Source of the DNA: Candidatus Kuenenia stuttgartensis
GTDB lineage: Bacteria > Planctomycetota > Brocadiia > Brocadiales > Brocadiaceae
Reading direction: 5' to 3'
Assembly (NCBI RefSeq): GCF_900232105.1
Contig: NZ_LT934425.1
Coordinates: 840,001-872,000 of the forward strand
Length of the DNA stretch: 32,000 nucleotides
In this document: positions 1 to 32,000 of the stretch, one piece after another
How positions within the stretch are numbered: position 1 is the stretch's first letter
Layout of the letters: every line of letters starts with the position of its first letter
Made by a program: the position numbers and the translations under genes
The notes under the pieces: generated by a model
The model's database searches: none
What the model saw: the letters and a program-made list of their open reading frames with translations, nothing else
What the model was told of the DNA's origin: nothing

Positions 1-212
1 GGTTATCAAATTCCATTATTGAAAGTAAGATGGTACATGGTCTAAGACTTATGCAGAAACTCAGGGGGATTCAGGGGAGTTGTTTTAACCAAATAATCCT
101 TAGCTTAATGACATTGAATTGCAAACTTGAACCCGCCATGAATACAATATTAATCACAATCAAGACGACTTTCATGGAGATTTAAAAAATTAAAGGCCGA
201 CTTTGTAGAACC

Positions 213-1556
213 ATGAAAAAACTTTTATTGGTCTCTCCCCTTGCATCAAAAAGCTTTCTGGGAGGCGATTTTTACTTTCGCCTCCCGTATCTGGGACTTT
301 TGAAGGTTGCTTCCCTTACTCCGTCCGATTGGGACGTTAGTATTATTGATGAAAAGGTTGAACCGCTCGATTTGACTCAAGATGCCGATCTTGTAGGTAT
401 TACTGCCATGACGCCTGCCGTTAATCGCGCTTATGAAATAGCAGACAGTTTTCGGTTACGGGGAATAAAGGTCATTATGGGCGGCATGCATGTGTCGAAG
501 ATGCCTGATGAGGCGTTGCAGCATTGTGACAGTGTGGTTATAGGTGAGGCAGAGCAGCTATGGGACAAAGCACTGGATGATTGTAAAAGGGACGAACTAA
601 AAAGTATCTATCGGCATGGCAACGAATATCCTTCCCTTGCCAATTTCCCTGCACCAAATTGGAAATTATACGAAGGGAAAAGATACCTCCCTGTGCATTT
701 CCTTGAAACGACCCGTGGATGTCCACACAACTGCGAATTTTGCTCTGTAACAAATTCATTCGGAGGTAAATTTCGAAACAGACCTGTTGATGAGGTTGAA
801 AAGGAGATACAAAACCTGAAGCCTTTTGAGGGGATGTTTGTTCTTAAAAATGGGGTCTTTTTCGTAGACGATAACATAATAAGCAACAGGGTGCACGCAA
901 AAGAGCTTTTAAAACGGATCATACCTTATAACCTCAAGTGGACAGGACAAGCATCTGTCAATATCGCAAAAAACGACGAAATCCTCGAACTCTGCAAAAA
1001 GAGCGGCTGTATGGGACTTATTGTAGGGTTTGAGTCGTTATCTCAGGGTAACCTTGCAAATATGGGAAAGACGTTCAATACACCCGATACGTATATCGAT
1101 GTGGTAAAAAAATTGCATGATTATGGTATAGGGGTCACCGGCGCCTTTGTTTTTGGCTTTGATCACGACGACGAAAGTGTCTTTGACAGAACTATTGAGT
1201 TTGTCATTAAGGCAAAGATTGATGTTTGTTATTTTTCAATTTTAACGCCGTATCCCGGCACGCGGGTTTATTCACAGATGCTGCATGAAGGAAGAATAAT
1301 AGACCGGGACTGGTCTAACTACAATACGAACCATGTCGTTTTTATGCCAAAATTGATGCGACCGGAAAAGCTCCTTGACGGTTTTCATCATGCCTTAAAA
1401 GAGAGTTTCTCTTATACTGCAATTTTTAAAAGACTCTGGGGCAACGGGACATACAAGAATTTCTTCTACCCCATGAACTTTGGTTTCAGGCAGACCGTTA
1501 GAAAAACAATACAAAACAAGCAGGATTTTTCCTATGAACAGGGTTCTGGTTCTTGA
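213..1556 (+). CDS. B12-binding-domain radical SAM enzyme (class B-like)
   Basis: 447-aa ORF starting at ATG 213. The N-terminal region looks like a cobalamin-binding Rossmann fold (DLVGITAMTP...KVIMGGMH). It is followed by a radical-SAM CxxxCxxC motif, TTRGCPHNCEFCSV (Cys170/174/177, nt 720-743). Family assigned by motif only. Confidence 0.85.
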   Translation: MKKLLLVSPLASKSFLGGDFYFRLPYLGLLKVASLTPSDWDVSIIDEKVEPLDLTQDADLVGITAMTPAVNRAYEIADSFRLRGIKVIMGGMHVSKMPDEALQHCDSVVIGEAEQLWDKALDDCKRDELKSIYRHGNEYPSLANFPAPNWKLYEGKRYLPVHFLETTRGCPHNCEFCSVTNSFGGKFRNRPVDEVEKEIQNLKPFEGMFVLKNGVFFVDDNIISNRVHAKELLKRIIPYNLKWTGQASVNIAKNDEILELCKKSGCMGLIVGFESLSQGNLANMGKTFNTPDTYIDVVKKLHDYGIGVTGAFVFGFDHDDESVFDRTIEFVIKAKIDVCYFSILTPYPGTRVYSQMLHEGRIIDRDWSNYNTNHVVFMPKLMRPEKLLDGFHHALKESFSYTAIFKRLWGNGTYKNFFYPMNFGFRQTVRKTIQNKQDFSYEQGSGS

Positions 1557-2697
1557 CGGAATGTGGAATAAGTCCCTTGCTGCCGTAAGGTCTTTTGGCA
1601 GGAAGGGATTTTATGTCACAGCAGGCGAAAGGACACGGCTTGCAACGGCAATTTTTTCTAAATACTGCAGCCGGAGATGGATCTATTCATCTCCGGTACT
1701 ATCCCAGGTTAATTTCCTTACTGACCTTGAAGCGGAACTGAAAGCGGGGAGGTACGATGTTATCTTTCCTATGGAATTTTCTACACAGGTTCTTTTAACT
1801 GAAGTTGCAAACAGGCAGATGATTGAAAAATATACAAGATTGCCTTTTGCCGATGCTGATCTTGCCAAAAAAGGGAATGATAAAGCATTTATTATGCAGT
1901 ATGCAAGAGAACGAGGGATTGGCGTCCCGACAACGTATATGGTAAATGATATTGAGCAGCTTGCGGTGATTGCAAAAGAAACTGCGTACCCTGTTCTTAT
2001 AAAACCACGGAATAGTTCCGGTTCAAGAGGTATTGTATATGTTAAAGAAAAAGAGGAATTATTAACATTATACCTTAAAGTACATAAAGAGTATCCATTT
2101 CCCATCATTCAGGAATATATACCAGATGGCGGTGATGTGTACGGAGTTGGGTTACTTTTCAATTTTCAATCGGAGATACGTGCATCTTTTGTATACAAGC
2201 GTTTACGTTCACATCCCGTAAGTGGTGGTCCGAGTACTCTAAGGGAAAGCGTGAAAAGGGAAGACGTCAGGGAGATCGCCGGGTTATTTATGAAGTCGCT
2301 TCGGTGGACAGGGGTTGCCCATGTGGAATTTAAAATTGATCCAAGAGACAGGAAGCCTAAATTACTTGAAGTAAATCCGAGATTCTGGGGGTCTTTACAA
2401 CTGGCGGTTGAATCAGGCATTGACTTTCCTTTTCTATTGTTCAGGCTGGCAATGGAAGGTGATATTGAGCCTGTTATGGACTATAATGCCGGTGTCAGAT
2501 GCAGGTGGCTTATTCCGGGAGATTTATTGCACTTTATCAAAAACCCGGAGAGGTTAAGACTAAAACCTAATTTTTTTGATTTCAACACAAAAGATGATAT
2601 TATTTCTCTGAGCGATCCCATGCCGGTAATTGGAAGGCTCTCATCTGTATTGATGTTTTTATATGATAAGGAAATGAAACACCTTTTACATGGATGA
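1534..2697 (+). CDS. ATP-grasp family ligase (COG3919-like predicted ATP-grasp enzyme)
   Basis: The ORF-track start (TTG 1480) lies inside the upstream gene. The conserved N-terminus MNRVLVLDG..SLAAVRSFGRKG begins at ATG 1534 and overlaps the upstream stop (1554-1556) by 23 nt. ATP-grasp hallmarks: YPVLIKPRNSSGSRGI and LLEVNPRFWGS. Confidence 0.75.
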   Translation: MNRVLVLDGMWNKSLAAVRSFGRKGFYVTAGERTRLATAIFSKYCSRRWIYSSPVLSQVNFLTDLEAELKAGRYDVIFPMEFSTQVLLTEVANRQMIEKYTRLPFADADLAKKGNDKAFIMQYARERGIGVPTTYMVNDIEQLAVIAKETAYPVLIKPRNSSGSRGIVYVKEKEELLTLYLKVHKEYPFPIIQEYIPDGGDVYGVGLLFNFQSEIRASFVYKRLRSHPVSGGPSTLRESVKREDVREIAGLFMKSLRWTGVAHVEFKIDPRDRKPKLLEVNPRFWGSLQLAVESGIDFPFLLFRLAMEGDIEPVMDYNAGVRCRWLIPGDLLHFIKNPERLRLKPNFFDFNTKDDIISLSDPMPVIGRLSSVLMFLYDKEMKHLLHG

Positions 2698-2726
2698 AGA
2701 TATTTTGCAGACATGAGAAGAAATTA

Positions 2727-2819
2727 TGTAACACTTTAGTTTTTTGAAAAATCTGTCCCTGCTTTAACCACATGTTTCAGCATGGGGGTTAACAAAATAA
2801 AAATGTCAGGTCATATAAG
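2727..2819. repeat. Partial, degenerate copy of a MITE-like element (left terminal repeat plus decayed interior)
   Basis: The 26-nt string tgtaacactttagttttttgaaaaat at 2727-2752 is identical to 26379-26404. The following ~65 nt align only loosely by eye with the interior of the 26380-26532 element (atgttt..gca..ggggNtaa..tgtca..cata). No right terminal repeat was found. Confidence 0.45.
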
Positions 2820-2964
2820 TTTTGATACTCTTTAATGGAGTAATGGCGCAGATTTAGAACCTGAAATGTTATATACAGAAAGTATTTTTATTACGGATAT
2901 AAAGAATGATGTTTATTCATGAATTGTCCTTCTAATCACACTTTATACACTGAGGAGCCACTCA

Positions 2965-3261
2965 ATGCGTAAAAAAGAAGAATTAAAATTATTAGCAAAT
3001 AAATGTATTGCAATACTCACTAACAAATATCAGGTTAAAAAAATCTTCCTTATCGGATCGCTTGTACATGGTATTGTCCATGAAAGGTCTGATATTGATT
3101 TGGTTGTTGAAGGGTTGCCTTCAGAGTTTTATATAAAAGCCCTGTCAGAATTGAGCGATATCATGCCTCCCGGTGTCGAGATTAATCTCATTCCATTTGA
3201 AGATGCGTTTGAAAGTTTAAAGGAAAAAACAATAAAGGAAGGGGAACTTGTTTACGGATAG
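2965..3261 (+). CDS. mntA: Minimal nucleotidyltransferase (MNT) antitoxin of a HEPN/MNT module
   Basis: 98 aa. GAGGAG RBS at 2952-2957, 7 nt before ATG 2965. GSX10DXD motif GSLVHGIVHERSDID (nt 3055-3099). Overlaps the downstream HEPN gene by 14 nt. Confidence 0.8.
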   Translation: MRKKEELKLLANKCIAILTNKYQVKKIFLIGSLVHGIVHERSDIDLVVEGLPSEFYIKALSELSDIMPPGVEINLIPFEDAFESLKEKTIKEGELVYG

Positions 3262-3709
3262 GGAACGACTGAAGAAGGACATTGAAATAGAACTCGAAAA
3301 TCTGCAAAGGCTCGTACAAGAGATGGAAGAACTAATCCGTGAGTTACCTGAAAATCCCGGTTCTGTTGAAACACGGGCTGCGGGAAGCATTCTTCATGAT
3401 TTCTATTGTGGTATCGAAAAGATTTTTGAAAGGATCGCTATTACTGTTGATAACAACTTGCCAGGGGGAGAAGACTGGCATAAACAATTGCAGAAACAAA
3501 TGGCAACCCCTTATAAGGGAGCAAGAAGAGAGGTCATAACGGAGGAGGAGTTAATGTTAGAATTAAAAGAATACTTAAGTTTCCGTCACCTTTTCAGACA
3601 TATCTATGGTTTTAATTTAAAGTGGGAACAATTTTCTCGACTTTGCTATTCTTTGGGGTCTTTATACAAAAAATTAAAGATTGCATTAATCGACTTCTTG
3701 AAAAACTAA
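3248..3709 (+). CDS. hepT: HEPN-domain ribonuclease toxin (HepT-like)
   Basis: 153 aa with a TTG start at 3248 that overlaps the MNT gene. R-x4-H HEPN motif in SFRHLFRHIY (Arg113..His118, nt 3584-3601). Gene order and overlap are typical of MntA-HepT pairs. Confidence 0.7.
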   Translation: MFTDRERLKKDIEIELENLQRLVQEMEELIRELPENPGSVETRAAGSILHDFYCGIEKIFERIAITVDNNLPGGEDWHKQLQKQMATPYKGARREVITEEELMLELKEYLSFRHLFRHIYGFNLKWEQFSRLCYSLGSLYKKLKIALIDFLKN

Positions 3710-3723
3710 ACAGAGAAGAAGAT

Positions 3724-3990
3724 ATGATTACCTATATAATTGGGAACCTATTTGAATCCCCGGCTCATGTGTTGATCAATACTGTCAATACTGGGAGAGT
3801 TATGGGGAAGGGTATTGCCAAAGATTTTAAGACAATTTACCCTGAAATGTTTAGAGAATACCTACGCTGGCATAGCCAGAACCAAACAAGCAAGAAATCC
3901 GAAACAAATTCCAAAATTCTCCCCCTTACCCCCTCCAAAGGGGGAGAATGTCCCCTGCTGGCGGGGATGCAGAGGGTGGATTCGTATTGA
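3724..3990 (+). pseudogene. Truncated macro-domain (ADP-ribose binding/hydrolase) gene fragment
   Basis: From ATG 3724, MITYIIGNLFESPAHVLINTVNTGRVMGKGIAKDFKTIYPEMFREY looks like the first ~47 residues of a ~150-aa macro-domain protein. Resemblance stops near nt 3864. The frame then runs through unrelated GC-rich hairpin sequence to a stop at 3990. Confidence 0.6.
3916..3967. other. Two adjacent GC-rich hairpins at the macro-gene breakpoint
   Basis: Perfect 10-bp stem attctccccc (3916-3925) / gggggagaat (3940-3949) with a 14-nt loop. It is followed directly by a 5-bp stem tcccc (3951-3955) / gggga (3963-3967). No T-tract follows. The composition contrasts with the AT-rich surroundings. Confidence 0.5.
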
Positions 3991-4086
3991 ACATTTCAGA
4001 TTCGCCATTAAATATTTTGCCAAAAAGCACGCACTGACGAATGGAAGTGTGCAAAGAAATTATTTTTAACGGTAAGGAGCCAATGT

Positions 4087-4878
4087 ATGACAATGAAAAA
4101 AACTTGTATTTTATTGGTATGGTTAATAGCAATTGTCGTTTTTTACGAGACTAAAACAAGCAATGCCGAAGAATCCATTACGCAACTGGCTCATGACGAT
4201 TTATATAAAAAGGCGATGTTTCTTAAAGAAGAGGGTAAAAGTGATGAGGCTATAAACACGTTTAATAAATTCATGGAAGTCAGCAAGGACGAATTGAAAA
4301 GAACTGATGCCATGTTAGAACAATGCATGATTATGAAAGACATGAAAGCCCCTGCGTGGAAGTATAAGGCAAAAGAAGCACAGCAAAAGGTTAAAATTCT
4401 TTACCGGTCTCATTATTTGAACCCGGAATACTGGCTTGTCTATGCAAAATTTGCAGCGCTTATCAATAGGGAGCGTGATGTATATGGGGCATTTAAAAAA
4501 GCTTTCTTTTATAAGCCGGATTATCCGGAAGGTTACATCGTAAAGGGAGATTTGTACGGCTACCTTGCAAAAAATACCGATCCGTCAGAATCCACAGTTA
4601 GTACTTCAATCGATTCTGCATATGAGCCTGTTAGTAAAGAGAATTCGGCCCGTTACAATAAAGGAAAAGAGGCAAAGAAGTCTTACGAAATTGCACTCAG
4701 AAATTCAACACTGGGCAACGACAAAAAGGCTTATATTCATTATAAAATTGGTACACTGGAAATGGATATTTTATCAAATAAAGAAGATGCCATAAGAAAC
4801 TGGAAGAAGACGGCTGAGCTTTCTCCTGACAGTATTTATGGGAAAAAATCCGTAGAACTCCTGAGCGGGAATCCGTGA
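4087..4878 (+). CDS. Secreted TPR-like repeat protein (function unknown)
   Basis: 263 aa. AAGGAG RBS at 4074-4079, 7 nt before ATG 4087. N-terminal signal peptide MTMKKTCILLVWLIAIVVFYETKTSNA/EE. Helical repeat segments look TPR-like. First gene of the coupled operon. Confidence 0.55.
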   Translation: MTMKKTCILLVWLIAIVVFYETKTSNAEESITQLAHDDLYKKAMFLKEEGKSDEAINTFNKFMEVSKDELKRTDAMLEQCMIMKDMKAPAWKYKAKEAQQKVKILYRSHYLNPEYWLVYAKFAALINRERDVYGAFKKAFFYKPDYPEGYIVKGDLYGYLAKNTDPSESTVSTSIDSAYEPVSKENSARYNKGKEAKKSYEIALRNSTLGNDKKAYIHYKIGTLEMDILSNKEDAIRNWKKTAELSPDSIYGKKSVELLSGNP

Positions 4879-5699
4879 TTAATGGCTTGACCGTTGATCT
4901 TGAGGATTGGTATCACATCTGTGGCGTAGAGGGCTATTCTGATCCGCAAAAATGGGATACTTATGAAAACCGTATAATAAGGAATACTGACAAGGTACTT
5001 ACTCTTTTAAGAACGTATAAAGTAAAGGCTACTTTTTTTGTCCTCGGATACATTGCCTTCAAGGAACCTGGTCTTATAAAGACAATTAAGAGCGAGGGAC
5101 ATGAAATAGCAACTCATGGCTTTTATCATAAGAGGATCTTTGAGATGACGGAACGGGAGTTTGAAGAAGATGTCAATAAATCCATTTCTGTTATATCATC
5201 AAATATCAACGAGAGGGTACTGGGTTTTAGGGCGCCGGAATGGTCGATCCGGAAGAATACTTTATGGATGCTTAATGCATTAAGGAAATACGGTATTCTT
5301 TATGATTCAAGCATGGTTCCTCTTACAAGAATGGGATATAGGGATTACCCTGTTTATCCATGTTGCTACAATACTGATTATGGAAAGATTTGGGAATTTC
5401 CGCTCACCACAACAAGGCTGTTTTGGGAACGTCTTCCCTTTACGGGTGGCTTACCGTTAAGACTATGTCCTTATTTTTATATTGTATCAGAAATAAAAAA
5501 AATTAACCGCATGGGGTTTCCTGCAATGGTCTATATACATCCGTGGGAATTTGACAAAGAACAACCACGCATTGATTTGCCGTTAAGCAGGAGATTTATG
5601 CACTATTTCAACATAAGTGCCACTCCCAGGAAGACAGAAGGCTTACTTAGCAATTTTCAATTTGCCCCTATCAAAAATATATTGGGGATTACAACATGA
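4875..5699 (+). CDS. Polysaccharide deacetylase family protein (CE4, DUF3473/XrtA-associated type)
   Basis: 274 aa. GTG start within a GTGA overlap with the upstream stop. N-terminal LTVDLEDWYH and ATFFVLGY...HEIATHGFYH motifs are typical of CE4 deacetylases of the PEP-CTERM/XrtA-associated type. Confidence 0.8.
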   Translation: MINGLTVDLEDWYHICGVEGYSDPQKWDTYENRIIRNTDKVLTLLRTYKVKATFFVLGYIAFKEPGLIKTIKSEGHEIATHGFYHKRIFEMTEREFEEDVNKSISVISSNINERVLGFRAPEWSIRKNTLWMLNALRKYGILYDSSMVPLTRMGYRDYPVYPCCYNTDYGKIWEFPLTTTRLFWERLPFTGGLPLRLCPYFYIVSEIKKINRMGFPAMVYIHPWEFDKEQPRIDLPLSRRFMHYFNISATPRKTEGLLSNFQFAPIKNILGITT

Positions 5700-5896
5700 G
5701 AGATATGTATTATCTTAAATCCGTATCCACCTTTTGCATTATTTATAGCTTAATAGTCGCCTTCTTATATGTATTTACAGTTGTTACGGGTTTTGTCGGG
5801 AGTATTTTTATTTTTGTAACGATTTTGTTTCTGCTTTTTTTTTATTATAATGGGTTCGTAAAATTTAAAAAAATAAGGAACCGTTTTCTACGTTGA
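5696..5896 (+). CDS. Small hydrophobic membrane protein (about two TM helices)
   Basis: 66 aa. ATGA overlap upstream and TTGA overlap downstream. Two long hydrophobic stretches and a basic C-terminus (KFKKIRNRFLR). Coding status is supported mainly by the translational coupling. Confidence 0.5.
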   Translation: MRDMYYLKSVSTFCIIYSLIVAFLYVFTVVTGFVGSIFIFVTILFLLFFYYNGFVKFKKIRNRFLR

Positions 5897-7107
5897 AGAA
5901 GAGAGTTGTTATTACTGGAATGGGCATAATTACCGCCCACGGTATTGGTAAGGAAATAACCTGGAAAAAGATCGTTTCAGGCGCATCAGGTATTAAAGAA
6001 ATAGAGTCTTTCGATTCCTCAAAATATCCCGGAAAGTGCGGTGGAGAGGCAAAGCAGTTTACCTCTGCTTCCGAAATAAGAAATTTAAATGCGGCACGTC
6101 TTGACAGGGCATCGCATTTATTGATTCATGCTTCACGTGAAGCGCTTCTGGAATCAAACGTACTCCCATACATCAAAAATACAAATATACTTTTATCTTT
6201 AGGGACAACACTTGGTGGAATGATTTCCGGAGAGTTGTTTCATAAAGAAGTTCTGAAAAAAGGGCTGAAAAAGGCACGCATTTCTTTATTAACTGATTAT
6301 CTTGCAAATTGCCAGGCGATTAATTTATTCAGGGAATTTCAATTAAAAGGAAATTACAATATATTTTCTAACGCATGTGCATCCGGTACAAATGCCATAG
6401 GTTGTGCGTATAATTCTATACAATCAGGCCTTTATAAAATTGCCATTTGCGGAGGATACGATACTATGAGTGAATTTACCTTTGCCGGTTTCAGCTCTCT
6501 TATGGCAATGACTCCTACTAAGTGCAGGCCGTTTGATAAGAATAGAAACGGGCTGGTACTGGGGGAGGGAGTAGGAATTTTAATTTTAGAGGAATTGGAA
6601 CACGCCGTGAAACGAAATGTACGAATATTGGGCGAAATAATCGGGTACGGGGAATCTTCCGATGCGTATCATATGACAAGCCCCGACCCGACAGGTGAGT
6701 TCGCATTTCGTGCCATTATGAATGCCTTGAATGATGCGGATAATCCAAAAATTGATTATATCAATGCACATGGCACCGGAACTATTTATAATGACGCGCA
6801 GGAATCCAATGCAATATTGAAAGCGTTTGGAGAGGAAACACAAAACATACCCGTAAGTTCAATAAAACCCATGGTTGGCCATATCCTTGGTGGGGCTGGG
6901 GCGGTAGAGGCTATAGTATCATTGCTTTCAATTGAGCGTAAAGCCGTTCCTCCAAATATAAATTATTGCACGCCTGATCCCGTTTGCAATTTGAACATAT
7001 CAAAGGAAACAGTGTATTGCGATATAAAAACCGTTTTGTCCAATTCATTTGGTTTTGGGGGGACTAACGCAACTTTAATACTCAGGGAATATACATGGAT
7101 CGGATAG
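5893..7107 (+). CDS. Beta-ketoacyl-ACP synthase II family (FabF-like), catalytically complete
   Basis: 404 aa. TTG 5893 is the only start codon upstream of the conserved RVVITGMGIIT N-terminus. Cys-His-His triad present: SNACASG (Cys162, nt 6376-6378), YHMTSP and NAHGTGT. GHILGGAGAVEA and FGFGGTN are also present. Confidence 0.9.
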   Translation: MKKRVVITGMGIITAHGIGKEITWKKIVSGASGIKEIESFDSSKYPGKCGGEAKQFTSASEIRNLNAARLDRASHLLIHASREALLESNVLPYIKNTNILLSLGTTLGGMISGELFHKEVLKKGLKKARISLLTDYLANCQAINLFREFQLKGNYNIFSNACASGTNAIGCAYNSIQSGLYKIAICGGYDTMSEFTFAGFSSLMAMTPTKCRPFDKNRNGLVLGEGVGILILEELEHAVKRNVRILGEIIGYGESSDAYHMTSPDPTGEFAFRAIMNALNDADNPKIDYINAHGTGTIYNDAQESNAILKAFGEETQNIPVSSIKPMVGHILGGAGAVEAIVSLLSIERKAVPPNINYCTPDPVCNLNISKETVYCDIKTVLSNSFGFGGTNATLILREYTWIG

Positions 7108-8156
7108 TGTTAACAGGCGTGGGGCCATTGACGCCTATTGGAAAAGGAAAAGAAGATTTCTGGAATGCAGTAGTGAACAACTTCCCAGGCATAAAGAAGA
7201 TAACAAAGTTCATGCCCGATCAAGAATTTTACGGGGGAGAAATTAATGATATCCATTTTGACGAATATATCCCCGACACAAAATTCAGACGTGCCACTGA
7301 AATATCTAAATTTACTATGTCCGCCGCAAAGATGGCAATGGATGACGCTCAGGTTGATTCTCCCAATATTAAAAATCTTGGGCTAGTTGTCGGCTTAACC
7401 CACGGTGCTCTAAACTATACACAATCCTATCACGAACTTCTGGTAACCGAAGGTCCTGAATCTGCCAGTCCCATACTCTTTTCTGATTCTATATTGAACG
7501 CCCCCGCAGGTAATACTTCTATCTGCTTAGGTATTCACGGTCCCGTTCATACTTTGATTGGGGGCAGTGTAACAACCATACGGGCGATCATGCTCGCAGT
7601 ACAATTATTAGCCACAAAAAAAATGGAAAAGTCAGTTATTGCTTCTGCCGAAGAATTAAACAAATTTTCACTATACTGTTACTACAGGCTGGGGATAAAC
7701 ACATTGTCTGAAGGTGCCGGTGCTCTCTTAATAGAACCGGAAGATACAAAGAACAATCAAGTCCCGTATTGTTATATTTCCGGCTTTGCTTCACAAACCA
7801 ATCCTTCAAATTTACAGTCCGCGTTGGAAGAATCCGTTGAAACCGCGTTGAAAAAAGCCAATTTAAAAGCAAAAGACGTTGATCTGTTAATGACGTCCCC
7901 TTCTTTCCCCAAAGTACAGCAGCTTGATGCATATGAAATTCCCATGGGTAGTTTGGATTCAATTACGGGAAATGCATTTGCTGTTTCTACCATATGGAAC
8001 GTTATTCTATCGGCGTTGTGTATAAGGCATGGGGCAATACCATTGCCTATTCTCAAAAATTCAGCGCCGATTAACAACGAGATCAGGAACGTAATGATTT
8101 GTGCAACTGAGAGCGAAGGGGTTGCGGGAGTATTAATTTTATCGAAAATATCATGA
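7095..8156 (+). CDS. Ketosynthase-like protein lacking the catalytic triad (KS-beta/CLF-like partner)
   Basis: 353 aa, overlapping the upstream KS by 13 nt. KS-like N-terminus (RIVLTGVGPLTPIG) and NAPAGNTSICLGIHGP. By eye alignment the nucleophile Cys position is Ser158 (GGSVTT, nt 7566-7568). Both His motifs are replaced (QTN for HxT, MTSPSFP for NAHGTGT, GNAFAVS for GHxLGAAG). Confidence 0.75.
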   Translation: MDRIVLTGVGPLTPIGKGKEDFWNAVVNNFPGIKKITKFMPDQEFYGGEINDIHFDEYIPDTKFRRATEISKFTMSAAKMAMDDAQVDSPNIKNLGLVVGLTHGALNYTQSYHELLVTEGPESASPILFSDSILNAPAGNTSICLGIHGPVHTLIGGSVTTIRAIMLAVQLLATKKMEKSVIASAEELNKFSLYCYYRLGINTLSEGAGALLIEPEDTKNNQVPYCYISGFASQTNPSNLQSALEESVETALKKANLKAKDVDLLMTSPSFPKVQQLDAYEIPMGSLDSITGNAFAVSTIWNVILSALCIRHGAIPLPILKNSAPINNEIRNVMICATESEGVAGVLILSKIS

Positions 8157-8169
8157 AAATAAACGCGGC

Positions 8170-9243
8170 TTGTTTAAGACTATGAATTATAATTTTCCCG
8201 ATACAAGATTATTATTAAGCCAATTTCTTGTACAAAGATATCAAACAGAAATGCTTTTGAAATTTGCGCAAGAAGAAGGAATCCTGCGGCTTCTTGAGTC
8301 TATTGATACATTTCACATCAATGAAGCTATAGAAGCGCTTCAAAATAAGCTCAATTATCAATTGCAGGACAGGTTGAGAAGAAGAATGATACATACACTT
8401 ATTTATCTATTACAGGAGTGTGGATATTTAAGCCTTGAAAACACCAGATATCAATGGCATATGATTGAAAATGCTGCTCCGAAATTAAAAGACGAGGAAT
8501 ATAAAATTATTGAAGTTTCATTTAAGGGAGTGGTGGGGTTTTTTGAAGAGTGTATCAAATACAGCGGTGATTTTTTGCGTGGAGCAACGCCACGTTTCAA
8601 TTTTAATGCGGAATTTACGTCGATATGGGAAAGCTTTCTGGGTAATGCAGAGTTCAACTTTGCCAGATCCATTCTTATAGAATTGTTAATGTTTGAAAAA
8701 AAAGAAAACAGTAATATTCTCGTTCTTTGCTTTGGCCCAGGTTTTGATTTGGTAAAGATAAGTGAGCGATTTTCCAATGTGAAATTATTTGGTCTTGATT
8801 TTGCCGAGAACTTTTACGATAAAGCCAAAAGCAAATTATCAAATTCTCATACCATCGAATGGGTACGTTCTGACCGTTGGAAAGGTTTTGGCTTTCCATT
8901 ACCTTTTCAGGATAATTGCATGGAAGTTGTGTTTTTTGGATGTGCTGATCCATATATCCCCGTTGAAAAAAGAAGATATGCTTATAAGGAAATCTTCAGG
9001 GTTTTGAAGCATGAGGGTTCACTTGGCATTTTGACCAACAGTTACCCTGACCAGGAGAAAAAATACGTAAAAGATAAATGGATAAGATTGGGAATACTTG
9101 CTCATGATTTCTGTGAAAGTGTCTGCGAGGGGTGGCAGGGTTTTCATGAAGCAGTGAATTCAATAAAACTTTTTAAAGAGATTGGGTACCATACGAATAC
9201 CGTAATGCTCAATGCTTCGATCTGGAGATTGGACAAACCTTGA
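8170..9243 (+). CDS. SAM-dependent methyltransferase with an N-terminal helical (O-methyltransferase-like dimerisation/wHTH-like) region
   Basis: 357 aa from TTG 8170; ATG 8182 is an alternative start. Class I methyltransferase motif I variant ILVLCFGPGFD, then LFGLDF and a post-I acidic residue. The assignment of the ~170-aa N-terminal domain is tentative. Confidence 0.7.
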   Translation: MFKTMNYNFPDTRLLLSQFLVQRYQTEMLLKFAQEEGILRLLESIDTFHINEAIEALQNKLNYQLQDRLRRRMIHTLIYLLQECGYLSLENTRYQWHMIENAAPKLKDEEYKIIEVSFKGVVGFFEECIKYSGDFLRGATPRFNFNAEFTSIWESFLGNAEFNFARSILIELLMFEKKENSNILVLCFGPGFDLVKISERFSNVKLFGLDFAENFYDKAKSKLSNSHTIEWVRSDRWKGFGFPLPFQDNCMEVVFFGCADPYIPVEKRRYAYKEIFRVLKHEGSLGILTNSYPDQEKKYVKDKWIRLGILAHDFCESVCEGWQGFHEAVNSIKLFKEIGYHTNTVMLNASIWRLDKP

Positions 9244-10421
9244 GCGGAAGAATATTGATAACGGGCATTGGTTTCATTACACCAATCAAACCTTTTCAGG
9301 GGGTGAACGAATTCTGGCATGCATTGTGTTCCGGGCAGGATCTTATAAAAAAAACGAGACTTCCTTTGCTTGAAATTGATGGGGAATGGCCAATGGCGGA
9401 AATTAGCCTTTCCTGCATAACGCAAACCGTTCAACCGGAAGATAAATTTCAATATCTTATGAAAAGAGCTTTGAACATGGCAATTGAGGATGCAAATCTG
9501 AAAGATTGCTCAAATATAGGTTTCTCCATGGGTACGGTTTTGGGAAATATGTTATTAAAGGAAAAAAAATTGGCTGATGCAAAAAAGCAAAAGAAAGAAT
9601 ACTGTGGTGAACAAGATTCCCTTTCTAATGTGACATTGCAATTTTCTTCCCTATATAACCTAAACGGACCAAAATATACCGTCTCAACCGCATGTACTTC
9701 CGGTACTGATGCCATAGGGATTGCAGCCAGAAGCATACTATCCGGCAAAACTGATATTATGATTGCCGGTGGAGCTGATATTTTGAGTGATTTTGCTATT
9801 ATCGGATTCCATGCCCTTCAGGCAATTACAACTGATAAGGTAAGACCCTTCGATAAAAACAGAAGCGGACTCGCACTCGGCGAAGGGGCGTCATTTGTTG
9901 TGCTTGAGTCCGAGAAAAGCGCGGCAAAAAGAAATGCAAAGGTATATGGCCGGGTCATGGGATATGCGTCGCGTGCTGACGCCAATCATTTAACAGGCCC
10001 TCATCGCGAAGGACGAGGCCTTGCCGAAGCAATAGACAGGGCAATGGGTCAGTCGGGAGTAAAACCGGGTGATATTAATTATATTAATGCACACGGGACT
10101 GGTACGGTTTACAATGATCTTATGGAAACAAAGGCAATAAAGCGGGTATTTGGAAGGTTGGCATATGATATCCCAATCAGTTCGACAAAGTCAATGCTGG
10201 GACATTCCCTGGGTGCGGCGGGGGCTATCGAAGCTATATGTTGCCTGCTGGCAATAAAAAACGGAATTGTACCTCCTACCATTAACTTTCAGGAATGCGA
10301 TCCCGACTGCGATCTTGATTATACTCCGAATATTGCAAGAAACCACCACGTGAAAATGGCAATGTCTCTATCCGCCGGTTTTGGCGGCCAAAACTCAGCG
10401 ATCATATTAGGTGGCGCATGA
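9240..10421 (+). CDS. Beta-ketoacyl-ACP synthase II family (FabF-like), catalytically complete
   Basis: 393 aa. TTG start within a TTGA overlap, required by the conserved GRILITGIGFITP N-terminus. STACTSG (Cys152, nt 9693-9695), NHLTGP, NAHGTGT, GHSLGAAGAIEA and GFGGQN are present. Confidence 0.9.
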   Translation: MSGRILITGIGFITPIKPFQGVNEFWHALCSGQDLIKKTRLPLLEIDGEWPMAEISLSCITQTVQPEDKFQYLMKRALNMAIEDANLKDCSNIGFSMGTVLGNMLLKEKKLADAKKQKKEYCGEQDSLSNVTLQFSSLYNLNGPKYTVSTACTSGTDAIGIAARSILSGKTDIMIAGGADILSDFAIIGFHALQAITTDKVRPFDKNRSGLALGEGASFVVLESEKSAAKRNAKVYGRVMGYASRADANHLTGPHREGRGLAEAIDRAMGQSGVKPGDINYINAHGTGTVYNDLMETKAIKRVFGRLAYDIPISSTKSMLGHSLGAAGAIEAICCLLAIKNGIVPPTINFQECDPDCDLDYTPNIARNHHVKMAMSLSAGFGGQNSAIILGGA

Positions 10422-11005
10422 TTCCAGCGGTTACCGGAATAAGTATATTGAACAGCAATACTCCGGATGGTAAAATTCCGGCTTTTGAGGGACTGGATAA
10501 GAAGTGCCGAATATATAATGCTCTTGATGGTTTGGTGGTTGCTTCCGTCGGTAATGTCTTGCTAAGCGCTGGAATTCCGGTTCCTGTTGCAAATGATGAC
10601 ATTAGTCTTTATCTAGGAATTGATATTTCCATCGAAGATATCAAAAATGAATATTTTAATAACATTCTGGACGAAGGAATTCTTGGAGCAAGTCCGCAAC
10701 TTTTCCAATTTACAACACCAAATTCTCTTGCCGCTCAAGCGACAATAGCTTTCGATTTAAGGGGAGAGTGTATTACCATGCCCATCGGGTCTTCATTCAG
10801 GGAAGTTGTGGAATATGCATGCGAATGTATTATCGGACGAAATATCAAAATGGCAATTGCAGGTTGTATAAGAAAGGTCAAGGCATTAAATCTCCATACA
10901 AGTGGTCATGTATACAGTTCTGAATTTTTTTTTATTGAGGATAGGGAAAGCGCAATGCGGAGGGGTGTGAAAATTTACCCTAATGCGCTGGACAGTGTTT
11001 TATGA
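10418..11005 (+). CDS. Half-length ketosynthase-like protein (N-terminal thiolase-fold half only, no catalytic Cys)
   Basis: 195 aa with ATGA overlaps at both ends. SPQLFQFTTPNSLAAQATIAFDLRGE resembles the KS segment preceding the active site. By eye alignment the nucleophile position is Ser125 (PIGSSF, nt 10790-10792). The C-terminal half carrying the His residues is absent. Confidence 0.55.
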   Translation: MIPAVTGISILNSNTPDGKIPAFEGLDKKCRIYNALDGLVVASVGNVLLSAGIPVPVANDDISLYLGIDISIEDIKNEYFNNILDEGILGASPQLFQFTTPNSLAAQATIAFDLRGECITMPIGSSFREVVEYACECIIGRNIKMAIAGCIRKVKALNLHTSGHVYSSEFFFIEDRESAMRRGVKIYPNALDSVL

Positions 11006-12309
11006 AGATCTTTTGTGCGCCAGACGGACTTTCCGCTGAGACAATCAATAATAATCAGAATGAATTGTTGCTTGCCACGATAGACTATGCGCGACAAATG
11101 TCTCCCTTTTATAAAGAAATCCTTCAAAATGCCGGTACCTTGCAATCCGCCGCCCATGCAAGGGAATACCTGGATAAATTGCCTTTTACCACAAAACAGG
11201 ATATATCAAATAACAATTGGAATTTCCTGGCAGTAAAAAAACAGGATATCGCGGAGTTTGTGTCTACTTCCGGCACCACGGGTGAACCGGTATTTCTTGC
11301 GCTTACGGAAAACGACTTAGAACGTCTTACCTGTAGCGAAGAGCGAAATTTTAATACTATAAACGCTGGCAAAGAAGATTTATTTCACATTGTTGTAACC
11401 TGCGACAATCTATTTACCGCTGGCATTGCATATTACAGAGGACTCATAAGGCGCGGCGCTTCCGTCGCAAGGATAGGGCCTAAAAGCATTATCAGGCATT
11501 TTCAACTCATTAAAGAATTACGGCCTACCGGAATTGTCGCGGTACCATCGTTCATGCATTACCTGATACGCCATGCAAATGAAATTGGAATAAATATTCC
11601 CGATTTGGGCATTGAGAAAATAGTTCTCATAGGCGATAGCATACGAAATACGGATTTTAGTACGAATACACTTGGCAGCTTTATTGAGAATTCATTTAGA
11701 AGGAAAGTTTTTTCCACATACGGTATCTCAGAGGGGCAAATTTCATTTGGTGAATGTGAATTTCACCACGGACTACACGGACATACGGATTTTGTTTACG
11801 TAGAAATTGTGTCGGATGAGGGTATCCCGCTACAAGACGGCGAGATTGGCGAAATGGTAATTACCACCCTTCAACACGAAGGGATGCCTCTGATCCGTTA
11901 CAAAACGGGAGATATTACCTTTAAACTTTCGGGACAGTGTTTATGCGGAAAAAACTCCGTTCGAATTGGTCCGGTTTTGGGACGTAAACACCACCGGTTA
12001 AAGGTAAAAGGGGTTACTCTCTATCCAAAGACAATTGAAAATGCAATTTTTCATTTAAAGGATGTGATAAACTACCAGTTGGAAGCATATACCGGCGATA
12101 CCAAAACAGACCACATTATTTTACGAATAGGTTCCCATAGAAACGATGATAAATTCAGATCATCCTTAATTGATATTCTTCGTGCGAAAACAAGAGTAGT
12201 TCCTGAGATTGAGATAGCTTCGCCAAACGAGATAGAGAAGAAACTCTTTGAAGGGGGCAGTAGAAAGGCGATTACTTTTAAGGATAGGAGGATTAAATTA
12301 CATGAGTAA
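11002..12309 (+). CDS. Phenylacetate-CoA ligase-like (PaaK / coenzyme F390 synthetase family) adenylate-forming enzyme
   Basis: 435 aa. Adenylation core motif FVSTSGTTGEPVF. Its size, the RYKTGD motif and the overall pattern are typical of the PaaK-type short ANL enzymes. Confidence 0.8.
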   Translation: MKIFCAPDGLSAETINNNQNELLLATIDYARQMSPFYKEILQNAGTLQSAAHAREYLDKLPFTTKQDISNNNWNFLAVKKQDIAEFVSTSGTTGEPVFLALTENDLERLTCSEERNFNTINAGKEDLFHIVVTCDNLFTAGIAYYRGLIRRGASVARIGPKSIIRHFQLIKELRPTGIVAVPSFMHYLIRHANEIGINIPDLGIEKIVLIGDSIRNTDFSTNTLGSFIENSFRRKVFSTYGISEGQISFGECEFHHGLHGHTDFVYVEIVSDEGIPLQDGEIGEMVITTLQHEGMPLIRYKTGDITFKLSGQCLCGKNSVRIGPVLGRKHHRLKVKGVTLYPKTIENAIFHLKDVINYQLEAYTGDTKTDHIILRIGSHRNDDKFRSSLIDILRAKTRVVPEIEIASPNEIEKKLFEGGSRKAITFKDRRIKLHE

Positions 12310-13354
12310 CACTATGGACATGATCAATGAACTAAGCTTTTCAAATGATGAGATCTCCGATTGCCTGGCGAATGGAAGCATTCTTTCAATAGAACTTGAA
12401 TTTACCAAAAAGTGTAATCTCAGATGCCTTTACTGCTATTCCAGTGCCGGGTTCGCAGCGGAAAATGAATTGAGCCTGGAAGAAATGAAATCGGTGGTGG
12501 ATCAGGCAAAAGGGCTGGGGGCAAAGAAAATAATCCTCCTGGGAGGCGGCGAACCACTTCTATACGAGGGTGTGGTAGATATCATTAAATATATTAATTC
12601 AATCGGATTGCAGCAAATACTCTTTACAAACGGCGTATTGATTGATAAAGAAATAGCGCAAACACTATACAGAAATAAAGTTTCTGTGGTAATAAAATAT
12701 AATAGCTTTAATCCCGAGGTTCAGGACATGCTTGCAAATGCCAAAGGAACTTATAAACAAATAACCAGAGGACTAAAAATATTGATGGAATCGGGGTATC
12801 CCCGTGAAGATTTGGGACTGGGTATACAGTCCGTAATATGCAAACAAAATATTAACGAGATCCCGGAAATGTGGATGTGGGCGCGGAAAAGAAATATAAT
12901 TCCATATTTTGAAATATTGACTTACCAGGGCAGGGCAAGGGAAAACAAGGATTTGATTGTGCCTACCCTGGAAATTAAGGAGATATTTAAACGGCTGGAG
13001 CAAATCGACAGGGAGCATTTTGGCATTCAGTGGAATTCTCGTCCGACAATTGCCGCCTTTTCCTGTAAACGCCATCTCTATAGCTGCCTTATCAATTCCC
13101 AGGGACATGTACAGCCGTGTACGGGCGTTGATATGTCGGTGGGAAACATCAGGGATAAATCACTTGGGGAAATTCTGGTAAGCAGTGGAGTTATAAAAGA
13201 CCTGAGAAATATTTACGAAAACATAGAAGGACAGTGTAAAACGTGCGAATATAATAAAGAATGTTACGGTTGCAGGGGAAACGCTTACCAAATGACGGGA
13301 AATCATTTGGCTTCAGATTCCACATGTTGGCATTGTGAAAAAAACCCCAAATGA
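12302..13354 (+). CDS. Radical SAM enzyme with C-terminal SPASM-type auxiliary Fe-S domain
   Basis: ATG 12302 is preferred over the ORF-track start at 12248; it overlaps the upstream gene by 8 nt. CxxxCxxC motif KKCNLRCLYC (nt 12413-12436). GGGEPLL SAM-binding motif. C-terminal Cys pattern CX12GX4C (CKRHLYSCLINSQGHVQPC) followed by CKTCEYNKECYGC...CWHC. Confidence 0.85.
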   Translation: MSNTMDMINELSFSNDEISDCLANGSILSIELEFTKKCNLRCLYCYSSAGFAAENELSLEEMKSVVDQAKGLGAKKIILLGGGEPLLYEGVVDIIKYINSIGLQQILFTNGVLIDKEIAQTLYRNKVSVVIKYNSFNPEVQDMLANAKGTYKQITRGLKILMESGYPREDLGLGIQSVICKQNINEIPEMWMWARKRNIIPYFEILTYQGRARENKDLIVPTLEIKEIFKRLEQIDREHFGIQWNSRPTIAAFSCKRHLYSCLINSQGHVQPCTGVDMSVGNIRDKSLGEILVSSGVIKDLRNIYENIEGQCKTCEYNKECYGCRGNAYQMTGNHLASDSTCWHCEKNPK

Positions 13355-14712
13355 AAATTTTGCTTATCTCTGTTAATAACGAGATGAAACCGTACCCCGT
13401 GGCGCCATTAGGCATCGCATATATTGCAACTATTTTAAAAAATAAAGGGCATAGCGTATACGTTCTTGATCTTTGTTTTGCCGAAGATGATTACGTGGCG
13501 ATAGAAGAATCGCTGAGAAAATTTTCTCCGGATCTCCTAGGTCTATCCATCAGAAACATAGATAATTTAACCTTTAGAAAAAGTGTTTACTATCTTCCGC
13601 GGGTTAAGGAAATAGTTCGGCTTATCAAGCGCCTTACATCGGCTCAAATAATTGTTGGAGGATCGGGTTTTTCCCTTTTCCCGGAAGAAGTTTTGAGGTA
13701 TTTGCAACTTGAAATGGGTATTGTTGGCGAGGGAGAAATATCTCTTCCGCAATATATAGACGTCATTATCCATGGTGGTGAAATTAACGATATACCTAAC
13801 CTCTGTTATATAAAAGATGGGAAATACACCCGTAACAATACCCTCTGTAGTGTTGAACCTTTTACACCAAAACGGGATTTGCTAAACAATAACAAATATA
13901 TGGAACTGGGCGGTATGGCCAATATTCAATCAAAAAGGGGTTGCCCGTTTCACTGTACCTATTGCACATATCCAAGTCTGAATGGCAATACGGTAAGGTT
14001 GAGAGAACCATTGGAAATTGTTGATGAGATTAAGGAGTTAAATTCCGAATATGGAGTTGACTATGTTTTCTTTGTGGATGACATATTTAATTGTCCTGAA
14101 AAACACACTGTTGCCCTCTGCGAGGAAATAATCAGGCATGAACTTAAAATTGATTGGGCGTGTTTTGCCACACCAAAAGGAATGACGAAAGAACTTGCGC
14201 TTCTCATGTCGGACGCTGGTTGCAAGGGCATTGAATTCGGAACGGATGCCGGATCCCGAAAAACACTGAAAGCCATTGGCAAGTCTTTTACCATCGAAGA
14301 CATAGCATTTGCCACAGAATGTTGCAATAGTATTAATTTGCCGAATGCTCATTACATTATTGTTGGTGGCCCAGACGAAGACGATTCAACGCTAAGCGAA
14401 ACATTTTCACTTTTTAATAAAATAGAGCCAACCGCGGTTATTGTATTTGTGGGAATCAGGATATATCCAAACACATTGCTTTATTATAAAGCGATTGAAG
14501 ATAAAATCATCGAAAAAGATCAAAATATATTGGAACCTGTTTTTTACATCTCACCTAAGATAGACAGGGACGTTCTGCTTCAAAAAATTTATGATTACGC
14601 ACAACAAAGCCATAATTGGATTGTGCCTGGTCTTGATATTAGATGTGATACGGATATGTTAACCGTTATGAGAAAAATAGGAAAAAGAGGGCCTTTATGG
14701 GATATGATCTAG
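13351..14712 (+). CDS. B12-binding-domain radical SAM enzyme (second copy, class B-like)
   Basis: 453 aa with an ATGA overlap upstream. N-terminal cobalamin-binding-like domain (MKILLISVN...LLGLSIRN...IIVGGSG). CxxxCxxC motif KRGCPFHCTYCTY (Cys198/202/205, nt 13942-13965). Confidence 0.85.
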   Translation: MKILLISVNNEMKPYPVAPLGIAYIATILKNKGHSVYVLDLCFAEDDYVAIEESLRKFSPDLLGLSIRNIDNLTFRKSVYYLPRVKEIVRLIKRLTSAQIIVGGSGFSLFPEEVLRYLQLEMGIVGEGEISLPQYIDVIIHGGEINDIPNLCYIKDGKYTRNNTLCSVEPFTPKRDLLNNNKYMELGGMANIQSKRGCPFHCTYCTYPSLNGNTVRLREPLEIVDEIKELNSEYGVDYVFFVDDIFNCPEKHTVALCEEIIRHELKIDWACFATPKGMTKELALLMSDAGCKGIEFGTDAGSRKTLKAIGKSFTIEDIAFATECCNSINLPNAHYIIVGGPDEDDSTLSETFSLFNKIEPTAVIVFVGIRIYPNTLLYYKAIEDKIIEKDQNILEPVFYISPKIDRDVLLQKIYDYAQQSHNWIVPGLDIRCDTDMLTVMRKIGKRGPLWDMI

Positions 14713-15449
14713 TTCATTCACAAAGAGTAGTGCTGGTGACCGGCGGCAGCAAAGGCATCGGAAAAGCCATTTGCAAGGTATTTATCGGGGAAGGCGATCA
14801 TGTAATTGTAAATCACTGCAAACCAATTGATGATATAGAGAAATTAAGAGAAGAATTTTCATCTCCGCAAGGAAGCTTTTCAATTGAAAAAGCAGATGTC
14901 ACCGATTATGCGCAAATAAAACAAATGGTTGACAATATTGTGAAAAAGCATGGAAAGATAGACGTGCTTATCAATAACGCAGGTATAATTAAAGACGGTT
15001 ATATAATGCTTATGTCGGCAAAAGATTGGAACGACGTTATTAACGTAAACCTGACGGGCGTTTTCAATTGTACAAAAGCAGTGTCTGAACATATGATTGG
15101 GCAAAGGAGCGGAACAATCATCAATATAGCGTCTTTGAGTGGAATTACTGGATTACCCGGCCAGACAAATTACTCCGCCGCTAAAGGTGGTGTAATTGCA
15201 TTTACCATGGCCCTTTCAAAAGAACTTGCGCCTTTTTGTATTAGGGTAAACACCGTCGCTCCGGGAGTCATTGAAACAGATATCATTGATTCCCTCGATA
15301 AAAATAAGAGAAATAGTTACAAGGAACATATTCCTCTAAAAAGATTTGGAAAGCCGGAGGAAGTTGCATCCGTTGTCCGCTTCCTTGCATCATCCGAAGC
15401 AAGTTATATTACAGGGGAAGTTATTCGTGTATCCGGGGGATTAAATTGA
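14697..15449 (+). CDS. fabG: 3-oxoacyl-ACP reductase (SDR family)
   Basis: 250 aa. TGGSKGIGKA cofactor motif, NNAG, and Ser...YSAAK catalytic motif. Length and C-terminus (ASYITGEVIRVSGGL) are typical of FabG. Confidence 0.9.
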   Translation: MGYDLVHSQRVVLVTGGSKGIGKAICKVFIGEGDHVIVNHCKPIDDIEKLREEFSSPQGSFSIEKADVTDYAQIKQMVDNIVKKHGKIDVLINNAGIIKDGYIMLMSAKDWNDVINVNLTGVFNCTKAVSEHMIGQRSGTIINIASLSGITGLPGQTNYSAAKGGVIAFTMALSKELAPFCIRVNTVAPGVIETDIIDSLDKNKRNSYKEHIPLKRFGKPEEVASVVRFLASSEASYITGEVIRVSGGLN

Positions 15450-15703
15450 ATATGCATGACACGATCCAAAAACTCAAGGAATTACTTGTTACAAAATTAA
15501 AACTAAAAATCGGTGTAGACCAGATAAAAGAAGACACTCTGCTTTTCGGCTCAAATAGTCTGGGACTTGATTCCATAGATGTCCTGGAATTAATTATTGC
15601 TATAAAAAAAGAGTTTGGCGTTGAAATCATGGACAGAGAAACATCGGAACAAGTCTTTACCTCCGTTGGCGCAATAGCAAGATATATAGATAAAAACAAA
15701 TGA
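15446..15703 (+). CDS. Acyl carrier protein
   Basis: 85 aa from TTG 15446; ATG 15452 is an alternative start. Phosphopantetheine attachment motif LGLDSIDVLELI (Ser43, nt 15572-15574). Confidence 0.85.
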   Translation: MNMHDTIQKLKELLVTKLKLKIGVDQIKEDTLLFGSNSLGLDSIDVLELIIAIKKEFGVEIMDRETSEQVFTSVGAIARYIDKNK

Positions 15704-16140
15704 AGAAGGCATTCCCAAGTCCCCCGGAAATACTCCCACACGCATACCCGTTTATTATGATAGACAAAATCATTAAATTTGAGGAAAAGATAAGCATTGT
15801 ATGCATAAAGAATGTAAGTTTAAATGATGAATATTTGGGTGGACATTATCAGAAAAATACAAACTTCCCGGCTTTGCCGCAAGTGCTTGTATTAGAGGCA
15901 ATGGTGCAATCATCAGGATTGGTACTGGGTAACACTAAAGACAAAGTTGCATATCTGTGTTTGATAAAAGAAGCCACATTTGAAAAATCTGTTGTGGCAG
16001 GAGATCAACTCGTAATCACTTCCAGGATAACGCAATCGTTTACACCCTTTTATGTATTTGAAGCTGTTGCAACAGTAGATAGCGAGATTGCCTCCAAAGC
16101 GGTAATAACACTTTCGTTGACGATAAAAGGAACAACATGA
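15700..16140 (+). CDS. fabZ: 3-hydroxyacyl-ACP dehydratase, FabZ-like hotdog fold
   Basis: 146 aa with an ATGA overlap. LPHAYPFIMIDKI N-terminal motif. The GGHY...P..PQVLVLEAMVQ motif retains the catalytic His and Glu positions. Confidence 0.8.
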   Translation: MKKAFPSPPEILPHAYPFIMIDKIIKFEEKISIVCIKNVSLNDEYLGGHYQKNTNFPALPQVLVLEAMVQSSGLVLGNTKDKVAYLCLIKEATFEKSVVAGDQLVITSRITQSFTPFYVFEAVATVDSEIASKAVITLSLTIKGTT

Positions 16141-16985
16141 ATTTGCAGCATGTGAATTGTAACCTTTGTGGCGCTGATGATACTAAAATAATTACAGTTC
16201 AAAGCAATCATAACGTGGTAAGATGCAAGAAATGCAGCCTTGTATATGTAAATCCAAGACCGAATACTGAGCATTTAATCCATCTCTATGAAACCTATCA
16301 CCAAAGAAATGGAAAGAGAGAGTACACATGGGCAAATCTTATGGAGAGAAATTACAGGGAAGTATCGGGGTTTTTGGCGCAGGTTTTTCCCGGAAAAGGT
16401 AAAATCCTCGATATTGGATGCGGCTATGGGCATTTTCTCGAAATAATGAGGATTCTTGGATGGGTTGTTAGCGGAATTGATCCATCGCCAAATACGGTGT
16501 GTGCTGCAAACAAAAAGAATCTCAATGTTATTGAAACGTCCATTGAAGACGTTTCCCTCCCGGAAGCTTCTTTCGATGCGATAACAGCTTTTTACGTCCT
16601 GGAACATCTTCCGGATCCATACTCTGCGGTAAAAAAAATCCATTCCCTGCTAAAACCTGGAGGCGTGTTCGTCCTGAGAGTTCCACACACGACTCCTATT
16701 GTCAGACTCCTTTCATTATTCCATATAAAAAATAATCTCTACGATACCCCATACCACTTGTACGATTTTTCACCCGAAACCATTACCGTTCTGTTAAAAA
16801 AAGCGGGGTTTACAACGGTTCAGGTAAAGCCTGGCACACCGACACTTCCGGTTAATTTTTTAGAGAAAATAGTCTCCATTACATCGGGAAATATTGCCCG
16901 AATATTTTTTGCGGTCAGCGGGGGAAAATTTCTTTTCCCAGGCACAAGTAAAACCACAATTGCTTGTAAAAATCTGACAGAATAA
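16137..16985 (+). CDS. Class I SAM-dependent methyltransferase with N-terminal Cys4 zinc ribbon
   Basis: 282 aa with an ATGA overlap. CNLCG...CKKC ribbon. Motif I ILDIGCGYGHF. Also VLEHLPDP and LKPGGVF motifs. Confidence 0.8.
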   Translation: MNLQHVNCNLCGADDTKIITVQSNHNVVRCKKCSLVYVNPRPNTEHLIHLYETYHQRNGKREYTWANLMERNYREVSGFLAQVFPGKGKILDIGCGYGHFLEIMRILGWVVSGIDPSPNTVCAANKKNLNVIETSIEDVSLPEASFDAITAFYVLEHLPDPYSAVKKIHSLLKPGGVFVLRVPHTTPIVRLLSLFHIKNNLYDTPYHLYDFSPETITVLLKKAGFTTVQVKPGTPTLPVNFLEKIVSITSGNIARIFFAVSGGKFLFPGTSKTTIACKNLTE

Positions 16986-17010
16986 ACTTAACGCGTCGCG
17001 ATAGTAAAAC

Positions 17011-19518
17011 ATGGAATTTTTCTTAAAAAAGTGCGCATCATTTATCCATTCCTTTCACAAGCAAATAGTTGTTGTATTTGCTCTGCTCACGGCAGTCTCC
17101 ATAGTAACAATTTTTTACATGGAAATTAAAACGGACATAATAGACGTTCTTCCATCTAAAAATAAGAAAGTAGGCCAGTTTAAGGACTTCATTGAAAAAT
17201 ACGGTATTTCGGATAATGTAGTATTGCTGTTGGAATCGACGGAGAATGAAATTGATGAACAAACAGAACTCATAGAAACGCTTGCAAACAAACTTGCAGC
17301 ATCTCCATATATTGAGCACGTTGATTATAGCCCGTTAAAATACGAAAACAGTTTTTTTATCAATCATATACCGTTGCTTCTTGATGAAAAAGGATTGAAA
17401 CGCCTTGAAAACAGACTTACCCCAAAAGGCATCGAACGGCAAATAAGATATAATCTCCAAAAACTTCTCTCTCCCCTTAGTTCTCCAATCGATTACGAAA
17501 TGATTTCAAAAGACCCTCTTGATATTGCAGACATAGTAAAAGATTCTCTTATGAGCGCAAACAAAGAGGACAGCCTTGATATCAGTACCGGTTATTACAT
17601 CACGTCGGATTATTCAACTGCCGTTATCTTCGTTAAACCAAAGGGCAAAGGAAGGGATATGGCCTTTGTCGGTAATTTGAAACGGGAACTGGACGACATT
17701 ATCTCATTCTCAATGGAGAAAGCCGGCAATCCTTCGGACGTACGGGTGGAACTTACCGGCAACTGCGTTTTATCGGAAGAAGTGCGCCAAATTATCCGTC
17801 ATGACGTAGCATACTCTTTTCTCTTATCCGTTTTTCTCATTGCCGCACTCATATGGTTTGCGTACAGAGTAAGAGTTAAGATTCTATTGGTTATCGGATT
17901 TACCTTGTTGACGTCTCTTTCCACTACACTTGCCTTTGCATACCTGGTTTTCGGTAGTCTGAATATAGTAACAAGCGTTGTTGCGGCGCTACTTATCGGC
18001 CTTTACGTGGATTATGCAATGCATTCGGTAAATAGATTCGGCGAGGTTTTTAGAAAACTGAACAACCGGCAAAAGGCCCTGGAACAAACCCTTACCAAAA
18101 CTGGTTCTGCGATCATTATATCTGCAAGCACAACGTCGCTGTCTTTTTTCAGTATAATTGTGACCAAATTCAATGGTTTGCATGAGTTGGGTATTGTTGC
18201 AGGAATAGGAGTTTTATTATGTTTGTTATCCACGCTCTTCCTGACAAACTCTCTTCTTTACTGGATAAGTAAAAAAGGGTTGCATAAAATCCAGTTGAAA
18301 AAAGAGGTCCCTACAGGAGTTGAAAATCTTATCAAACTGCTCGTTAAAAGACCCAATAGGATACTTGCTATTAGTATTATCGTTTTTATCATCGCGGGTT
18401 TTGGTGTAACAAGATTAAAGTTTAACAATGATCCCGATAGTATCATCCCAAAAGATTGCTCCTCGGTTGCTGTGGGAAAAAAACTTCAGAAAAAAATGGG
18501 TAATAAAGGGGAACCGCTTTCCATAGTAATTAAAGCTCTGGATAAAAAGGGACTATCCTTTGCCTTTGACGAACTTGAAAAACTGCTTATGCAATTGAAA
18601 GAGAATGGTCTGATTAAGGATTACAATTCGTTAAACATCTTCATGCCAGCTCCCTCCGTTCAGTTGGAAAGAAAAAGAAAAATAAAAACAATGCTGGCGG
18701 ATAATGACATACAGCCTGACGCGCTGACGAAAACGCTACTGGACTCTCTTGAAAAAAATAAATTGGTATATGAGAAAACGTATGTAAACAACTACATAAA
18801 AAATGTAACAAATGCGCTGTATAACGCGCAATCCATTGGCCTGGAAGACGTTGAAATGCTATCTTCTCCAAGAGTAAAGCATTTTTACAATAAAGAAGAC
18901 CTGTCCATTGCCTCTTATATTTATCAGGGGAATAATGGATGGGACATAGAAACCATTAACAAAATTCAGCAAATGGTTGATTCGAAAGGGCAGAATTGGA
19001 TATTTACGGGGAAACCGATCTTGTTCAATGAAATAAAACCTACCATCATTTGGGGCAGCGCTTTAGCATCGATCATGGCGCTCCTGATGAATTTTGTTAT
19101 TATTTATTTGTACTTCAGAAAAATACTTCATACGATATTTGTTTTGCTGCCGGTAACGCTGGGGTTTCTCCTGACGTTGGGGGCGATGGCCTTCCTGGGT
19201 ATTCCTTTTAACGTCATTAACGTAGGCACTATAGCTTTAGTTTTCGGGCTAGGCGTGGATTATGGCATATACGTAATGCAGGCATATGTAAGAGAAGATG
19301 AAAAAAATATTTATAGTGCACTTCGAACGAGCGGTAAAAATGTGATGATGTGCTCGGCCACAACCGTTGCAGGTTGTGGAAGTCTCGCGCTTGCAAAATT
19401 TACCGGCATTGCAACCGTGGGCCTTGTACTTTCCATAGGAGCAATTGCTTGCGCCATTACCGCGTTGCTTGTATTGCCAACAATTATTTATCTGAATGAG
19501 AGACGAATTTCACAATGA
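17011..19518 (+). CDS. MMPL/RND-superfamily lipid exporter (HpnN-like architecture)
   Basis: 835 aa. Two blocks of ~6 TM helices, each preceded by a large soluble loop. Repeated GxDY motifs (LYVDYAMH, GVDYGIYV), as in MMPL/HpnN transporters. Confidence 0.8.
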   Translation: MEFFLKKCASFIHSFHKQIVVVFALLTAVSIVTIFYMEIKTDIIDVLPSKNKKVGQFKDFIEKYGISDNVVLLLESTENEIDEQTELIETLANKLAASPYIEHVDYSPLKYENSFFINHIPLLLDEKGLKRLENRLTPKGIERQIRYNLQKLLSPLSSPIDYEMISKDPLDIADIVKDSLMSANKEDSLDISTGYYITSDYSTAVIFVKPKGKGRDMAFVGNLKRELDDIISFSMEKAGNPSDVRVELTGNCVLSEEVRQIIRHDVAYSFLLSVFLIAALIWFAYRVRVKILLVIGFTLLTSLSTTLAFAYLVFGSLNIVTSVVAALLIGLYVDYAMHSVNRFGEVFRKLNNRQKALEQTLTKTGSAIIISASTTSLSFFSIIVTKFNGLHELGIVAGIGVLLCLLSTLFLTNSLLYWISKKGLHKIQLKKEVPTGVENLIKLLVKRPNRILAISIIVFIIAGFGVTRLKFNNDPDSIIPKDCSSVAVGKKLQKKMGNKGEPLSIVIKALDKKGLSFAFDELEKLLMQLKENGLIKDYNSLNIFMPAPSVQLERKRKIKTMLADNDIQPDALTKTLLDSLEKNKLVYEKTYVNNYIKNVTNALYNAQSIGLEDVEMLSSPRVKHFYNKEDLSIASYIYQGNNGWDIETINKIQQMVDSKGQNWIFTGKPILFNEIKPTIIWGSALASIMALLMNFVIIYLYFRKILHTIFVLLPVTLGFLLTLGAMAFLGIPFNVINVGTIALVFGLGVDYGIYVMQAYVREDEKNIYSALRTSGKNVMMCSATTVAGCGSLALAKFTGIATVGLVLSIGAIACAITALLVLPTIIYLNERRISQ

Positions 19519-20969
19519 AGGATTTTGATGTCATAGTTATCGGAAGTGGAATCGGGGGACTTATTAGTGCCGGAACGTTGGTCTCAAAAGGGATGAAAAC
19601 CCTTCTGGTTGAAAAAAACAAAATTCCCGGCGGACTACTTGCCTCTTTCAAAAGGAAGGGGTTCCTCTTTAATTCCGCTGTTGACTGTATCTCGGGTGTT
19701 GCTAAAGGGGGGTACATTTCAAACGTTCTAGAGAGTCTCGACGTTGATTCCGAAATAAACTTTGTAAAGCTGAATCCCATAAGATTTAGTATTTTCCCAG
19801 ATATCCGGATTCCCGTAGACTCAAACATGAATGTCTATATTGAAAGGCTCATTCAACTATTTCCCTCGGAAGCGTCGGGAATAAAAAAATTATTCAACTT
19901 CATGGATGGTTCATTTACCTTGGTACAGTCCATGCTAGATTCATTTTTATCCGGCAAGCCTGGATTAGGGAAAGCAACTCATGAAATTTTTGAACTAAGA
20001 AATATTTCATACAAGGATCTGCTGAGAAAATATATCACTAATTACCGCCTTACCATGGTTTTATCCGACCGATGTCCCTTTATCGGACTGCCGCCATCAC
20101 GAGTATCGGCATTCTCAATGGTCAACATGATCATGAGCTATTTCAAATTGGGTGCCTACAGACCAATAGGTGGCTTCCAGAAACTTGCGGATATTCTTGT
20201 CAAAGGAATTGAAAACAAAGGAGGCATGGTACTGTTGGGAAACGGAGCTGATAAAATACTACTGGAAAATAATAATCGGTGTTATGGAGTTCGGTGCGAG
20301 AACGGCAATGAATATACTTCCGAATTTGTGGTCTCCAGCGTTGACTCGCATCATACATTCGGCGATCTGTTGGGAAGAGAATTTGAATCTATTCCAACGG
20401 AAATGCGAAAAAAAACGGGCATCTCAACGTCATTTTTCGTTGTATATGCCGGAGTCAAAGGTGAGGTTACCGAACATTCGAGCGTTGGTTATTTTCCCTC
20501 GTATGACATGGAAAGTTTTTTTTCTCCTAAAAGCTCCTTTAAGAATGACTCGACCATTGGTGTAACGGTTGCCAGTATGGAGGACAAACTCCTTGCCCCT
20601 GATGCCTGCAACACGGTGGTATTGCACGAAATGGCGGAAGCCTCCGATAAAGAGATAGACAAATCCGTATGTACGGGAATAGTGATTAAAAAAGCGGAAA
20701 AGATAATACCAGGATTGAAAGACAAAATTATTGTCCTTGATTCCGCTACACCTAAATCCATTGAACGATATACCGGAAATTTCAATGGCTCCGCATTTGG
20801 ATGGAATCAAATACCAGGTTTTAAAAACGTAAAGGGGTATGGAATAAACAATCTATACATTGCCGGTCATTGGGGAGAAATAGGTGGCGGAGTATTGGCG
20901 GCAGCATATTCCGGGGCCAAAGCAGCGAAGGAAATCCTTACAAAGGAAAGCGTCACTAATGGAATCTAA
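19515..20969 (+). CDS. Phytoene desaturase (CrtI)-family FAD-dependent oxidoreductase
   Basis: 484 aa with an ATGA overlap. N-terminal dinucleotide fold DVIVIGSGIGGLISAG..LVEK. C-terminal NLYIAGHW...GGGVLAAAYSG is typical of the CrtI / amine-oxidase fold. Confidence 0.8.
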   Translation: MKDFDVIVIGSGIGGLISAGTLVSKGMKTLLVEKNKIPGGLLASFKRKGFLFNSAVDCISGVAKGGYISNVLESLDVDSEINFVKLNPIRFSIFPDIRIPVDSNMNVYIERLIQLFPSEASGIKKLFNFMDGSFTLVQSMLDSFLSGKPGLGKATHEIFELRNISYKDLLRKYITNYRLTMVLSDRCPFIGLPPSRVSAFSMVNMIMSYFKLGAYRPIGGFQKLADILVKGIENKGGMVLLGNGADKILLENNNRCYGVRCENGNEYTSEFVVSSVDSHHTFGDLLGREFESIPTEMRKKTGISTSFFVVYAGVKGEVTEHSSVGYFPSYDMESFFSPKSSFKNDSTIGVTVASMEDKLLAPDACNTVVLHEMAEASDKEIDKSVCTGIVIKKAEKIIPGLKDKIIVLDSATPKSIERYTGNFNGSAFGWNQIPGFKNVKGYGINNLYIAGHWGEIGGGVLAAAYSGAKAAKEILTKESVTNGI

Positions 20970-21999
20970 AATATATGTTGCAATACCGGCGTATAATGCT
21001 TCCAAGACAATCGGCAATGTGGTTTCCGCTGCTTTAAAACATGTTTCCACAGTTATAGTCATAGATGACGGGTCCACTGATAATACTGCAATTGTTGCCT
21101 TTGAAGCAGGTGCTGGAATCATTACTCTGGGAAAAAACAAAGGTAAAGGTAACGCATTAAAGATATTTTTTCAAAAAGCAATTCAGGAAAAATTTGACGC
21201 GGTTATAACCTTGGACGCAGACGGACAACATGATCCGGAGGAAATACCTCTTTTCCTGCATGAACACAAATTGTTTCCAGAATCAACAATAGTAGGAAAC
21301 AGGTTCCGTGAGAAGGAAAAGATACCAGACGCCCGATACAATGCCATGCGTATTGCCCAGTTTTATATTTCTCTTTCAGCAAACCAGTATTTGGAAGATT
21401 CCCAGTGCGGTTTTAGGTTGTATCCCATGGCAATAATAAAAAACATACCACTAACGACAGAAAGATATGTTACTGAATCAGAAATATTAATGAAGGTTGG
21501 AGATATGGGCAAAACCATTAGATTTGTAGATATTAAGACGATATACAACAATAGTAAAAGTTATCTAACGCCGGTATATGATGTTTCAAGCATAGCGGCG
21601 TATGTTATTTCTTATATTCATATAAAGTGGTTTGTCGAGGGATTAACCCCAAATAATCCATATACTTATTCTACAATAGGCTATATAAGGGATACTCTCG
21701 GGGAAAAAAAAAGCTTGAATATGTTTTTTCAAACTCTTACCGTGTTTACAGCGCTTCCTGCAAGCATATTTTTTTATTTGGAGTATAGTTTACTTCAATT
21801 CTTTATTCCTTATAATTTTGCTTCTATACGCAAACTTGATTGTGGGTTTTCGCGGATTGTTCTTGCAACACAGATGTTGCCTATATTACTTATTGTAGCC
21901 CTCATTGAAAAATGCTTAAAGACAACTGGATGTAAAATAAATCTTGTTAGCGGAACTATAAAAAAATTTTATCCAAACTTATGGAAAAACAAAAGATAG
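20959..21999 (+). CDS. Family 2 glycosyltransferase with C-terminal TM helices (polyprenyl-phosphate glycosyltransferase-like)
   Basis: ATG 20959 is preferred over the ORF-track start at 20884. The conserved N-terminus IYVAIPAYNASKTI begins there, overlapping the upstream gene by 11 nt. VIDDGSTDNT and LDADGQHDPEE (DxD) motifs. About three hydrophobic helices in the C-terminal third. Confidence 0.85.
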   Translation: MESKIYVAIPAYNASKTIGNVVSAALKHVSTVIVIDDGSTDNTAIVAFEAGAGIITLGKNKGKGNALKIFFQKAIQEKFDAVITLDADGQHDPEEIPLFLHEHKLFPESTIVGNRFREKEKIPDARYNAMRIAQFYISLSANQYLEDSQCGFRLYPMAIIKNIPLTTERYVTESEILMKVGDMGKTIRFVDIKTIYNNSKSYLTPVYDVSSIAAYVISYIHIKWFVEGLTPNNPYTYSTIGYIRDTLGEKKSLNMFFQTLTVFTALPASIFFYLEYSLLQFFIPYNFASIRKLDCGFSRIVLATQMLPILLIVALIEKCLKTTGCKINLVSGTIKKFYPNLWKNKR

Positions 22000-22380
22000 G
22001 AATGTCCTTTTTGAAAATATTTTTAACCAACGGCCTAAAGGGTATTTAATAATAAAAAAATGAATAGTTAAATGGAAATATCAAATGAAACATCCATGAC
22101 CTAACTATCATAATTGAGTATAGAAATGTTTATTTTTTAGATAAGCGACTTCATTTTCCGACTAATATTCTCATGCTATTAAATTATTTGTGGTAAAATC
22201 ATTAGGCATTATTAGCCTATATAAATTTCTGTACTTGACACCTCCGGATGAATTAATCAAAATGTTATAACATTTTCAGCGTGTTAGACGGATTTTGGAT
22301 TATACTATTTCTATGTTTATTGATATTTTTATCTGCTAAAATAACGCAATCTGTGGTTTGCAGACAATTTCTTCTGAAAT

Positions 22381-22410
22381 TTGACTTATGTGCTAAAAAC
22401 ATCGCATAAA
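22381..22410 (+). promoter_or_regulatory. Candidate sigma70-type promoter for the lipoprotein gene
   Basis: TTGACT (22381-22386), 18-nt spacer, CATAAA (22405-22410), about 90 nt upstream of ATG 22500. Other promoter-like hexamers occur in the same 500-bp AT-rich spacer, so chance matches are expected. Confidence 0.2.
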
Positions 22411-22499
22411 AGAACAACGTGTTTAATAGCATTGTGTTTCCGTTCTTATGCAGAACCCTATGACGGCAAATTATCTTTTAATCTTATAAAGGAATAGTT

Positions 22500-23687
22500 A
22501 TGAAAAAAACATGTTTGTTGGTATTGCTTGTTACAATGACGCTTGCTGTTCTTACAGGTTGTGCTCAACTCAAATCTATCACGTTTGAAAAAAAACACCC
22601 CGAACCTCTTGAATCATTCGTCCCACAAGATTTAAGCGCAAAATCCCTTAGTGTGAAGTATGCACCGAAGATTGAAAGTTTTGTTATCATTTTAGATGCC
22701 TCTGCCTCTATGGAAACAGCATATACCGGTATCGTTAATAAAGGGCATCCAAAATTTGACGTGGCCAAAGATATTATATCGCGCATGAACAAAACATTGC
22801 CTGAAGTCGATGTAAATAGCGCCCTTGTAACATTTGGACACGGATTTTTTACGCCGTTAAAGAAGACATTTATTGTTTATGAACTCACACATCACTCACG
22901 AGACCTTTTAGAAAACGCGTTAAATATGGCAATCTATCCTAAAGGAAGCAGCCCTGCCGGAAACGCTATTGCTGACGCATCAAATCAACTGCTAACGTCG
23001 GTGGGACAAAATGCGGTGATCTTTGTGAGTGACGGCGAAAATTTAATAGGCACTCCCCTGGAGAAAATAAAGGATTTAAAAGAACTGTATGGAGAGAAGA
23101 CATGCTTTTATACCATTCATGTGGGAAATACTCCTGAGGGGAAAGAGGCGCTCAGAAAACTTGCACGGTCCGCAACCTGTGGTTTTTCTGTAACTGCTGA
23201 TGAAATTGCTTCCAGCGGGAATATGGCAAACTTTGTTAAAAAAGTATTTTTGACCGATATTCCTAAACAAGACAGCGACGGCGATGGTGTTTACGATGAA
23301 GACGATGAATGTCCGGATACTCCGGAAGGAGCTATTGTGGATTCCAGAGGATGCTGGGTGGTAAAAGGAATCGCCTTTGAATATAAGAAATGGGATATTA
23401 AAGAAGAATTTGAATCGAACCTTACCAATATTGTGGATGTTTTGGAAAAAAATCCTGATTTGCAAATAAGAATAGAAGGGCACACAGATAATATCGGTTC
23501 AATGAAATATAATATCGACCTTTCCCAAAAAAGAGCGCTGGCGGTAAAAGATTATTTAGTAGAGAAGGGTATTCATGAATCGCGTATCTCTACGACGGGT
23601 TTTGGATTTAAACATCCTATTGCCCCCAATGTTACAGAAGAAGGCCGTGCCCTTAACAGAAGGGCTGAAATTGTTCCTATAAGATAG
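22500..23687 (+). CDS. Lipoprotein with vWA domain, thrombospondin type-3 Ca-binding repeat and C-terminal OmpA-like peptidoglycan-binding domain
   Basis: 395 aa. Lipobox LTGC (Cys21). MIDAS-type DASAS motif (VIILDASASM). DSDGDGVYDEDDECPDTPEG TSP3 repeat. OmpA-like IEGHTDNIGS..N..LSQKRA...NRRAEI. Confidence 0.85.
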   Translation: MKKTCLLVLLVTMTLAVLTGCAQLKSITFEKKHPEPLESFVPQDLSAKSLSVKYAPKIESFVIILDASASMETAYTGIVNKGHPKFDVAKDIISRMNKTLPEVDVNSALVTFGHGFFTPLKKTFIVYELTHHSRDLLENALNMAIYPKGSSPAGNAIADASNQLLTSVGQNAVIFVSDGENLIGTPLEKIKDLKELYGEKTCFYTIHVGNTPEGKEALRKLARSATCGFSVTADEIASSGNMANFVKKVFLTDIPKQDSDGDGVYDEDDECPDTPEGAIVDSRGCWVVKGIAFEYKKWDIKEEFESNLTNIVDVLEKNPDLQIRIEGHTDNIGSMKYNIDLSQKRALAVKDYLVEKGIHESRISTTGFGFKHPIAPNVTEEGRALNRRAEIVPIR

Positions 23688-23692
23688 CAATA

Positions 23693-23765
23693 GCAGGGGC
23701 GAAGCATTTGCCCCTTTGGGTATGAATTCATTTATGACAATTTACAGCAAATGCTTCGCCCCTGC
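23693..23765. repeat. 73-bp palindromic repeat unit (inner unit of the MITE-like family)
   Basis: Perfect 19-bp inverted repeat gcaggggcgaagcatttgc (23693-23711) / gcaaatgcttcgcccctgc (23747-23765). The central 10-bp palindrome atgaattcat lies at 22-31 of that loop (23722-23731). Its reverse complement aligns at roughly 85% (by eye) with 26434-26507. Confidence 0.7.
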
Positions 23766-23798
23766 ACTATCCGGCAACACGTTTTAGCACAGAAGCAA

Positions 23799-24752
23799 AT
23801 GGATGAAAAGATCAAATTGGGGATTAGCGCATGCATGCTTGGTGAAAATGTTCGGCATGACGGAGGACACAAGCTTGACCATTATTTGAAATATACACTT
23901 GGAAAATTTATTCAGTGGGTTCCTGTGTGCCCCGAAGTGGAATGCGGCCTTCCCACTCCAAGAGAATCAATGCAGTTGGTTGGAGATCCTGAAAACCCTC
24001 GCATTCTTACCATAAAAACGCATAAAGACTACACCGTTCAGATGAAAAAATGGATCTGCAGTAAGGTGGTAGCGCTTAAACATGAAAACGTGAACGGTTT
24101 TGTGTTTAAGAGTAAATCTCCAAGCTGTGGTATGCAGGGAATAAAGGTATATCCATCTTCATCTGGCATTTCTGTCGGGAAGGGCATCGGCTTGTTTGCC
24201 AGGGGATTTATGGAAAAATTTACCTACGTTCCGACGGAAGACGATTGTCATCTTCAGGTTCCTGAAAGAAGGGAAAATTTTATAGAAAACGTATTTGTGT
24301 TTTACCGGTGGAAGAAATTCCTGAAAGAAGACGGCTCTATAAAGGGCCTTACAACTTTTCATGCAAACCATAAATTATTAATTATGTCCCATAGTACAGA
24401 AACAGTCAAAGACCTCGGTAAAATGGCGGCTCAGCCGGGCGGAACCGGAAAGAAAGATTTGTTTGATCAATATTGCAAGACATTAATGACGGCATTAAAA
24501 TTAAAAGCAACCGTAAAGAAAAATATCAACGTTTTGCAGCATATTTTGGGGTATTTTAAAAGAGAGTTGTCTTCCTGGGAGAAAAAAGAATTATTGGGGA
24601 TTATCGAACAGTATCGCGAAAAACAGAGTCCCCTGATTGTACCTGTAACTCTTCTACGGCATTATGCTCATAAATATGATAAAGAATACCTGAAATCGCA
24701 ATATTATCTTAATCCACATCCGATGGAATTTAGACTGCGGAATCAGTTTTGA
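23799..24752 (+). CDS. DUF523 (TudS-like [4Fe-4S] desulfidase fold) fused to DUF1722 (YbgA-like) protein
   Basis: ATG 23799 is preferred, because the ORF-track start at 23751 lies inside the palindromic repeat. N-terminal KLGISACMLGENVRHDGGH, then VCPEVECGLPTPRE and KSPSCG Cys ligand motifs. The C-terminal half resembles YbgA (FHANHKLLIMSHS). Confidence 0.75.
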   Translation: MDEKIKLGISACMLGENVRHDGGHKLDHYLKYTLGKFIQWVPVCPEVECGLPTPRESMQLVGDPENPRILTIKTHKDYTVQMKKWICSKVVALKHENVNGFVFKSKSPSCGMQGIKVYPSSSGISVGKGIGLFARGFMEKFTYVPTEDDCHLQVPERRENFIENVFVFYRWKKFLKEDGSIKGLTTFHANHKLLIMSHSTETVKDLGKMAAQPGGTGKKDLFDQYCKTLMTALKLKATVKKNINVLQHILGYFKRELSSWEKKELLGIIEQYREKQSPLIVPVTLLRHYAHKYDKEYLKSQYYLNPHPMEFRLRNQF

Positions 24753-24842
24753 TTGCGTAAAATAATTAAATCACAATTTATAAACCCATCCGTGTATATC
24801 ACGACAGCGAATCCGCCGTTCCATTATTATATTGGTGGATTT

Positions 24843-24861
24843 GGTGCGAAAAAGCAGCACC
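24843..24861 (+). terminator. Weak candidate intrinsic terminator
   Basis: 5-bp stem ggtgc/gcacc with a 9-nt loop, followed by T-rich ttagggttgtttcttttc. Lies 90 nt after the stop at 24752, in a convergent intergenic region. The stem is short. Confidence 0.25.
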
Positions 24862-24897
24862 TTAGGGTTGTTTCTTTTCATTTATGGTTACAGCAAT

Positions 24898-25389
24898 TCA
24901 GGTATCGTTTGTTTTCCCCTTTGAAAGAGGTTTGAGTCTTCTCAGGCTGTGATTGCAATAAGGGCATTTTCTAATAAAAAGATACATAAAAAAGAGCAGA
25001 ATTGCCCATAACCCTGCTGTAAAGAAAAAGAGTATAACATCGCCGAAATCCAATTTATGAATTCTCTCCGGCACAACACGCTTTTCACAATAGCGGCAAA
25101 AAGCCGTTTCTTGTTTTTTTGCCGATGGTCTGAAGTCAATAACTCTTTTTACATTTTTTAAGGAAATTGTACCGGACATTTTCCTCCCCCACCCAATACC
25201 CTTTATAATGTGATTATCGCATTCGTACTTTTTAAAGACATTATGTATTTGCTTGCATTTTCCTGCCAGAAATAATTCTATGCGAAAACCTTTCGGGGGC
25301 TTCGACCGGTAATATTTTTTAACCAAAAAATGTTCCGGGTCATTGAGTATTGCTATGGCAACCGTCTTAATTTTCTCTAAATCTATCAT
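24898..25389 (-). CDS. Hypothetical protein with C-terminal LITAF-like split zinc ribbon and an embedded hydrophobic helix
   Basis: 163 aa, 35 nt downstream of murB on the same strand. The C-terminus CRYCEKRVVP...(VILFFFTAGLWAILLFFMYLFI)..CPYCNHSL consists of two CxxC knuckles flanking a hydrophobic segment. The N-terminal ~100 aa are not recognised. Confidence 0.45.
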   Translation of the reverse strand: MIDLEKIKTVAIAILNDPEHFLVKKYYRSKPPKGFRIELFLAGKCKQIHNVFKKYECDNHIIKGIGWGRKMSGTISLKNVKRVIDFRPSAKKQETAFCRYCEKRVVPERIHKLDFGDVILFFFTAGLWAILLFFMYLFIRKCPYCNHSLRRLKPLSKGKTNDT

Positions 25390-25424
25390 ATGTGTTTTCT
25401 ATGGATGTAGATTATACAATCAAT

Positions 25425-26327
25425 TTATGGTTCTCCAACAACCATAATTTCTGTATTCAGCGAATAGCCTGATTTTTCTTTTACCGTTTTCTGTGTGTAT
25501 TGAATTAGCGCCAAAACATCGTTTGCCTTAGCATTTCCCAAATTAACGATAAAATTTGCGTGTTTTCCGGAAATTTCTGCGTCGCCAATGCGCATTCCCT
25601 TCAGCCCCGCCTGTTCTATCAATCTTCCTGCCCCAACATCCTCTATTTTCTTAAAAACTGAGCCGCAACTGGGAAATTCCGGCAATTGAGGCTGTTTTGT
25701 TTTGCGCCACTCCCGATTCGCTTCCATAACTGATTTTATTTCTGATTTCGGTTTTTGTGAAAGCTGGAAGGTTACATCAAGCACAATATCTTTCTGTTTA
25801 TGCAAGATACTCGTATCATATCCAAACCGGAAGTACTCACCATCAACCGTTGTACTATTCCCATCTTCCGCTAAAATACGGCTCTTGCTGACTATTCCGG
25901 AAATAAATATGGTGTGTTTTCTGTCAGGAGATAAAAAATGCAGATTTTGCCATATTGCGCCGCCTACAGTACTCGGAATATCCACAAAATGCTCAAACCC
26001 TGATAGTCCTCGTTGATAGCATAGATTAAGAAGGTCGCCAATAATCGCGCCACTTTCCGCAACCAATTTATTCTTTTCAAGGAAGGTCGTTTTGTTTGCA
26101 AGATTTCTGATCACAAGACCGCGAAATCCCTTATCGGTAAATAAGATATTTGCGCCGCAGCCAAGCAAAAAATAAGGGGTTTTTCTGCGCTTTGCCTCTA
26201 ATACCGCTTGTGTTAATTCTTCGGTGGTATGTACTTCAACAAACCAATCAGCGGGACCGCCTATTTTATAAGTAGTAAAAGGGGCGAGAGGTATGTTTTT
26301 TTTCAGGTTTGGTATGCTGAGTACCAT
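25425..26327 (-). CDS. murB: UDP-N-acetylenolpyruvoylglucosamine reductase (type II MurB)
   Basis: 300 aa. PLAPFTTYKIGGPADWFVEV, GCGANILFTDKGFRGLVI and SCGSVFKK motifs. Length and motif order are typical of short-form MurB. Confidence 0.9.
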   Translation of the reverse strand: MVLSIPNLKKNIPLAPFTTYKIGGPADWFVEVHTTEELTQAVLEAKRRKTPYFLLGCGANILFTDKGFRGLVIRNLANKTTFLEKNKLVAESGAIIGDLLNLCYQRGLSGFEHFVDIPSTVGGAIWQNLHFLSPDRKHTIFISGIVSKSRILAEDGNSTTVDGEYFRFGYDTSILHKQKDIVLDVTFQLSQKPKSEIKSVMEANREWRKTKQPQLPEFPSCGSVFKKIEDVGAGRLIEQAGLKGMRIGDAEISGKHANFIVNLGNAKANDVLALIQYTQKTVKEKSGYSLNTEIMVVGEP

Positions 26328-26379
26328 TTATTGTTTTTATTTTACTCTTTCTATAAAAGAGTGTAATTTGTCAGAGTGT

Positions 26380-26532
26380 GTAACACTTTAGTTTTTTGAA
26401 AAATTCTAATAATAACGATGTTTACTGCACAGTGTAGGGGCTAAGCATTTGCTGTAAATTGTCATAAATACGTTCATGCTCAAATGGGCAAAACGCTTCA
26501 CCCATACTTTTTCAAAAAAACTAGATCGTTAC
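26380..26532. mobile_element. MITE-like non-autonomous element with ~25-bp imperfect terminal inverted repeats enclosing a nested palindrome
   Basis: Left end gtaacactttagttttttgaaaaat (26380-26404). The right end (to 26532) reverse-complements to gtaacgatctagtttttttgaaaaagt, about 21/26 matches. The interior 26434-26507 is a degenerate palindrome homologous to 23693-23765. No ORF inside. Sits between the nqrF-like stop and the murB start. Confidence 0.65.
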
Positions 26533-26582
26533 TCAGGTTTTAATCTTTGAGAAGAATGAATCATGCGGCGGGTAGGCAGGTG

Positions 26583-28220
26583 TTATTTTTTATATGAATC
26601 CAGCAAAGCAACGAGGTCCTTATCTTTTTGCCCTGAGGTTTCGAGGATATTTCTCACCTTCCCGATAAAACTGTAGCCTTCTTCAATTTTATCCCTTAAA
26701 AGTAGTTGTACAACCAGTGTGAAGGTAAGTTTTTCGATGATTTTCCCGGCATCTGGTATGTTTGCGGCAAGCATTTTTTCTTTTAACTCTAATTTTTGGT
26801 AAAGAATATCTACCGAAGGAGTAAGCGTGCCGGTAAAATCATCAAACAGTGCGTTTTCTTTTTGGAGATTCAGCACGTTGGCGGCAGCATCAATTACGGT
26901 AACGGTCATAGGCGCCGGCCCGCAGAGATAAAATGCTATATCAGGGTCAGGGGTAAGGTATTTATTGAGCAGCGGCCCTATAAATCCCTTCTCCCCCTGC
27001 CATTGTTGCTCCTGCTCATCAATGTATCCTTGTTTTTTAGCTAGTTGTTTACCCTCATCGGCAAGACTCAAAAAGCACTTCTTATCTATTTCATTTAACA
27101 TGGCAGGGTCGTCATCGCGAAACGCACCGGAAAGTACAGGAATGAATTTAAAATTGGGGTTTTGCATTTGCCACTTTAACCATTTGGGCAAATACATTAT
27201 TGGAATATCCTGGAGTCGCCTTTCTCCCAGGAAAAATATCGCCTTCTCCTGCCTTCCCTCTATGAACCATTGTTCCAATAACGCCAATATTGGTGCAAGT
27301 CCTGCCCCTCCAGCCACAAATACCGCAGTGTGTGGTTCTGTTTTCAGAGAAAAATGGCCGTAAGGTCCTGTAAAATGTATTTTTTCGCCGAGAAAGAAAT
27401 TCCACAAACTCCGTTCCTGGGTATAGTGATGTACACAACTAGGCCCGATGCATGGGGCGCCACCACTTTCCACCGCCTTTGAAGGATCTACGGGGGCCAA
27501 TCGAACAATAAGCTTTAAAAGGTCTGGTTCGTATGAAGCGAGCGAATAGCCTCTATACATGGCATTCCCCGGTTTATAAGGAATAAATTCTTTCCCCAGA
27601 TTTTCACACGCCTTCTTTATATGAGTTTCGTATTTATTATAATGTTCCTCCACAAAATCTTCCGGAAGCATTAATTGAATATATTGACCGGGTTTATACG
27701 CAATAGGCTTTGAAGGTTTAAGCCATATTTCCATTTTATCGCTGGTGATCAGAATCTTTTTGACTGCCCTGGCTGTGTACTTTTTTACATTGAGGGTATC
27801 TTTTGACAGGTACAAACTAACATCCTTCTCCACCCGCACCTGACATGCCAGACGTTCATAACCATCTCCGATACCATCTTCCAGAAATTTTTTTGCATTT
27901 TCCCGGGAGCGCATATCAAAATGCGGCGTTTCAACGGCCGTATACAAACCGACATCGGTATAAAGTTTCACTTTACACTGACCGCATGTTGCCATCCCTC
28001 CACACGCCGCCGGAATATTAAAGCCATTGTTTTGTAATAATGATAAGAGCCTTTCTCCGCCTTCAATATTAAGCTCTTTCTTAAACTCATCATCACTTAT
28101 AACAGTTAGCTTTTGTTTTGCCCCACGCCCGAAAAACTGGAAGATGATCTCGCACACTAAACTTAGTGCCAATATGAGTACGGCGAGAATACCTGCGCCT
28201 AAAAATAAAGGGGTAAGCAT
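26583..28220 (-). CDS. nqrF: NqrF-like subunit: TM anchor, plant-type 2Fe-2S ferredoxin domain and FNR-like FAD/NAD(P)H domain, with an insertion and an 81-aa C-terminal extension
   Basis: 545 aa. N-terminal TM helix. Cys73/79/82/126 in ACGGMATCGQC...LACQV. FAD motif RGYSLAS. NAD motif VFVAGGAGLAPI. The canonical end YLCGPAPM...FDDFTG is followed by 81 more residues (nt 26586-26828). Confidence 0.85.
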   Translation of the reverse strand: MLTPLFLGAGILAVLILALSLVCEIIFQFFGRGAKQKLTVISDDEFKKELNIEGGERLLSLLQNNGFNIPAACGGMATCGQCKVKLYTDVGLYTAVETPHFDMRSRENAKKFLEDGIGDGYERLACQVRVEKDVSLYLSKDTLNVKKYTARAVKKILITSDKMEIWLKPSKPIAYKPGQYIQLMLPEDFVEEHYNKYETHIKKACENLGKEFIPYKPGNAMYRGYSLASYEPDLLKLIVRLAPVDPSKAVESGGAPCIGPSCVHHYTQERSLWNFFLGEKIHFTGPYGHFSLKTEPHTAVFVAGGAGLAPILALLEQWFIEGRQEKAIFFLGERRLQDIPIMYLPKWLKWQMQNPNFKFIPVLSGAFRDDDPAMLNEIDKKCFLSLADEGKQLAKKQGYIDEQEQQWQGEKGFIGPLLNKYLTPDPDIAFYLCGPAPMTVTVIDAAANVLNLQKENALFDDFTGTLTPSVDILYQKLELKEKMLAANIPDAGKIIEKLTFTLVVQLLLRDKIEEGYSFIGKVRNILETSGQKDKDLVALLDSYKK

Positions 28221-28232
28221 GTTTACTCCAAC

Positions 28233-29651
28233 CTAAAAAATACGAATCATTCCAATGCCGGTAAATATAGCGGCCATTATGCCAAGTAAAAGGATTGCTA
28301 TTGTATCTTCATCCCATGCATTTGTTGGCACAAAGAGACGCTGACGTCTCAACAATGCAAGCCAAACAGTAACCATTAGCCAGTGAAGTCCATACCCAAA
28401 CGCAGTAATGGTTGAAACCATAAAAGATGTGCCTGTAGGAATGGTAAATGTTGCACTGGCAAGTACAATACAATTTACGGTAATTAGTTCAAGAAACTGC
28501 CCCATTTGTTCATATGCCGTTCGTGCAAATTTTCTAAGCATCACGCTTAATGTTTGCACAAATACGGCAATGGTTACAATAAATACTGTCAGGTAGAAGA
28601 TTTTCTCCAGCCGTATTGACATGGATGAATATTTTGCTAAAACATCGCTTCCCATTATCAACACCTTATTATATACCACCCAGTTTAAAGCAGTAGAAAG
28701 CGTCATAACGATAATTACGGCAATCCCCATTTTCCATGCCGCATCTATTTGCCGTGATTTATTGAGCAACGGGCATATGCCTAAAAGTTTACTGAGTACT
28801 ATACCATCAAAGAAAAGGGCATTTAATAATATTGGCAAAAAAATAAGAAACTGAGTATGCAATGTCGGGCTGGTACGAATGTGTACAATGATACTTATAA
28901 ACAAACAGATGCCCAGCCCGATGGTAATTAACGATTTTCGGGAAATTTCAAACTTTGAACGCGGGGCAGGAACAGGGCCTTCTTCCGGTGTCTCAACAGC
29001 GGCGCATTCACATGAAGCCGCTTCCTGATAGACAATCCTTGCCTTGAGCAAGAAAGGACGCATCATGAGGCGAAATCCCGCCAATGCGAAAAATCCTCCC
29101 ACGGGAGTTATCATTAACACAACGCGAGGAAACGTTTCCGGAATTACGGAAAAGCCCATAATCGTGCCAAAACCCAGCGGTTCCCGCAGAAAGGCAAGCA
29201 ATATCAGCGCAAAAGCATATCCCATACACGCCTTTAAAATCTTTTTCTGCGCTTCCCAGAATGGCACCGTTAACCCTTCAGAAATTACGGCAAGCACTAT
29301 ACAATTAGTGGTAATAAGGTCGATATATGCCCTGATACTGGCAGCCACCTCCGGCACAAACGCCTGGGCAAAGAATGCAAAAATGGTCACAAACACCGAA
29401 ACAATAATCATTAAAAGCGAAATCTTGTGGTGTGATCCCGCTATGGTTATTAATCTTCGAAATGGATAAATTAAGGAAAAACTCCCCATTGCAACAAACA
29501 ACACACCAAGTCCCATCGTCAGAGAATTTTCGAGTTTATTCGTTACCGCCAAAGCAGAACAAAACCCTAAACCGGCGCCTGCGGTTAAAATAAGATTGTC
29601 TCTCAAGAAAAATTTAGAAGTTTTTCGTATATGTCGCTTTAGTCCTACCAT
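28233..29651 (-). CDS. Fused NqrD/RnfE-like and NqrE/RnfA-like membrane subunit
   Basis: ATG 29651 is preferred (GGAG RBS 7 nt upstream); the ORF track gives TTG 29675. Residue numbers below follow the ORF-track translation. The N-half motif GLGFCSALAVTNKLENSLTMGLGV (Cys39) with TTNCIVLAV (Cys125) resembles NqrD/RnfE. The C-half motif KLLGICPLLNKSRQIDAAWKMGIAV (Cys301) with TVNCIVLAS (Cys402) resembles NqrE/RnfA. The ~70-aa linker contains one extra hydrophobic helix. Confidence 0.8.
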   Translation of the reverse strand: MVGLKRHIRKTSKFFLRDNLILTAGAGLGFCSALAVTNKLENSLTMGLGVLFVAMGSFSLIYPFRRLITIAGSHHKISLLMIIVSVFVTIFAFFAQAFVPEVAASIRAYIDLITTNCIVLAVISEGLTVPFWEAQKKILKACMGYAFALILLAFLREPLGFGTIMGFSVIPETFPRVVLMITPVGGFFALAGFRLMMRPFLLKARIVYQEAASCECAAVETPEEGPVPAPRSKFEISRKSLITIGLGICLFISIIVHIRTSPTLHTQFLIFLPILLNALFFDGIVLSKLLGICPLLNKSRQIDAAWKMGIAVIIVMTLSTALNWVVYNKVLIMGSDVLAKYSSMSIRLEKIFYLTVFIVTIAVFVQTLSVMLRKFARTAYEQMGQFLELITVNCIVLASATFTIPTGTSFMVSTITAFGYGLHWLMVTVWLALLRRQRLFVPTNAWDEDTIAILLLGIMAAIFTGIGMIRIF

Positions 29652-30328
29652 TTCTGTTCTCCGGATTTTCTCCAAAATTCCTGTACTGCGTCATTGATAA
29701 ACTCCTCAATACCCCTGCTTGTATTGGTAGCACCGGTTATAGCATCAAATTCATTATCACCCGTAGCTTTCCGCTCCTTAACCATCTTGATTTGCGGTTT
29801 TAATTTCATTCCAACAAATTGCTTTTTAAATATATCTTCCGTCATTCTTCCACCAAGTCCAGGAGTCTCGCTGTGATCCAATACTTCTATCCCTTTCAGC
29901 GTTTCCATGTCAGGTTTCAGGCAAATAAACAAAGACATGGCGCTTGATTTATTATATCCATATCCTATCCTTGACCTGATAAACCCTATCCCTTGCAACT
30001 CTCCGTCTTTAATGAATTTATATACCTTCCCCTCTTCTTCGTTTTTTGCCCCGACAGCTTCGGTTTCATCAACGGTTATCGACGTATCAAATACTTCTCT
30101 TATATTATCTTTATCGTACCCTTTGATAGTAAAACCCATGATGGTTTTTTCAGTTGTACGGTATGGAATTCCAAAGATATCAAGAACAGCACGTTTTTCC
30201 TTTATTTCATGATATGCGGCAATTTTCGGTGCTGTATAAAAATATACCAAAAACAATCCGGTACACGGAATAAATGCAATGAAAAGGATCGAGAAAATAC
30301 GGAGTATAAACGTCTTAAATTCTTCCAT
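29645..30328 (-). CDS. nqrC: NqrC/RnfG-like FMN-binding subunit
   Basis: 227 aa. N-terminal TM anchor. DHSETPGLGG motif. Flavinylation motif DAITGAT (Thr201). Confidence 0.8.
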   Translation of the reverse strand: MEEFKTFILRIFSILFIAFIPCTGLFLVYFYTAPKIAAYHEIKEKRAVLDIFGIPYRTTEKTIMGFTIKGYDKDNIREVFDTSITVDETEAVGAKNEEEGKVYKFIKDGELQGIGFIRSRIGYGYNKSSAMSLFICLKPDMETLKGIEVLDHSETPGLGGRMTEDIFKKQFVGMKLKPQIKMVKERKATGDNEFDAITGATNTSRGIEEFINDAVQEFWRKSGEQKW

Positions 30329-30403
30329 AAATTATGTTTCGCTAAAACTTTGTGATAGTTAAATTAGTGGCTGTAAACTATTTTGCCGTTATCTTTTGTT
30401 ATT

Positions 30404-31507
30404 TCAGGTGCGGTATCTTATTTTTACCATCAACGATTGAATGGGTATTGCAAGCAAATTCATAAGCAATATAGCATACATTGCTCCTTCAGACAGTGTG
30501 GTATAATTCCTTAGCAACACGGTAATAAATCCACACCCTATGCCATATATCCATTTCGCCTTCTGATTATAGGTTGCTGTAATAGGATCTGTAATCATAT
30601 AAAAAGCACCCAATACTAACCCTCCGCTCAGGAGCTGAAAAATAGGCGGGGCAACATTTTCCTTTGACAGGAGTGAAAACATACCTGAAAAGATAAACAC
30701 GCTGCCAAAATAGGACACCGGCAACCGCCAGTTCGCAACCTTCATTTTTACAAGCCATATACCGGACAGTATAAGTGCTAATCGGCAGGTTTCTCCCAAA
30801 GAGCCATTCGCAGTACCTATGAGCAGGGAAAAATAAGAAGTGATGGTGCCGTCTGTCTTAAACGCGGTAAGCGGGGTAGCGTGGGTAATGGTATCAAGCC
30901 CATACCGCAAGGTATGAAGATCAGGTATACCGACAAAAGGCATCTGGTAGCCTGTCGCCAAAAGTGACGGGAAACATATTGTCAGGAACAATCGGCTAAA
31001 TAGCGCAGGATTCACCAAATTGTACCCAACGCCTCCCAATATATTTCTGAAGATAATGGCCATTGCTGCGCCAAAGCCTATCAGCCAGAGAGGCGCTTGT
31101 GGTGGCAGAATGGCGGGAACGAGCAGGCACGAAACAAACCCTCCCTCACTAATGTGATCTTCCCTGGCAATTATTGCCCATATCACATCAACAACAAACA
31201 CCCCAACAACAAGTGAAACAATCAATTTCGAAATCACACACTGTAACCCGTAAAAATACATCGCAGGAAACACCCATCCCATTGTCAGCGCAATAAGCAC
31301 AGCACCCATAAACTTTTTCGTGTCCGTGTTGTTTCGGATAAAGGGCTGTGTCTGCGCTGTATGTTTGGAGCTGCGCAACAAACCGTCAAACGCTTCAAAA
31401 ACTGCCCCAAAAAGGAAATTGACTGTTTCGTGGGTATGGATAAAGGTCTCTATCCTGTCAAGATTCTTATTAAGTGGCGATTCGAGTTTATTGAGTAATT
31501 TCTTCAT
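30404..31507 (-). CDS. nqrB: NqrB/RnfD-like polytopic membrane subunit
   Basis: 367 aa. The N-terminal cytoplasmic stretch resembles NqrB (ETFIHTHETV...PFIRNNTDTKK). Also ILPPQAPLWLIGFGAAMAIIF..GGVGYNLVNPAL. Flavinylation-type motif DTITHAT at nt 30875-30895. Confidence 0.85.
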   Translation of the reverse strand: MKKLLNKLESPLNKNLDRIETFIHTHETVNFLFGAVFEAFDGLLRSSKHTAQTQPFIRNNTDTKKFMGAVLIALTMGWVFPAMYFYGLQCVISKLIVSLVVGVFVVDVIWAIIAREDHISEGGFVSCLLVPAILPPQAPLWLIGFGAAMAIIFRNILGGVGYNLVNPALFSRLFLTICFPSLLATGYQMPFVGIPDLHTLRYGLDTITHATPLTAFKTDGTITSYFSLLIGTANGSLGETCRLALILSGIWLVKMKVANWRLPVSYFGSVFIFSGMFSLLSKENVAPPIFQLLSGGLVLGAFYMITDPITATYNQKAKWIYGIGCGFITVLLRNYTTLSEGAMYAILLMNLLAIPIQSLMVKIRYRT

Positions 31508-32000
31508 GCTTTTTGTACATCCGGCGATTTACATTCCTTGATGATCCGCAACAATTCAATTTTCGAAGGGCATGCAAAACTGCACAGACCGCATTCAATA
31601 CATTTTTCTATATCATAACTACGCACCTTCTGTTTTTCTCCTCTGTTGTAGGCCTGGTGGTACAAAGCAGGTTCTAAATTAACAGGGCAAATATCATCAC
31701 AGAAGTTACAATACACGCAGGCTCGCAATTCCCCAAGCAAATTAGTGGTAAAATGCAGCCTATCCGTGTTAATCATAGGAAACATCTCTTTCTTATCCTG
31801 CGCCGCCAGAACAACAATGTCATTTACCGTCCAGCCAATTTTTTGAGCAAAATCGTTAACTTCCATTCCTCTTAACGGACCGTTTATAAACACACGATAA
31901 GGGGCGGTCTCCTTTACCCTGTTTTTTAGTATTTTTTCAAGGGTTGTTCCCAACTGCACCTTGATAAACTCATTTTCCTTAAGACCTGTGCCCGAAAGGG
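31504..32000 (-). CDS. RnfC-like / NqrA-position subunit, C-terminal part (5' end outside the window)
   Basis: The reading frame stays open upstream of the ORF-track GTG (31959) to the window edge. Two canonical CxxCxxCxxxCP motifs, CVYCNFCDDICP and CIECGLCSFACP (nt 31570-31719), as in RnfC. ATGA overlap with the downstream NqrB-like gene. Confidence 0.7.
   Translation of the reverse strand, partial: LSGTGLKENEFIKVQLGTTLEKILKNRVKETAPYRVFINGPLRGMEVNDFAQKIGWTVNDIVVLAAQDKKEMFPMINTDRLHFTTNLLGELRACVYCNFCDDICPVNLEPALYHQAYNRGEKQKVRSYDIEKCIECGLCSFACPSKIELLRIIKECKSPDVQKA

What the first reader, a model, noticed from the sequence alone, without database searches (positions are those of the whole stretch)
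4087..21999. 18-gene, ~18-kb translationally coupled operon: ER-less type II FAS/PKS-like core with radical SAM enzymes, a CrtI-like oxidoreductase and an MMPL exporter (candidate ladderane/unusual-lipid pathway)
Seen directly:
- 18 same-strand ORFs have 15 of 17 junctions overlapping by 4-16 nt (GTGA 4875; ATGA 5696, 10418, 11002, 13351, 15700, 16137, 19515; TTGA 5893, 9240, 15446).
- Only two gaps exist, at 8157-8169 and 16986-17010.
- The content is 2 complete KS, 2 degenerate KS-like proteins, KR, DH and ACP. No enoyl reductase, FabD, thioesterase or acyltransferase is present.

Established: a KS/KR/DH/ACP set without an ER tends to give unsaturated chains. B12-radical SAM enzymes carry out difficult C-C/C-H chemistry, for example BchE ring formation and OxsB four-membered-ring formation.

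From memory, not verifiable here: this content and order match the anammox locus proposed for ladderane lipids (Rattray et al. 2009), which was tested heterologously without ladderane production (Javidpour et al. 2016). The locus may therefore be a known candidate, but its chemistry is unassigned.
Basis: partly seen in the sequence, partly recalled or inferred. Interest (0 to 1): 0.9.

Follow-up and report, generated by a model that had tools for sequence, protein, structure and literature searches.

The report
Known Kuenenia lipid operon, not ladderane-specific

Summary
There are 18 same-strand ORFs at 4087-21999, nearly all overlapping by 4-16 nt, with the stated gene content.

The window is Candidatus Kuenenia stuttgartiensis: the proteins match exactly. 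The block is the published kuste3352-kuste3335 locus (Rattray 2009). Javidpour 2016 tested it in E. coli, uninformatively: the radical SAM proteins were not detected, most other proteins were insoluble and the MMPL gene was left out.

The complete block, gene for gene, is collinear in Nitrospirota (18 of 18 in a Dissulfurispiraceae MAG). Near-complete collinear blocks occur in NC10 and Deltaproteobacteria genomes of 45-70% GC. Rearranged relatives occur in Geobacter. The field now favours a different, anammox-exclusive cluster (kuste3603-3608).

Thirteen of the 18 proteins have counterparts in a bona fide flexirubin cluster. The additions here are a PKS-type C-methyltransferase (ortholog solved, PDB 8hd2), two radical SAM enzymes, a TPR protein and a small membrane peptide.

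Best reading: a highly reducing type II PKS-like pathway that makes a methyl-branched, radical-tailored acyl chain for an exported envelope glycolipid. The product is unknown. A supporting role in ladderane synthesis is not excluded.

The parts
213..1556 (+). Upstream B12-binding radical SAM enzyme (U1). Probably part of the same system.
   Evidence: Pfam B12-binding plus Radical_SAM. Only family-level NCBIfam hits: HpnJ 120 bits, BchE 102, TIGR04072 86, all below cut-off. Homologs at 40-43% identity sit directly beside the ORF11-type enzyme in Geobacter and Syntrophaceae clusters. A B12-rSAM also lies upstream in the L087 variant.
1534..2697 (+). ATP-grasp ligase (U2), coupled to U1. The likely start ATG 1534 overlaps the U1 stop.
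   Evidence: Pfam ATP-grasp families; start analysis. Orthologs at 61-93% identity lie immediately upstream of ORF01 in Brocadia, Nitrospirota and Dissulfurispiraceae loci.
4087..4878 (+). ORF01 (kuste3352): signal- or anchor-bearing TPR solenoid protein, a likely periplasmic scaffold.
   Evidence: AAGGAG ribosome-binding site. AlphaFold model with pLDDT 87 is all-helical, and its best PDB matches are all TPR proteins. Weak Pfam TPR hits. Position is conserved across phyla. The published 'VacJ-like' label is not supported.
4875..5699 (+). ORF02 (kuste3351): polysaccharide deacetylase-family enzyme with DUF3473.
   Evidence: Pfam Polysacc_deac_1 1e-20 and DUF3473 1e-33. XrtA-system deacetylase model 261 bits, below the 276 cut-off. 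It is 59-83% identical in the collinear loci that carry it (not detected in L024).
5696..5896 (+). ORF03 (kuste3350): 66-aa hydrophobic peptide with two predicted transmembrane helices. It is not an ACP.
   Evidence: No PP-binding hit; sequence. A similar small hydrophobic ORF ending in an (A/L)(Y/W)FY-like motif occupies the same slot in Nitrospirota, NC10 and L087.
5893..7107 (+). ORF04 (kuste3349): active ketosynthase KSa.
   Evidence: Pfam KS N- and C-terminal domains. FabF-subfamily model 388.5 bits, cut-off 387. Cys/His/His motifs present.
7095..8156 (+). ORF05 (kuste3348): catalytically dead KS-like protein, the chain-length-factor-like partner of KSa.
   Evidence: The triad is absent, matching Rattray Table 2. 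Pfam Ketoacyl-synt_2 is above cut-off. NCBI names a close relative 'chain length factor'. The best PDB hit is 9s5h_C; Iga12 (6kxd_B) also matches. It overlaps KSa by 13 nt.
8170..9243 (+). ORF06 (kuste3347): PKS-type C-methyltransferase, ortholog of AmxMT1.
   Evidence: PDB 8hd2 matches at E 1e-123 over the full length. The Tyr and the His-x3-Glu dyad are conserved. The structure paper shows a PKS C-MT fold and a short pocket suited to a small beta-ketoacyl-ACP. Public gene calls start at ATG 8182.
9240..10421 (+). ORF07 (kuste3346): active ketosynthase KSb.
   Evidence: Pfam KS domains. Triad intact. Best PDB hit 9s5h_B at 3e-81, ahead of all canonical FabF.
10418..11005 (+). ORF08 (kuste3345): 195-aa half-KS (N-terminal thiolase half, no catalytic residues), the likely partner of KSb.
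   Evidence: Weak Pfam ketoacyl-synt hit and alignment. Its counterpart in the flexirubin cluster is a 187-aa 'KS N-terminal-like' protein placed directly after a KS. A full-length 323-aa KS-like protein fills this slot in L087.
11002..12309 (+). ORF09 (kuste3344): PaaK/FlxY-type adenylate-forming ligase, the presumed starter-unit activator.
   Evidence: Best NCBIfam hit is FlxY at 422 bits, below the 520 cut-off. It is 38% identical to the bona fide FlxY of Aureispira.
12302..13354 (+). ORF10 (kuste3343): radical SAM/SPASM enzyme.
   Evidence: Pfam Radical_SAM plus SPASM. Only family-level similarity to AhbD/NirJ2, about 161 bits against a 500 cut-off.
13351..14712 (+). ORF11 (kuste3342): B12-binding radical SAM enzyme of family TIGR04072.
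   Evidence: TIGR04072 rSAM_ladder_B12 at 440 bits, above the 360 cut-off. The CxxxCxxC motif and many other columns are invariant across 16 diverse homologs. Exact match to QII11133.1 / Q1Q260_KUEST.
14697..15449 (+). ORF12 (kuste3341): 3-oxoacyl-ACP reductase FabG.
   Evidence: NF009466 FabG 268.8 bits, above the 222 cut-off; TIGR01830 297.7 against 297.75. The canonical kustd1386-1391 FAS cluster carries no fabG; kuste3341 lies here instead. The gene is missing from the Jettenia and STL-AMX1 blocks.
15446..15703 (+). ORF13 (kuste3340): acyl carrier protein.
   Evidence: Pfam PP-binding. LGLDS motif present. It is not the Cluster I amxACP; PDB matches are only generic ACPs.
15700..16140 (+). 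ORF14 (kuste3339): FabZ-type dehydratase.
   Evidence: NF000582 FabZ 114.3 bits, cut-off 113. It is no closer to the four chains deposited as 'Beta-hydroxyacyl-(Acyl-carrier-protein) dehydratase' (7qv0, 8ayb, 8ayc, 8ayi; probably amxFabZ, E about 1e-18 to 1e-19) than to ordinary FabZ. The L087 ortholog hits the ApeI/ApeP-like Pfam families.
16137..16985 (+). ORF15 (kuste3338): class I SAM methyltransferase.
   Evidence: Pfam Methyltransf_23 1e-30. No close solved relative.
17011..19518 (+). ORF16 (kuste3337): MMPL/RND-type (HpnN-like) lipid exporter.
   Evidence: Pfam MMPL 1e-36. HpnN and HAE3 models match below cut-off.
19515..20969 (+). ORF17 (kuste3336): CrtI/carotenoid-isomerase-family flavoprotein.
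   Evidence: carot_isom 165 bits and crtI_fam 127 bits, both below cut-off. It did not replace CrtI in lycopene synthesis. A CrtI-family gene likewise follows the MMPL gene in the flexirubin cluster.
20959..21999 (+). ORF18 (kuste3335): GT2 glycosyltransferase of the polyprenyl-phosphate sugar transferase type.
   Evidence: Pfam Glycos_transf_2 1e-20. Nearest NCBIfam models are AglJ, PpgS and ArnC, all below cut-off.

Best explanation
**What it is.** The block is the kuste3352-kuste3335 operon of Candidatus Kuenenia stuttgartiensis. It encodes a stand-alone, highly reducing type II PKS/FAS-like assembly line joined to an envelope-export module. The system is shared with several phyla of anaerobes.

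**Inferred mechanism.**
- The PaaK/FlxY-type ligase (ORF09) activates a starter acid.
- Two heterodimers, each an active KS with a dead KS-like partner (ORF04+05 and ORF07+08), prime and extend the chain on the dedicated ACP (ORF13). Malonyl units come from the housekeeping FabD.
- The PKS-type C-methyltransferase (ORF06) methylates the alpha carbon of a short beta-ketoacyl-ACP.
- FabG (ORF12) and FabZ (ORF14) reduce and dehydrate. No dedicated enoyl reductase is present.
- The SPASM radical SAM enzyme (ORF10), the B12-radical SAM enzyme (ORF11, plus the upstream one) and the CrtI-family flavoprotein (ORF17) then tailor the chain. Possible reactions are methylation, cyclisation, or double-bond isomerisation or saturation.
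- The GT2 (ORF18) and the deacetylase (ORF02) build an amino-sugar lipid head.
- The MMPL pump (ORF16), the TPR protein (ORF01) and the small membrane peptide (ORF03) deliver the product to the envelope.

**What is shown and what is inferred.**
- Shown: the identity of the locus, the domain content, the active-site states, the taxonomic spread and the flexirubin-like layout.
- Inferred: every chemical step and the nature of the product.

The block is not by itself the ladderane-specific pathway.
For: Identity:
- All 18 proteins are about 100% identical to the Kuenenia CSTR1 chromosome CP049055 and have named Kuenenia accessions.
- Gene functions and order equal the published kuste3335-3352 table.

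Spread beyond anammox:
- The block is collinear in a Dissulfurispiraceae MAG (18 of 18 once the small ORF is counted), in other Nitrospirota, in NC10 and in Deltaproteobacteria.
- These loci have 45-70% GC against 40% in anammox loci.
- In a four-protein neighbour-joining tree the anammox sequences form one clade beside the Nitrospirota sequences.
- Kuste3347, once called nearly unique, has 34-60% identical orthologs, named ones in Nitrospirota at 44-49% identity.

Type II PKS character:
- Two intact and two dead KS lie in translationally coupled pairs.
- Their best solved relatives are the two chains of PDB 9s5h, with the ishigamide KS/CLF also matching.
- The Cluster I paralogs form a KS/CLF-like heterodimer whose KS is structurally closest to the ishigamide KS.

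Flexirubin-like layout:
- A cluster verified by the FlxA, FlxB and FlxY equivalog models contains counterparts of 13 of the 18 proteins.
- These include the half-KS after a KS, the CLF followed by a deacetylase, and an MMPL gene followed by a CrtI-family gene.

C-methyltransferase:
- PDB 8hd2 matches at 1e-123 and the catalytic Tyr and His-Glu dyad are conserved.
- The structure paper infers alpha-methylation of a short beta-ketoacyl-ACP.

Expression: the operon is transcribed and stress-responsive in Kuenenia.
Against: - No product is known from any carrier of the block.
- The non-anammox carriers are uncultured MAGs whose lipids have never been analysed, so 'they make no ladderanes' rests on the general finding that ladderanes are confined to anammox bacteria.
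- Several hallmarks of aryl-polyene/flexirubin clusters are missing: ammonia-lyase or another aryl-starter supply, thioesterase, LolA and acyltransferase.
- The ligase scores below the FlxY cut-off.
- Housekeeping FabI could act in trans, so the chain need not be a polyene.
- The AmxMT1 ortholog was pulled down by the Cluster I ACP, which hints at cross-talk with the favoured ladderane cluster. No other ACP was tested.
- FabG in this operon may simply be the cell's housekeeping reductase.
Confidence: 0.55

Rival explanations
1. The block is part of the ladderane pathway in anammox bacteria. For example, it could build or methylate a precursor that the anammox-exclusive Cluster I enzymes and radical SAM enzymes convert into fused cyclobutanes.
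For: - It lies in a ladderane producer and was proposed for this role.
- It contains the kind of radical and flavin enzymes that such chemistry would need.
- Its KS/CLF pairs are the closest relatives of the two chains of PDB 9s5h, which is probably the Cluster I heterodimer.
- AmxMT1, the ortholog of ORF06, bound the Cluster I ACP in a pull-down.
- The E. coli test was not informative: the radical SAM proteins were undetected, the others insoluble, and the MMPL gene omitted.
Against: - The whole block is collinear in Nitrospirota, NC10 and Deltaproteobacteria.
- Desulfotalea, which carries related clusters, has no ladderanes.
- The field's criteria (exclusive to all ladderane producers, highly expressed) are reported for Cluster I, not for this block.
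- The AmxMT1 pocket is too small to build a ladder.
- No Scalindua ortholog appeared among named hits, although those searches were truncated.
Confidence: 0.2
2. The block is a de novo route to mid-chain methyl-branched fatty acids. The C-methyltransferase would methylate a C8 beta-ketoacyl-ACP, and four further elongations would then give 10-methylhexadecanoic acid.
For: - ORF06 is a PKS-type C-methyltransferase with a short-chain pocket.
- 10-methylhexadecanoic acid is the typical lipid of Methylomirabilis, an NC10 bacterium, and an NC10 MAG carries the block.
- From memory, unverified here: anammox bacteria also contain this acid (Sinninghe Damste 2005).
- The operon holds Kuenenia's FabG; the canonical FAS cluster has none.
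Against: - The idea does not explain two radical SAM enzymes, a CrtI-family enzyme, GT2, deacetylase, MMPL or a starter ligase.
- One Nitrospirota locus (L011) and the Geobacter-type clusters lack ORF06.
- The known route to 10-methyl acids, a Cfa-type methylase plus a flavin reductase acting on an unsaturated acid, needs none of these genes (established knowledge).
- The NC10 MAG is not shown to be Methylomirabilis.
Confidence: 0.1
3. The block is an anaerobic polyunsaturated fatty acid or hydrocarbon pathway, as Rattray et al. proposed from the synteny with Desulfotalea psychrophila.
For: - The core has no enoyl reductase but does have a CrtI-family enzyme.
- D. psychrophila makes C31:8 and C31:9 hydrocarbons.
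Against: - No polyunsaturated acids or hydrocarbons were found in Kuenenia.
- E. coli strains expressing the genes made no new fatty acids.
- kuste3336 showed no desaturase activity on phytoene.
- From established knowledge, C31:9 hydrocarbons in other bacteria come from Pfa and Ole enzymes, which this block does not resemble.
Confidence: 0.07

Closest known systems
Kuenenia stuttgartiensis kuste3352-kuste3335 locus (Strous 2006; Rattray 2009, PMC2649909; Javidpour 2016, PMC4790861)
   Same: It is the same locus. The proteins are identical, and there are 18 genes in the same order with the same annotations.
   Different: Three published labels do not hold here:
- kuste3350 is a two-helix membrane peptide, not an ACP.
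- kuste3352 is a TPR protein, not VacJ-like.
- kuste3347 is not nearly unique to anammox bacteria.
Anammox Cluster I, kuste3603-3608 (amxACP, amxFabZ, amxFabF2/amxFabFmut, PDH, B12-radical SAM)
   Same: It uses the same toolkit in miniature: ACP, FabZ, a KS plus a dead KS that form a KS/CLF-like heterodimer, a CrtI-family enzyme and a B12-radical SAM enzyme. The window's KS and CLF-like proteins have PDB 9s5h, probably that heterodimer, as their best solved relatives.
   Different: - Cluster I is reported to be exclusive to ladderane producers and highly expressed. This block is shared with other phyla.
- The window's FabZ and ACP are not the anammox-specific versions.
- This block adds a ligase, two methyltransferases, a SPASM radical SAM enzyme, GT2, a deacetylase, MMPL and a TPR protein.
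Flexirubin / aryl-polyene clusters (highly reducing type II PKS; e.g. Aureispira anguillae plasmid NZ_AP026868; ishigamide Iga11/Iga12)
   Same: - KS/CLF pairs, including a roughly 190-aa half-KS placed after a KS.
- Discrete ACP, KR and DH with no ER.
- A FlxY-like ligase.
- A polysaccharide deacetylase after the CLF.
- GT2, MMPL, a methyltransferase, and a CrtI-family flavoprotein next to MMPL.
- In all, 13 of 18 families are shared.
   Different: - The window's block has no tyrosine ammonia-lyase, thioesterase, LolA, acyltransferase or second ACP.
- It has in addition two radical SAM enzymes, a PKS-type C-methyltransferase, a TPR protein and a small membrane peptide.
- The ligase and reductase score below the FlxY and FlxB cut-offs.
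Geobacter/Desulfotalea-type 'lipid biosynthesis B12-binding/radical SAM' clusters (TIGR04072 neighbourhoods)
   Same: They share ACP, an ORF11-type B12-radical SAM enzyme, FabG, KS plus a KS-like partner, FabZ, MMPL, a deacetylase and GT2. They also carry U1-type B12-radical SAM enzymes like the one upstream in the window.
   Different: - The gene order is rearranged.
- Identity to the window's proteins is 21-49%.
- They have two to four tandem B12-radical SAM genes.
- They have no ORF06 methyltransferase, no ligase and usually no CrtI-family gene in the stretch examined.

Membership tests
Published kuste3352-kuste3335 locus of Ca. Kuenenia stuttgartiensis | Protein sequences identical to Kuenenia records | tested here: met
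   Exact-sequence look-ups return QII11133.1 (KsCSTR_17540), Q1Q260_KUEST and other Kuenenia accessions. The chromosome CP049055 carries all 18 genes at about 100% identity.
Published kuste3352-kuste3335 locus of Ca. Kuenenia stuttgartiensis | Same 18 gene functions in the same order as the published table | tested here: met
   The Pfam and NCBIfam calls match Javidpour Table 2 and the Rattray text gene by gene.
Ladderane biosynthetic pathway | Restricted to ladderane-producing (anammox) bacteria | tested here: not met
   Collinear blocks occur in Nitrospirota, NC10 and Deltaproteobacteria MAGs of 45-70% GC.
Ladderane biosynthetic pathway | Present in every ladderane-producing genus, including Scalindua | tested here: inconclusive
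   The block was found in Kuenenia, Brocadia and Jettenia. No Scalindua-named hit appeared.
Ladderane biosynthetic pathway | Genes yield ladderanes or ladderane intermediates when expressed | not testable with these tools
   The literature reports no new fatty acids in E. coli. However, kuste3342, kuste3343 and kuste3350 were not detected, nearly all other proteins were found only in the insoluble fraction, and kuste3337 was omitted.
Anammox Cluster I (kuste3603-3608) | Contains the anammox-specific ACP and FabZ | tested here: not met
   The window's FabZ matches four PDB chains deposited as 'Beta-hydroxyacyl-(Acyl-carrier-protein) dehydratase' (7qv0, 8ayb, 8ayc, 8ayi; probably amxFabZ, not verified) no better (E about 1e-18 to 1e-19) than it matches ordinary FabZ. 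The ACP matches only generic ACPs.
Highly reducing type II PKS (aryl-polyene / flexirubin / ishigamide type) | Discrete active KS paired with a catalytically dead KS-like partner (CLF) | tested here: met
   By sequence only: two intact and two dead KS lie in overlapping gene pairs. The CLF-like protein has a Ketoacyl-synt_2 hit and an Iga12 match. Heterodimer formation was not tested.
Highly reducing type II PKS (aryl-polyene / flexirubin / ishigamide type) | Discrete ACP, KR and DH without an enoyl reductase in the cluster | tested here: met
Highly reducing type II PKS (aryl-polyene / flexirubin / ishigamide type) | Aryl starter supply (tyrosine ammonia-lyase or 4-hydroxybenzoate route) with a FlxY/ApeH-type ligase | tested here: not met
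   No ammonia-lyase is present in the window. The ligase has FlxY as its best model, but at 422 bits against a 520 cut-off.
Highly reducing type II PKS (aryl-polyene / flexirubin / ishigamide type) | Envelope module: MMPL exporter, GT2, LolA-like carrier, acyltransferase, thioesterase | tested here: inconclusive
   MMPL, GT2 and a deacetylase are present. LolA, acyltransferase and thioesterase are absent, and ORF01 is a TPR protein rather than LolA-like.
TIGR04072 lipid biosynthesis B12-binding/radical SAM protein | Score above the curated equivalog cut-off | tested here: met
   ORF11 scores 440 bits against a 360 cut-off. The upstream U1 scores only 86 bits and is not a member.
PKS-type C-methyltransferase (AmxMT1, PDB 8hd2) | Full-length homology with the catalytic Tyr and His-x3-Glu dyad conserved | tested here: met
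   E 1.7e-123 over residues 4-353. The motifs CADPY and HDFxE are both conserved. The residues are defined in PMC9821293.

The most novel reading that the evidence does not exclude
The block and its relatives in Nitrospirota, NC10 and Desulfobacterota make an undescribed class of radical-SAM-tailored type II polyketide-like envelope lipid. In anammox bacteria the same machinery would supply the methylated or unsaturated precursor that the anammox-exclusive Cluster I turns into ladderanes. If so, studying the block in a culturable or genetically tractable non-anammox carrier would open the ladderane problem.
Probability: 0.15. Interest if true: 0.85.

Novelty: already known. Interest (0 to 1): 0.4.

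Why it matters
How ladderanes are made has been an open question for more than twenty years, and this operon has been repeatedly listed as a candidate. Three points follow from this work.

- The entire 18-gene block is shared, gene for gene, with non-anammox anaerobes, and it is laid out like flexirubin/aryl-polyene pathways. That moves it from 'ladderane genes' to a widespread, uncharacterised, radical-SAM-tailored lipid pathway.
- This warns against reading antiSMASH 'ladderane' hits in other phyla as evidence of ladderane production.
- It suggests a practical route to the product: knockouts or lipidomics in culturable or genetically tractable carriers (Geobacter relatives, Dissulfurispira) instead of unculturable anammox bacteria.

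If the product were found, it would be one of very few fatty-acyl-type lipids known to be modified by radical SAM enzymes.

Tried and rejected
- **Promoter and terminator scans** around both ends of the block gave no more sites than shuffled sequence. They say nothing about operon boundaries.
- **An Rfam scan** of the window found nothing, for example no cobalamin riboswitch.
- **The 'VacJ-like lipoprotein' label for kuste3352** was rejected. The confident model is a TPR solenoid, and there is no lipobox cysteine after the hydrophobic segment.
- **The 'ACP' label for kuste3350** was rejected.
- **The idea that the window's FabZ and ACP are the structurally characterised anammox-specific proteins** was rejected.
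- **The Scalindua question** could not be settled. Named hits in three searches and a cluster-member look-up gave no Scalindua. However, the genome scan was truncated and most entries are unnamed.
- **Mis-binning** of anammox contigs as an explanation for the non-anammox loci was rejected on GC content, on 23-71% protein identity to the window, and because several lie on contigs of about 0.3-1 Mb.
- **PDB 9s5h** is not named in the Granatino preprint text, so calling it the Cluster I heterodimer remains an inference.
- **ORF15** has no close solved relative.

Full report
**1. The observation**

- The ORF list shows 18 consecutive + strand ORFs from 4087 to 21999.
- A junction analysis confirms eleven exact 4-nt start/stop overlaps at the stated positions. 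It also confirms a 13-nt overlap at 7095/7107, a 16-nt overlap at 14697/14712, and the two small gaps at 8157-8169 and 16986-17010.
- The longest ORFs for genes 10 and 18 begin at 12248 and 20884. The likely starts are ATG 12302 (preceded by GGAGG) and ATG 20959, which give overlaps of 8 and 11 nt. Public gene calls use these starts.
- The number of overlapping junctions is 14-15 of 17, depending on whether TTG 15446 or ATG 15452 is taken for the ACP.
- The layout is that of a tightly packed, probably translationally coupled operon. ORF01 has a good AAGGAG ribosome-binding site, and the block is followed by a 500-nt spacer of 28% GC.
- Consensus promoter and terminator scans were no better than shuffled sequence. 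No Rfam family matched.

**2. Gene content** (Pfam and NCBIfam)

| ORF | Assignment |
|---|---|
| 01 | Signal- or anchor-bearing protein with weak TPR hits |
| 02 | Polysaccharide deacetylase with DUF3473 |
| 03 | 66-aa hydrophobic peptide |
| 04, 07 | Ketosynthases with the Cys/His/His triad intact |
| 05 | 353-aa KS-like protein without the triad |
| 06 | Methyltransferase |
| 08 | 195-aa half-KS without the triad |
| 09 | PaaK-type ligase; best model is the flexirubin ligase FlxY, 422 bits against a 520 cut-off |
| 10 | Radical SAM/SPASM enzyme |
| 11 | B12-radical SAM enzyme; passes the TIGR04072 equivalog 'lipid biosynthesis B12-binding/radical SAM protein', 440 bits against 360 |
| 12 | FabG |
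| 13 | ACP |
| 14 | FabZ |
| 15 | Second methyltransferase |
| 16 | MMPL/HpnN-like transporter |
| 17 | CrtI/carotenoid-isomerase-family flavoprotein |
| 18 | GT2 of the polyprenyl-phosphate sugar transferase type |

No enoyl reductase, FabD, thioesterase or acyltransferase is present.

**3. Identity of the locus**

- The exact sequence of ORF11 is encoded on the 4.33-Mb chromosome CP049055 (GCA_011066545.1) within an identical 18-gene block.
- Exact-sequence look-ups return Candidatus Kuenenia stuttgartiensis accessions for ORF05, ORF11, ORF14 and the nearby MurB.
- All 18 proteins are about 100% identical to that chromosome.
- Function and order match the published kuste3335-kuste3352 table gene for gene (Javidpour 2016; Rattray 2009).
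[quoted passage not shown] It reports that kuste3346 and kuste3335 are upregulated under hydrazine stress.
- The finding is thus a rediscovery of a locus known since 2006-2009.

**4. The published heterologous test was not informative for this block**

- The genes were split into small synthetic operons that were tested singly.
- kuste3342 and kuste3343, the two radical SAM enzymes, were not detected.
- Nearly all other proteins were found only in the insoluble fraction.
- The MMPL gene was left out.
- kuste3336 did not replace CrtI in lycopene synthesis.
- As of 2026, reviews and primary papers still state that ladderane biosynthesis is unknown.
- They concentrate on a different cluster, kuste3603-3608. 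That cluster is described as conserved in, and exclusive to, ladderane producers. It is the most highly expressed candidate cluster after the canonical FAS genes.

**5. Distribution**

- ORF11 has thousands of homologs. Named ones at 49-65% identity come from Jettenia and Brocadia, and equally from Nitrospirota, Thermodesulfovibrionales, Dissulfurispiraceae, Magnetominusculus and Deltaproteobacteria.
I examined the best 80 with 10-kb flanks.
- I assigned every ORF in these loci to its best window protein. The whole block is in the same order and orientation in:
  - Jettenia ecosi and two Brocadiaceae;
  - several Nitrospirota (L009, L011, L012, L013);
  - an NC10 MAG on a 1.08-Mb contig (L019);
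  - Deltaproteobacteria MAGs (L021, L024);
  - unclassified bacteria (L026, L035/L087).
- In the Dissulfurispiraceae locus L013, 17 genes are detected by BLAST at 34-70% identity. The eighteenth, the small hydrophobic ORF03, is present in the same slot with the same C-terminal motif. It is likewise present in L011, L019 and L087.
- These loci have 45-70% GC against about 40% for the anammox loci. They are therefore native to other organisms and are not mis-binned anammox DNA.
- In a neighbour-joining tree of four concatenated proteins (1631 columns, no bootstrap), the anammox sequences form one clade beside the Nitrospirota sequences. NC10 and Deltaproteobacteria lie further away. This suggests horizontal transfer of the block; the direction is unknown.
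- Kuste3347 (ORF06) was singled out in 2009 as almost unique to Kuenenia. It belongs to a small family of 60 clusters with members in Nitrospirota and Dissulfurispiraceae.
- Geobacter, Oryzomonas, Pelobacter and Syntrophaceae carry a rearranged relative. Its order is deacetylase, GT2, SPASM enzyme, ACP, one to three U1-type B12-radical SAM genes, an ORF11-type gene, FabG, KS, KS-like, FabZ and often MMPL.
At the genomic level that condition is met.
- One caveat remains: the lipids of these MAGs are unknown. Rattray et al. did examine Desulfotalea psychrophila, which has related clusters, and found no ladderanes.
- Metagenomic surveys also report 'ladderane' BGC calls in many non-anammox phyla without an explanation.

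**6. Extent of the system**

- The upstream B12-radical SAM gene (213-1556) and the ATP-grasp gene are coupled; the likely ATP-grasp start, ATG 1534, overlaps the preceding stop.
- ATP-grasp orthologs lie directly before ORF01 in Brocadia, Nitrospirota and Dissulfurispiraceae.
- U1-type enzymes lie inside the Geobacter-type clusters and upstream in L087.
- In the window a nucleotidyltransferase/HepT toxin-antitoxin pair (2965-3709) separates them from ORF01.
- In strain CSTR1 a Tn5-type transposase occupies that position.
- The ancestral unit is therefore probably U1-U2 plus the 18 genes, with a strain-variable insertion site in Kuenenia.

**7. What kind of machine it is**

- The two intact KS are each followed by an overlapping, catalytically dead KS-like gene.
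- Among solved structures, ORF07 is closest to chain B and ORF05 to chain C of PDB 9s5h, ahead of all canonical FabF proteins. ORF05 also matches the ishigamide chain-length factor.
- The Cluster I paralogs were shown in 2026 to form a KS/CLF-like heterodimer whose KS is structurally closest to the ishigamide ketosynthase. PDB 9s5h is probably that complex, but the preprint text does not give the code.
- ORF06 is the ortholog of AmxMT1 (PDB 8hd2, E 1e-123), with the catalytic Tyr and His-x3-Glu dyad conserved.
- The AmxMT1 structure has a polyketide C-methyltransferase fold and a short pocket. Its authors infer alpha-methylation of a small beta-ketoacyl-ACP, giving a branched chain, and state that the pocket cannot build a ladder.
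- A tblastn search with the ligase led to a plasmid-borne cluster in Aureispira anguillae. NCBIfam equivalogs identify it as a true flexirubin cluster: FlxA 820 bits against 700, FlxB 395 against 340, FlxY 715 against 520.
- That cluster has counterparts of 13 of the window's 18 proteins. These include local arrangements:
  - a 187-aa half-KS directly after a KS;
  - a CLF followed by a polysaccharide deacetylase;
  - an MMPL gene followed by a CrtI-family flavoprotein gene.
- The E-values refer to a very small database. The family assignments, however, are independently supported by Pfam.
- Missing from the flexirubin cluster are ORF01, ORF03, ORF06 and both radical SAM enzymes.
- Missing from the window are the ammonia-lyase, thioesterase, LolA, acyltransferase and second ACP.
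- ORF01 was modelled with 24 homologs (pLDDT 87). It is a TPR solenoid behind an N-terminal hydrophobic helix; all top PDB matches are TPR proteins.

**8. Best explanation**

- The block is a highly reducing type II PKS/FAS-like line joined to an envelope-export module. Its parts are a starter ligase, two KS/CLF-like pairs, ACP, a C-methyltransferase, KR and DH, with no dedicated ER.
- Tailoring is by a SPASM radical SAM enzyme, one or two B12-radical SAM enzymes and a CrtI-family flavoprotein.
- The export module consists of GT2 plus a deacetylase (an ArnC/ArnD-like pairing, by analogy), MMPL, the TPR protein and the small membrane peptide.
- The likely product is a methyl-branched, further modified acyl chain displayed on an amino-sugar-containing envelope lipid.
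- Identity, domain content, active-site states, distribution and architecture are shown. Every chemical step is inferred.
- I give this 0.55.

**9. Rivals**

- **A role in ladderane synthesis (0.2).** This is not excluded. The heterologous test was uninformative, the KS/CLF pairs are paralogous to those of Cluster I, and AmxMT1 was pulled down by the Cluster I ACP, although no other ACP was tried. Distribution argues against the block being sufficient or specific.
- **A de novo route to mid-chain methyl-branched acids (0.1).** This is suggested by the C-methyltransferase and by the fact that 10-methylhexadecanoic acid typifies Methylomirabilis. It leaves most genes unexplained, and some carriers lack ORF06.
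- **The original anaerobic PUFA/hydrocarbon idea (0.07).** It has no supporting product in Kuenenia or E. coli.

**10. Verdict**

- The feature is real and correctly described, but it is an already known locus.
- The ladderane label should be downgraded.
- The useful new points are:
  - gene-for-gene conservation outside anammox bacteria, including genes once thought unique;
  - the flexirubin/aryl-polyene-like scaffold;
  - three annotation corrections;
  - the suggestion to solve the product in tractable non-anammox carriers.
- Interest is 0.4.

Noticed in passing
window 2965-3709 (+): A nucleotidyltransferase (Polbeta/MNT) and HepT-like toxin-antitoxin pair sits between the ATP-grasp gene and ORF01. 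In strain CSTR1 (L001) a Tn5-type transposase with a DruA-like domain occupies this spot, and in Brocadia and Nitrospirota the ATP-grasp gene abuts ORF01 directly. This looks like a strain-variable insertion site at the head of the operon.
   Followed up: partly
window 5696-5896 (+): kuste3350 is listed in the literature as a 66-aa putative ACP. It has no PP-binding domain and is a hydrophobic peptide with two predicted helices. A similar peptide is conserved in the same slot in Nitrospirota, NC10 and other carriers.
   Followed up: yes
window 14697-15449 (+); L006 and L007: The canonical kustd1386-1391 FAS cluster carries no fabG; kuste3341 lies in this operon instead. The otherwise collinear blocks of Jettenia ecosi and Brocadiaceae STL-AMX1 lack FabG between the B12-radical SAM gene and the ACP gene. 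Its presence here may therefore be a housekeeping gene hitch-hiking in the operon.
   Followed up: partly
L055, L057 and other Geobacter-type loci: Geobacter, Oryzomonas and Pelobacter clusters carry two to four tandem B12-radical SAM genes (U1-type plus ORF11-type). These lie between an ACP gene and the FabG/KS/KS-like/FabZ genes, with deacetylase, GT2 and a SPASM enzyme upstream. This is an uncharacterised lipid cluster in genetically tractable bacteria.
   Followed up: partly
L005 (contig CAYFQB010000031.1): A contig labelled 'uncultured Nitrospiraceae' has 38.6% GC and 51-66% identity to the window, and it groups next to the anammox clade. Its taxonomic label may be wrong, or it may mark the donor or recipient lineage of a transfer.
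   Followed up: no
window 26583-31959 (-): An Rnf/Nqr-type membrane complex gene set lies here: a 4Fe-4S subunit, RnfD/NqrB-like, an FMN-binding subunit, a fused Rnf-Nqr membrane subunit of 480 aa, and a 545-aa 2Fe-2S/NAD-binding NqrF-like protein. It is unrelated to the finding.
   Followed up: no
window 22500-24752 (+): An OmpA-domain protein with a von Willebrand A domain, and a 2-thiouracil desulfurase/DUF1722 protein, follow the operon after an AT-rich 500-nt spacer. Both are conserved downstream in the three Kuenenia-type contigs that extend that far (L001-L003).
   Followed up: no
L085 1-3879 (Aureispira plasmid NZ_AP026868): The flexirubin cluster encodes a single 1292-aa protein annotated as a fusion of MMPL transporter, lysophospholipid acyltransferase and class I methyltransferase. 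In the window, transporter and methyltransferase functions are on separate proteins (ORF16, ORF15), and the acyltransferase is absent.
   Followed up: no

Follow-up and report, generated by a model that had tools for sequence, protein, structure and literature searches.

The three overlapping genes kuste3344, kuste3343 and kuste3342 of Candidatus Kuenenia stuttgartiensis, encoding a PaaK-like ligase, a SPASM radical SAM enzyme and a cobalamin-binding radical SAM enzyme, may act as a module for starter priming and radical tailoring in a type II FAS/PKS-like pathway that would yield a specialised envelope lipid and is not specific to ladderanes, a reading to which we assign a probability of about one half. 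The trio is probably the core of an operon spanning positions 213–21999 of the window (the whole stretch of 32,000 nucleotides analysed here), whose lipid product would be tailored and glycosylated.

The trio belongs to the kuste3335–3352 cluster, a well-known published locus that a previous reading based on the sequence only had overlooked. Over the 7,053 nt compared, CP049055.1 and the window are identical, and the translated published constructs and primers for kuste3338–3350 agree with the gene starts in the window; the database name at the locus is KsCSTR_17540. A role in ladderane synthesis has been put forward for the cluster (Rattray 2009, PMC2649909; Strous 2006 is also named for it), and its transfer into E. 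coli led to expression without product and zero new fatty acids, the kuste3342 and kuste3343 proteins being below detection (Javidpour 2016, PMC4790861). Compared to this published cluster, the present analysis extends the boundaries leftwards by two further members of the conserved cluster, the B12-binding radical SAM enzyme B12a and an ATP-grasp enzyme, and adds full colinear copies outside anammox bacteria and across phyla, the ligase–SPASM adjacency, a small-ORF screen and the affinities to FlxY and TIGR04072. The genes are as follows:

213–2697, + strand: B12a, the second B12-binding radical SAM enzyme (213–1556), and the ATP-grasp enzyme; adjoining the rest of the cluster in loci from Brocadiales, Nitrospirota and others
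4087–5699, + strand: kuste3352, a 263-aa protein, and kuste3351, a polysaccharide-deacetylase-like protein
5696–5896, + strand: kuste3350, a hydrophobic small membrane protein of 66 aa, conserved in 22 loci
5893–7107, + strand: kuste3349, FabF-like ketosynthase KS1
7095–8156, + strand: kuste3348, non-canonical FabF (CLF-like), with the N-terminal KS domain alone detected
8170–9243, + strand: kuste3347, SAM methyltransferase MT1, ortholog of AmxMT1 (PDB 8HD2 at 415.7 bits)
9240–10421, + strand: kuste3346, FabF-like ketosynthase KS2
10418–11005, + strand: kuste3345, degenerate half-ketosynthase-like protein of 195 aa (weak PF00109 match, E 7e-4)
11002–12309, + strand: kuste3344, PaaK-like adenylate-forming ligase ("phenylacetyl-CoA ligase"; Pfam AMP-binding)
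12302–13354, + strand: kuste3343, radical SAM enzyme of 350 aa with a full SPASM domain (Radical_SAM and SPASM)
13351–14712, + strand: kuste3342, cobalamin-binding (class B) radical SAM enzyme (TIGR04072; B12-binding and Radical_SAM)
14697–16985, + strand: kuste3341, FabG-like reductase; kuste3340, ACP (15452–15703); kuste3339, FabZ-like dehydratase; kuste3338, SAM methyltransferase MT2
17011–21999, + strand: kuste3337, HpnN/MMPL-like RND exporter; kuste3336, CrtI/phytoene-desaturase-like flavoprotein; kuste3335, GT2 glycosyltransferase (20959–21999)

The gene overlaps described previously were borne out. The ligase ATG at 11002 and the B12 gene ATG at 13351 each overlap the stop codon of the preceding gene (ATGA), while the SPASM gene opens at ATG 12302, 8 nt ahead of the ligase stop (12309), with AGGAGG in front of it at 12286–12291. 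This SPASM start is common to the orthologs and the published kuste3343 construct; a TTG at 12248, proposed by the ORF listing, was rejected on the same grounds. The three genes are translationally coupled. Such overlaps are not peculiar to them, as 13/16 junctions between 4087 and 21999 overlap by 4–16 nt.

All genes around the trio are of FAS/PKS type. Two of its companions had escaped the sequence-only reading, namely a third radical SAM enzyme (213–1556), which in Omnitrophota loci is encoded between the SPASM and B12 genes, and the half-ketosynthase-like protein at 10418–11005. The latter reads ITMPIGSS at the active-site Cys region, is kept in many loci, and is homologous to a 168-aa ORF located between the SPASM and B12 genes of a Desulfobulbaceae locus (E 2e-5); it probably serves as a CLF-like partner or scaffold. 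Active-site substitutions of the CLF-like kuste3348 are listed in PMC2649909. The MT1 ortholog AmxMT1 binds an anammox ACP and has a pocket that suits a small beta-ketoacyl group (PMC9821293), in line with short ACP-bound substrates.

Comparison of 75 related loci, whose taxonomy follows the submitters' labels on metagenome-assembled genomes, showed that the order ligase–SPASM–B12 is conserved across phyla. Contigs labelled Brocadiales, Nitrospirota, NC10/Methylomirabilis and Deltaproteobacteria, some of them up to ~1 Mb long, carry the 17–19 genes of the cluster in colinear arrangement, and Desulfobulbaceae, Maridesulfovibrio and Omnitrophota have reduced forms. The ligase gene immediately precedes the SPASM gene in 52/63 loci, a B12-type radical SAM gene follows within 0.9 kb downstream in 39/56, and the SPASM gene is embedded in FAS genes in 62/75. 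The Desulfobulbaceae variant additionally encodes PlsC-like and LpxL-like acyltransferases, a GT2-DUF2062 protein and a Ketoacyl-synt_2 protein, an APE-like architecture.

The ligase (AMP-binding at 43 bits) retains intact TSGTTGEP, YGISEG, YKTGD and C-terminal GGSRK motifs; the published construct starts with MKIFCAPDGLS. Its top NCBIfam match is FlxY (422.5 bits, cut-off 520), which is also the top match for 25/25 ligase orthologs; PaaK TIGR02155 reaches 160 bits (cut-off 646), and the top PDB match is PaaK 4r1l at 155 bits. The B12 enzyme contains CPFHCTYC (B12-binding 60 bits, Radical_SAM 76 bits) and belongs to TIGR04072, "lipid biosynthesis B12-binding/radical SAM protein" (440 bits, cut-off 360), a family matched by 23/23 of its orthologs. 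The runner-up is BzaD (242 bits, cut-off 450), and the top PDB match is TsrM 6wte (131 bits; TsrM family 144 bits).

For the SPASM enzyme (Radical_SAM 85 bits; SPASM 35 bits, cut-off 21.5), all previously described cysteine motifs are present: CX3CX2C (CNLRCLYC), CX12GX4C (C-KRHLYSCLINSQ-G-HVQP-C), CX2CX5CX2C (CKTCEYNKECYGC) and CWHC. The second Cys of CWHC, however, is not conserved among 18 orthologs; invariant in this alignment are C38/C42/C45, C255, C273, C312, C315, C321, C324 and C342, and C262 is nearly so. The top NCBIfam matches are AhbD and NirJ2, at ~161 bits each (cut-offs 500), and the nearest solved structures by sequence are the peptide maturases SkfB (73 bits) and PqqE (51 bits). 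Foldseek returned generic SPASM/twitch neighbours only (TM 0.52–0.69). In the AF2 model (pLDDT 75, pTM 0.80) residue 29 marks the first strand, the radical SAM core thus beginning at about residue 29, while SkfB is aligned from its residue 109; neither domain search nor model revealed an N-terminal RRE or peptide-recognition domain. Similarities of the trio to characterised enzymes all lie far below the family cut-offs and therefore do not disclose substrate or reaction type.

A ribosomal peptide or protein, such as the 66-aa kuste3350 product or one encoded elsewhere, is a very improbable substrate of the SPASM enzyme, even though many SPASM enzymes are peptide maturases, including the top PDB matches. 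The sequence-only reading had seen no precursor peptide nearby, and a small-ORF screen of 76 loci agrees with it: apart from the ACP and the 66-aa ORF, no small ORF proved to be conserved. This ORF, identical to the published kuste3350 construct, lies ~6 kb upstream of the trio, encodes a two-helix membrane protein (GRAVY 1.13) and lacks a homolog in 53/75 related loci. The published label of kuste3350 as an ACP is a mislabelling, as a domain search gave zero PP-binding matches in this hydrophobic peptide. Near the trio, no PqqD-like domain or partner, peptidase or ABC exporter was found. The FAS/PKS operon, the lack of precursor, RRE, peptidase and exporter, nearest families acting on tetrapyrroles and an MT1 ortholog binding ACP together make a lipid or acyl-ACP substrate, as favoured previously, the best reading. 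Hardly credible is the idea that genes for cofactor biosynthesis (heme/d1-type AhbD/NirJ; BzaD for the B12 lower ligand) came to lie in a lipid operon by chance. These families do lead the NCBIfam names, and kuste3343 was formerly named "moaA/nirJ/pqqE family of cofactor synthesis proteins" at NCBI, but 161 and 242 bits are far under the cut-offs, the B12 enzyme passes another equivalog model, TIGR04072, and the gene order shared with KS, ACP and ligase genes, conserved across phyla, speaks strongly against the idea.

Direct ladderane synthesis also appears improbable. Here, the SPASM and/or B12 enzyme would close the fused cyclobutane rings, or the ligase would load a separately made ladderane acid onto ACP for the addition of three or four C2 units (the "type b" route). 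The organism makes ladderanes, labelling data are compatible with separate synthesis of linear and ladder parts (PMC10139942), and the SPASM enzymes Tes and Gms and the B12-domain enzymes GrsA/GrsB form C–C bonds or rings in archaeal lipids (PMC13459092); moreover, the ACP partner of AmxMT1 is encoded by BROFUL02173, a locus tag adjoining the B. fulgida cluster I genes BROFUL02170–02171. Nitrospirota, NC10, Deltaproteobacteria and other phyla not known for ladderanes, however, have clusters identical in content and order, and the literature treats ladderanes as unique to anammox bacteria. D. psychrophila carries the homologs DP1855 and DP1853, yet has acyclic lipids only. Published FPKM values are 6.5–17.7 for the genes considered here against 28–122 for the anammox-specific cluster I and 60–449 for canonical FASII, so that transcripts are ~5–10 times below cluster I, which is described as confined to ladderane producers and has its own B12 radical SAM enzyme without a ligase or SPASM enzyme. 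A pathway common to many anaerobes is therefore not in itself the ladderane pathway, and the earlier suggestion of C–C bond formation or cyclisation by the trio restates the 2006–2009 ladderane hypothesis and is not established. It is unlikely, too, that a free aromatic or heterocyclic acid is modified by both radical SAM enzymes (e.g. by C-methylation and oxidative decarboxylation without O2) and then activated by the ligase as the head group of an aryl-polyene/flexirubin-like pigment lipid. Aromatic or tetrapyrrole small molecules are indeed the substrates of the nearest named relatives of all three enzymes (FlxY and PaaK; BzaD and TsrM; AhbD/NirJ2), and the accessory genes of the Desulfobulbaceae locus point the same way. 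Against this, every score is below its family cut-off, TAL or UbiC-like genes for aromatic-acid supply were not seen in the window, and the accompanying half-KS and ACP suit tethered substrates better; aryl lipids are not known to have been reported from anammox bacteria or Desulfotalea.

In the priming and tailoring module that we prefer, the FlxY/PaaK-like ligase would adenylate a free non-acetate carboxylic acid and transfer it to the pathway ACP (or CoA) as starter unit. The SPASM enzyme may then abstract a hydrogen atom from a short tethered substrate, probably held ACP-bound by the half-KS kuste3345, and its two auxiliary clusters could accept a second electron for an oxidative outcome (desaturation, decarboxylation or C–C coupling). 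Methylation of an unactivated or sp2 carbon would be the task of the B12 enzyme, cobalamin-assisted ring closure being less likely. Extension by the two KS/CLF pairs, FabG and FabZ, decoration by the methyltransferases, CrtI-like flavoprotein, GT2, deacetylase and ATP-grasp enzyme, and export through the HpnN-like transporter would follow. Alternatively, the ligase could act late and re-activate a finished acid for head-group transfer, as in Rattray 2009.

Among known systems, RiPP SPASM maturases (PqqE, SkfB, AlbA, SuiB, CteB) resemble kuste3343 in radical SAM core and SPASM fold (Foldseek TM 0.6–0.69), whereas the window has no RRE domain, PqqD-like partner, precursor gene, protease or ABC exporter. 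AhbD/NirJ (alternative heme, heme d1) are of similar length, lack an RRE and act on a small molecule, but the window offers no tetrapyrrole gene context. Tes/Gms and GrsA/GrsB combine the two radical SAM classes of the trio and work on inert carbons of lipids; their substrates, however, are isoprenoid ether lipids in a context without ACP or ligase, and meaningful sequence similarity to the trio does not extend past the radical SAM core (Tes 7tol 29 bits). Cluster I of the same organism (kuste3603–3608: amxACP, amxFabZ, amxFabF2/FabFmut, PDH, B12 radical SAM) shares the ACP, FabZ, KS/CLF pair, CrtI-like flavoprotein and B12 radical SAM enzyme, but is highly expressed and reported as exclusive to ladderane producers, while the cluster in the window occurs widely, is weakly expressed and has the ligase, SPASM enzyme, methyltransferases and exporter that cluster I lacks. 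In aryl-polyene and flexirubin clusters, adenylating enzymes load the starter unit. These type II PKS clusters (ligases FlxY, ApeH) share with the window the PaaK-like adenylating enzyme, KS and truncated CLF pairs, a dedicated ACP, KR, DH, methyltransferase, MMPL/RND exporter and glycosyl-/acyltransferase. No LolA-like protein or thioesterase was seen in the window, and its ligase remains under the FlxY cut-off (422 vs 520); compared to these PKS clusters, the window cluster adds three radical SAM enzymes and a CrtI-like flavoprotein.

The three overlapping genes described in the sequence-only reading were all located as claimed, with start codons at 11002, 12302 and 13351; they encode a ligase, a SPASM radical SAM enzyme and a B12-domain radical SAM enzyme. 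The first ATG shares ATGA with the stop of the upstream gene, the second starts 8 nt before the ligase gene ends and is preceded by AGGAGG (12286-12291), and the third overlaps the stop of the SPASM gene. These overlaps are real, but they are not distinctive: in the region 4087-21999, 13 of 16 gene junctions show overlaps of 4-16 nt. The trio is therefore part of a single long operon with translational coupling.

Gene order of the operon (positions refer to the window)
213-1556, plus strand: B12-radical SAM enzyme B12a, the operon's first gene
to 2697, plus strand: ATP-grasp enzyme, after B12a
between the ATP-grasp enzyme and the unknown protein: inserted toxin-antitoxin pair
before the 66-aa membrane peptide: unknown protein, then polysaccharide-deacetylase-like protein
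5696-5896, plus strand: putative 66-aa membrane peptide kuste3350, between the deacetylase and KS1
downstream of the 66-aa peptide: KS1 (kuste3349), then a non-canonical KS
between the non-canonical KS and KS2: methyltransferase MT1 (kuste3347)
directly before the ligase: KS2 (kuste3346), then the 195-aa half-KS-like protein (kuste3345; 10418-11005, plus strand)
11002-12309, plus strand: ligase, Pfam AMP-binding
12302-13354, plus strand: SPASM enzyme, Pfam Radical_SAM and SPASM (35 bits, cut-off 21.5)
13351-14712, plus strand: B12 enzyme, Pfam B12-binding and Radical_SAM
downstream of the B12 enzyme: FabG, ACP, FabZ
downstream of FabZ: methyltransferase MT2
operon end, after MT2: HpnN/MMPL-like exporter, CrtI-like flavoprotein, GT2

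The locus is already known. A fetched 7,053-nt stretch of CP049055.1 (GCA_011066545.1) matches the window exactly over its whole length, and this record encodes the SPASM protein residue for residue; in the databases, the proteins are filed under Candidatus Kuenenia stuttgartiensis (UniProt Q1Q258 and Q1Q260, locus tag KsCSTR_17540). The gene starts agree with translations of the codon-optimised constructs and the primers published by Javidpour et al. 2016, as seen for kuste3344 (MKIFCAPDGLS), kuste3343 (MSNTMDMINELS), kuste3342 (MKILLISVNNE) and likewise for kuste3345, 3347, 3348, 3338 and 3350. The trio therefore corresponds to kuste3344, kuste3343 and kuste3342 of the cluster kuste3335-3352, published as a ‘phenylacetyl-CoA ligase’ and, for the latter two, ‘SAM radical enzymes’. 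This cluster has been a ladderane candidate ever since the Kuenenia genome paper. It was analysed by Rattray et al. 2009, who described synteny with Desulfotalea psychrophila including the ligase, DP1855 and DP1853 homologs (PMC2649909). In 2016, all candidate genes were put into E. coli and gave no new fatty acid, with kuste3342 and kuste3343 being the proteins that were not detectable (PMC4790861). Literature searches for DP1853, DP1855, GSU0460, TIGR04072 and kuste3344 returned nothing past Rattray 2009 and Javidpour 2016. The points that are new here are comparative, namely the wide and colinear occurrence of the cluster beyond anammox bacteria, a cluster boundary moved outwards so that three radical SAM enzymes are included, the membership of the half-KS protein in the travelling core and the mislabelling of kuste3350; they add detail to what was known without altering it.

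All cysteine patterns noted for the middle enzyme were found again. In an alignment of 18 orthologs, C38, C42 and C45 of the CX3CX2C motif (CNLRCLYC, residues 38-45) are invariant, as are C255, C273, C312, C315, C321, C324 and C342. Measured against the PF13186/Grell-Drennan definition (CX9-15GX4C, CX2CX5CX3C, C), the enzyme carries CX12GX4C, CX2CX5CX2C and C342, all invariant, with the spacing of the second element one residue below the canonical one. An additional cysteine, C262, is near-invariant, and the second cysteine of ‘CWHC’ shows no conservation among the 18 orthologs. On sequence, this is a complete SPASM cysteine set, in the pattern predicted for two auxiliary clusters. The closest named families, AhbD and NirJ2, score about 161 bits, act on tetrapyrroles and lie far under their cut-offs; with all scores this far below the cut-offs, the enzyme represents a distinct family. 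A Foldseek search of the AF2 model (pLDDT 75, pTM 0.80) against the PDB gave only generic SPASM/twitch neighbours (SkfB, PqqE, MoaA, SuiB, anSME and viperin; TM 0.52-0.69) and did not resolve the function.

The ligase retains the adenylation motifs and matches FlxY (NF053551) best, over its full length with 422.5 bits, not reaching the cut-off of 520; FlxY is likewise the best match of 25/25 orthologs. The PaaK equivalog (TIGR02155) scores 159.7 bits against a cut-off of 646.3, no paa catabolic genes were found in the window, and PDB 4r1l matches over the full length with 155 bits. These comparisons place the ligase in the PaaK-like branch of adenylating enzymes and no more narrowly. Its orthologs share the invariant cysteines C252 and CxC at 313-315 (SGQCLCGK), which could form a metal or redox site.

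The B12 enzyme (PF02310, 60.3 bits, cut-off 32.1; PF04055, 76 bits; CX3CX2C motif CPFHCTYC) has the domain architecture of a class B (cobalamin-dependent) radical SAM enzyme, with predicted cobalamin binding. It passes the equivalog cut-off of TIGR04072 (440 bits vs 360), a family matched by 23/23 orthologs from several phyla with E <= 1e-20 (best E 1.6e-172). After TIGR04072, it is nearest to BzaD and TsrM, both of which act as methyltransferases on aromatic carbons. Anammox and NC10 bacteria contain mid-chain methyl fatty acids such as 10-methyl-C16:0; these were considered as its product and rejected, since a single methylation would not call for anything near so elaborate a cluster. No paper tying the genes to such fatty acids was found in the literature, and we retain mid-chain methylation solely as a possible sub-activity of the enzyme.

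SPASM enzymes may also act on peptides, a role against which the sequence-only reading had argued from the lack of a precursor gene in the operon. A conserved adjacent precursor was sought in all six frames of 76 loci among ORFs of 18-120 aa not contained in large genes and shared by different loci, and none was found. The screen recovered two real families only, the ACP (38 loci, plus antisense shadows) and the 66-aa ORF kuste3350 (22 loci). The latter, encoded between the deacetylase and KS1 at a distance of about 6 kb from the SPASM gene, was found without a homolog in 53/75 related loci in this screen, and does not look like a precursor peptide. According to Pfam, no operon protein has an RRE/PqqD-like domain, fused or alongside; both marks of a RiPP maturase, a precursor gene and an RRE, are thus absent. 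The N-terminus is also short, with about 28 residues preceding the first core strand in the AF2 model, and the alignment to SkfB begins only at SkfB residue 109. The view that this is not a peptide system is borne out by these results: the precursor test is negative, a non-peptide substrate is well supported, and we put the probability of a lipid- or ACP-directed role at about 0.85. Cofactor synthesis in the manner of AhbD or BzaD was ruled out by scores and synteny.

Ladderane synthesis is a long-standing open problem, for which the trio genes have counted as candidates for some twenty years. Both enzyme classes have precedents for lipid C-C bond formation, Tes and Gms among SPASM enzymes and GrsA/GrsB among B12-domain enzymes (PMC13459092), and the proposal that the trio carries out C-C bond-forming or cyclising steps is therefore chemically reasonable. 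However, the literature describes ladderanes as unique to anammox bacteria, whereas the content and order of the cluster are identical in phyla without known ladderanes; instead of being confined to ladderane producers, colinear clusters occur on Nitrospirota-, NC10-, Deltaproteobacteria- and Omnitrophota-labelled contigs. D. psychrophila has the homologs, but acyclic lipids only. The separate anammox cluster I (kuste3603-3608) is reported to be exclusive to ladderane producers and has its own B12 enzyme, without a ligase or a SPASM enzyme. Published transcript levels are 6.5-17.7 FPKM for the trio genes, compared to 28-122 for cluster I and 60-449 for canonical FASII, so that the Kuenenia trio is transcribed at roughly a tenth to a fifth of the cluster I level. 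Among anammox genera, trio loci were found in Kuenenia, Jettenia and Brocadia; Scalindua has no record in the 75 loci or the best 120 named proteins, although a copy may have escaped the motif-based scan, and no literature statement on Scalindua carrying kuste3342-3344 orthologs was found.

Taken together, we consider a direct ladderane role of the trio highly unlikely. Papers from 2023-2026 still describe ladderane ring formation as lacking any experimental knowledge, and what is useful in the present results is negative but gives a direction: the trio is neither peptide-directed nor confined to ladderane producers, and in Kuenenia it is weakly transcribed compared to cluster I. Efforts on cyclobutane formation are therefore better aimed at cluster I. 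For the window cluster itself, Desulfotalea psychrophila and Maridesulfovibrio isolates offer cultivable carriers. A ring-forming PKS of the cispentacin type was also rejected: KS2 matches AmcF with 267 bits, but ordinary FabF with 346 bits, and the AmcF similarity is therefore generic.

The distribution rests on a motif-based scan of one genome per species, which gave 75 related loci, labelled by their submitters, onto which the window proteins were mapped. The complete gene set in unchanged order is present in Brocadiales (Jettenia, Brocadia and others), on Nitrospirota-, Thermodesulfovibrionales- and Dissulfurispiraceae-labelled contigs (e.g. L008, L011, L013, L070), in NC10/Methylomirabilis (L027, L034, L036) and in many groundwater ‘Deltaproteobacteria’, with several complete clusters on long contigs (170 kb to about 1 Mb). 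Reduced clusters occur in Desulfobulbaceae, Maridesulfovibrio (isolate genomes included), Omnitrophota and Hydrogenedentota. The ligase gene lies directly upstream of the SPASM gene in 52/63 loci with enough flank, with an estimated overlap at most of these junctions, and a B12-type radical SAM gene follows the SPASM gene within 0.9 kb in 39/56 loci. Between the SPASM and B12 genes, Omnitrophota carry B12a and Desulfobulbaceae a 168-aa half-KS homolog (E 2e-5; 11055-11561 in L045). The unit that travels together is thus made up of half-KS protein, ligase, SPASM enzyme and either one B12 enzyme or two. In Desulfobulbaceae, the variant L045 additionally encodes PlsC-like and LpxL-like acyltransferases, GT2-DUF2062 and a Ketoacyl-synt_2 protein, which we take to be the accessory set of aryl-polyene clusters.

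In a neighbour-joining tree of concatenated ligase, SPASM and B12 proteins, the copies from Brocadiales cluster with Nitrospirota-labelled ones and are nested among them, which suggests lateral transfer, although bins from metagenomes may carry wrong labels; two ‘Nitrospirota’ bins (L003, L018) fall inside the Brocadiales set, reflecting either lateral transfer or mis-binned contigs. A comparison of window 213-5699 and 5893-21999 with loci L001, L004 and L007 revealed a mosaic. At the left end, identities to Brocadia-type loci are 92-93% (B12a), 86-88% (ATP-grasp) and 78-83% (deacetylase) compared to 73-75% for Jettenia, while core genes are slightly nearer to Jettenia (SPASM 70% vs 66%; ACP 80% vs 68-69%). 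This suggests within-cluster recombination or transfer among anammox genera.

B12a, which matches HpnJ (120 bits) and BchE (102 bits) best, each under its cut-off, lies with the ATP-grasp gene (213-2697, plus strand) beyond the published kuste3335-3352 limits. Both adjoin the cluster in Brocadia, Nitrospirota and other loci, and as B12a is contiguous or interleaved with it elsewhere, the cluster has three radical SAM enzymes, not two. In Kuenenia, the gap from the ATP-grasp gene to the next cluster gene is 1,389 nt and holds a nucleotidyltransferase/HepT-like toxin-antitoxin pair (2965-3709, plus strand) and a short DarG-like N-terminal fragment (3622-3990, plus strand); in related loci it measures 3-37 nt in 7/11 measurable cases (range 3-790), and the segment is an insertion into the Kuenenia operon. 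Further along the window, a Rnf/Nqr-like minus-strand operon (26583-31959) contains a 480-aa ORF (28233-29675, minus strand) with two Rnf-Nqr membrane-subunit domains, apparently two fused subunits.

The 66-aa kuste3350 product has been labelled an ‘ACP’ (Javidpour 2016, Table 2) and a ‘helicase loader DnaB’ (NCBI). It is strongly hydrophobic (GRAVY 1.13), with two helix-length stretches and no PP-binding match; neither label seems correct, and the product probably serves the pathway as a small membrane subunit. The similarity of the half-KS protein to ketosynthases covers their N-terminal half only. The protein has no active-site cysteine and accompanies the ligase and radical SAM genes in full and reduced clusters at differing positions; it may serve as a scaffold that binds ACP or acyl groups. 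The Brocadia fulgida ortholog of MT1, AmxMT1 (PDB 8HD2, 415.7 bits), resembles polyketide C-methyltransferases and bound an anammox ACP in pull-downs; its pocket is of a size that fits a small beta-ketoacyl group (PMC9821293). Sequence searches of the PDB gave only generic methyltransferase matches for MT2 and no prominent solved anammox protein for the operon ACP and FabZ.

Short PaaK-like ligases of type II systems that encode a dedicated ACP and KS/CLF pairs typically load this ACP with a starter other than acetate, which is the role of the adenylating enzymes in aryl-polyene and flexirubin clusters. Within the lipid- or ACP-directed role, we infer a specific starter-priming and radical-tailoring model, to which we give about an even chance. 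The ligase would load a short acid onto the ACP and the half-KS protein would hold the ACP-bound substrate. The SPASM enzyme would then oxidise the substrate by two electrons in a radical step, for which its auxiliary clusters would serve as the electron sink, and the B12 enzyme would methylate the substrate, ring closure being less likely. The KS/CLF pairs would extend the product, and the remaining enzymes would decorate and export it. Early action on short tethered substrates fits the small pocket of AmxMT1. The preference of amxFabZ for chains of C8 or shorter gives weak support for short substrates here, since amxFabZ belongs to the paralogous cluster I.

A bolder version, in which the ligase, half-KS, SPASM and B12 proteins form an O2-independent module that builds and primes an ACP-bound carbocyclic or other radical-forged starter, seems unlikely to us. 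If true, many anaerobes would have an undetected class of envelope lipids based on radical SAM chemistry on ketoacyl rather than isoprenoid chains, and the module or its cluster I duplicate would supply the ring-bearing part of anammox ladderanes. As for known systems, aryl-polyene clusters are defined by a KS with a truncated CLF, an ACP, a KR, a DH, an adenylating starter enzyme and an MMPL exporter, and each of these features, with the ACP as a dedicated one, is found in the window cluster.

Follow-up and report, generated by a model that had tools for sequence, protein, structure and literature searches.

An operon of anammox bacteria with NqrF and an iron-sulphur first subunit looks like a surviving intermediate between Rnf and Na+-NQR pumps

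Introduction

Rnf and Na+-NQR are the two textbook examples of an unusual pump family in which redox reactions drive ion transport. To our knowledge, reconstructions of the origin of NQR from Rnf have up to now relied on these two end states alone. In a model from 2014, the loss of RnfB and the decay of the RnfC cofactors precede the recruitment of NqrF [PMC4014512]. The clusters of RnfC take electrons from the riboflavin of RnfD and lead them away from it [PMC12174285]. Canonical NqrA is devoid of cofactors, and no catalytic function has been assigned to it [PMC12174285; PMC9588780]. Operons of the type nqrBCDEF, which lack nqrA, have also been described [PMC5924567].

Anammox genome papers list an operon as 'Na-NQR with fused D and E' [PMC6828613], and for a related operon a study of an anammox MAG left the choice between NQR and RNF undecided [PMC9325076]. 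The name and the D/E fusion are thus already known; new is the truncated, Fe-S-bearing subunit A, of which our literature search found no published description. In databases this protein is called '4Fe-4S dicluster protein', 'RnfC' or 'NqrA'. The enzyme is one candidate for the production of NAD(P)H by reverse electron transport in anammox bacteria, and its cofactor content therefore bears on models of their bioenergetics.

Operon layout and core membrane subunits

The window (the 32-kb stretch of Ca. Kuenenia stuttgartiensis DNA that was analysed) contains five tightly packed genes, all on the minus strand and in the order A-B-C-fused D/E-F, as originally predicted. Neighbouring genes overlap or are spaced by at most 75 nt (A and B overlap by 4 nt; 12 nt lie between D/E and F), which is compatible with a single operon. 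All its ORFs are intact. The window proteins match those of Ca. Kuenenia stuttgartiensis CP049055.1 exactly, which allowed the gene of subunit A to be completed beyond the window end. The window holds its last 164 codons (31504-32000, minus strand) and the gene runs ~550 nt further; the full gene encodes 348 aa (L001:8958-10004 of the identical Kuenenia genome).

The upstream neighbours of the operon are genes for an acetyltransferase and a radical-SAM/TatD protein. The original prediction had noted that an RnfB-like polyferredoxin is missing. We detected no other ORF with a ferredoxin-type CxxCxxCxxxC motif in the window or within 10 kb on either side in the source genome, so no RnfB is encoded nearby.

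Subunit B (367 aa; 30404-31507, minus strand) is of the NqrB/RnfD type (Pfam PF03116 NQR2_RnfD_RnfE, E=4.9e-77), and its FMN attachment motif DTITHAT (30875-30895) is invariant in the anammox sequences (class I). The class alignment showed that B carries the N-terminal cytoplasmic extension of NqrB, unlike RnfD, and lacks the periplasmic insert that follows TM1 in canonical NqrB. NCBIfam scores were 205 bits for rnfD versus 201 bits for NqrB, both under the cut-off, and PDB entries of RnfD and NqrB gave 119-140 and 108-111 bits, respectively. A Gly-Gly pair of V. cholerae NqrB that influences the binding of quinone and inhibitors is aligned with Asp-Val in this B subunit.

Subunit C (227 aa; 29645-30328, minus strand) is of the NqrC/RnfG type with one N-terminal membrane helix (FMN_bind, 6.8e-16). 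Its flavinylation motif DAITGAT (29726-29746, minus strand) is conserved as (D/H/A)AITGA(T/S), and it scored 71 bits with rnfG and 70 bits with NqrC. The fused D/E gene contains two Rnf-Nqr domains in one 480-aa ORF (28233-29675, minus strand) according to profile searches; public gene calls place its start at 29651, which gives 472 aa. The N-terminal half is NqrD/RnfE-like, the C-terminal half NqrE/RnfA-like, and hydropathy indicates an extra hydrophobic helix in the linker (residues 248-266). Cys39, Cys125, Cys301 and Cys402 are the predicted ligands of an intramembrane 2Fe-2S centre; they are invariant in 19 class I sequences, in which the other D/E cysteines vary. The fusion occurs in all anammox loci. 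Pfam domains and the DAITGAT motif confirmed the predicted identities of B, C and D/E.

The operon resembles Na+-NQR in its gene order A-B-C-D-E-F without RnfB, in the flavinylation threonines of B and C, in the four cysteines of D/E and in the N-terminal extension of B. Unlike in Na+-NQR, D and E are fused through the extra helix, and the anammox core is only ~30% identical to canonical NQR. None of the NCBIfam Nqr cut-offs was reached (score/cut-off: nqrF 158.6/295; nqrB 185-201/350-414; nqrC 66-70/144-255; nqrD 106-116/235-245; nqrE 121/248; nqrA 52-73/321-450). As Rnf references we used RnfCDGEAB of Clostridium tetanomorphum, Acetobacterium woodii and Azotobacter vinelandii (PDB 7ZC6, 9ERI, 8AHX) and E. 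coli Rsx. The homologues of B, C, D and E in these complexes are RnfD, RnfG, RnfE and RnfA; HMM scores were slightly higher than with the Nqr models, and here too no cut-off was reached (rnfC 129/246; rnfD 205.3/207.05, just under; rnfG 71/102; rnfA 136/229; rnfE 116/213).

Subunit F is an extended NqrF homologue

Subunit F (545 aa; 26583-28220, minus strand) contains Fer2 and NAD_binding_1 domains. Its best NCBIfam family was nqrF, yet the score of 158.6 bits is under the cut-off of 295. It matched V. cholerae NqrF across all domains (E=1.9e-30), and the best structural matches of its AlphaFold model (pLDDT 88.4) were NqrF chains of Na+-NQR (Foldseek, E=1e-28). These matches uphold the original assignment of an NqrF-like subunit with a 2Fe-2S and an FNR-like domain. 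As in Na+-NQR, a membrane helix (residues 2-31) is followed by a 2Fe-2S ferredoxin domain (Cys73, Cys79 and Cys82, 27975-28004; Cys126) and by FAD and NAD domains, with the FAD motif RGYS at 27543-27554, the NAD motif GGAGLAP at 27291-27311 and CGP at 26916-26924, all on the minus strand.

In common with canonical NqrF, the FAD domain of F contains an insert of ~27 aa, and a C-terminal FDDF(T/G)G is also shared. F differs by two anammox-specific elements, both located by alignments and the model. An insertion of ~39 aa in the NAD domain (residues ~366-404; 27009-27125, minus strand) is predicted to form two short helices; it has no counterpart in V. cholerae NqrF or in classes II-IV (see below). 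The C-terminal extension of ~80 aa (residues 466-544; 26589-26825, minus strand) is predicted to consist of four consecutive helices (466-485, 491-509, 512-528 and 532-544) with pLDDT >90. Anammox F proteins are 526-555 aa long and are kept from Kuenenia to Scalindua at 46-58% identity.

A, B, C and D/E score marginally better with Rnf HMMs than with those of Nqr, which would fit a conventional ferredoxin:NAD+ Rnf with RnfB encoded elsewhere and the NqrF-like gene as an unrelated neighbouring reductase. We regard this as very improbable. We found neither an rnfB within 10 kb upstream nor a separate NqrF unit: F lies 12 nt past D/E, has an N-terminal membrane anchor and matches NqrF over its full length, and the order A-B-C-DE-F is kept in all anammox loci. 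Moreover, A has no FMN/NAD site (see below), and a separate canonical rnf cluster has been reported in anammox genomes [PMC6828613; PMC9325076].

Subunit A is a truncated relative of RnfC

The original prediction had placed two CxxCxxCxxxCP motifs in the first subunit, at 31570-31719. We found them at 31684-31719 (CVYCNFCDDICP) and 31567-31602 (CIECGLCSFACP), both on the minus strand, and assigned them to two [4Fe-4S] sites from the conservation of the cysteines and from Pfam Fer4 dicluster families, which exceeded their cut-offs. In 31 anammox homologues the eight cysteines show no or almost no variation, and they are kept across anammox genera despite an overall identity of 46-80%.

Full-length A was nearer to RnfC than to NqrA by NCBIfam (rnfC 129 bits, covering model positions 148-429 of 435, versus NqrA 73 and 52 bits), by PDB sequence search (RnfC E=1e-20, aligned to residues 145-428 of 7zc6_C including the 2x[4Fe-4S] ferredoxin domain, versus NqrA 2e-4) and by Foldseek (1e-17 versus 3e-11), where the best matches were RnfC chains. 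NqrA sequences lack the two motifs. The scores and the conserved cysteines speak against a typical NqrA with misread cysteines. These results agree with the predicted hybrid of an RnfC-like Fe-S first subunit and an NqrF-type last subunit.

The likeness to RnfC is limited to a Rossmann/SLBB remnant and the ferredoxin domain. The N-terminal barrel domain RnfC_N was not matched in a profile search of full-length A, and the alignment shows neither the GGAGFP FMN/NAD loop nor the ECEP motif. Complex1_51K scored 23 bits, under its cut-off of 31, and covered profile positions 26-149 only. In place of the canonical 'GLGGAGFPT...NAAECEPY', an N-terminal arm 'FKGGVNL' leads directly into LCPTEPWALPNW. 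Compared with NqrA, too, anammox A is ~100 aa shorter and lacks the barrel domain. The loss of the barrel domain and the FMN/NAD loop indicates that A is not a functional NAD-reducing RnfC; without the GGAGFP/ECEP site it cannot be an NAD+ reductase module. The designation RnfC-type thus applies to the SLBB remnant and the [4Fe-4S] domain of the complete 348-aa protein and fails for its N-terminal part and the FMN/NAD site. As judged from sequence, A retains two predicted [4Fe-4S] sites and has lost the FMN/NAD site.

The short form of A (334-384 aa) is kept, with every ligand, at 46-58% identity from Kuenenia to Scalindua. The conservation of short A and long F together with their ligands suggests purifying selection. 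A decaying, non-functional duplicate of an Rnf/Nqr operon could account for the truncation of A and for scores under the curated family cut-offs in every subunit, but we give this explanation hardly any credence. The ORFs are intact, Brocadiaceae and Scalinduaceae have kept all cofactor ligands, a public assembly collection lists the identical B protein in 268 indexed blocks, and the model of F is of high confidence. In addition, a passage of PMC6828613 that cites complexome profiling states that both Na-NQR and RNF complexes were detected in K. stuttgartiensis.

Related operons in other lineages

We scanned 80 species-representative genomes and defined an 'Fe-S-A / NqrF-type' group as follows: the A subunit has two [4Fe-4S] motifs and lacks the canonical FMN loop, the terminal gene is NqrF-like, and the operon encodes no RnfB. 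The Kuenenia operon has all of these features, and its architecture is shared by 17 anammox loci in the scanned genomes (class I). Another 13 loci, all non-anammox, combine Fe-S A, B, C, D and E with an NqrF-like gene of 357-364 aa. These class II loci came from Omnitrophota, Planctomycetota, Phycisphaerae, Spirochaetota and Ca. Anammoxibacter, and we found no published description of them. Among the best 150 cluster representatives nearest to anammox A, 123 of the 134 near-full-length proteins had both Fe-S motifs and no canonical FMN loop; Fe-S A proteins without this loop form at least 120 clusters (50% identity). By these motifs and gene contents, the operon represents the branch found in anammox bacteria of a widespread family that pairs an Fe-S-bearing, FMN-loop-degenerate A with an NqrF-like subunit.

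Class II shares with the anammox operons an A subunit with two Fe-S motifs and a degenerate FMN loop, the N-terminal extension of B, an NqrF-like last gene and the absence of RnfB. Unlike in anammox bacteria, class II A (449-690 aa) retains the N-terminal barrel domain, D and E are encoded by two genes, and F (~360 aa) lacks the FAD-domain insert, the NAD-domain insert and the C-terminal extension and ends in YDKF. Class III (nqrBCDEF without nqrA; Clostridium ultunense, Pseudothermotoga lettingae) has the B-C-D-E core and an NqrF-like last gene in common with class I, but it has no A subunit, its B lacks the N-terminal extension, and a conserved ORF of ~150 aa follows F. The extension of B is thus common to the Fe-S-A classes and canonical NQR and absent from RnfD.

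The anammox core is fast-evolving, with 30-37% identity to every other class. Its nearest relatives are in class II (37.5% identity), and neighbour-joining (NJ) joined I with IIa at 81% bootstrap. The F tree instead joined I with IV (62%), and canonical NQR adjoined class IIb in the core tree with weak bootstrap; all trees were NJ trees with weakly supported deep nodes. The pairing of Fe-S A with NqrF-like subunits in many lineages, and the position of NQR beside one branch at that weak bootstrap, support the mosaic or intermediate form originally proposed. The operon looks like a surviving intermediate between Rnf and NQR pumps. Operons with NqrF and Fe-S-bearing A are candidate intermediates that make the order of the 2014 model directly testable.

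Proposed electron path

Electron entry and exit were originally held to be unreadable from either paradigm. Entry can now be read, since the FAD/NAD domain of F is the predicted site of NAD(P)H oxidation or NAD(P)+ reduction; for the A-side partner the earlier statement stands. We put the chances at about even that the complex works reversibly as an NAD(P)H:(mena)quinone oxidoreductase of a pre-NQR type that translocates ions and whose A subunit carries redox-active Fe-S clusters. It would be a pump of the Rnf/Nqr superfamily that belongs to the NQR lineage and predates the cofactor loss of NqrA. Electrons would pass from F through D/E and C to B, as in NQR and Rnf, and drive the export of Na+ or H+. 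The flavins of B would then pass them to an acceptor of higher potential than NAD(P)H, with menaquinone as the most probable one, and the two clusters of A would stay redox-active on or beside this exit branch. Several observations speak against this reading: Asp-Val replaces the Gly-Gly pair in B, all subunits score under both the Nqr and the Rnf cut-offs, and, because canonical NQR needs no cofactor in NqrA, an NQR-like exit leaves the strict keeping of the eight cysteines unexplained. The anammox enzyme may run in reverse, so that the ion gradient would drive the reduction of NAD(P)+ by quinol. Such NAD(P)+-reducing operation of the anammox 'Na-NQR' was reportedly proposed by Kartal et al. 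in 2013.

Alternatively, in the same NAD(P)H:quinone pump the riboflavin of B might reduce quinone directly, which is the route of V. cholerae NQR, and the clusters of A would be off-pathway structural or assembly relics from RnfC. The cofactor-free NqrA of the same fold, which has no assigned catalytic role [PMC12174285; PMC9588780], and the loss of the FMN/NAD site that the clusters served in RnfC are compatible with this. However, the eight cysteines are kept across anammox genera and in the at least 120 clusters without FMN loop, and the same positions have decayed in NqrA. This pattern suggests a functional requirement, and we consider relic clusters unlikely.

Beyond the pre-NQR pump that we favour, we tentatively suggest, as a less probable proposal, a third functional branch of Rnf/Nqr. 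The anammox complex and more than 100 related clusters would couple NAD(P)H, via NqrF and the core, to the [4Fe-4S] clusters of a flavin-less A, which would exchange electrons with a partner or a quinone site that the textbook enzymes do not use; these operons would be living intermediates. If so, NqrF was recruited before the cofactor loss of NqrA and in anaerobic lineages, which differs from the order of the 2014 model and from its Chlorobi/Bacteroidetes setting. The mechanistic question raised is the role of Fe-S clusters in a subunit without a flavin or NAD site.

A third Rnf/Nqr machine might also take in NAD(P)H at F and release electrons via the clusters of A, possibly in a reversible manner. 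The acceptor would be soluble or peripheral and different from both NAD+ and quinone; a rubredoxin-like protein, or another one with a moderate redox potential, is an example. We think this rather doubtful. The RnfC clusters do lead electrons away from the RnfD riboflavin [PMC12174285], and those of A are conserved though the FMN/NAD site is gone; one may speculate that the deletion of the barrel domain and the four-helix extension of F form a new docking surface. On the other hand, the genes next to the anammox operons are housekeeping genes and include no conserved candidate for such a partner. Forward flow through the conserved core would export ions, so the A-side partner should be more positive than NAD(P)H, which on thermodynamic grounds would exclude ferredoxin as the acceptor. 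Class II operons are also modestly associated with isoprenoid-quinone genes: polyprenyl synthase or UbiA genes adjoin 4 of 14 of them, a weak link to quinone.

Operon layout and genomic surroundings

The operon had been predicted to combine an RnfC-type Fe-S first subunit with an NqrF-type terminal subunit. Gene calls and Pfam domains bore out the claimed minus-strand order of five genes. The gene of A extends from 31504 to beyond 32000 and is incomplete at the window end; its product has Pfam 4Fe-4S dicluster domains. It is followed by B (30404-31507; 367 aa, Pfam NQR2_RnfD_RnfE), whose protein is found with identical sequence on CP049055.1 (Candidatus Kuenenia stuttgartiensis), C (29645-30328; 227 aa, Pfam FMN_bind), the fused D/E (28233-29675; a 480-aa ORF, 472 aa in public gene calls, with two Pfam Rnf-Nqr domains) and F (26583-28220; 545 aa, Pfam Fer2 and NAD_binding_1). 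There are overlaps between A and B (4 nt) and between C and D/E, and 12 nt separate D/E from F. Downstream, 255 nt lie between F and its neighbour murB. A promoter and terminator scan of 26200-32000 gave counts at or below shuffle expectation and was uninformative on the operon ends, and folding of the F-murB spacer RNA revealed no structure (z = -1.2).

The two ferredoxin motifs ascribed to the first subunit were located at 31684-31719 and 31567-31602 (minus strand). Neither the window nor the 10 kb on either side of the operon contained a second ORF with a ferredoxin-type Cys motif; we conclude that, as had been claimed, there is no RnfB nearby. A conserved partner gene was not found beside the anammox operons either, their flanks showing only within-genus housekeeping synteny (murB, acetyltransferase, radical-SAM/TatD, ffh-rpsP-trmD).

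The first subunit is a shortened relative of RnfC

The complete A gene was obtained from the identical genome (L001:8958-10004) and encodes a product of 348 aa. By three measures A is nearer to RnfC than to NqrA. The NCBIfam scores were 129 bits for RnfC versus 73 and 52 bits for NqrA, all under the curated cut-offs. In a PDB sequence search, RnfC matched with E = 1e-20 and NqrA with 2e-4, the latter through the C-terminal 76 residues only. Foldseek with the AlphaFold model returned 1e-17 for RnfC and 3e-11 for NqrA.

In C. tetanomorphum, the RnfC structure has three alpha/beta domains besides an N-terminal arm and a ferredoxin domain (PMC9588780). A retains the N-terminal arm ('FKGGVNL') but the first (barrel) domain is deleted, and the alignment to RnfC starts at RnfC residue ~145. 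The glycine-rich FMN/NAD loop is also deleted: in place of the canonical 'GLGGAGFPT...NAAECEPY', the protein runs directly into 'LCPTEPWALPNW'. Pfam Complex1_51K and NQRA_SLBB gave sub-threshold matches only. Together, the two deletions and the sub-threshold domain matches indicate that A retains a remnant of the fold with the two clusters and lacks an NAD+-reducing site.

We considered whether the short A was a start-codon or frameshift artefact and rejected this explanation, since a stop codon and a spacer of ~200 nt without domain remnant lie upstream and the length is kept in more than 100 clusters. All of the best 120 database matches were short-form homologues (334-384 aa), and every taxon-named entry among them belonged to an anammox bacterium (Kuenenia, Brocadia, Jettenia, Scalindua, Wunengus). 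They are named inconsistently at the source ('4Fe-4S dicluster protein', 'RnfC' or 'NqrA'). In an alignment of 31 A homologues with 46-80% identity, the eight cluster cysteines were invariant or nearly so. The AlphaFold model of A is good at residues 12-250, with most of the ferredoxin domain at pLDDT < 50; the presumed cluster geometry is based on motifs and homology, independently of the model. In a Ca. Scalindua rubra MAG (L022, A gene at 3288-4364), the second Fe-S motif is lost via a frame change near the 3' end, most likely an assembly frameshift rather than a real variant.

Core subunits and NqrF-like subunit

The last subunit was confirmed as NqrF-like. F and the NqrF of V. cholerae aligned from end to end (E = 1.9e-30), the top structural matches of the AlphaFold model of F (pLDDT 88.4) were NqrF chains of Na+-NQR (E = 1e-28), and the 2Fe-2S cysteines and the motifs RxYS, GGxGxAP and CGP are retained. 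The anammox F carries two additions, a ~39-aa insert within the NAD domain and a C-terminal extension of ~80 aa that is predicted to form four consecutive helices.

Both flavinylation motifs are retained (DTITHAT in B, DAITGAT in C). In D/E, Cys 39, 125, 301 and 402 stand where the intramembrane 2Fe-2S centre has its ligands and are invariant among 19 class I (anammox) sequences, in which the remaining cysteines vary. At residues 248-266, the linker between D and E includes an extra segment of strong hydrophobicity. Fusing two inverted six-helix halves should require an additional helix, which this segment would fit. The HMM scores of B, C, D and E were equidistant between Rnf and Nqr models and under all curated cut-offs.

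A wider family of related operons

One genome per species was searched with an NqrF alignment, and phmmer searches sorted the best 80 loci into four architectures. Class I comprises the anammox operons (17 loci with the A region covered), with a short Fe-S A, fused D/E and an F of ~544 aa. Separate D and E genes are found in the other three. Class II (13 loci; Omnitrophota, Planctomycetota, Phycisphaerae, Spirochaetota, Ca. Anammoxibacter) has an A of 449-690 aa with both Fe-S motifs and the barrel, and an F of ~360 aa. In class III (16 loci, mostly Bacillota, plus L065 and L081, which look canonical), no A was detected and F has ~365 aa. Class IV is canonical NQR (6 loci; Bacteroidales, Hydrogenedentota, others), with a cysteine-free A and an F of 409-420 aa. 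A-less B-C-D-E-F operons have been reported previously in C. ultunense and P. lettingae (PMC5924567).

In class II, the FMN loop of A is degenerate ('LGKSGIPT', 'NREGIPT', 'AHTGALPD'). Subgroup IIb is NqrA-like at this loop while retaining the Fe-S cysteines, and in the single IIb member scored (L049) the NqrA model score exceeded the rnfC score. An exhaustive search with a profile built from the anammox A alignment yielded 4697 relatives. Among the near-full-length proteins in the best 150 cluster representatives of these, 123 of 134 had both Fe-S motifs without a canonical FMN loop, which was present in 10 of the 134. Further short forms without the barrel domain were P0366, P0318, P0407 and P0296.

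A divergent, rare lineage resembling class I was represented by a 4146-bp Logan contig (L007, SRR22387820) and the proteins P0234 and P0241. Its F is 36% identical to that of anammox bacteria and has 542 aa with the same C-terminal extension, and its fused D/E has 475-485 aa. The A gene is absent from the 4146-bp contig, and a search for more contigs gave one further short contig. Three short Fe-S A proteins without genomic context (P0366, P0318, P0398; 359-368 aa) may belong to this lineage.

In class III, the NqrF-like gene is directly followed by a conserved ORF of ~150-175 aa in at least 10 inspected loci (L040, L054, L060, L062, L070, L071, L075, L078, L084 from Sedimentibacter hydroxybenzoicus DSM 7310, and L089), and in 7 of 16 by clustering. 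It shares the motif (R/I)WT(D/A)L(S/N)IHMIxEHGF(F/Y)(E/Q)GxGSx(Y/F)Rx(E/D)P and may be an extra subunit in place of A.

Relationships between the classes

We concatenated B, D and E (688 columns) for a neighbour-joining tree, which was rooted with three canonical Rnf complexes. Classes IV and IIb were each monophyletic with 100% bootstrap support; class IV adjoined class IIb at 46%, and class I grouped with class IIa at 81%. The mean identity to the class I core subunits was 37.5% for IIa, 35% for IIb, 32% for both class III and Rnf, and 30% for class IV. The F tree split classes I and IV from classes II and III with 62% support. The two trees, which are distance-based with few Rnf references and indicative only, therefore disagree, the core placing class I with IIa and F placing it with IV. 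Possible causes are an exchange of F, insertions that arose convergently, or long-branch effects. Two features of canonical NqrF recur in class I F and are missing in classes II and III: an insert of ~27 aa within the FAD domain, and FDDF(T/G)G at the C-terminus. The ~45-residue N-terminal cytoplasmic extension of B is common to classes I, II and IV and absent from canonical RnfD and class III; a periplasmic insert after the first helix of B was found in class IV only.

Two MAGs of Ca. Anammoxibacter, OFTM134 (L035) and OFTM214 (L047), contain a class II operon with an A of 510-545 aa including the barrel, separate D and E and a 360-aa F. This genus represents a third anammox family; Brocadiaceae and Scalinduaceae have the class I form instead. 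The class I specialisations would therefore be younger than the split from Ca. Anammoxibacter, or the operons would be of separate origin.

Proposed electron path

The sequence of the operon provides ligand sets for FAD/NAD and a 2Fe-2S centre in F, for a 2Fe-2S centre in D/E, for FMN in both C and B, and for two [4Fe-4S] clusters in A; an FMN/NAD site is absent from A, and RnfB from the surroundings. The cysteines of A have long outlasted the flavin site and are strictly kept, unlike in NqrA, where they decayed, which argues that the clusters are functional. They could belong to the exit path, serve as a side port or have a structural role.

The conserved core and the known Rnf/NQR structures (PMC12174285) suggest that electrons pass from F through D/E and C to B with ion export. 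If flow in this direction exports ions, the A-side partner must have a more positive potential than NAD(P)H, and ferredoxin would be excluded. We rejected ferredoxin as this partner because, in either direction, two downhill or two uphill processes would be coupled through the conserved core. Menaquinone is the most plausible predicted acceptor; the sole genomic hint of it, a weak one, is that polyprenyl-synthase or UbiA genes adjoin some class II operons. The anammox complex may also run backwards, so that NAD(P)+ is reduced by quinol, as Kartal et al. reportedly proposed in 2013.

Relation to previous work

The operon has already been listed as Na-NQR with D and E fused in work that also cites complexome evidence for the Na-NQR and RNF complexes (PMC6828613), and a related operon in Ca. 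Anammoxibacter was judged ambiguous between NQR and RNF (PMC9325076). The evolutionary study of 2014 left out fused or chimeric sequences and placed the loss of RnfC cofactors after the loss of RnfB and before the recruitment of NqrF (PMC4014512). The RNF/NQR review of 2025 leaves hybrids unmentioned (PMC12174285). Full-text literature searches gave no account of an Fe-S-bearing NqrA or an RnfC and NqrF hybrid, of a truncated Fe-S-bearing A, of the F additions or of a large Fe-S-A/NqrF operon family; de Almeida 2016 or Kartal 2013 may contain an earlier mention. The finding is relevant to both the Rnf/NQR and the anammox fields.

Other genes of the window

A large FAS-II-like cluster occupies 200-21000 (plus strand). 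It encodes two B12-binding radical-SAM enzymes and one SPASM radical-SAM enzyme, three ketosynthases, two SAM methyltransferases, a FabG-like reductase, a FabA/Z dehydratase, an AMP-binding enzyme, an MMPL transporter and a phytoene-desaturase-like amine oxidase. It looks like the cluster that has been proposed for ladderane-lipid biosynthesis in Kuenenia. Within it, a HepT-like protein (toxin-type nucleotidyltransferase partner; Pfam HepT-like_2, 1.4e-29) is encoded at 3248-3709 (plus strand). Between the lipid cluster and murB lie a 2-thiouracil-desulfurase/DUF1722 gene (23751-24752, plus strand) and a 163-aa ORF without recorded Pfam family (24898-25389, minus strand), in which CxxC pairs and a hydrophobic C-terminal segment were seen by eye. 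Both genes appear to be unlinked to the operon.

Follow-up and report, generated by a model that had tools for sequence, protein, structure and literature searches.

The window analysed here, a stretch of 32,000 nucleotides from the Candidatus Kuenenia stuttgartensis genome (NZ_LT934425.1, positions 840,001 to 872,000), encodes on its reverse strand a protein, DE, that joins two membrane subunits of a redox-driven ion pump of the Nqr type, one like NqrD/RnfE and the other like NqrE/RnfA. This is very probably a genuine, vertically conserved fusion that forms one chain of 472 amino acids and 13 helices. The data given below directly support the fusion and its conservation, the hydrophobic segment in its linker, the bias in its charges and the folds of the two halves. 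Contrary to what an earlier note on this DNA had implied, the existence of the fusion is not new: 'fused D and E subunits' in the anammox operon are mentioned in passing in a 2019 genome paper (PMC6828613). In the literature searched we came across no description of how the linker is built; the present analysis adds to the known fusion its anatomy, where it occurs and which residue changes go with it. De Almeida et al. reportedly carried out a complexome study in 2016.

The earlier note had described one ORF of 472-480 aa holding both homologous halves. The ORF exists (28233..29675 on the reverse strand in the ORF list, 480 aa if started from TTG) and contains two Rnf-Nqr domains by Pfam (E=2.3e-60). 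Its start has to be moved: the ATG at 29651 is almost certainly the real start of the gene, giving a product of 472 aa, since all orthologues are 469-478 aa long and a GGAG ribosome-binding site lies 7 nt upstream of this codon. The start overlaps the stop of the upstream NqrC/RnfG-like gene by 7 nt (ATGGTAG). The cysteines listed at 39, 125, 301 and 402, in the linker (C222/C224) and in its helix (C257), all in 480-aa numbering, are correctly placed, as are the ranges given for the linker (nt ~28851-29063) and its helix (nt 28878-28934).

Features of the DE gene and of the surrounding operon in the window
Feature	Position (nt)	Strand	Basis
nqrDE-like fused gene, predicted 13-helix single-chain D-E subunit, 472 aa + stop	28233..29651	-	ORF, two PF02508 domains
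D half, residues 1-197, RnfE/NqrD-like, six helices, N-terminus predicted cytoplasmic	29061..29651	-	phmmer, Foldseek, Lys/Arg in N-terminal tail
Cys31 (GFC), predicted cluster ligand, aligns with NqrD-Cys29 / RnfE-Cys25	29559..29561	-	alignments; invariant
Cys117 (TNC), predicted cluster ligand, aligns with NqrD-Cys112 / RnfE-Cys108	29301..29303	-	alignments; invariant
Soluble linker part, residues 198-236, predicted cytoplasmic and disordered, Lys/Arg- and Pro-rich	28944..29060	-	pLDDT, charge, conservation
CEC motif, Cys214-Glu215-Cys216, lineage-specific	29004..29012	-	orthologue alignment
Linker transmembrane helix, residues 237-260, SRKSLITIGLGICLFISIIVHIRT, 7th of 13, predicted inside to outside	28872..28943	-	hydropathy, AlphaFold
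E half, residues 261-472, RnfA/NqrE-like, six helices, N-terminus predicted outside	28236..28871	-	phmmer, Foldseek
Cys293 (GICP), predicted cluster ligand, aligns with NqrE-Cys26 / RnfA-Cys25	28773..28775	-	alignment; invariant
Cys394 (VNC), predicted cluster ligand, aligns with NqrE-Cys120 / RnfA-Cys113	28470..28472	-	alignment; invariant
NqrF-like subunit, 545 aa: N-terminal helix, 2Fe-2S ferredoxin domain, FAD/NAD(H) domain	26583..28220	-	PF00111, PF00175
NqrC/RnfG-like FMN-binding subunit, 227 aa	29645..30328	-	PF04205; NCBIfam rnfG/nqrC matches
NqrB/RnfD-like subunit, 367 aa	30404..31507	-	PF03116
A' gene, 3' part (window end cuts gene), RnfC-like, two CxxCxxCxxxCP motifs	31504..32000	-	profile matches, motifs

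Each half of DE belongs to its own paralogue type. The protein matches PF02508 (Rnf-Nqr) in two stretches with 204 bits against a gathering cut-off of 23.8, and the NCBIfam models of RnfE/NqrD type fall on residues ~25-206 and those of RnfA/NqrE type on ~276-478 (480-aa numbering). By phmmer the D half lies nearer RnfE of Acetobacterium woodii and Clostridium tetanomorphum (9eri_E, 2e-19; 7zc6_E, 1.6e-17) than NqrD of Vibrio cholerae Na+-NQR (7xk3_D, 1e-13), with RnfA only at 1.3e-08, and the top matches of the E half are NqrE (7xk3_E, 2.4e-23) and RnfA (9eri_A, 3.4e-20). Foldseek gives TM-scores (target) of 0.71-0.77 for the D half to NqrD/RnfE and of 0.90-0.91 for the E half to NqrE. No NCBIfam equivalog score reaches its curated cut-off, the best being those for rnfA (135.9, cut-off 229.3), RsxE (121.7, 184), nqrE (121.1, 247.6) and nqrD (115.7, 235); DE therefore represents a divergent branch, the biochemistry of which may differ from that of Vibrio Nqr.

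By current assignment the metal centre between D and E is a [2Fe-2S] cluster and not a single Fe, and the identities of its cysteine ligands in NqrD/NqrE and RnfE/RnfA are known (PMC12901251, PMC11889175). The D/E or A/E pair is antiparallel and holds this cluster on four cysteines (PMC12901251, PMC11889175, PMC9588780), and Na+ translocation by Nqr and Rnf is placed in the rocking of the pair around it (PMC11889175, PMC12901251). The four conserved cysteines that the earlier note saw retained are in register with these ligands, two per half, and none of them varies in any of the aligned fusions, which suggests that DE binds such an intramembrane [2Fe-2S] cluster.

Intact DE orthologues of 469-478 aa were found in 59 fetched loci spread over the anammox genera (Kuenenia, Brocadia, Jettenia, Loosdrechtia, Scalindua); the Wunengus contig fetched stops inside the DE gene. 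All 59 loci have both the D-E fusion and the hydrophobic linker segment, and the gene order A'-B-C-DE-F is always kept at fused loci. The Kuenenia operon has unrelated genes on both flanks. A small sister clade (clade 2; P0121, P0280 and P0281), 43-46% identical, shares this operon, and its linker too carries a hydrophobic segment, unrelated in sequence to the anammox one. Two apparent outliers were set aside: L068 ('Planctomycetota PNC21', 33% identity), taken at first for a distant fusion, is a frameshift-ridden Scalindua-like sequence, and L065, binned as Thermodesulfobacteriota, shares 70% identity with the query, as the Scalindua genes do, and is probably mis-binned. A joint MAFFT alignment of fusions and unfused subunits was dropped because it laid sequences of either paralogue type over the N half.

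The fusion is neither a chance ORF nor a sequencing or assembly error. The idea that the single ORF is an artefact or a recent pseudogene-like read-through, with separate D and E really made, draws on the existence of artefactual fusions in public data. Among the candidates examined, P0200 was frameshift noise, and P0126 (377 aa) is a singleton, a linker-less RnfE-RnfA read-through in a canonical rnf operon (junction ...AAG AAT ATG GAA...) that may be either a real fusion or an error. In addition, one Logan contig has the DE gene split into pieces of 209 and 275 aa. Against this, the identical protein occurs on 330 contigs in a contig search (the longest of 4.4 Mb), and the closed 4.33-Mb complete genome of Ca. 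Kuenenia stuttgartiensis (CP049055.1) has it exactly, which disposes of the assembly error that the earlier note had named as a way for the fusion to fail. The orthologues in the 59 loci are intact, and identity is 67-96% among anammox bacteria and falls to ~43% in clade 2. Loss of a stop codon would not account for the linker, which is an insertion of ~70 residues that brings a helix of its own. For practical purposes an artefact is refuted.

The linker consists of a soluble part and a hydrophobic segment. The soluble part has no secondary structure in the AlphaFold model (pLDDT 38-47), contains 7 Lys/Arg and is the least conserved stretch of the protein, with a majority-residue frequency of 0.55 vs 0.86 in the halves. 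The segment that follows is 24 residues long with a Kyte-Doolittle hydropathy of 2.43 in Kuenenia DE; its sequence is weakly conserved, and the 19-residue Kyte-Doolittle mean is 1.95-2.89 in all fused sequences checked, sister clade included. The AlphaFold model as a whole (pLDDT 77.8, pTM 0.77), based on an alignment of fusions and E-type single subunits that is shallow for the N half, has residues 204-237 disordered and a helix at 238-260 (block pLDDT 71-86).

Charge counts point to a 13-helix layout with the N-terminus inside and the C-terminus outside, in which Kuenenia DE would have 28 Lys+Arg inside vs 7 outside, and the fused sequences checked 22-28 vs 5-9. Six Lys/Arg lie in the N-terminal tail of the D half, and the C half alone retains the RnfA/NqrE bias, with 9 vs 4 Lys/Arg in the N-out sense. 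As modelled, DE would thus have 6+1+6 helices, with halves of opposite positive-inside bias and an odd number of helices between them. For the in/out orientation of unfused RnfE and RnfA we rely on what we take to be the accepted assignment, plus the charge bias. Sääf et al. are said to have addressed RnfA/RnfE topology in 1999; a citation of Sääf 1999 in an anammox evolution paper is for a plasmid only. Antiparallel fusions require an odd helix count, and E. coli YdgQ/YdgL, homologues of RnfE/RnfA, are listed as an antiparallel heterodimer pair (PMC3962082). The proposal that the extra helix supplies the odd count that keeps the halves antiparallel is thus backed by the Lys/Arg counts, the hydropathy and the predicted helix at 238-260.

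In the unfused enzymes, the two six-helix paralogues insert oppositely and pair round a two-fold axis in the membrane plane, sharing an intramembrane [2Fe-2S] cluster held by two cysteines per subunit, and rocking between inward- and outward-open states moves Na+. As the helix count of either half is even, direct fusion would misorient the second. The DE chain would instead leave the D half on the cytoplasmic side, run through a disordered, positively charged cytoplasmic segment of ~40 residues, and recross the membrane via the linker helix (237-260) to enter the E half from outside, a crossing that would restore antiparallel pairing and the four-cysteine site. The hydrophobicity of this helix is conserved and its sequence is not, so it is probably in the main a topological spacer. 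A likely benefit of fusion would be obligatory 1:1 stoichiometry and co-insertion of the halves.

The same linker can be read in two other ways. It has the make-up of a signal-anchor, with a positive stretch (RSKFEISRK), a hydrophobic core and a polar stretch, so that the chain might be translated whole, anchored internally by the linker helix and then cleaved to leave separate D and E in the mature complex. However, no conserved small-x-small motif follows the helix, where residues vary by genus (HIRTSP, NIKTIP, NLKAFS), there is no lipobox, the helix cysteine is absent in Scalindua, and in AlphaFold the helix is regular, of membrane length and continuous with the next. A lipobox/signal-peptidase reading is rejected on sequence grounds, cleavage altogether is very improbable, and DE presumably stays uncleaved. 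The other reading, also improbable if slightly less so, is that the cysteines of the cytoplasmic linker (CEC and longer variants) bind an extra metal or Fe-S centre that passes electrons to the intramembrane cluster. CxC is retained in Kuenenia and most Brocadia, with CEC in these and CGC in L023, some species have three to four cysteines in the same stretch (CECAASEC...C), and the topology model puts the segment on the cytoplasmic side, where the iron-sulfur domains of A' and NqrF sit. Yet in the orthologue alignment CxC is absent from all Scalindua loci, Jettenia ecosi (L018), Loosdrechtia (L035) and the Brocadiaceae loci L010 and L021, other anammox linkers have anywhere from 2 to 4 cysteines, and those of clade 2 differ in number and position (CC in P0121 and P0280, a single Cys in P0281, away from the CEC site). 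The segment is moreover the least conserved of the protein and predicted to be disordered, and a pair of cysteines is by itself too few for a cluster site. Because CxC is missing from Scalindua, Jettenia and Loosdrechtia, the linker is unlikely to hold an additional metal site that is essential. The Cys-rich acidic stretch pointed out in the earlier note is thus restricted to some lineages and is no family-wide feature, its suggestion of an added metal site is weakened by the same absences, and we regard CxC as probably a lineage-specific decoration and no core cofactor site.

The operon combines features of Na+-NQR and Rnf. As in Vibrio cholerae Na+-NQR (NqrD/NqrE, PDB 7xk3 D, E), each half of DE has a six-helix fold with the four cluster cysteines aligned, and genes like nqrF, nqrB and nqrC are present. 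The NqrF-type subunit (helix, Fer2, NAD_binding_1) has TIGR01941 nqrF as its best NCBIfam match (2.2e-46, 158.6 bits, under the curated cut-off of 295). Unlike in the Vibrio enzyme, D and E of anammox bacteria form one polypeptide, which has a 13th helix. Two [4Fe-4S] motifs that are missing from NqrA are retained in the A subunit (both CxxCxxCxxxCP motifs of A' are conserved in 49 loci), so that this subunit does not correspond to a cofactor-free NqrA. Like Rnf (A. woodii 9eri, C. tetanomorphum 7zc6), the anammox complex would have an antiparallel pair with a [2Fe-2S] cluster; its B subunit is nearer RnfD (7zc6_D, 1e-39) than NqrB (5e-30), and A' is nearer RnfC (1.2e-20) than NqrA (2.4e-04). 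Unlike Rnf, the A'-B-C-DE-F operon has no RnfB polyferredoxin and an NqrF-type reductase in its place, its D and E are fused, and A' has no counterpart to the ~140 N-terminal residues of RnfC: full-length A' (348 aa, from locus L001) aligns to RnfC residues 145-428, with Complex1_51K at 23 bits against a cut-off of 31.2.

The acidic residues implicated in Na+ translocation in Vibrio (NqrE-E95 and NqrD-D133) were not recovered in DE. NqrE-E95 aligns with Ser369 here and with Gly, Ser, Thr or Ile, never Glu, among the anammox sequences compared, and the position of NqrD-D133 falls in an alignment gap. Next to the cluster, positions that are mostly Pro or Gly in unfused relatives are Asp/Glu in the anammox fusions, NqrE-P114 being replaced by Glu and NqrD-G106 by Asp. 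We raise, as a tentative reading that is on balance unlikely, the idea that anammox A'BC(DE)F is not a plain Na+-NQR but forms a third branch of its own within the Rnf/Nqr superfamily. Such a branch would combine an RnfC-derived A' bearing two [4Fe-4S] motifs with an NADH module of NqrF type, a D-E rocker fused into one chain and an ion site that has been remodelled. The remodelling would lie in a pseudo-symmetric Asp111/Glu388 pair, which stands in place of the usual Gly/Pro beside the [2Fe-2S] cluster, and in the loss of the canonical NqrE-E95. If this were so, the coupling ion (H+ instead of Na+), the cluster potential or the physiological direction could differ, reverse electron flow for CO2 fixation being one possibility, and the fusion would be part of a coordinated redesign and not an isolated accident.

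The DE fusion marks a clade-specific anammox respiratory complex with unusual features. A natural single-chain D-E fixes stoichiometry and orientation, which makes it handy for expression, mutagenesis and structural work. Among natural proteins, it also cleanly illustrates the final step on the duplication-inversion-fusion route to inverted-repeat membrane proteins. Two-domain fluoride exporters are likewise fused, oppositely oriented homologues with a linker helix. DUF606 fusions followed the same course of duplication, opposite orientation and fusion, with an extra helix if the repeat has an even helix count (PMC3962082). Both differ from DE in that their fold and function are unrelated and that the DE module would carry an intramembrane redox cofactor. 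The even helix count of the Rnf-Nqr family makes an extra helix mandatory in a D-E fusion. The internal inverted repeat of NqrB/RnfD is an older, fully diverged case of this type of fusion, in which, unlike in DE, the halves are no longer recognisable as paralogues by sequence, and it needs no extra helix because its repeat unit is odd, at five helices.

The D and E subunits of this Rnf/Nqr-like operon are encoded by a single ORF, as the earlier note had claimed. Pfam places two Rnf-Nqr domains (E=2.3e-60) within the fused product, DE, and the halves fall in the expected paralogue types, with NCBIfam RnfE/NqrD-type models on residues ~25-206 (the N-terminal D half) and RnfA/NqrE-type models on ~276-478 (the C-terminal E half); none of the NCBIfam curated cut-offs was reached by DE. 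The TTG at 29675 from which the ORF is listed falls within the upstream gene. Translation likely begins instead at the ATG at 29651 (472 aa): a GGAG lies 7 nt upstream of this codon, the codon overlaps the stop of the nqrC-like gene by 7 nt, and all orthologues are 469-478 aa long. The overlap suggests translational coupling of the two genes.

The cysteine positions and nucleotide ranges reported in the earlier note all proved correct on re-check. The four cluster cysteines of DE align with the known [2Fe-2S] ligands, which are NqrD-C29/C112 with NqrE-C26/C120 in Nqr and RnfA-C25/C113 with RnfE-C25/C108 in Rnf; the unfused subunits form an inverted pair about a pseudo-two-fold axis in the membrane plane, and Na+ translocation and the inward/outward switch are assigned to this D/E or A/E pair (PMC12901251, PMC11889175, PMC9588780).

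Features of the DE gene, its operon and other candidate fusions. Positions without a locus prefix are those of the window; residues follow the 472-aa numbering; conservation is the majority-residue frequency across 59 loci and the window sequence.
Feature	Location	Strand	Length	Conservation	Remarks
DE ORF	28233-29675	minus	480 aa		Counted from TTG; gene 4 of five-gene operon
nqrC-like stop/DE start overlap	29645-29651		7 nt		ATGGTAG
D half				0.86	
Soluble linker				0.55	
Linker helix	residues 237-260			0.63	
E half				0.86	
Cluster cysteines	C31, C117, C293, C394				
Linker CEC motif	C214-E215-C216				
Asp111	29319-29321	minus			D half, Cys-6
Glu388	28488-28490	minus			E half, Cys-6
NqrF-like protein (F)	26583-28220		545 aa		
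NqrB/RnfD-like subunit (B)	30404-31507				
RnfC-like subunit (A')	31504-32000		348 aa		Cut by window end; full gene L001:7102-8148 (related locus)
P0121			475 aa		Fusion candidate, clade 2; 46% identity
P0126	L069:4001-5134		377 aa		RnfE-RnfA fusion, no linker helix; metagenome scaffold

The fusion is not an artefact. An assembly error, which the earlier note had raised, does not account for it: the identical protein occurs on 330 contigs, the longest of 4.4 Mb, the 4.33-Mb genome record CP049055.1 encodes exactly the same protein, and a scan with one genome per species yielded 64 loci, with a complete fused ORF, 469-478 aa long, extractable from 59 fetched loci. The nearest named relatives are Candidatus Kuenenia, and the window is accordingly taken to be Ca. 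Kuenenia stuttgartiensis. Named genera carrying it are Kuenenia, Brocadia, Jettenia, Loosdrechtia and Scalindua, and the gene order A'-B-C-DE-F is retained at every locus with a long enough contig. The Wunengus contig L061 stops within the DE gene. A contig binned as Thermodesulfobacteriota (L065) is probably mis-binned, since its DE gene matches the query at 70% identity as Scalindua orthologues do, and a heavily frameshifted Scalindua-like copy lies at the beginning of L068, a 2.86-Mb contig of "Planctomycetota PNC21".

We searched 1.84 billion cluster representatives for further D-E fusions, expecting a two-domain protein to outrank single subunits, and obtained four candidates: the anammox cluster, P0121, P0126 and P0200. 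P0200 was rejected as frameshift noise. A follow-up search placed P0121 in a small sister clade with P0280 and P0281 (clade 2), all on short Logan contigs; the loci L004, which is among the 59 with an intact ORF, L074 and L075 come from SRR22388260, SRR29324594 and SRR22387820. These fusions (461-475 aa, 43-46% identical) have the same operon, A'(Fe-S)-B-C-DE-F with F of ~542 aa, and a linker helix of their own that is hydrophobic and unrelated in sequence to the anammox helix. P0126 lies within a canonical rnfB-C-D-G operon, but is a singleton in 15 billion proteins whose junction merely lacks a stop codon, and we therefore treat it as an unverified fusion; with 6+6 helices its topology would be awkward, and a sequencing error or a dead gene may explain it. 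The D half has its closest unfused relative in P0127 (40% identity), from a B-C-D-E-F operon with D and E separate. On these results a conserved D-E fusion, always with a linker helix, is confined to anammox bacteria and one sister lineage.

Fusion of inverted partners requires an odd helix count, and the E. coli RnfE/RnfA homologues YdgQ/YdgL are treated as an antiparallel heterodimer pair in a review of inverted topology (PMC3962082). We set helix boundaries in DE from hydropathy and an AlphaFold model (46-sequence alignment; pLDDT 77.8, pTM 0.77). A 13-helix N-in/C-out layout places 28 Lys+Arg inside versus 7 outside (22-28 versus 5-9 across the fused family), and the E half alone, read in the N-out sense, has 9 versus 4 and therefore retains the orientation expected of RnfA/NqrE, which would be violated without the linker helix. 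In 1999 Sääf et al. reportedly found RnfE to be N-in and RnfA to be N-out. Hydropathy and these charge counts support the earlier proposal that the additional helix supplies the odd count keeping the halves antiparallel, and the structure prediction likewise contains the extra segment, as a helix at residues 238-260 (block pLDDT 71-86) preceded by disordered residues 204-237. By Foldseek the E half matches NqrE with TM-scores of 0.90-0.91 and the D half NqrD/RnfE with 0.71-0.77.

All sequences examined, clade 2 included, have a strongly hydrophobic stretch of 19 residues in the linker (Kyte-Doolittle mean 1.95-2.89); hydrophobicity that is kept while the sequence is poorly conserved fits a topological spacer. 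The linker CxC, once considered a possible added metal site, is not a family feature: among the fusion sequences compared it is absent from all Scalindua, Jettenia ecosi (L018), Loosdrechtia (L035), L010 and L021. It reads CGC in L023, some Brocadiaceae have 3-4 linker cysteines, and clade 2 has them at another position (CC in P0121 and P0280, a single Cys in P0281).

In the membrane, the DE chain, presumably uncleaved, would exit the D half on the cytoplasmic side, run through a flexible, positively charged segment and make one further crossing as the linker helix, entering the E half from outside. This crossing would keep the halves paired antiparallel and leave the four-Cys site, the putative cluster ligands, in place. 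The probable gain is a fixed 1:1 stoichiometry and co-insertion of both halves. A 2019 genome paper describes an anammox operon whose D and E subunits are fused (PMC6828613), and a paper from 2022 refers to de Almeida et al. in connection with the fusion, which is therefore already on record. The searchable literature yielded no account of the linker helix, of its topological role or of where the fusion occurs; these points add modestly to a fusion already known.

The residue that precedes the second cluster Cys by six positions (Cys-6) was tallied in protein sequences retrieved by the searches. In anammox fusions the D half has Asp here and the E half has Glu, in each case in 161 motif hits with no other residue; unfused relatives, both paralogue types pooled, have Pro in 79/112 and Gly in 13/112. 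The position equivalent to NqrE-E95 is Ser369 in the window and Gly, Ser or Thr in anammox fusions (5 hits have Ile), never Glu, which occupies it in 46/75 hits of unfused relatives. Clade 2 retains the canonical residues at both sites, with Gly (D half) and Pro (E half) at Cys-6 and Glu at the E95 equivalent. NqrE-P114, the proposed hinge of the inward/outward switch (PMC12901251), corresponds to E388 of DE, and the NqrD-D133 position is an alignment gap. Taken as sequence comparisons, these differences suggest that the ion path beside the cluster has been remodelled specifically in anammox bacteria.

Judged by its genes, the A'-B-C-DE-F complex is a mosaic of Nqr and Rnf traits. As in Nqr, the operon encodes a subunit of NqrF type and lacks RnfB. 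A' differs from RnfC in lacking the first ~140 residues (it aligns to RnfC 145-428), and retains two CxxCxxCxxxCP [4Fe-4S] motifs, kept in 49 related loci. Such an A' beside an NqrF-type subunit and without RnfB looks like an intermediate or a third type between Rnf and Nqr, and the complex is best classed neither with standard Na+-NQR nor with standard Rnf. The B subunit matches RnfD (1e-39) better than it matches NqrB (5e-30), and the motif at which it presumably attaches FMN is THAT; that of RnfD is TTAT in C. tetanomorphum and TGAT in Azotobacter. Of the NqrF-like protein, only residues 8-370 are covered by the nqrF model (405 positions), which leaves ~175 C-terminal residues without family assignment; anammox orthologues share this extra length, as does clade 2 (542 aa).
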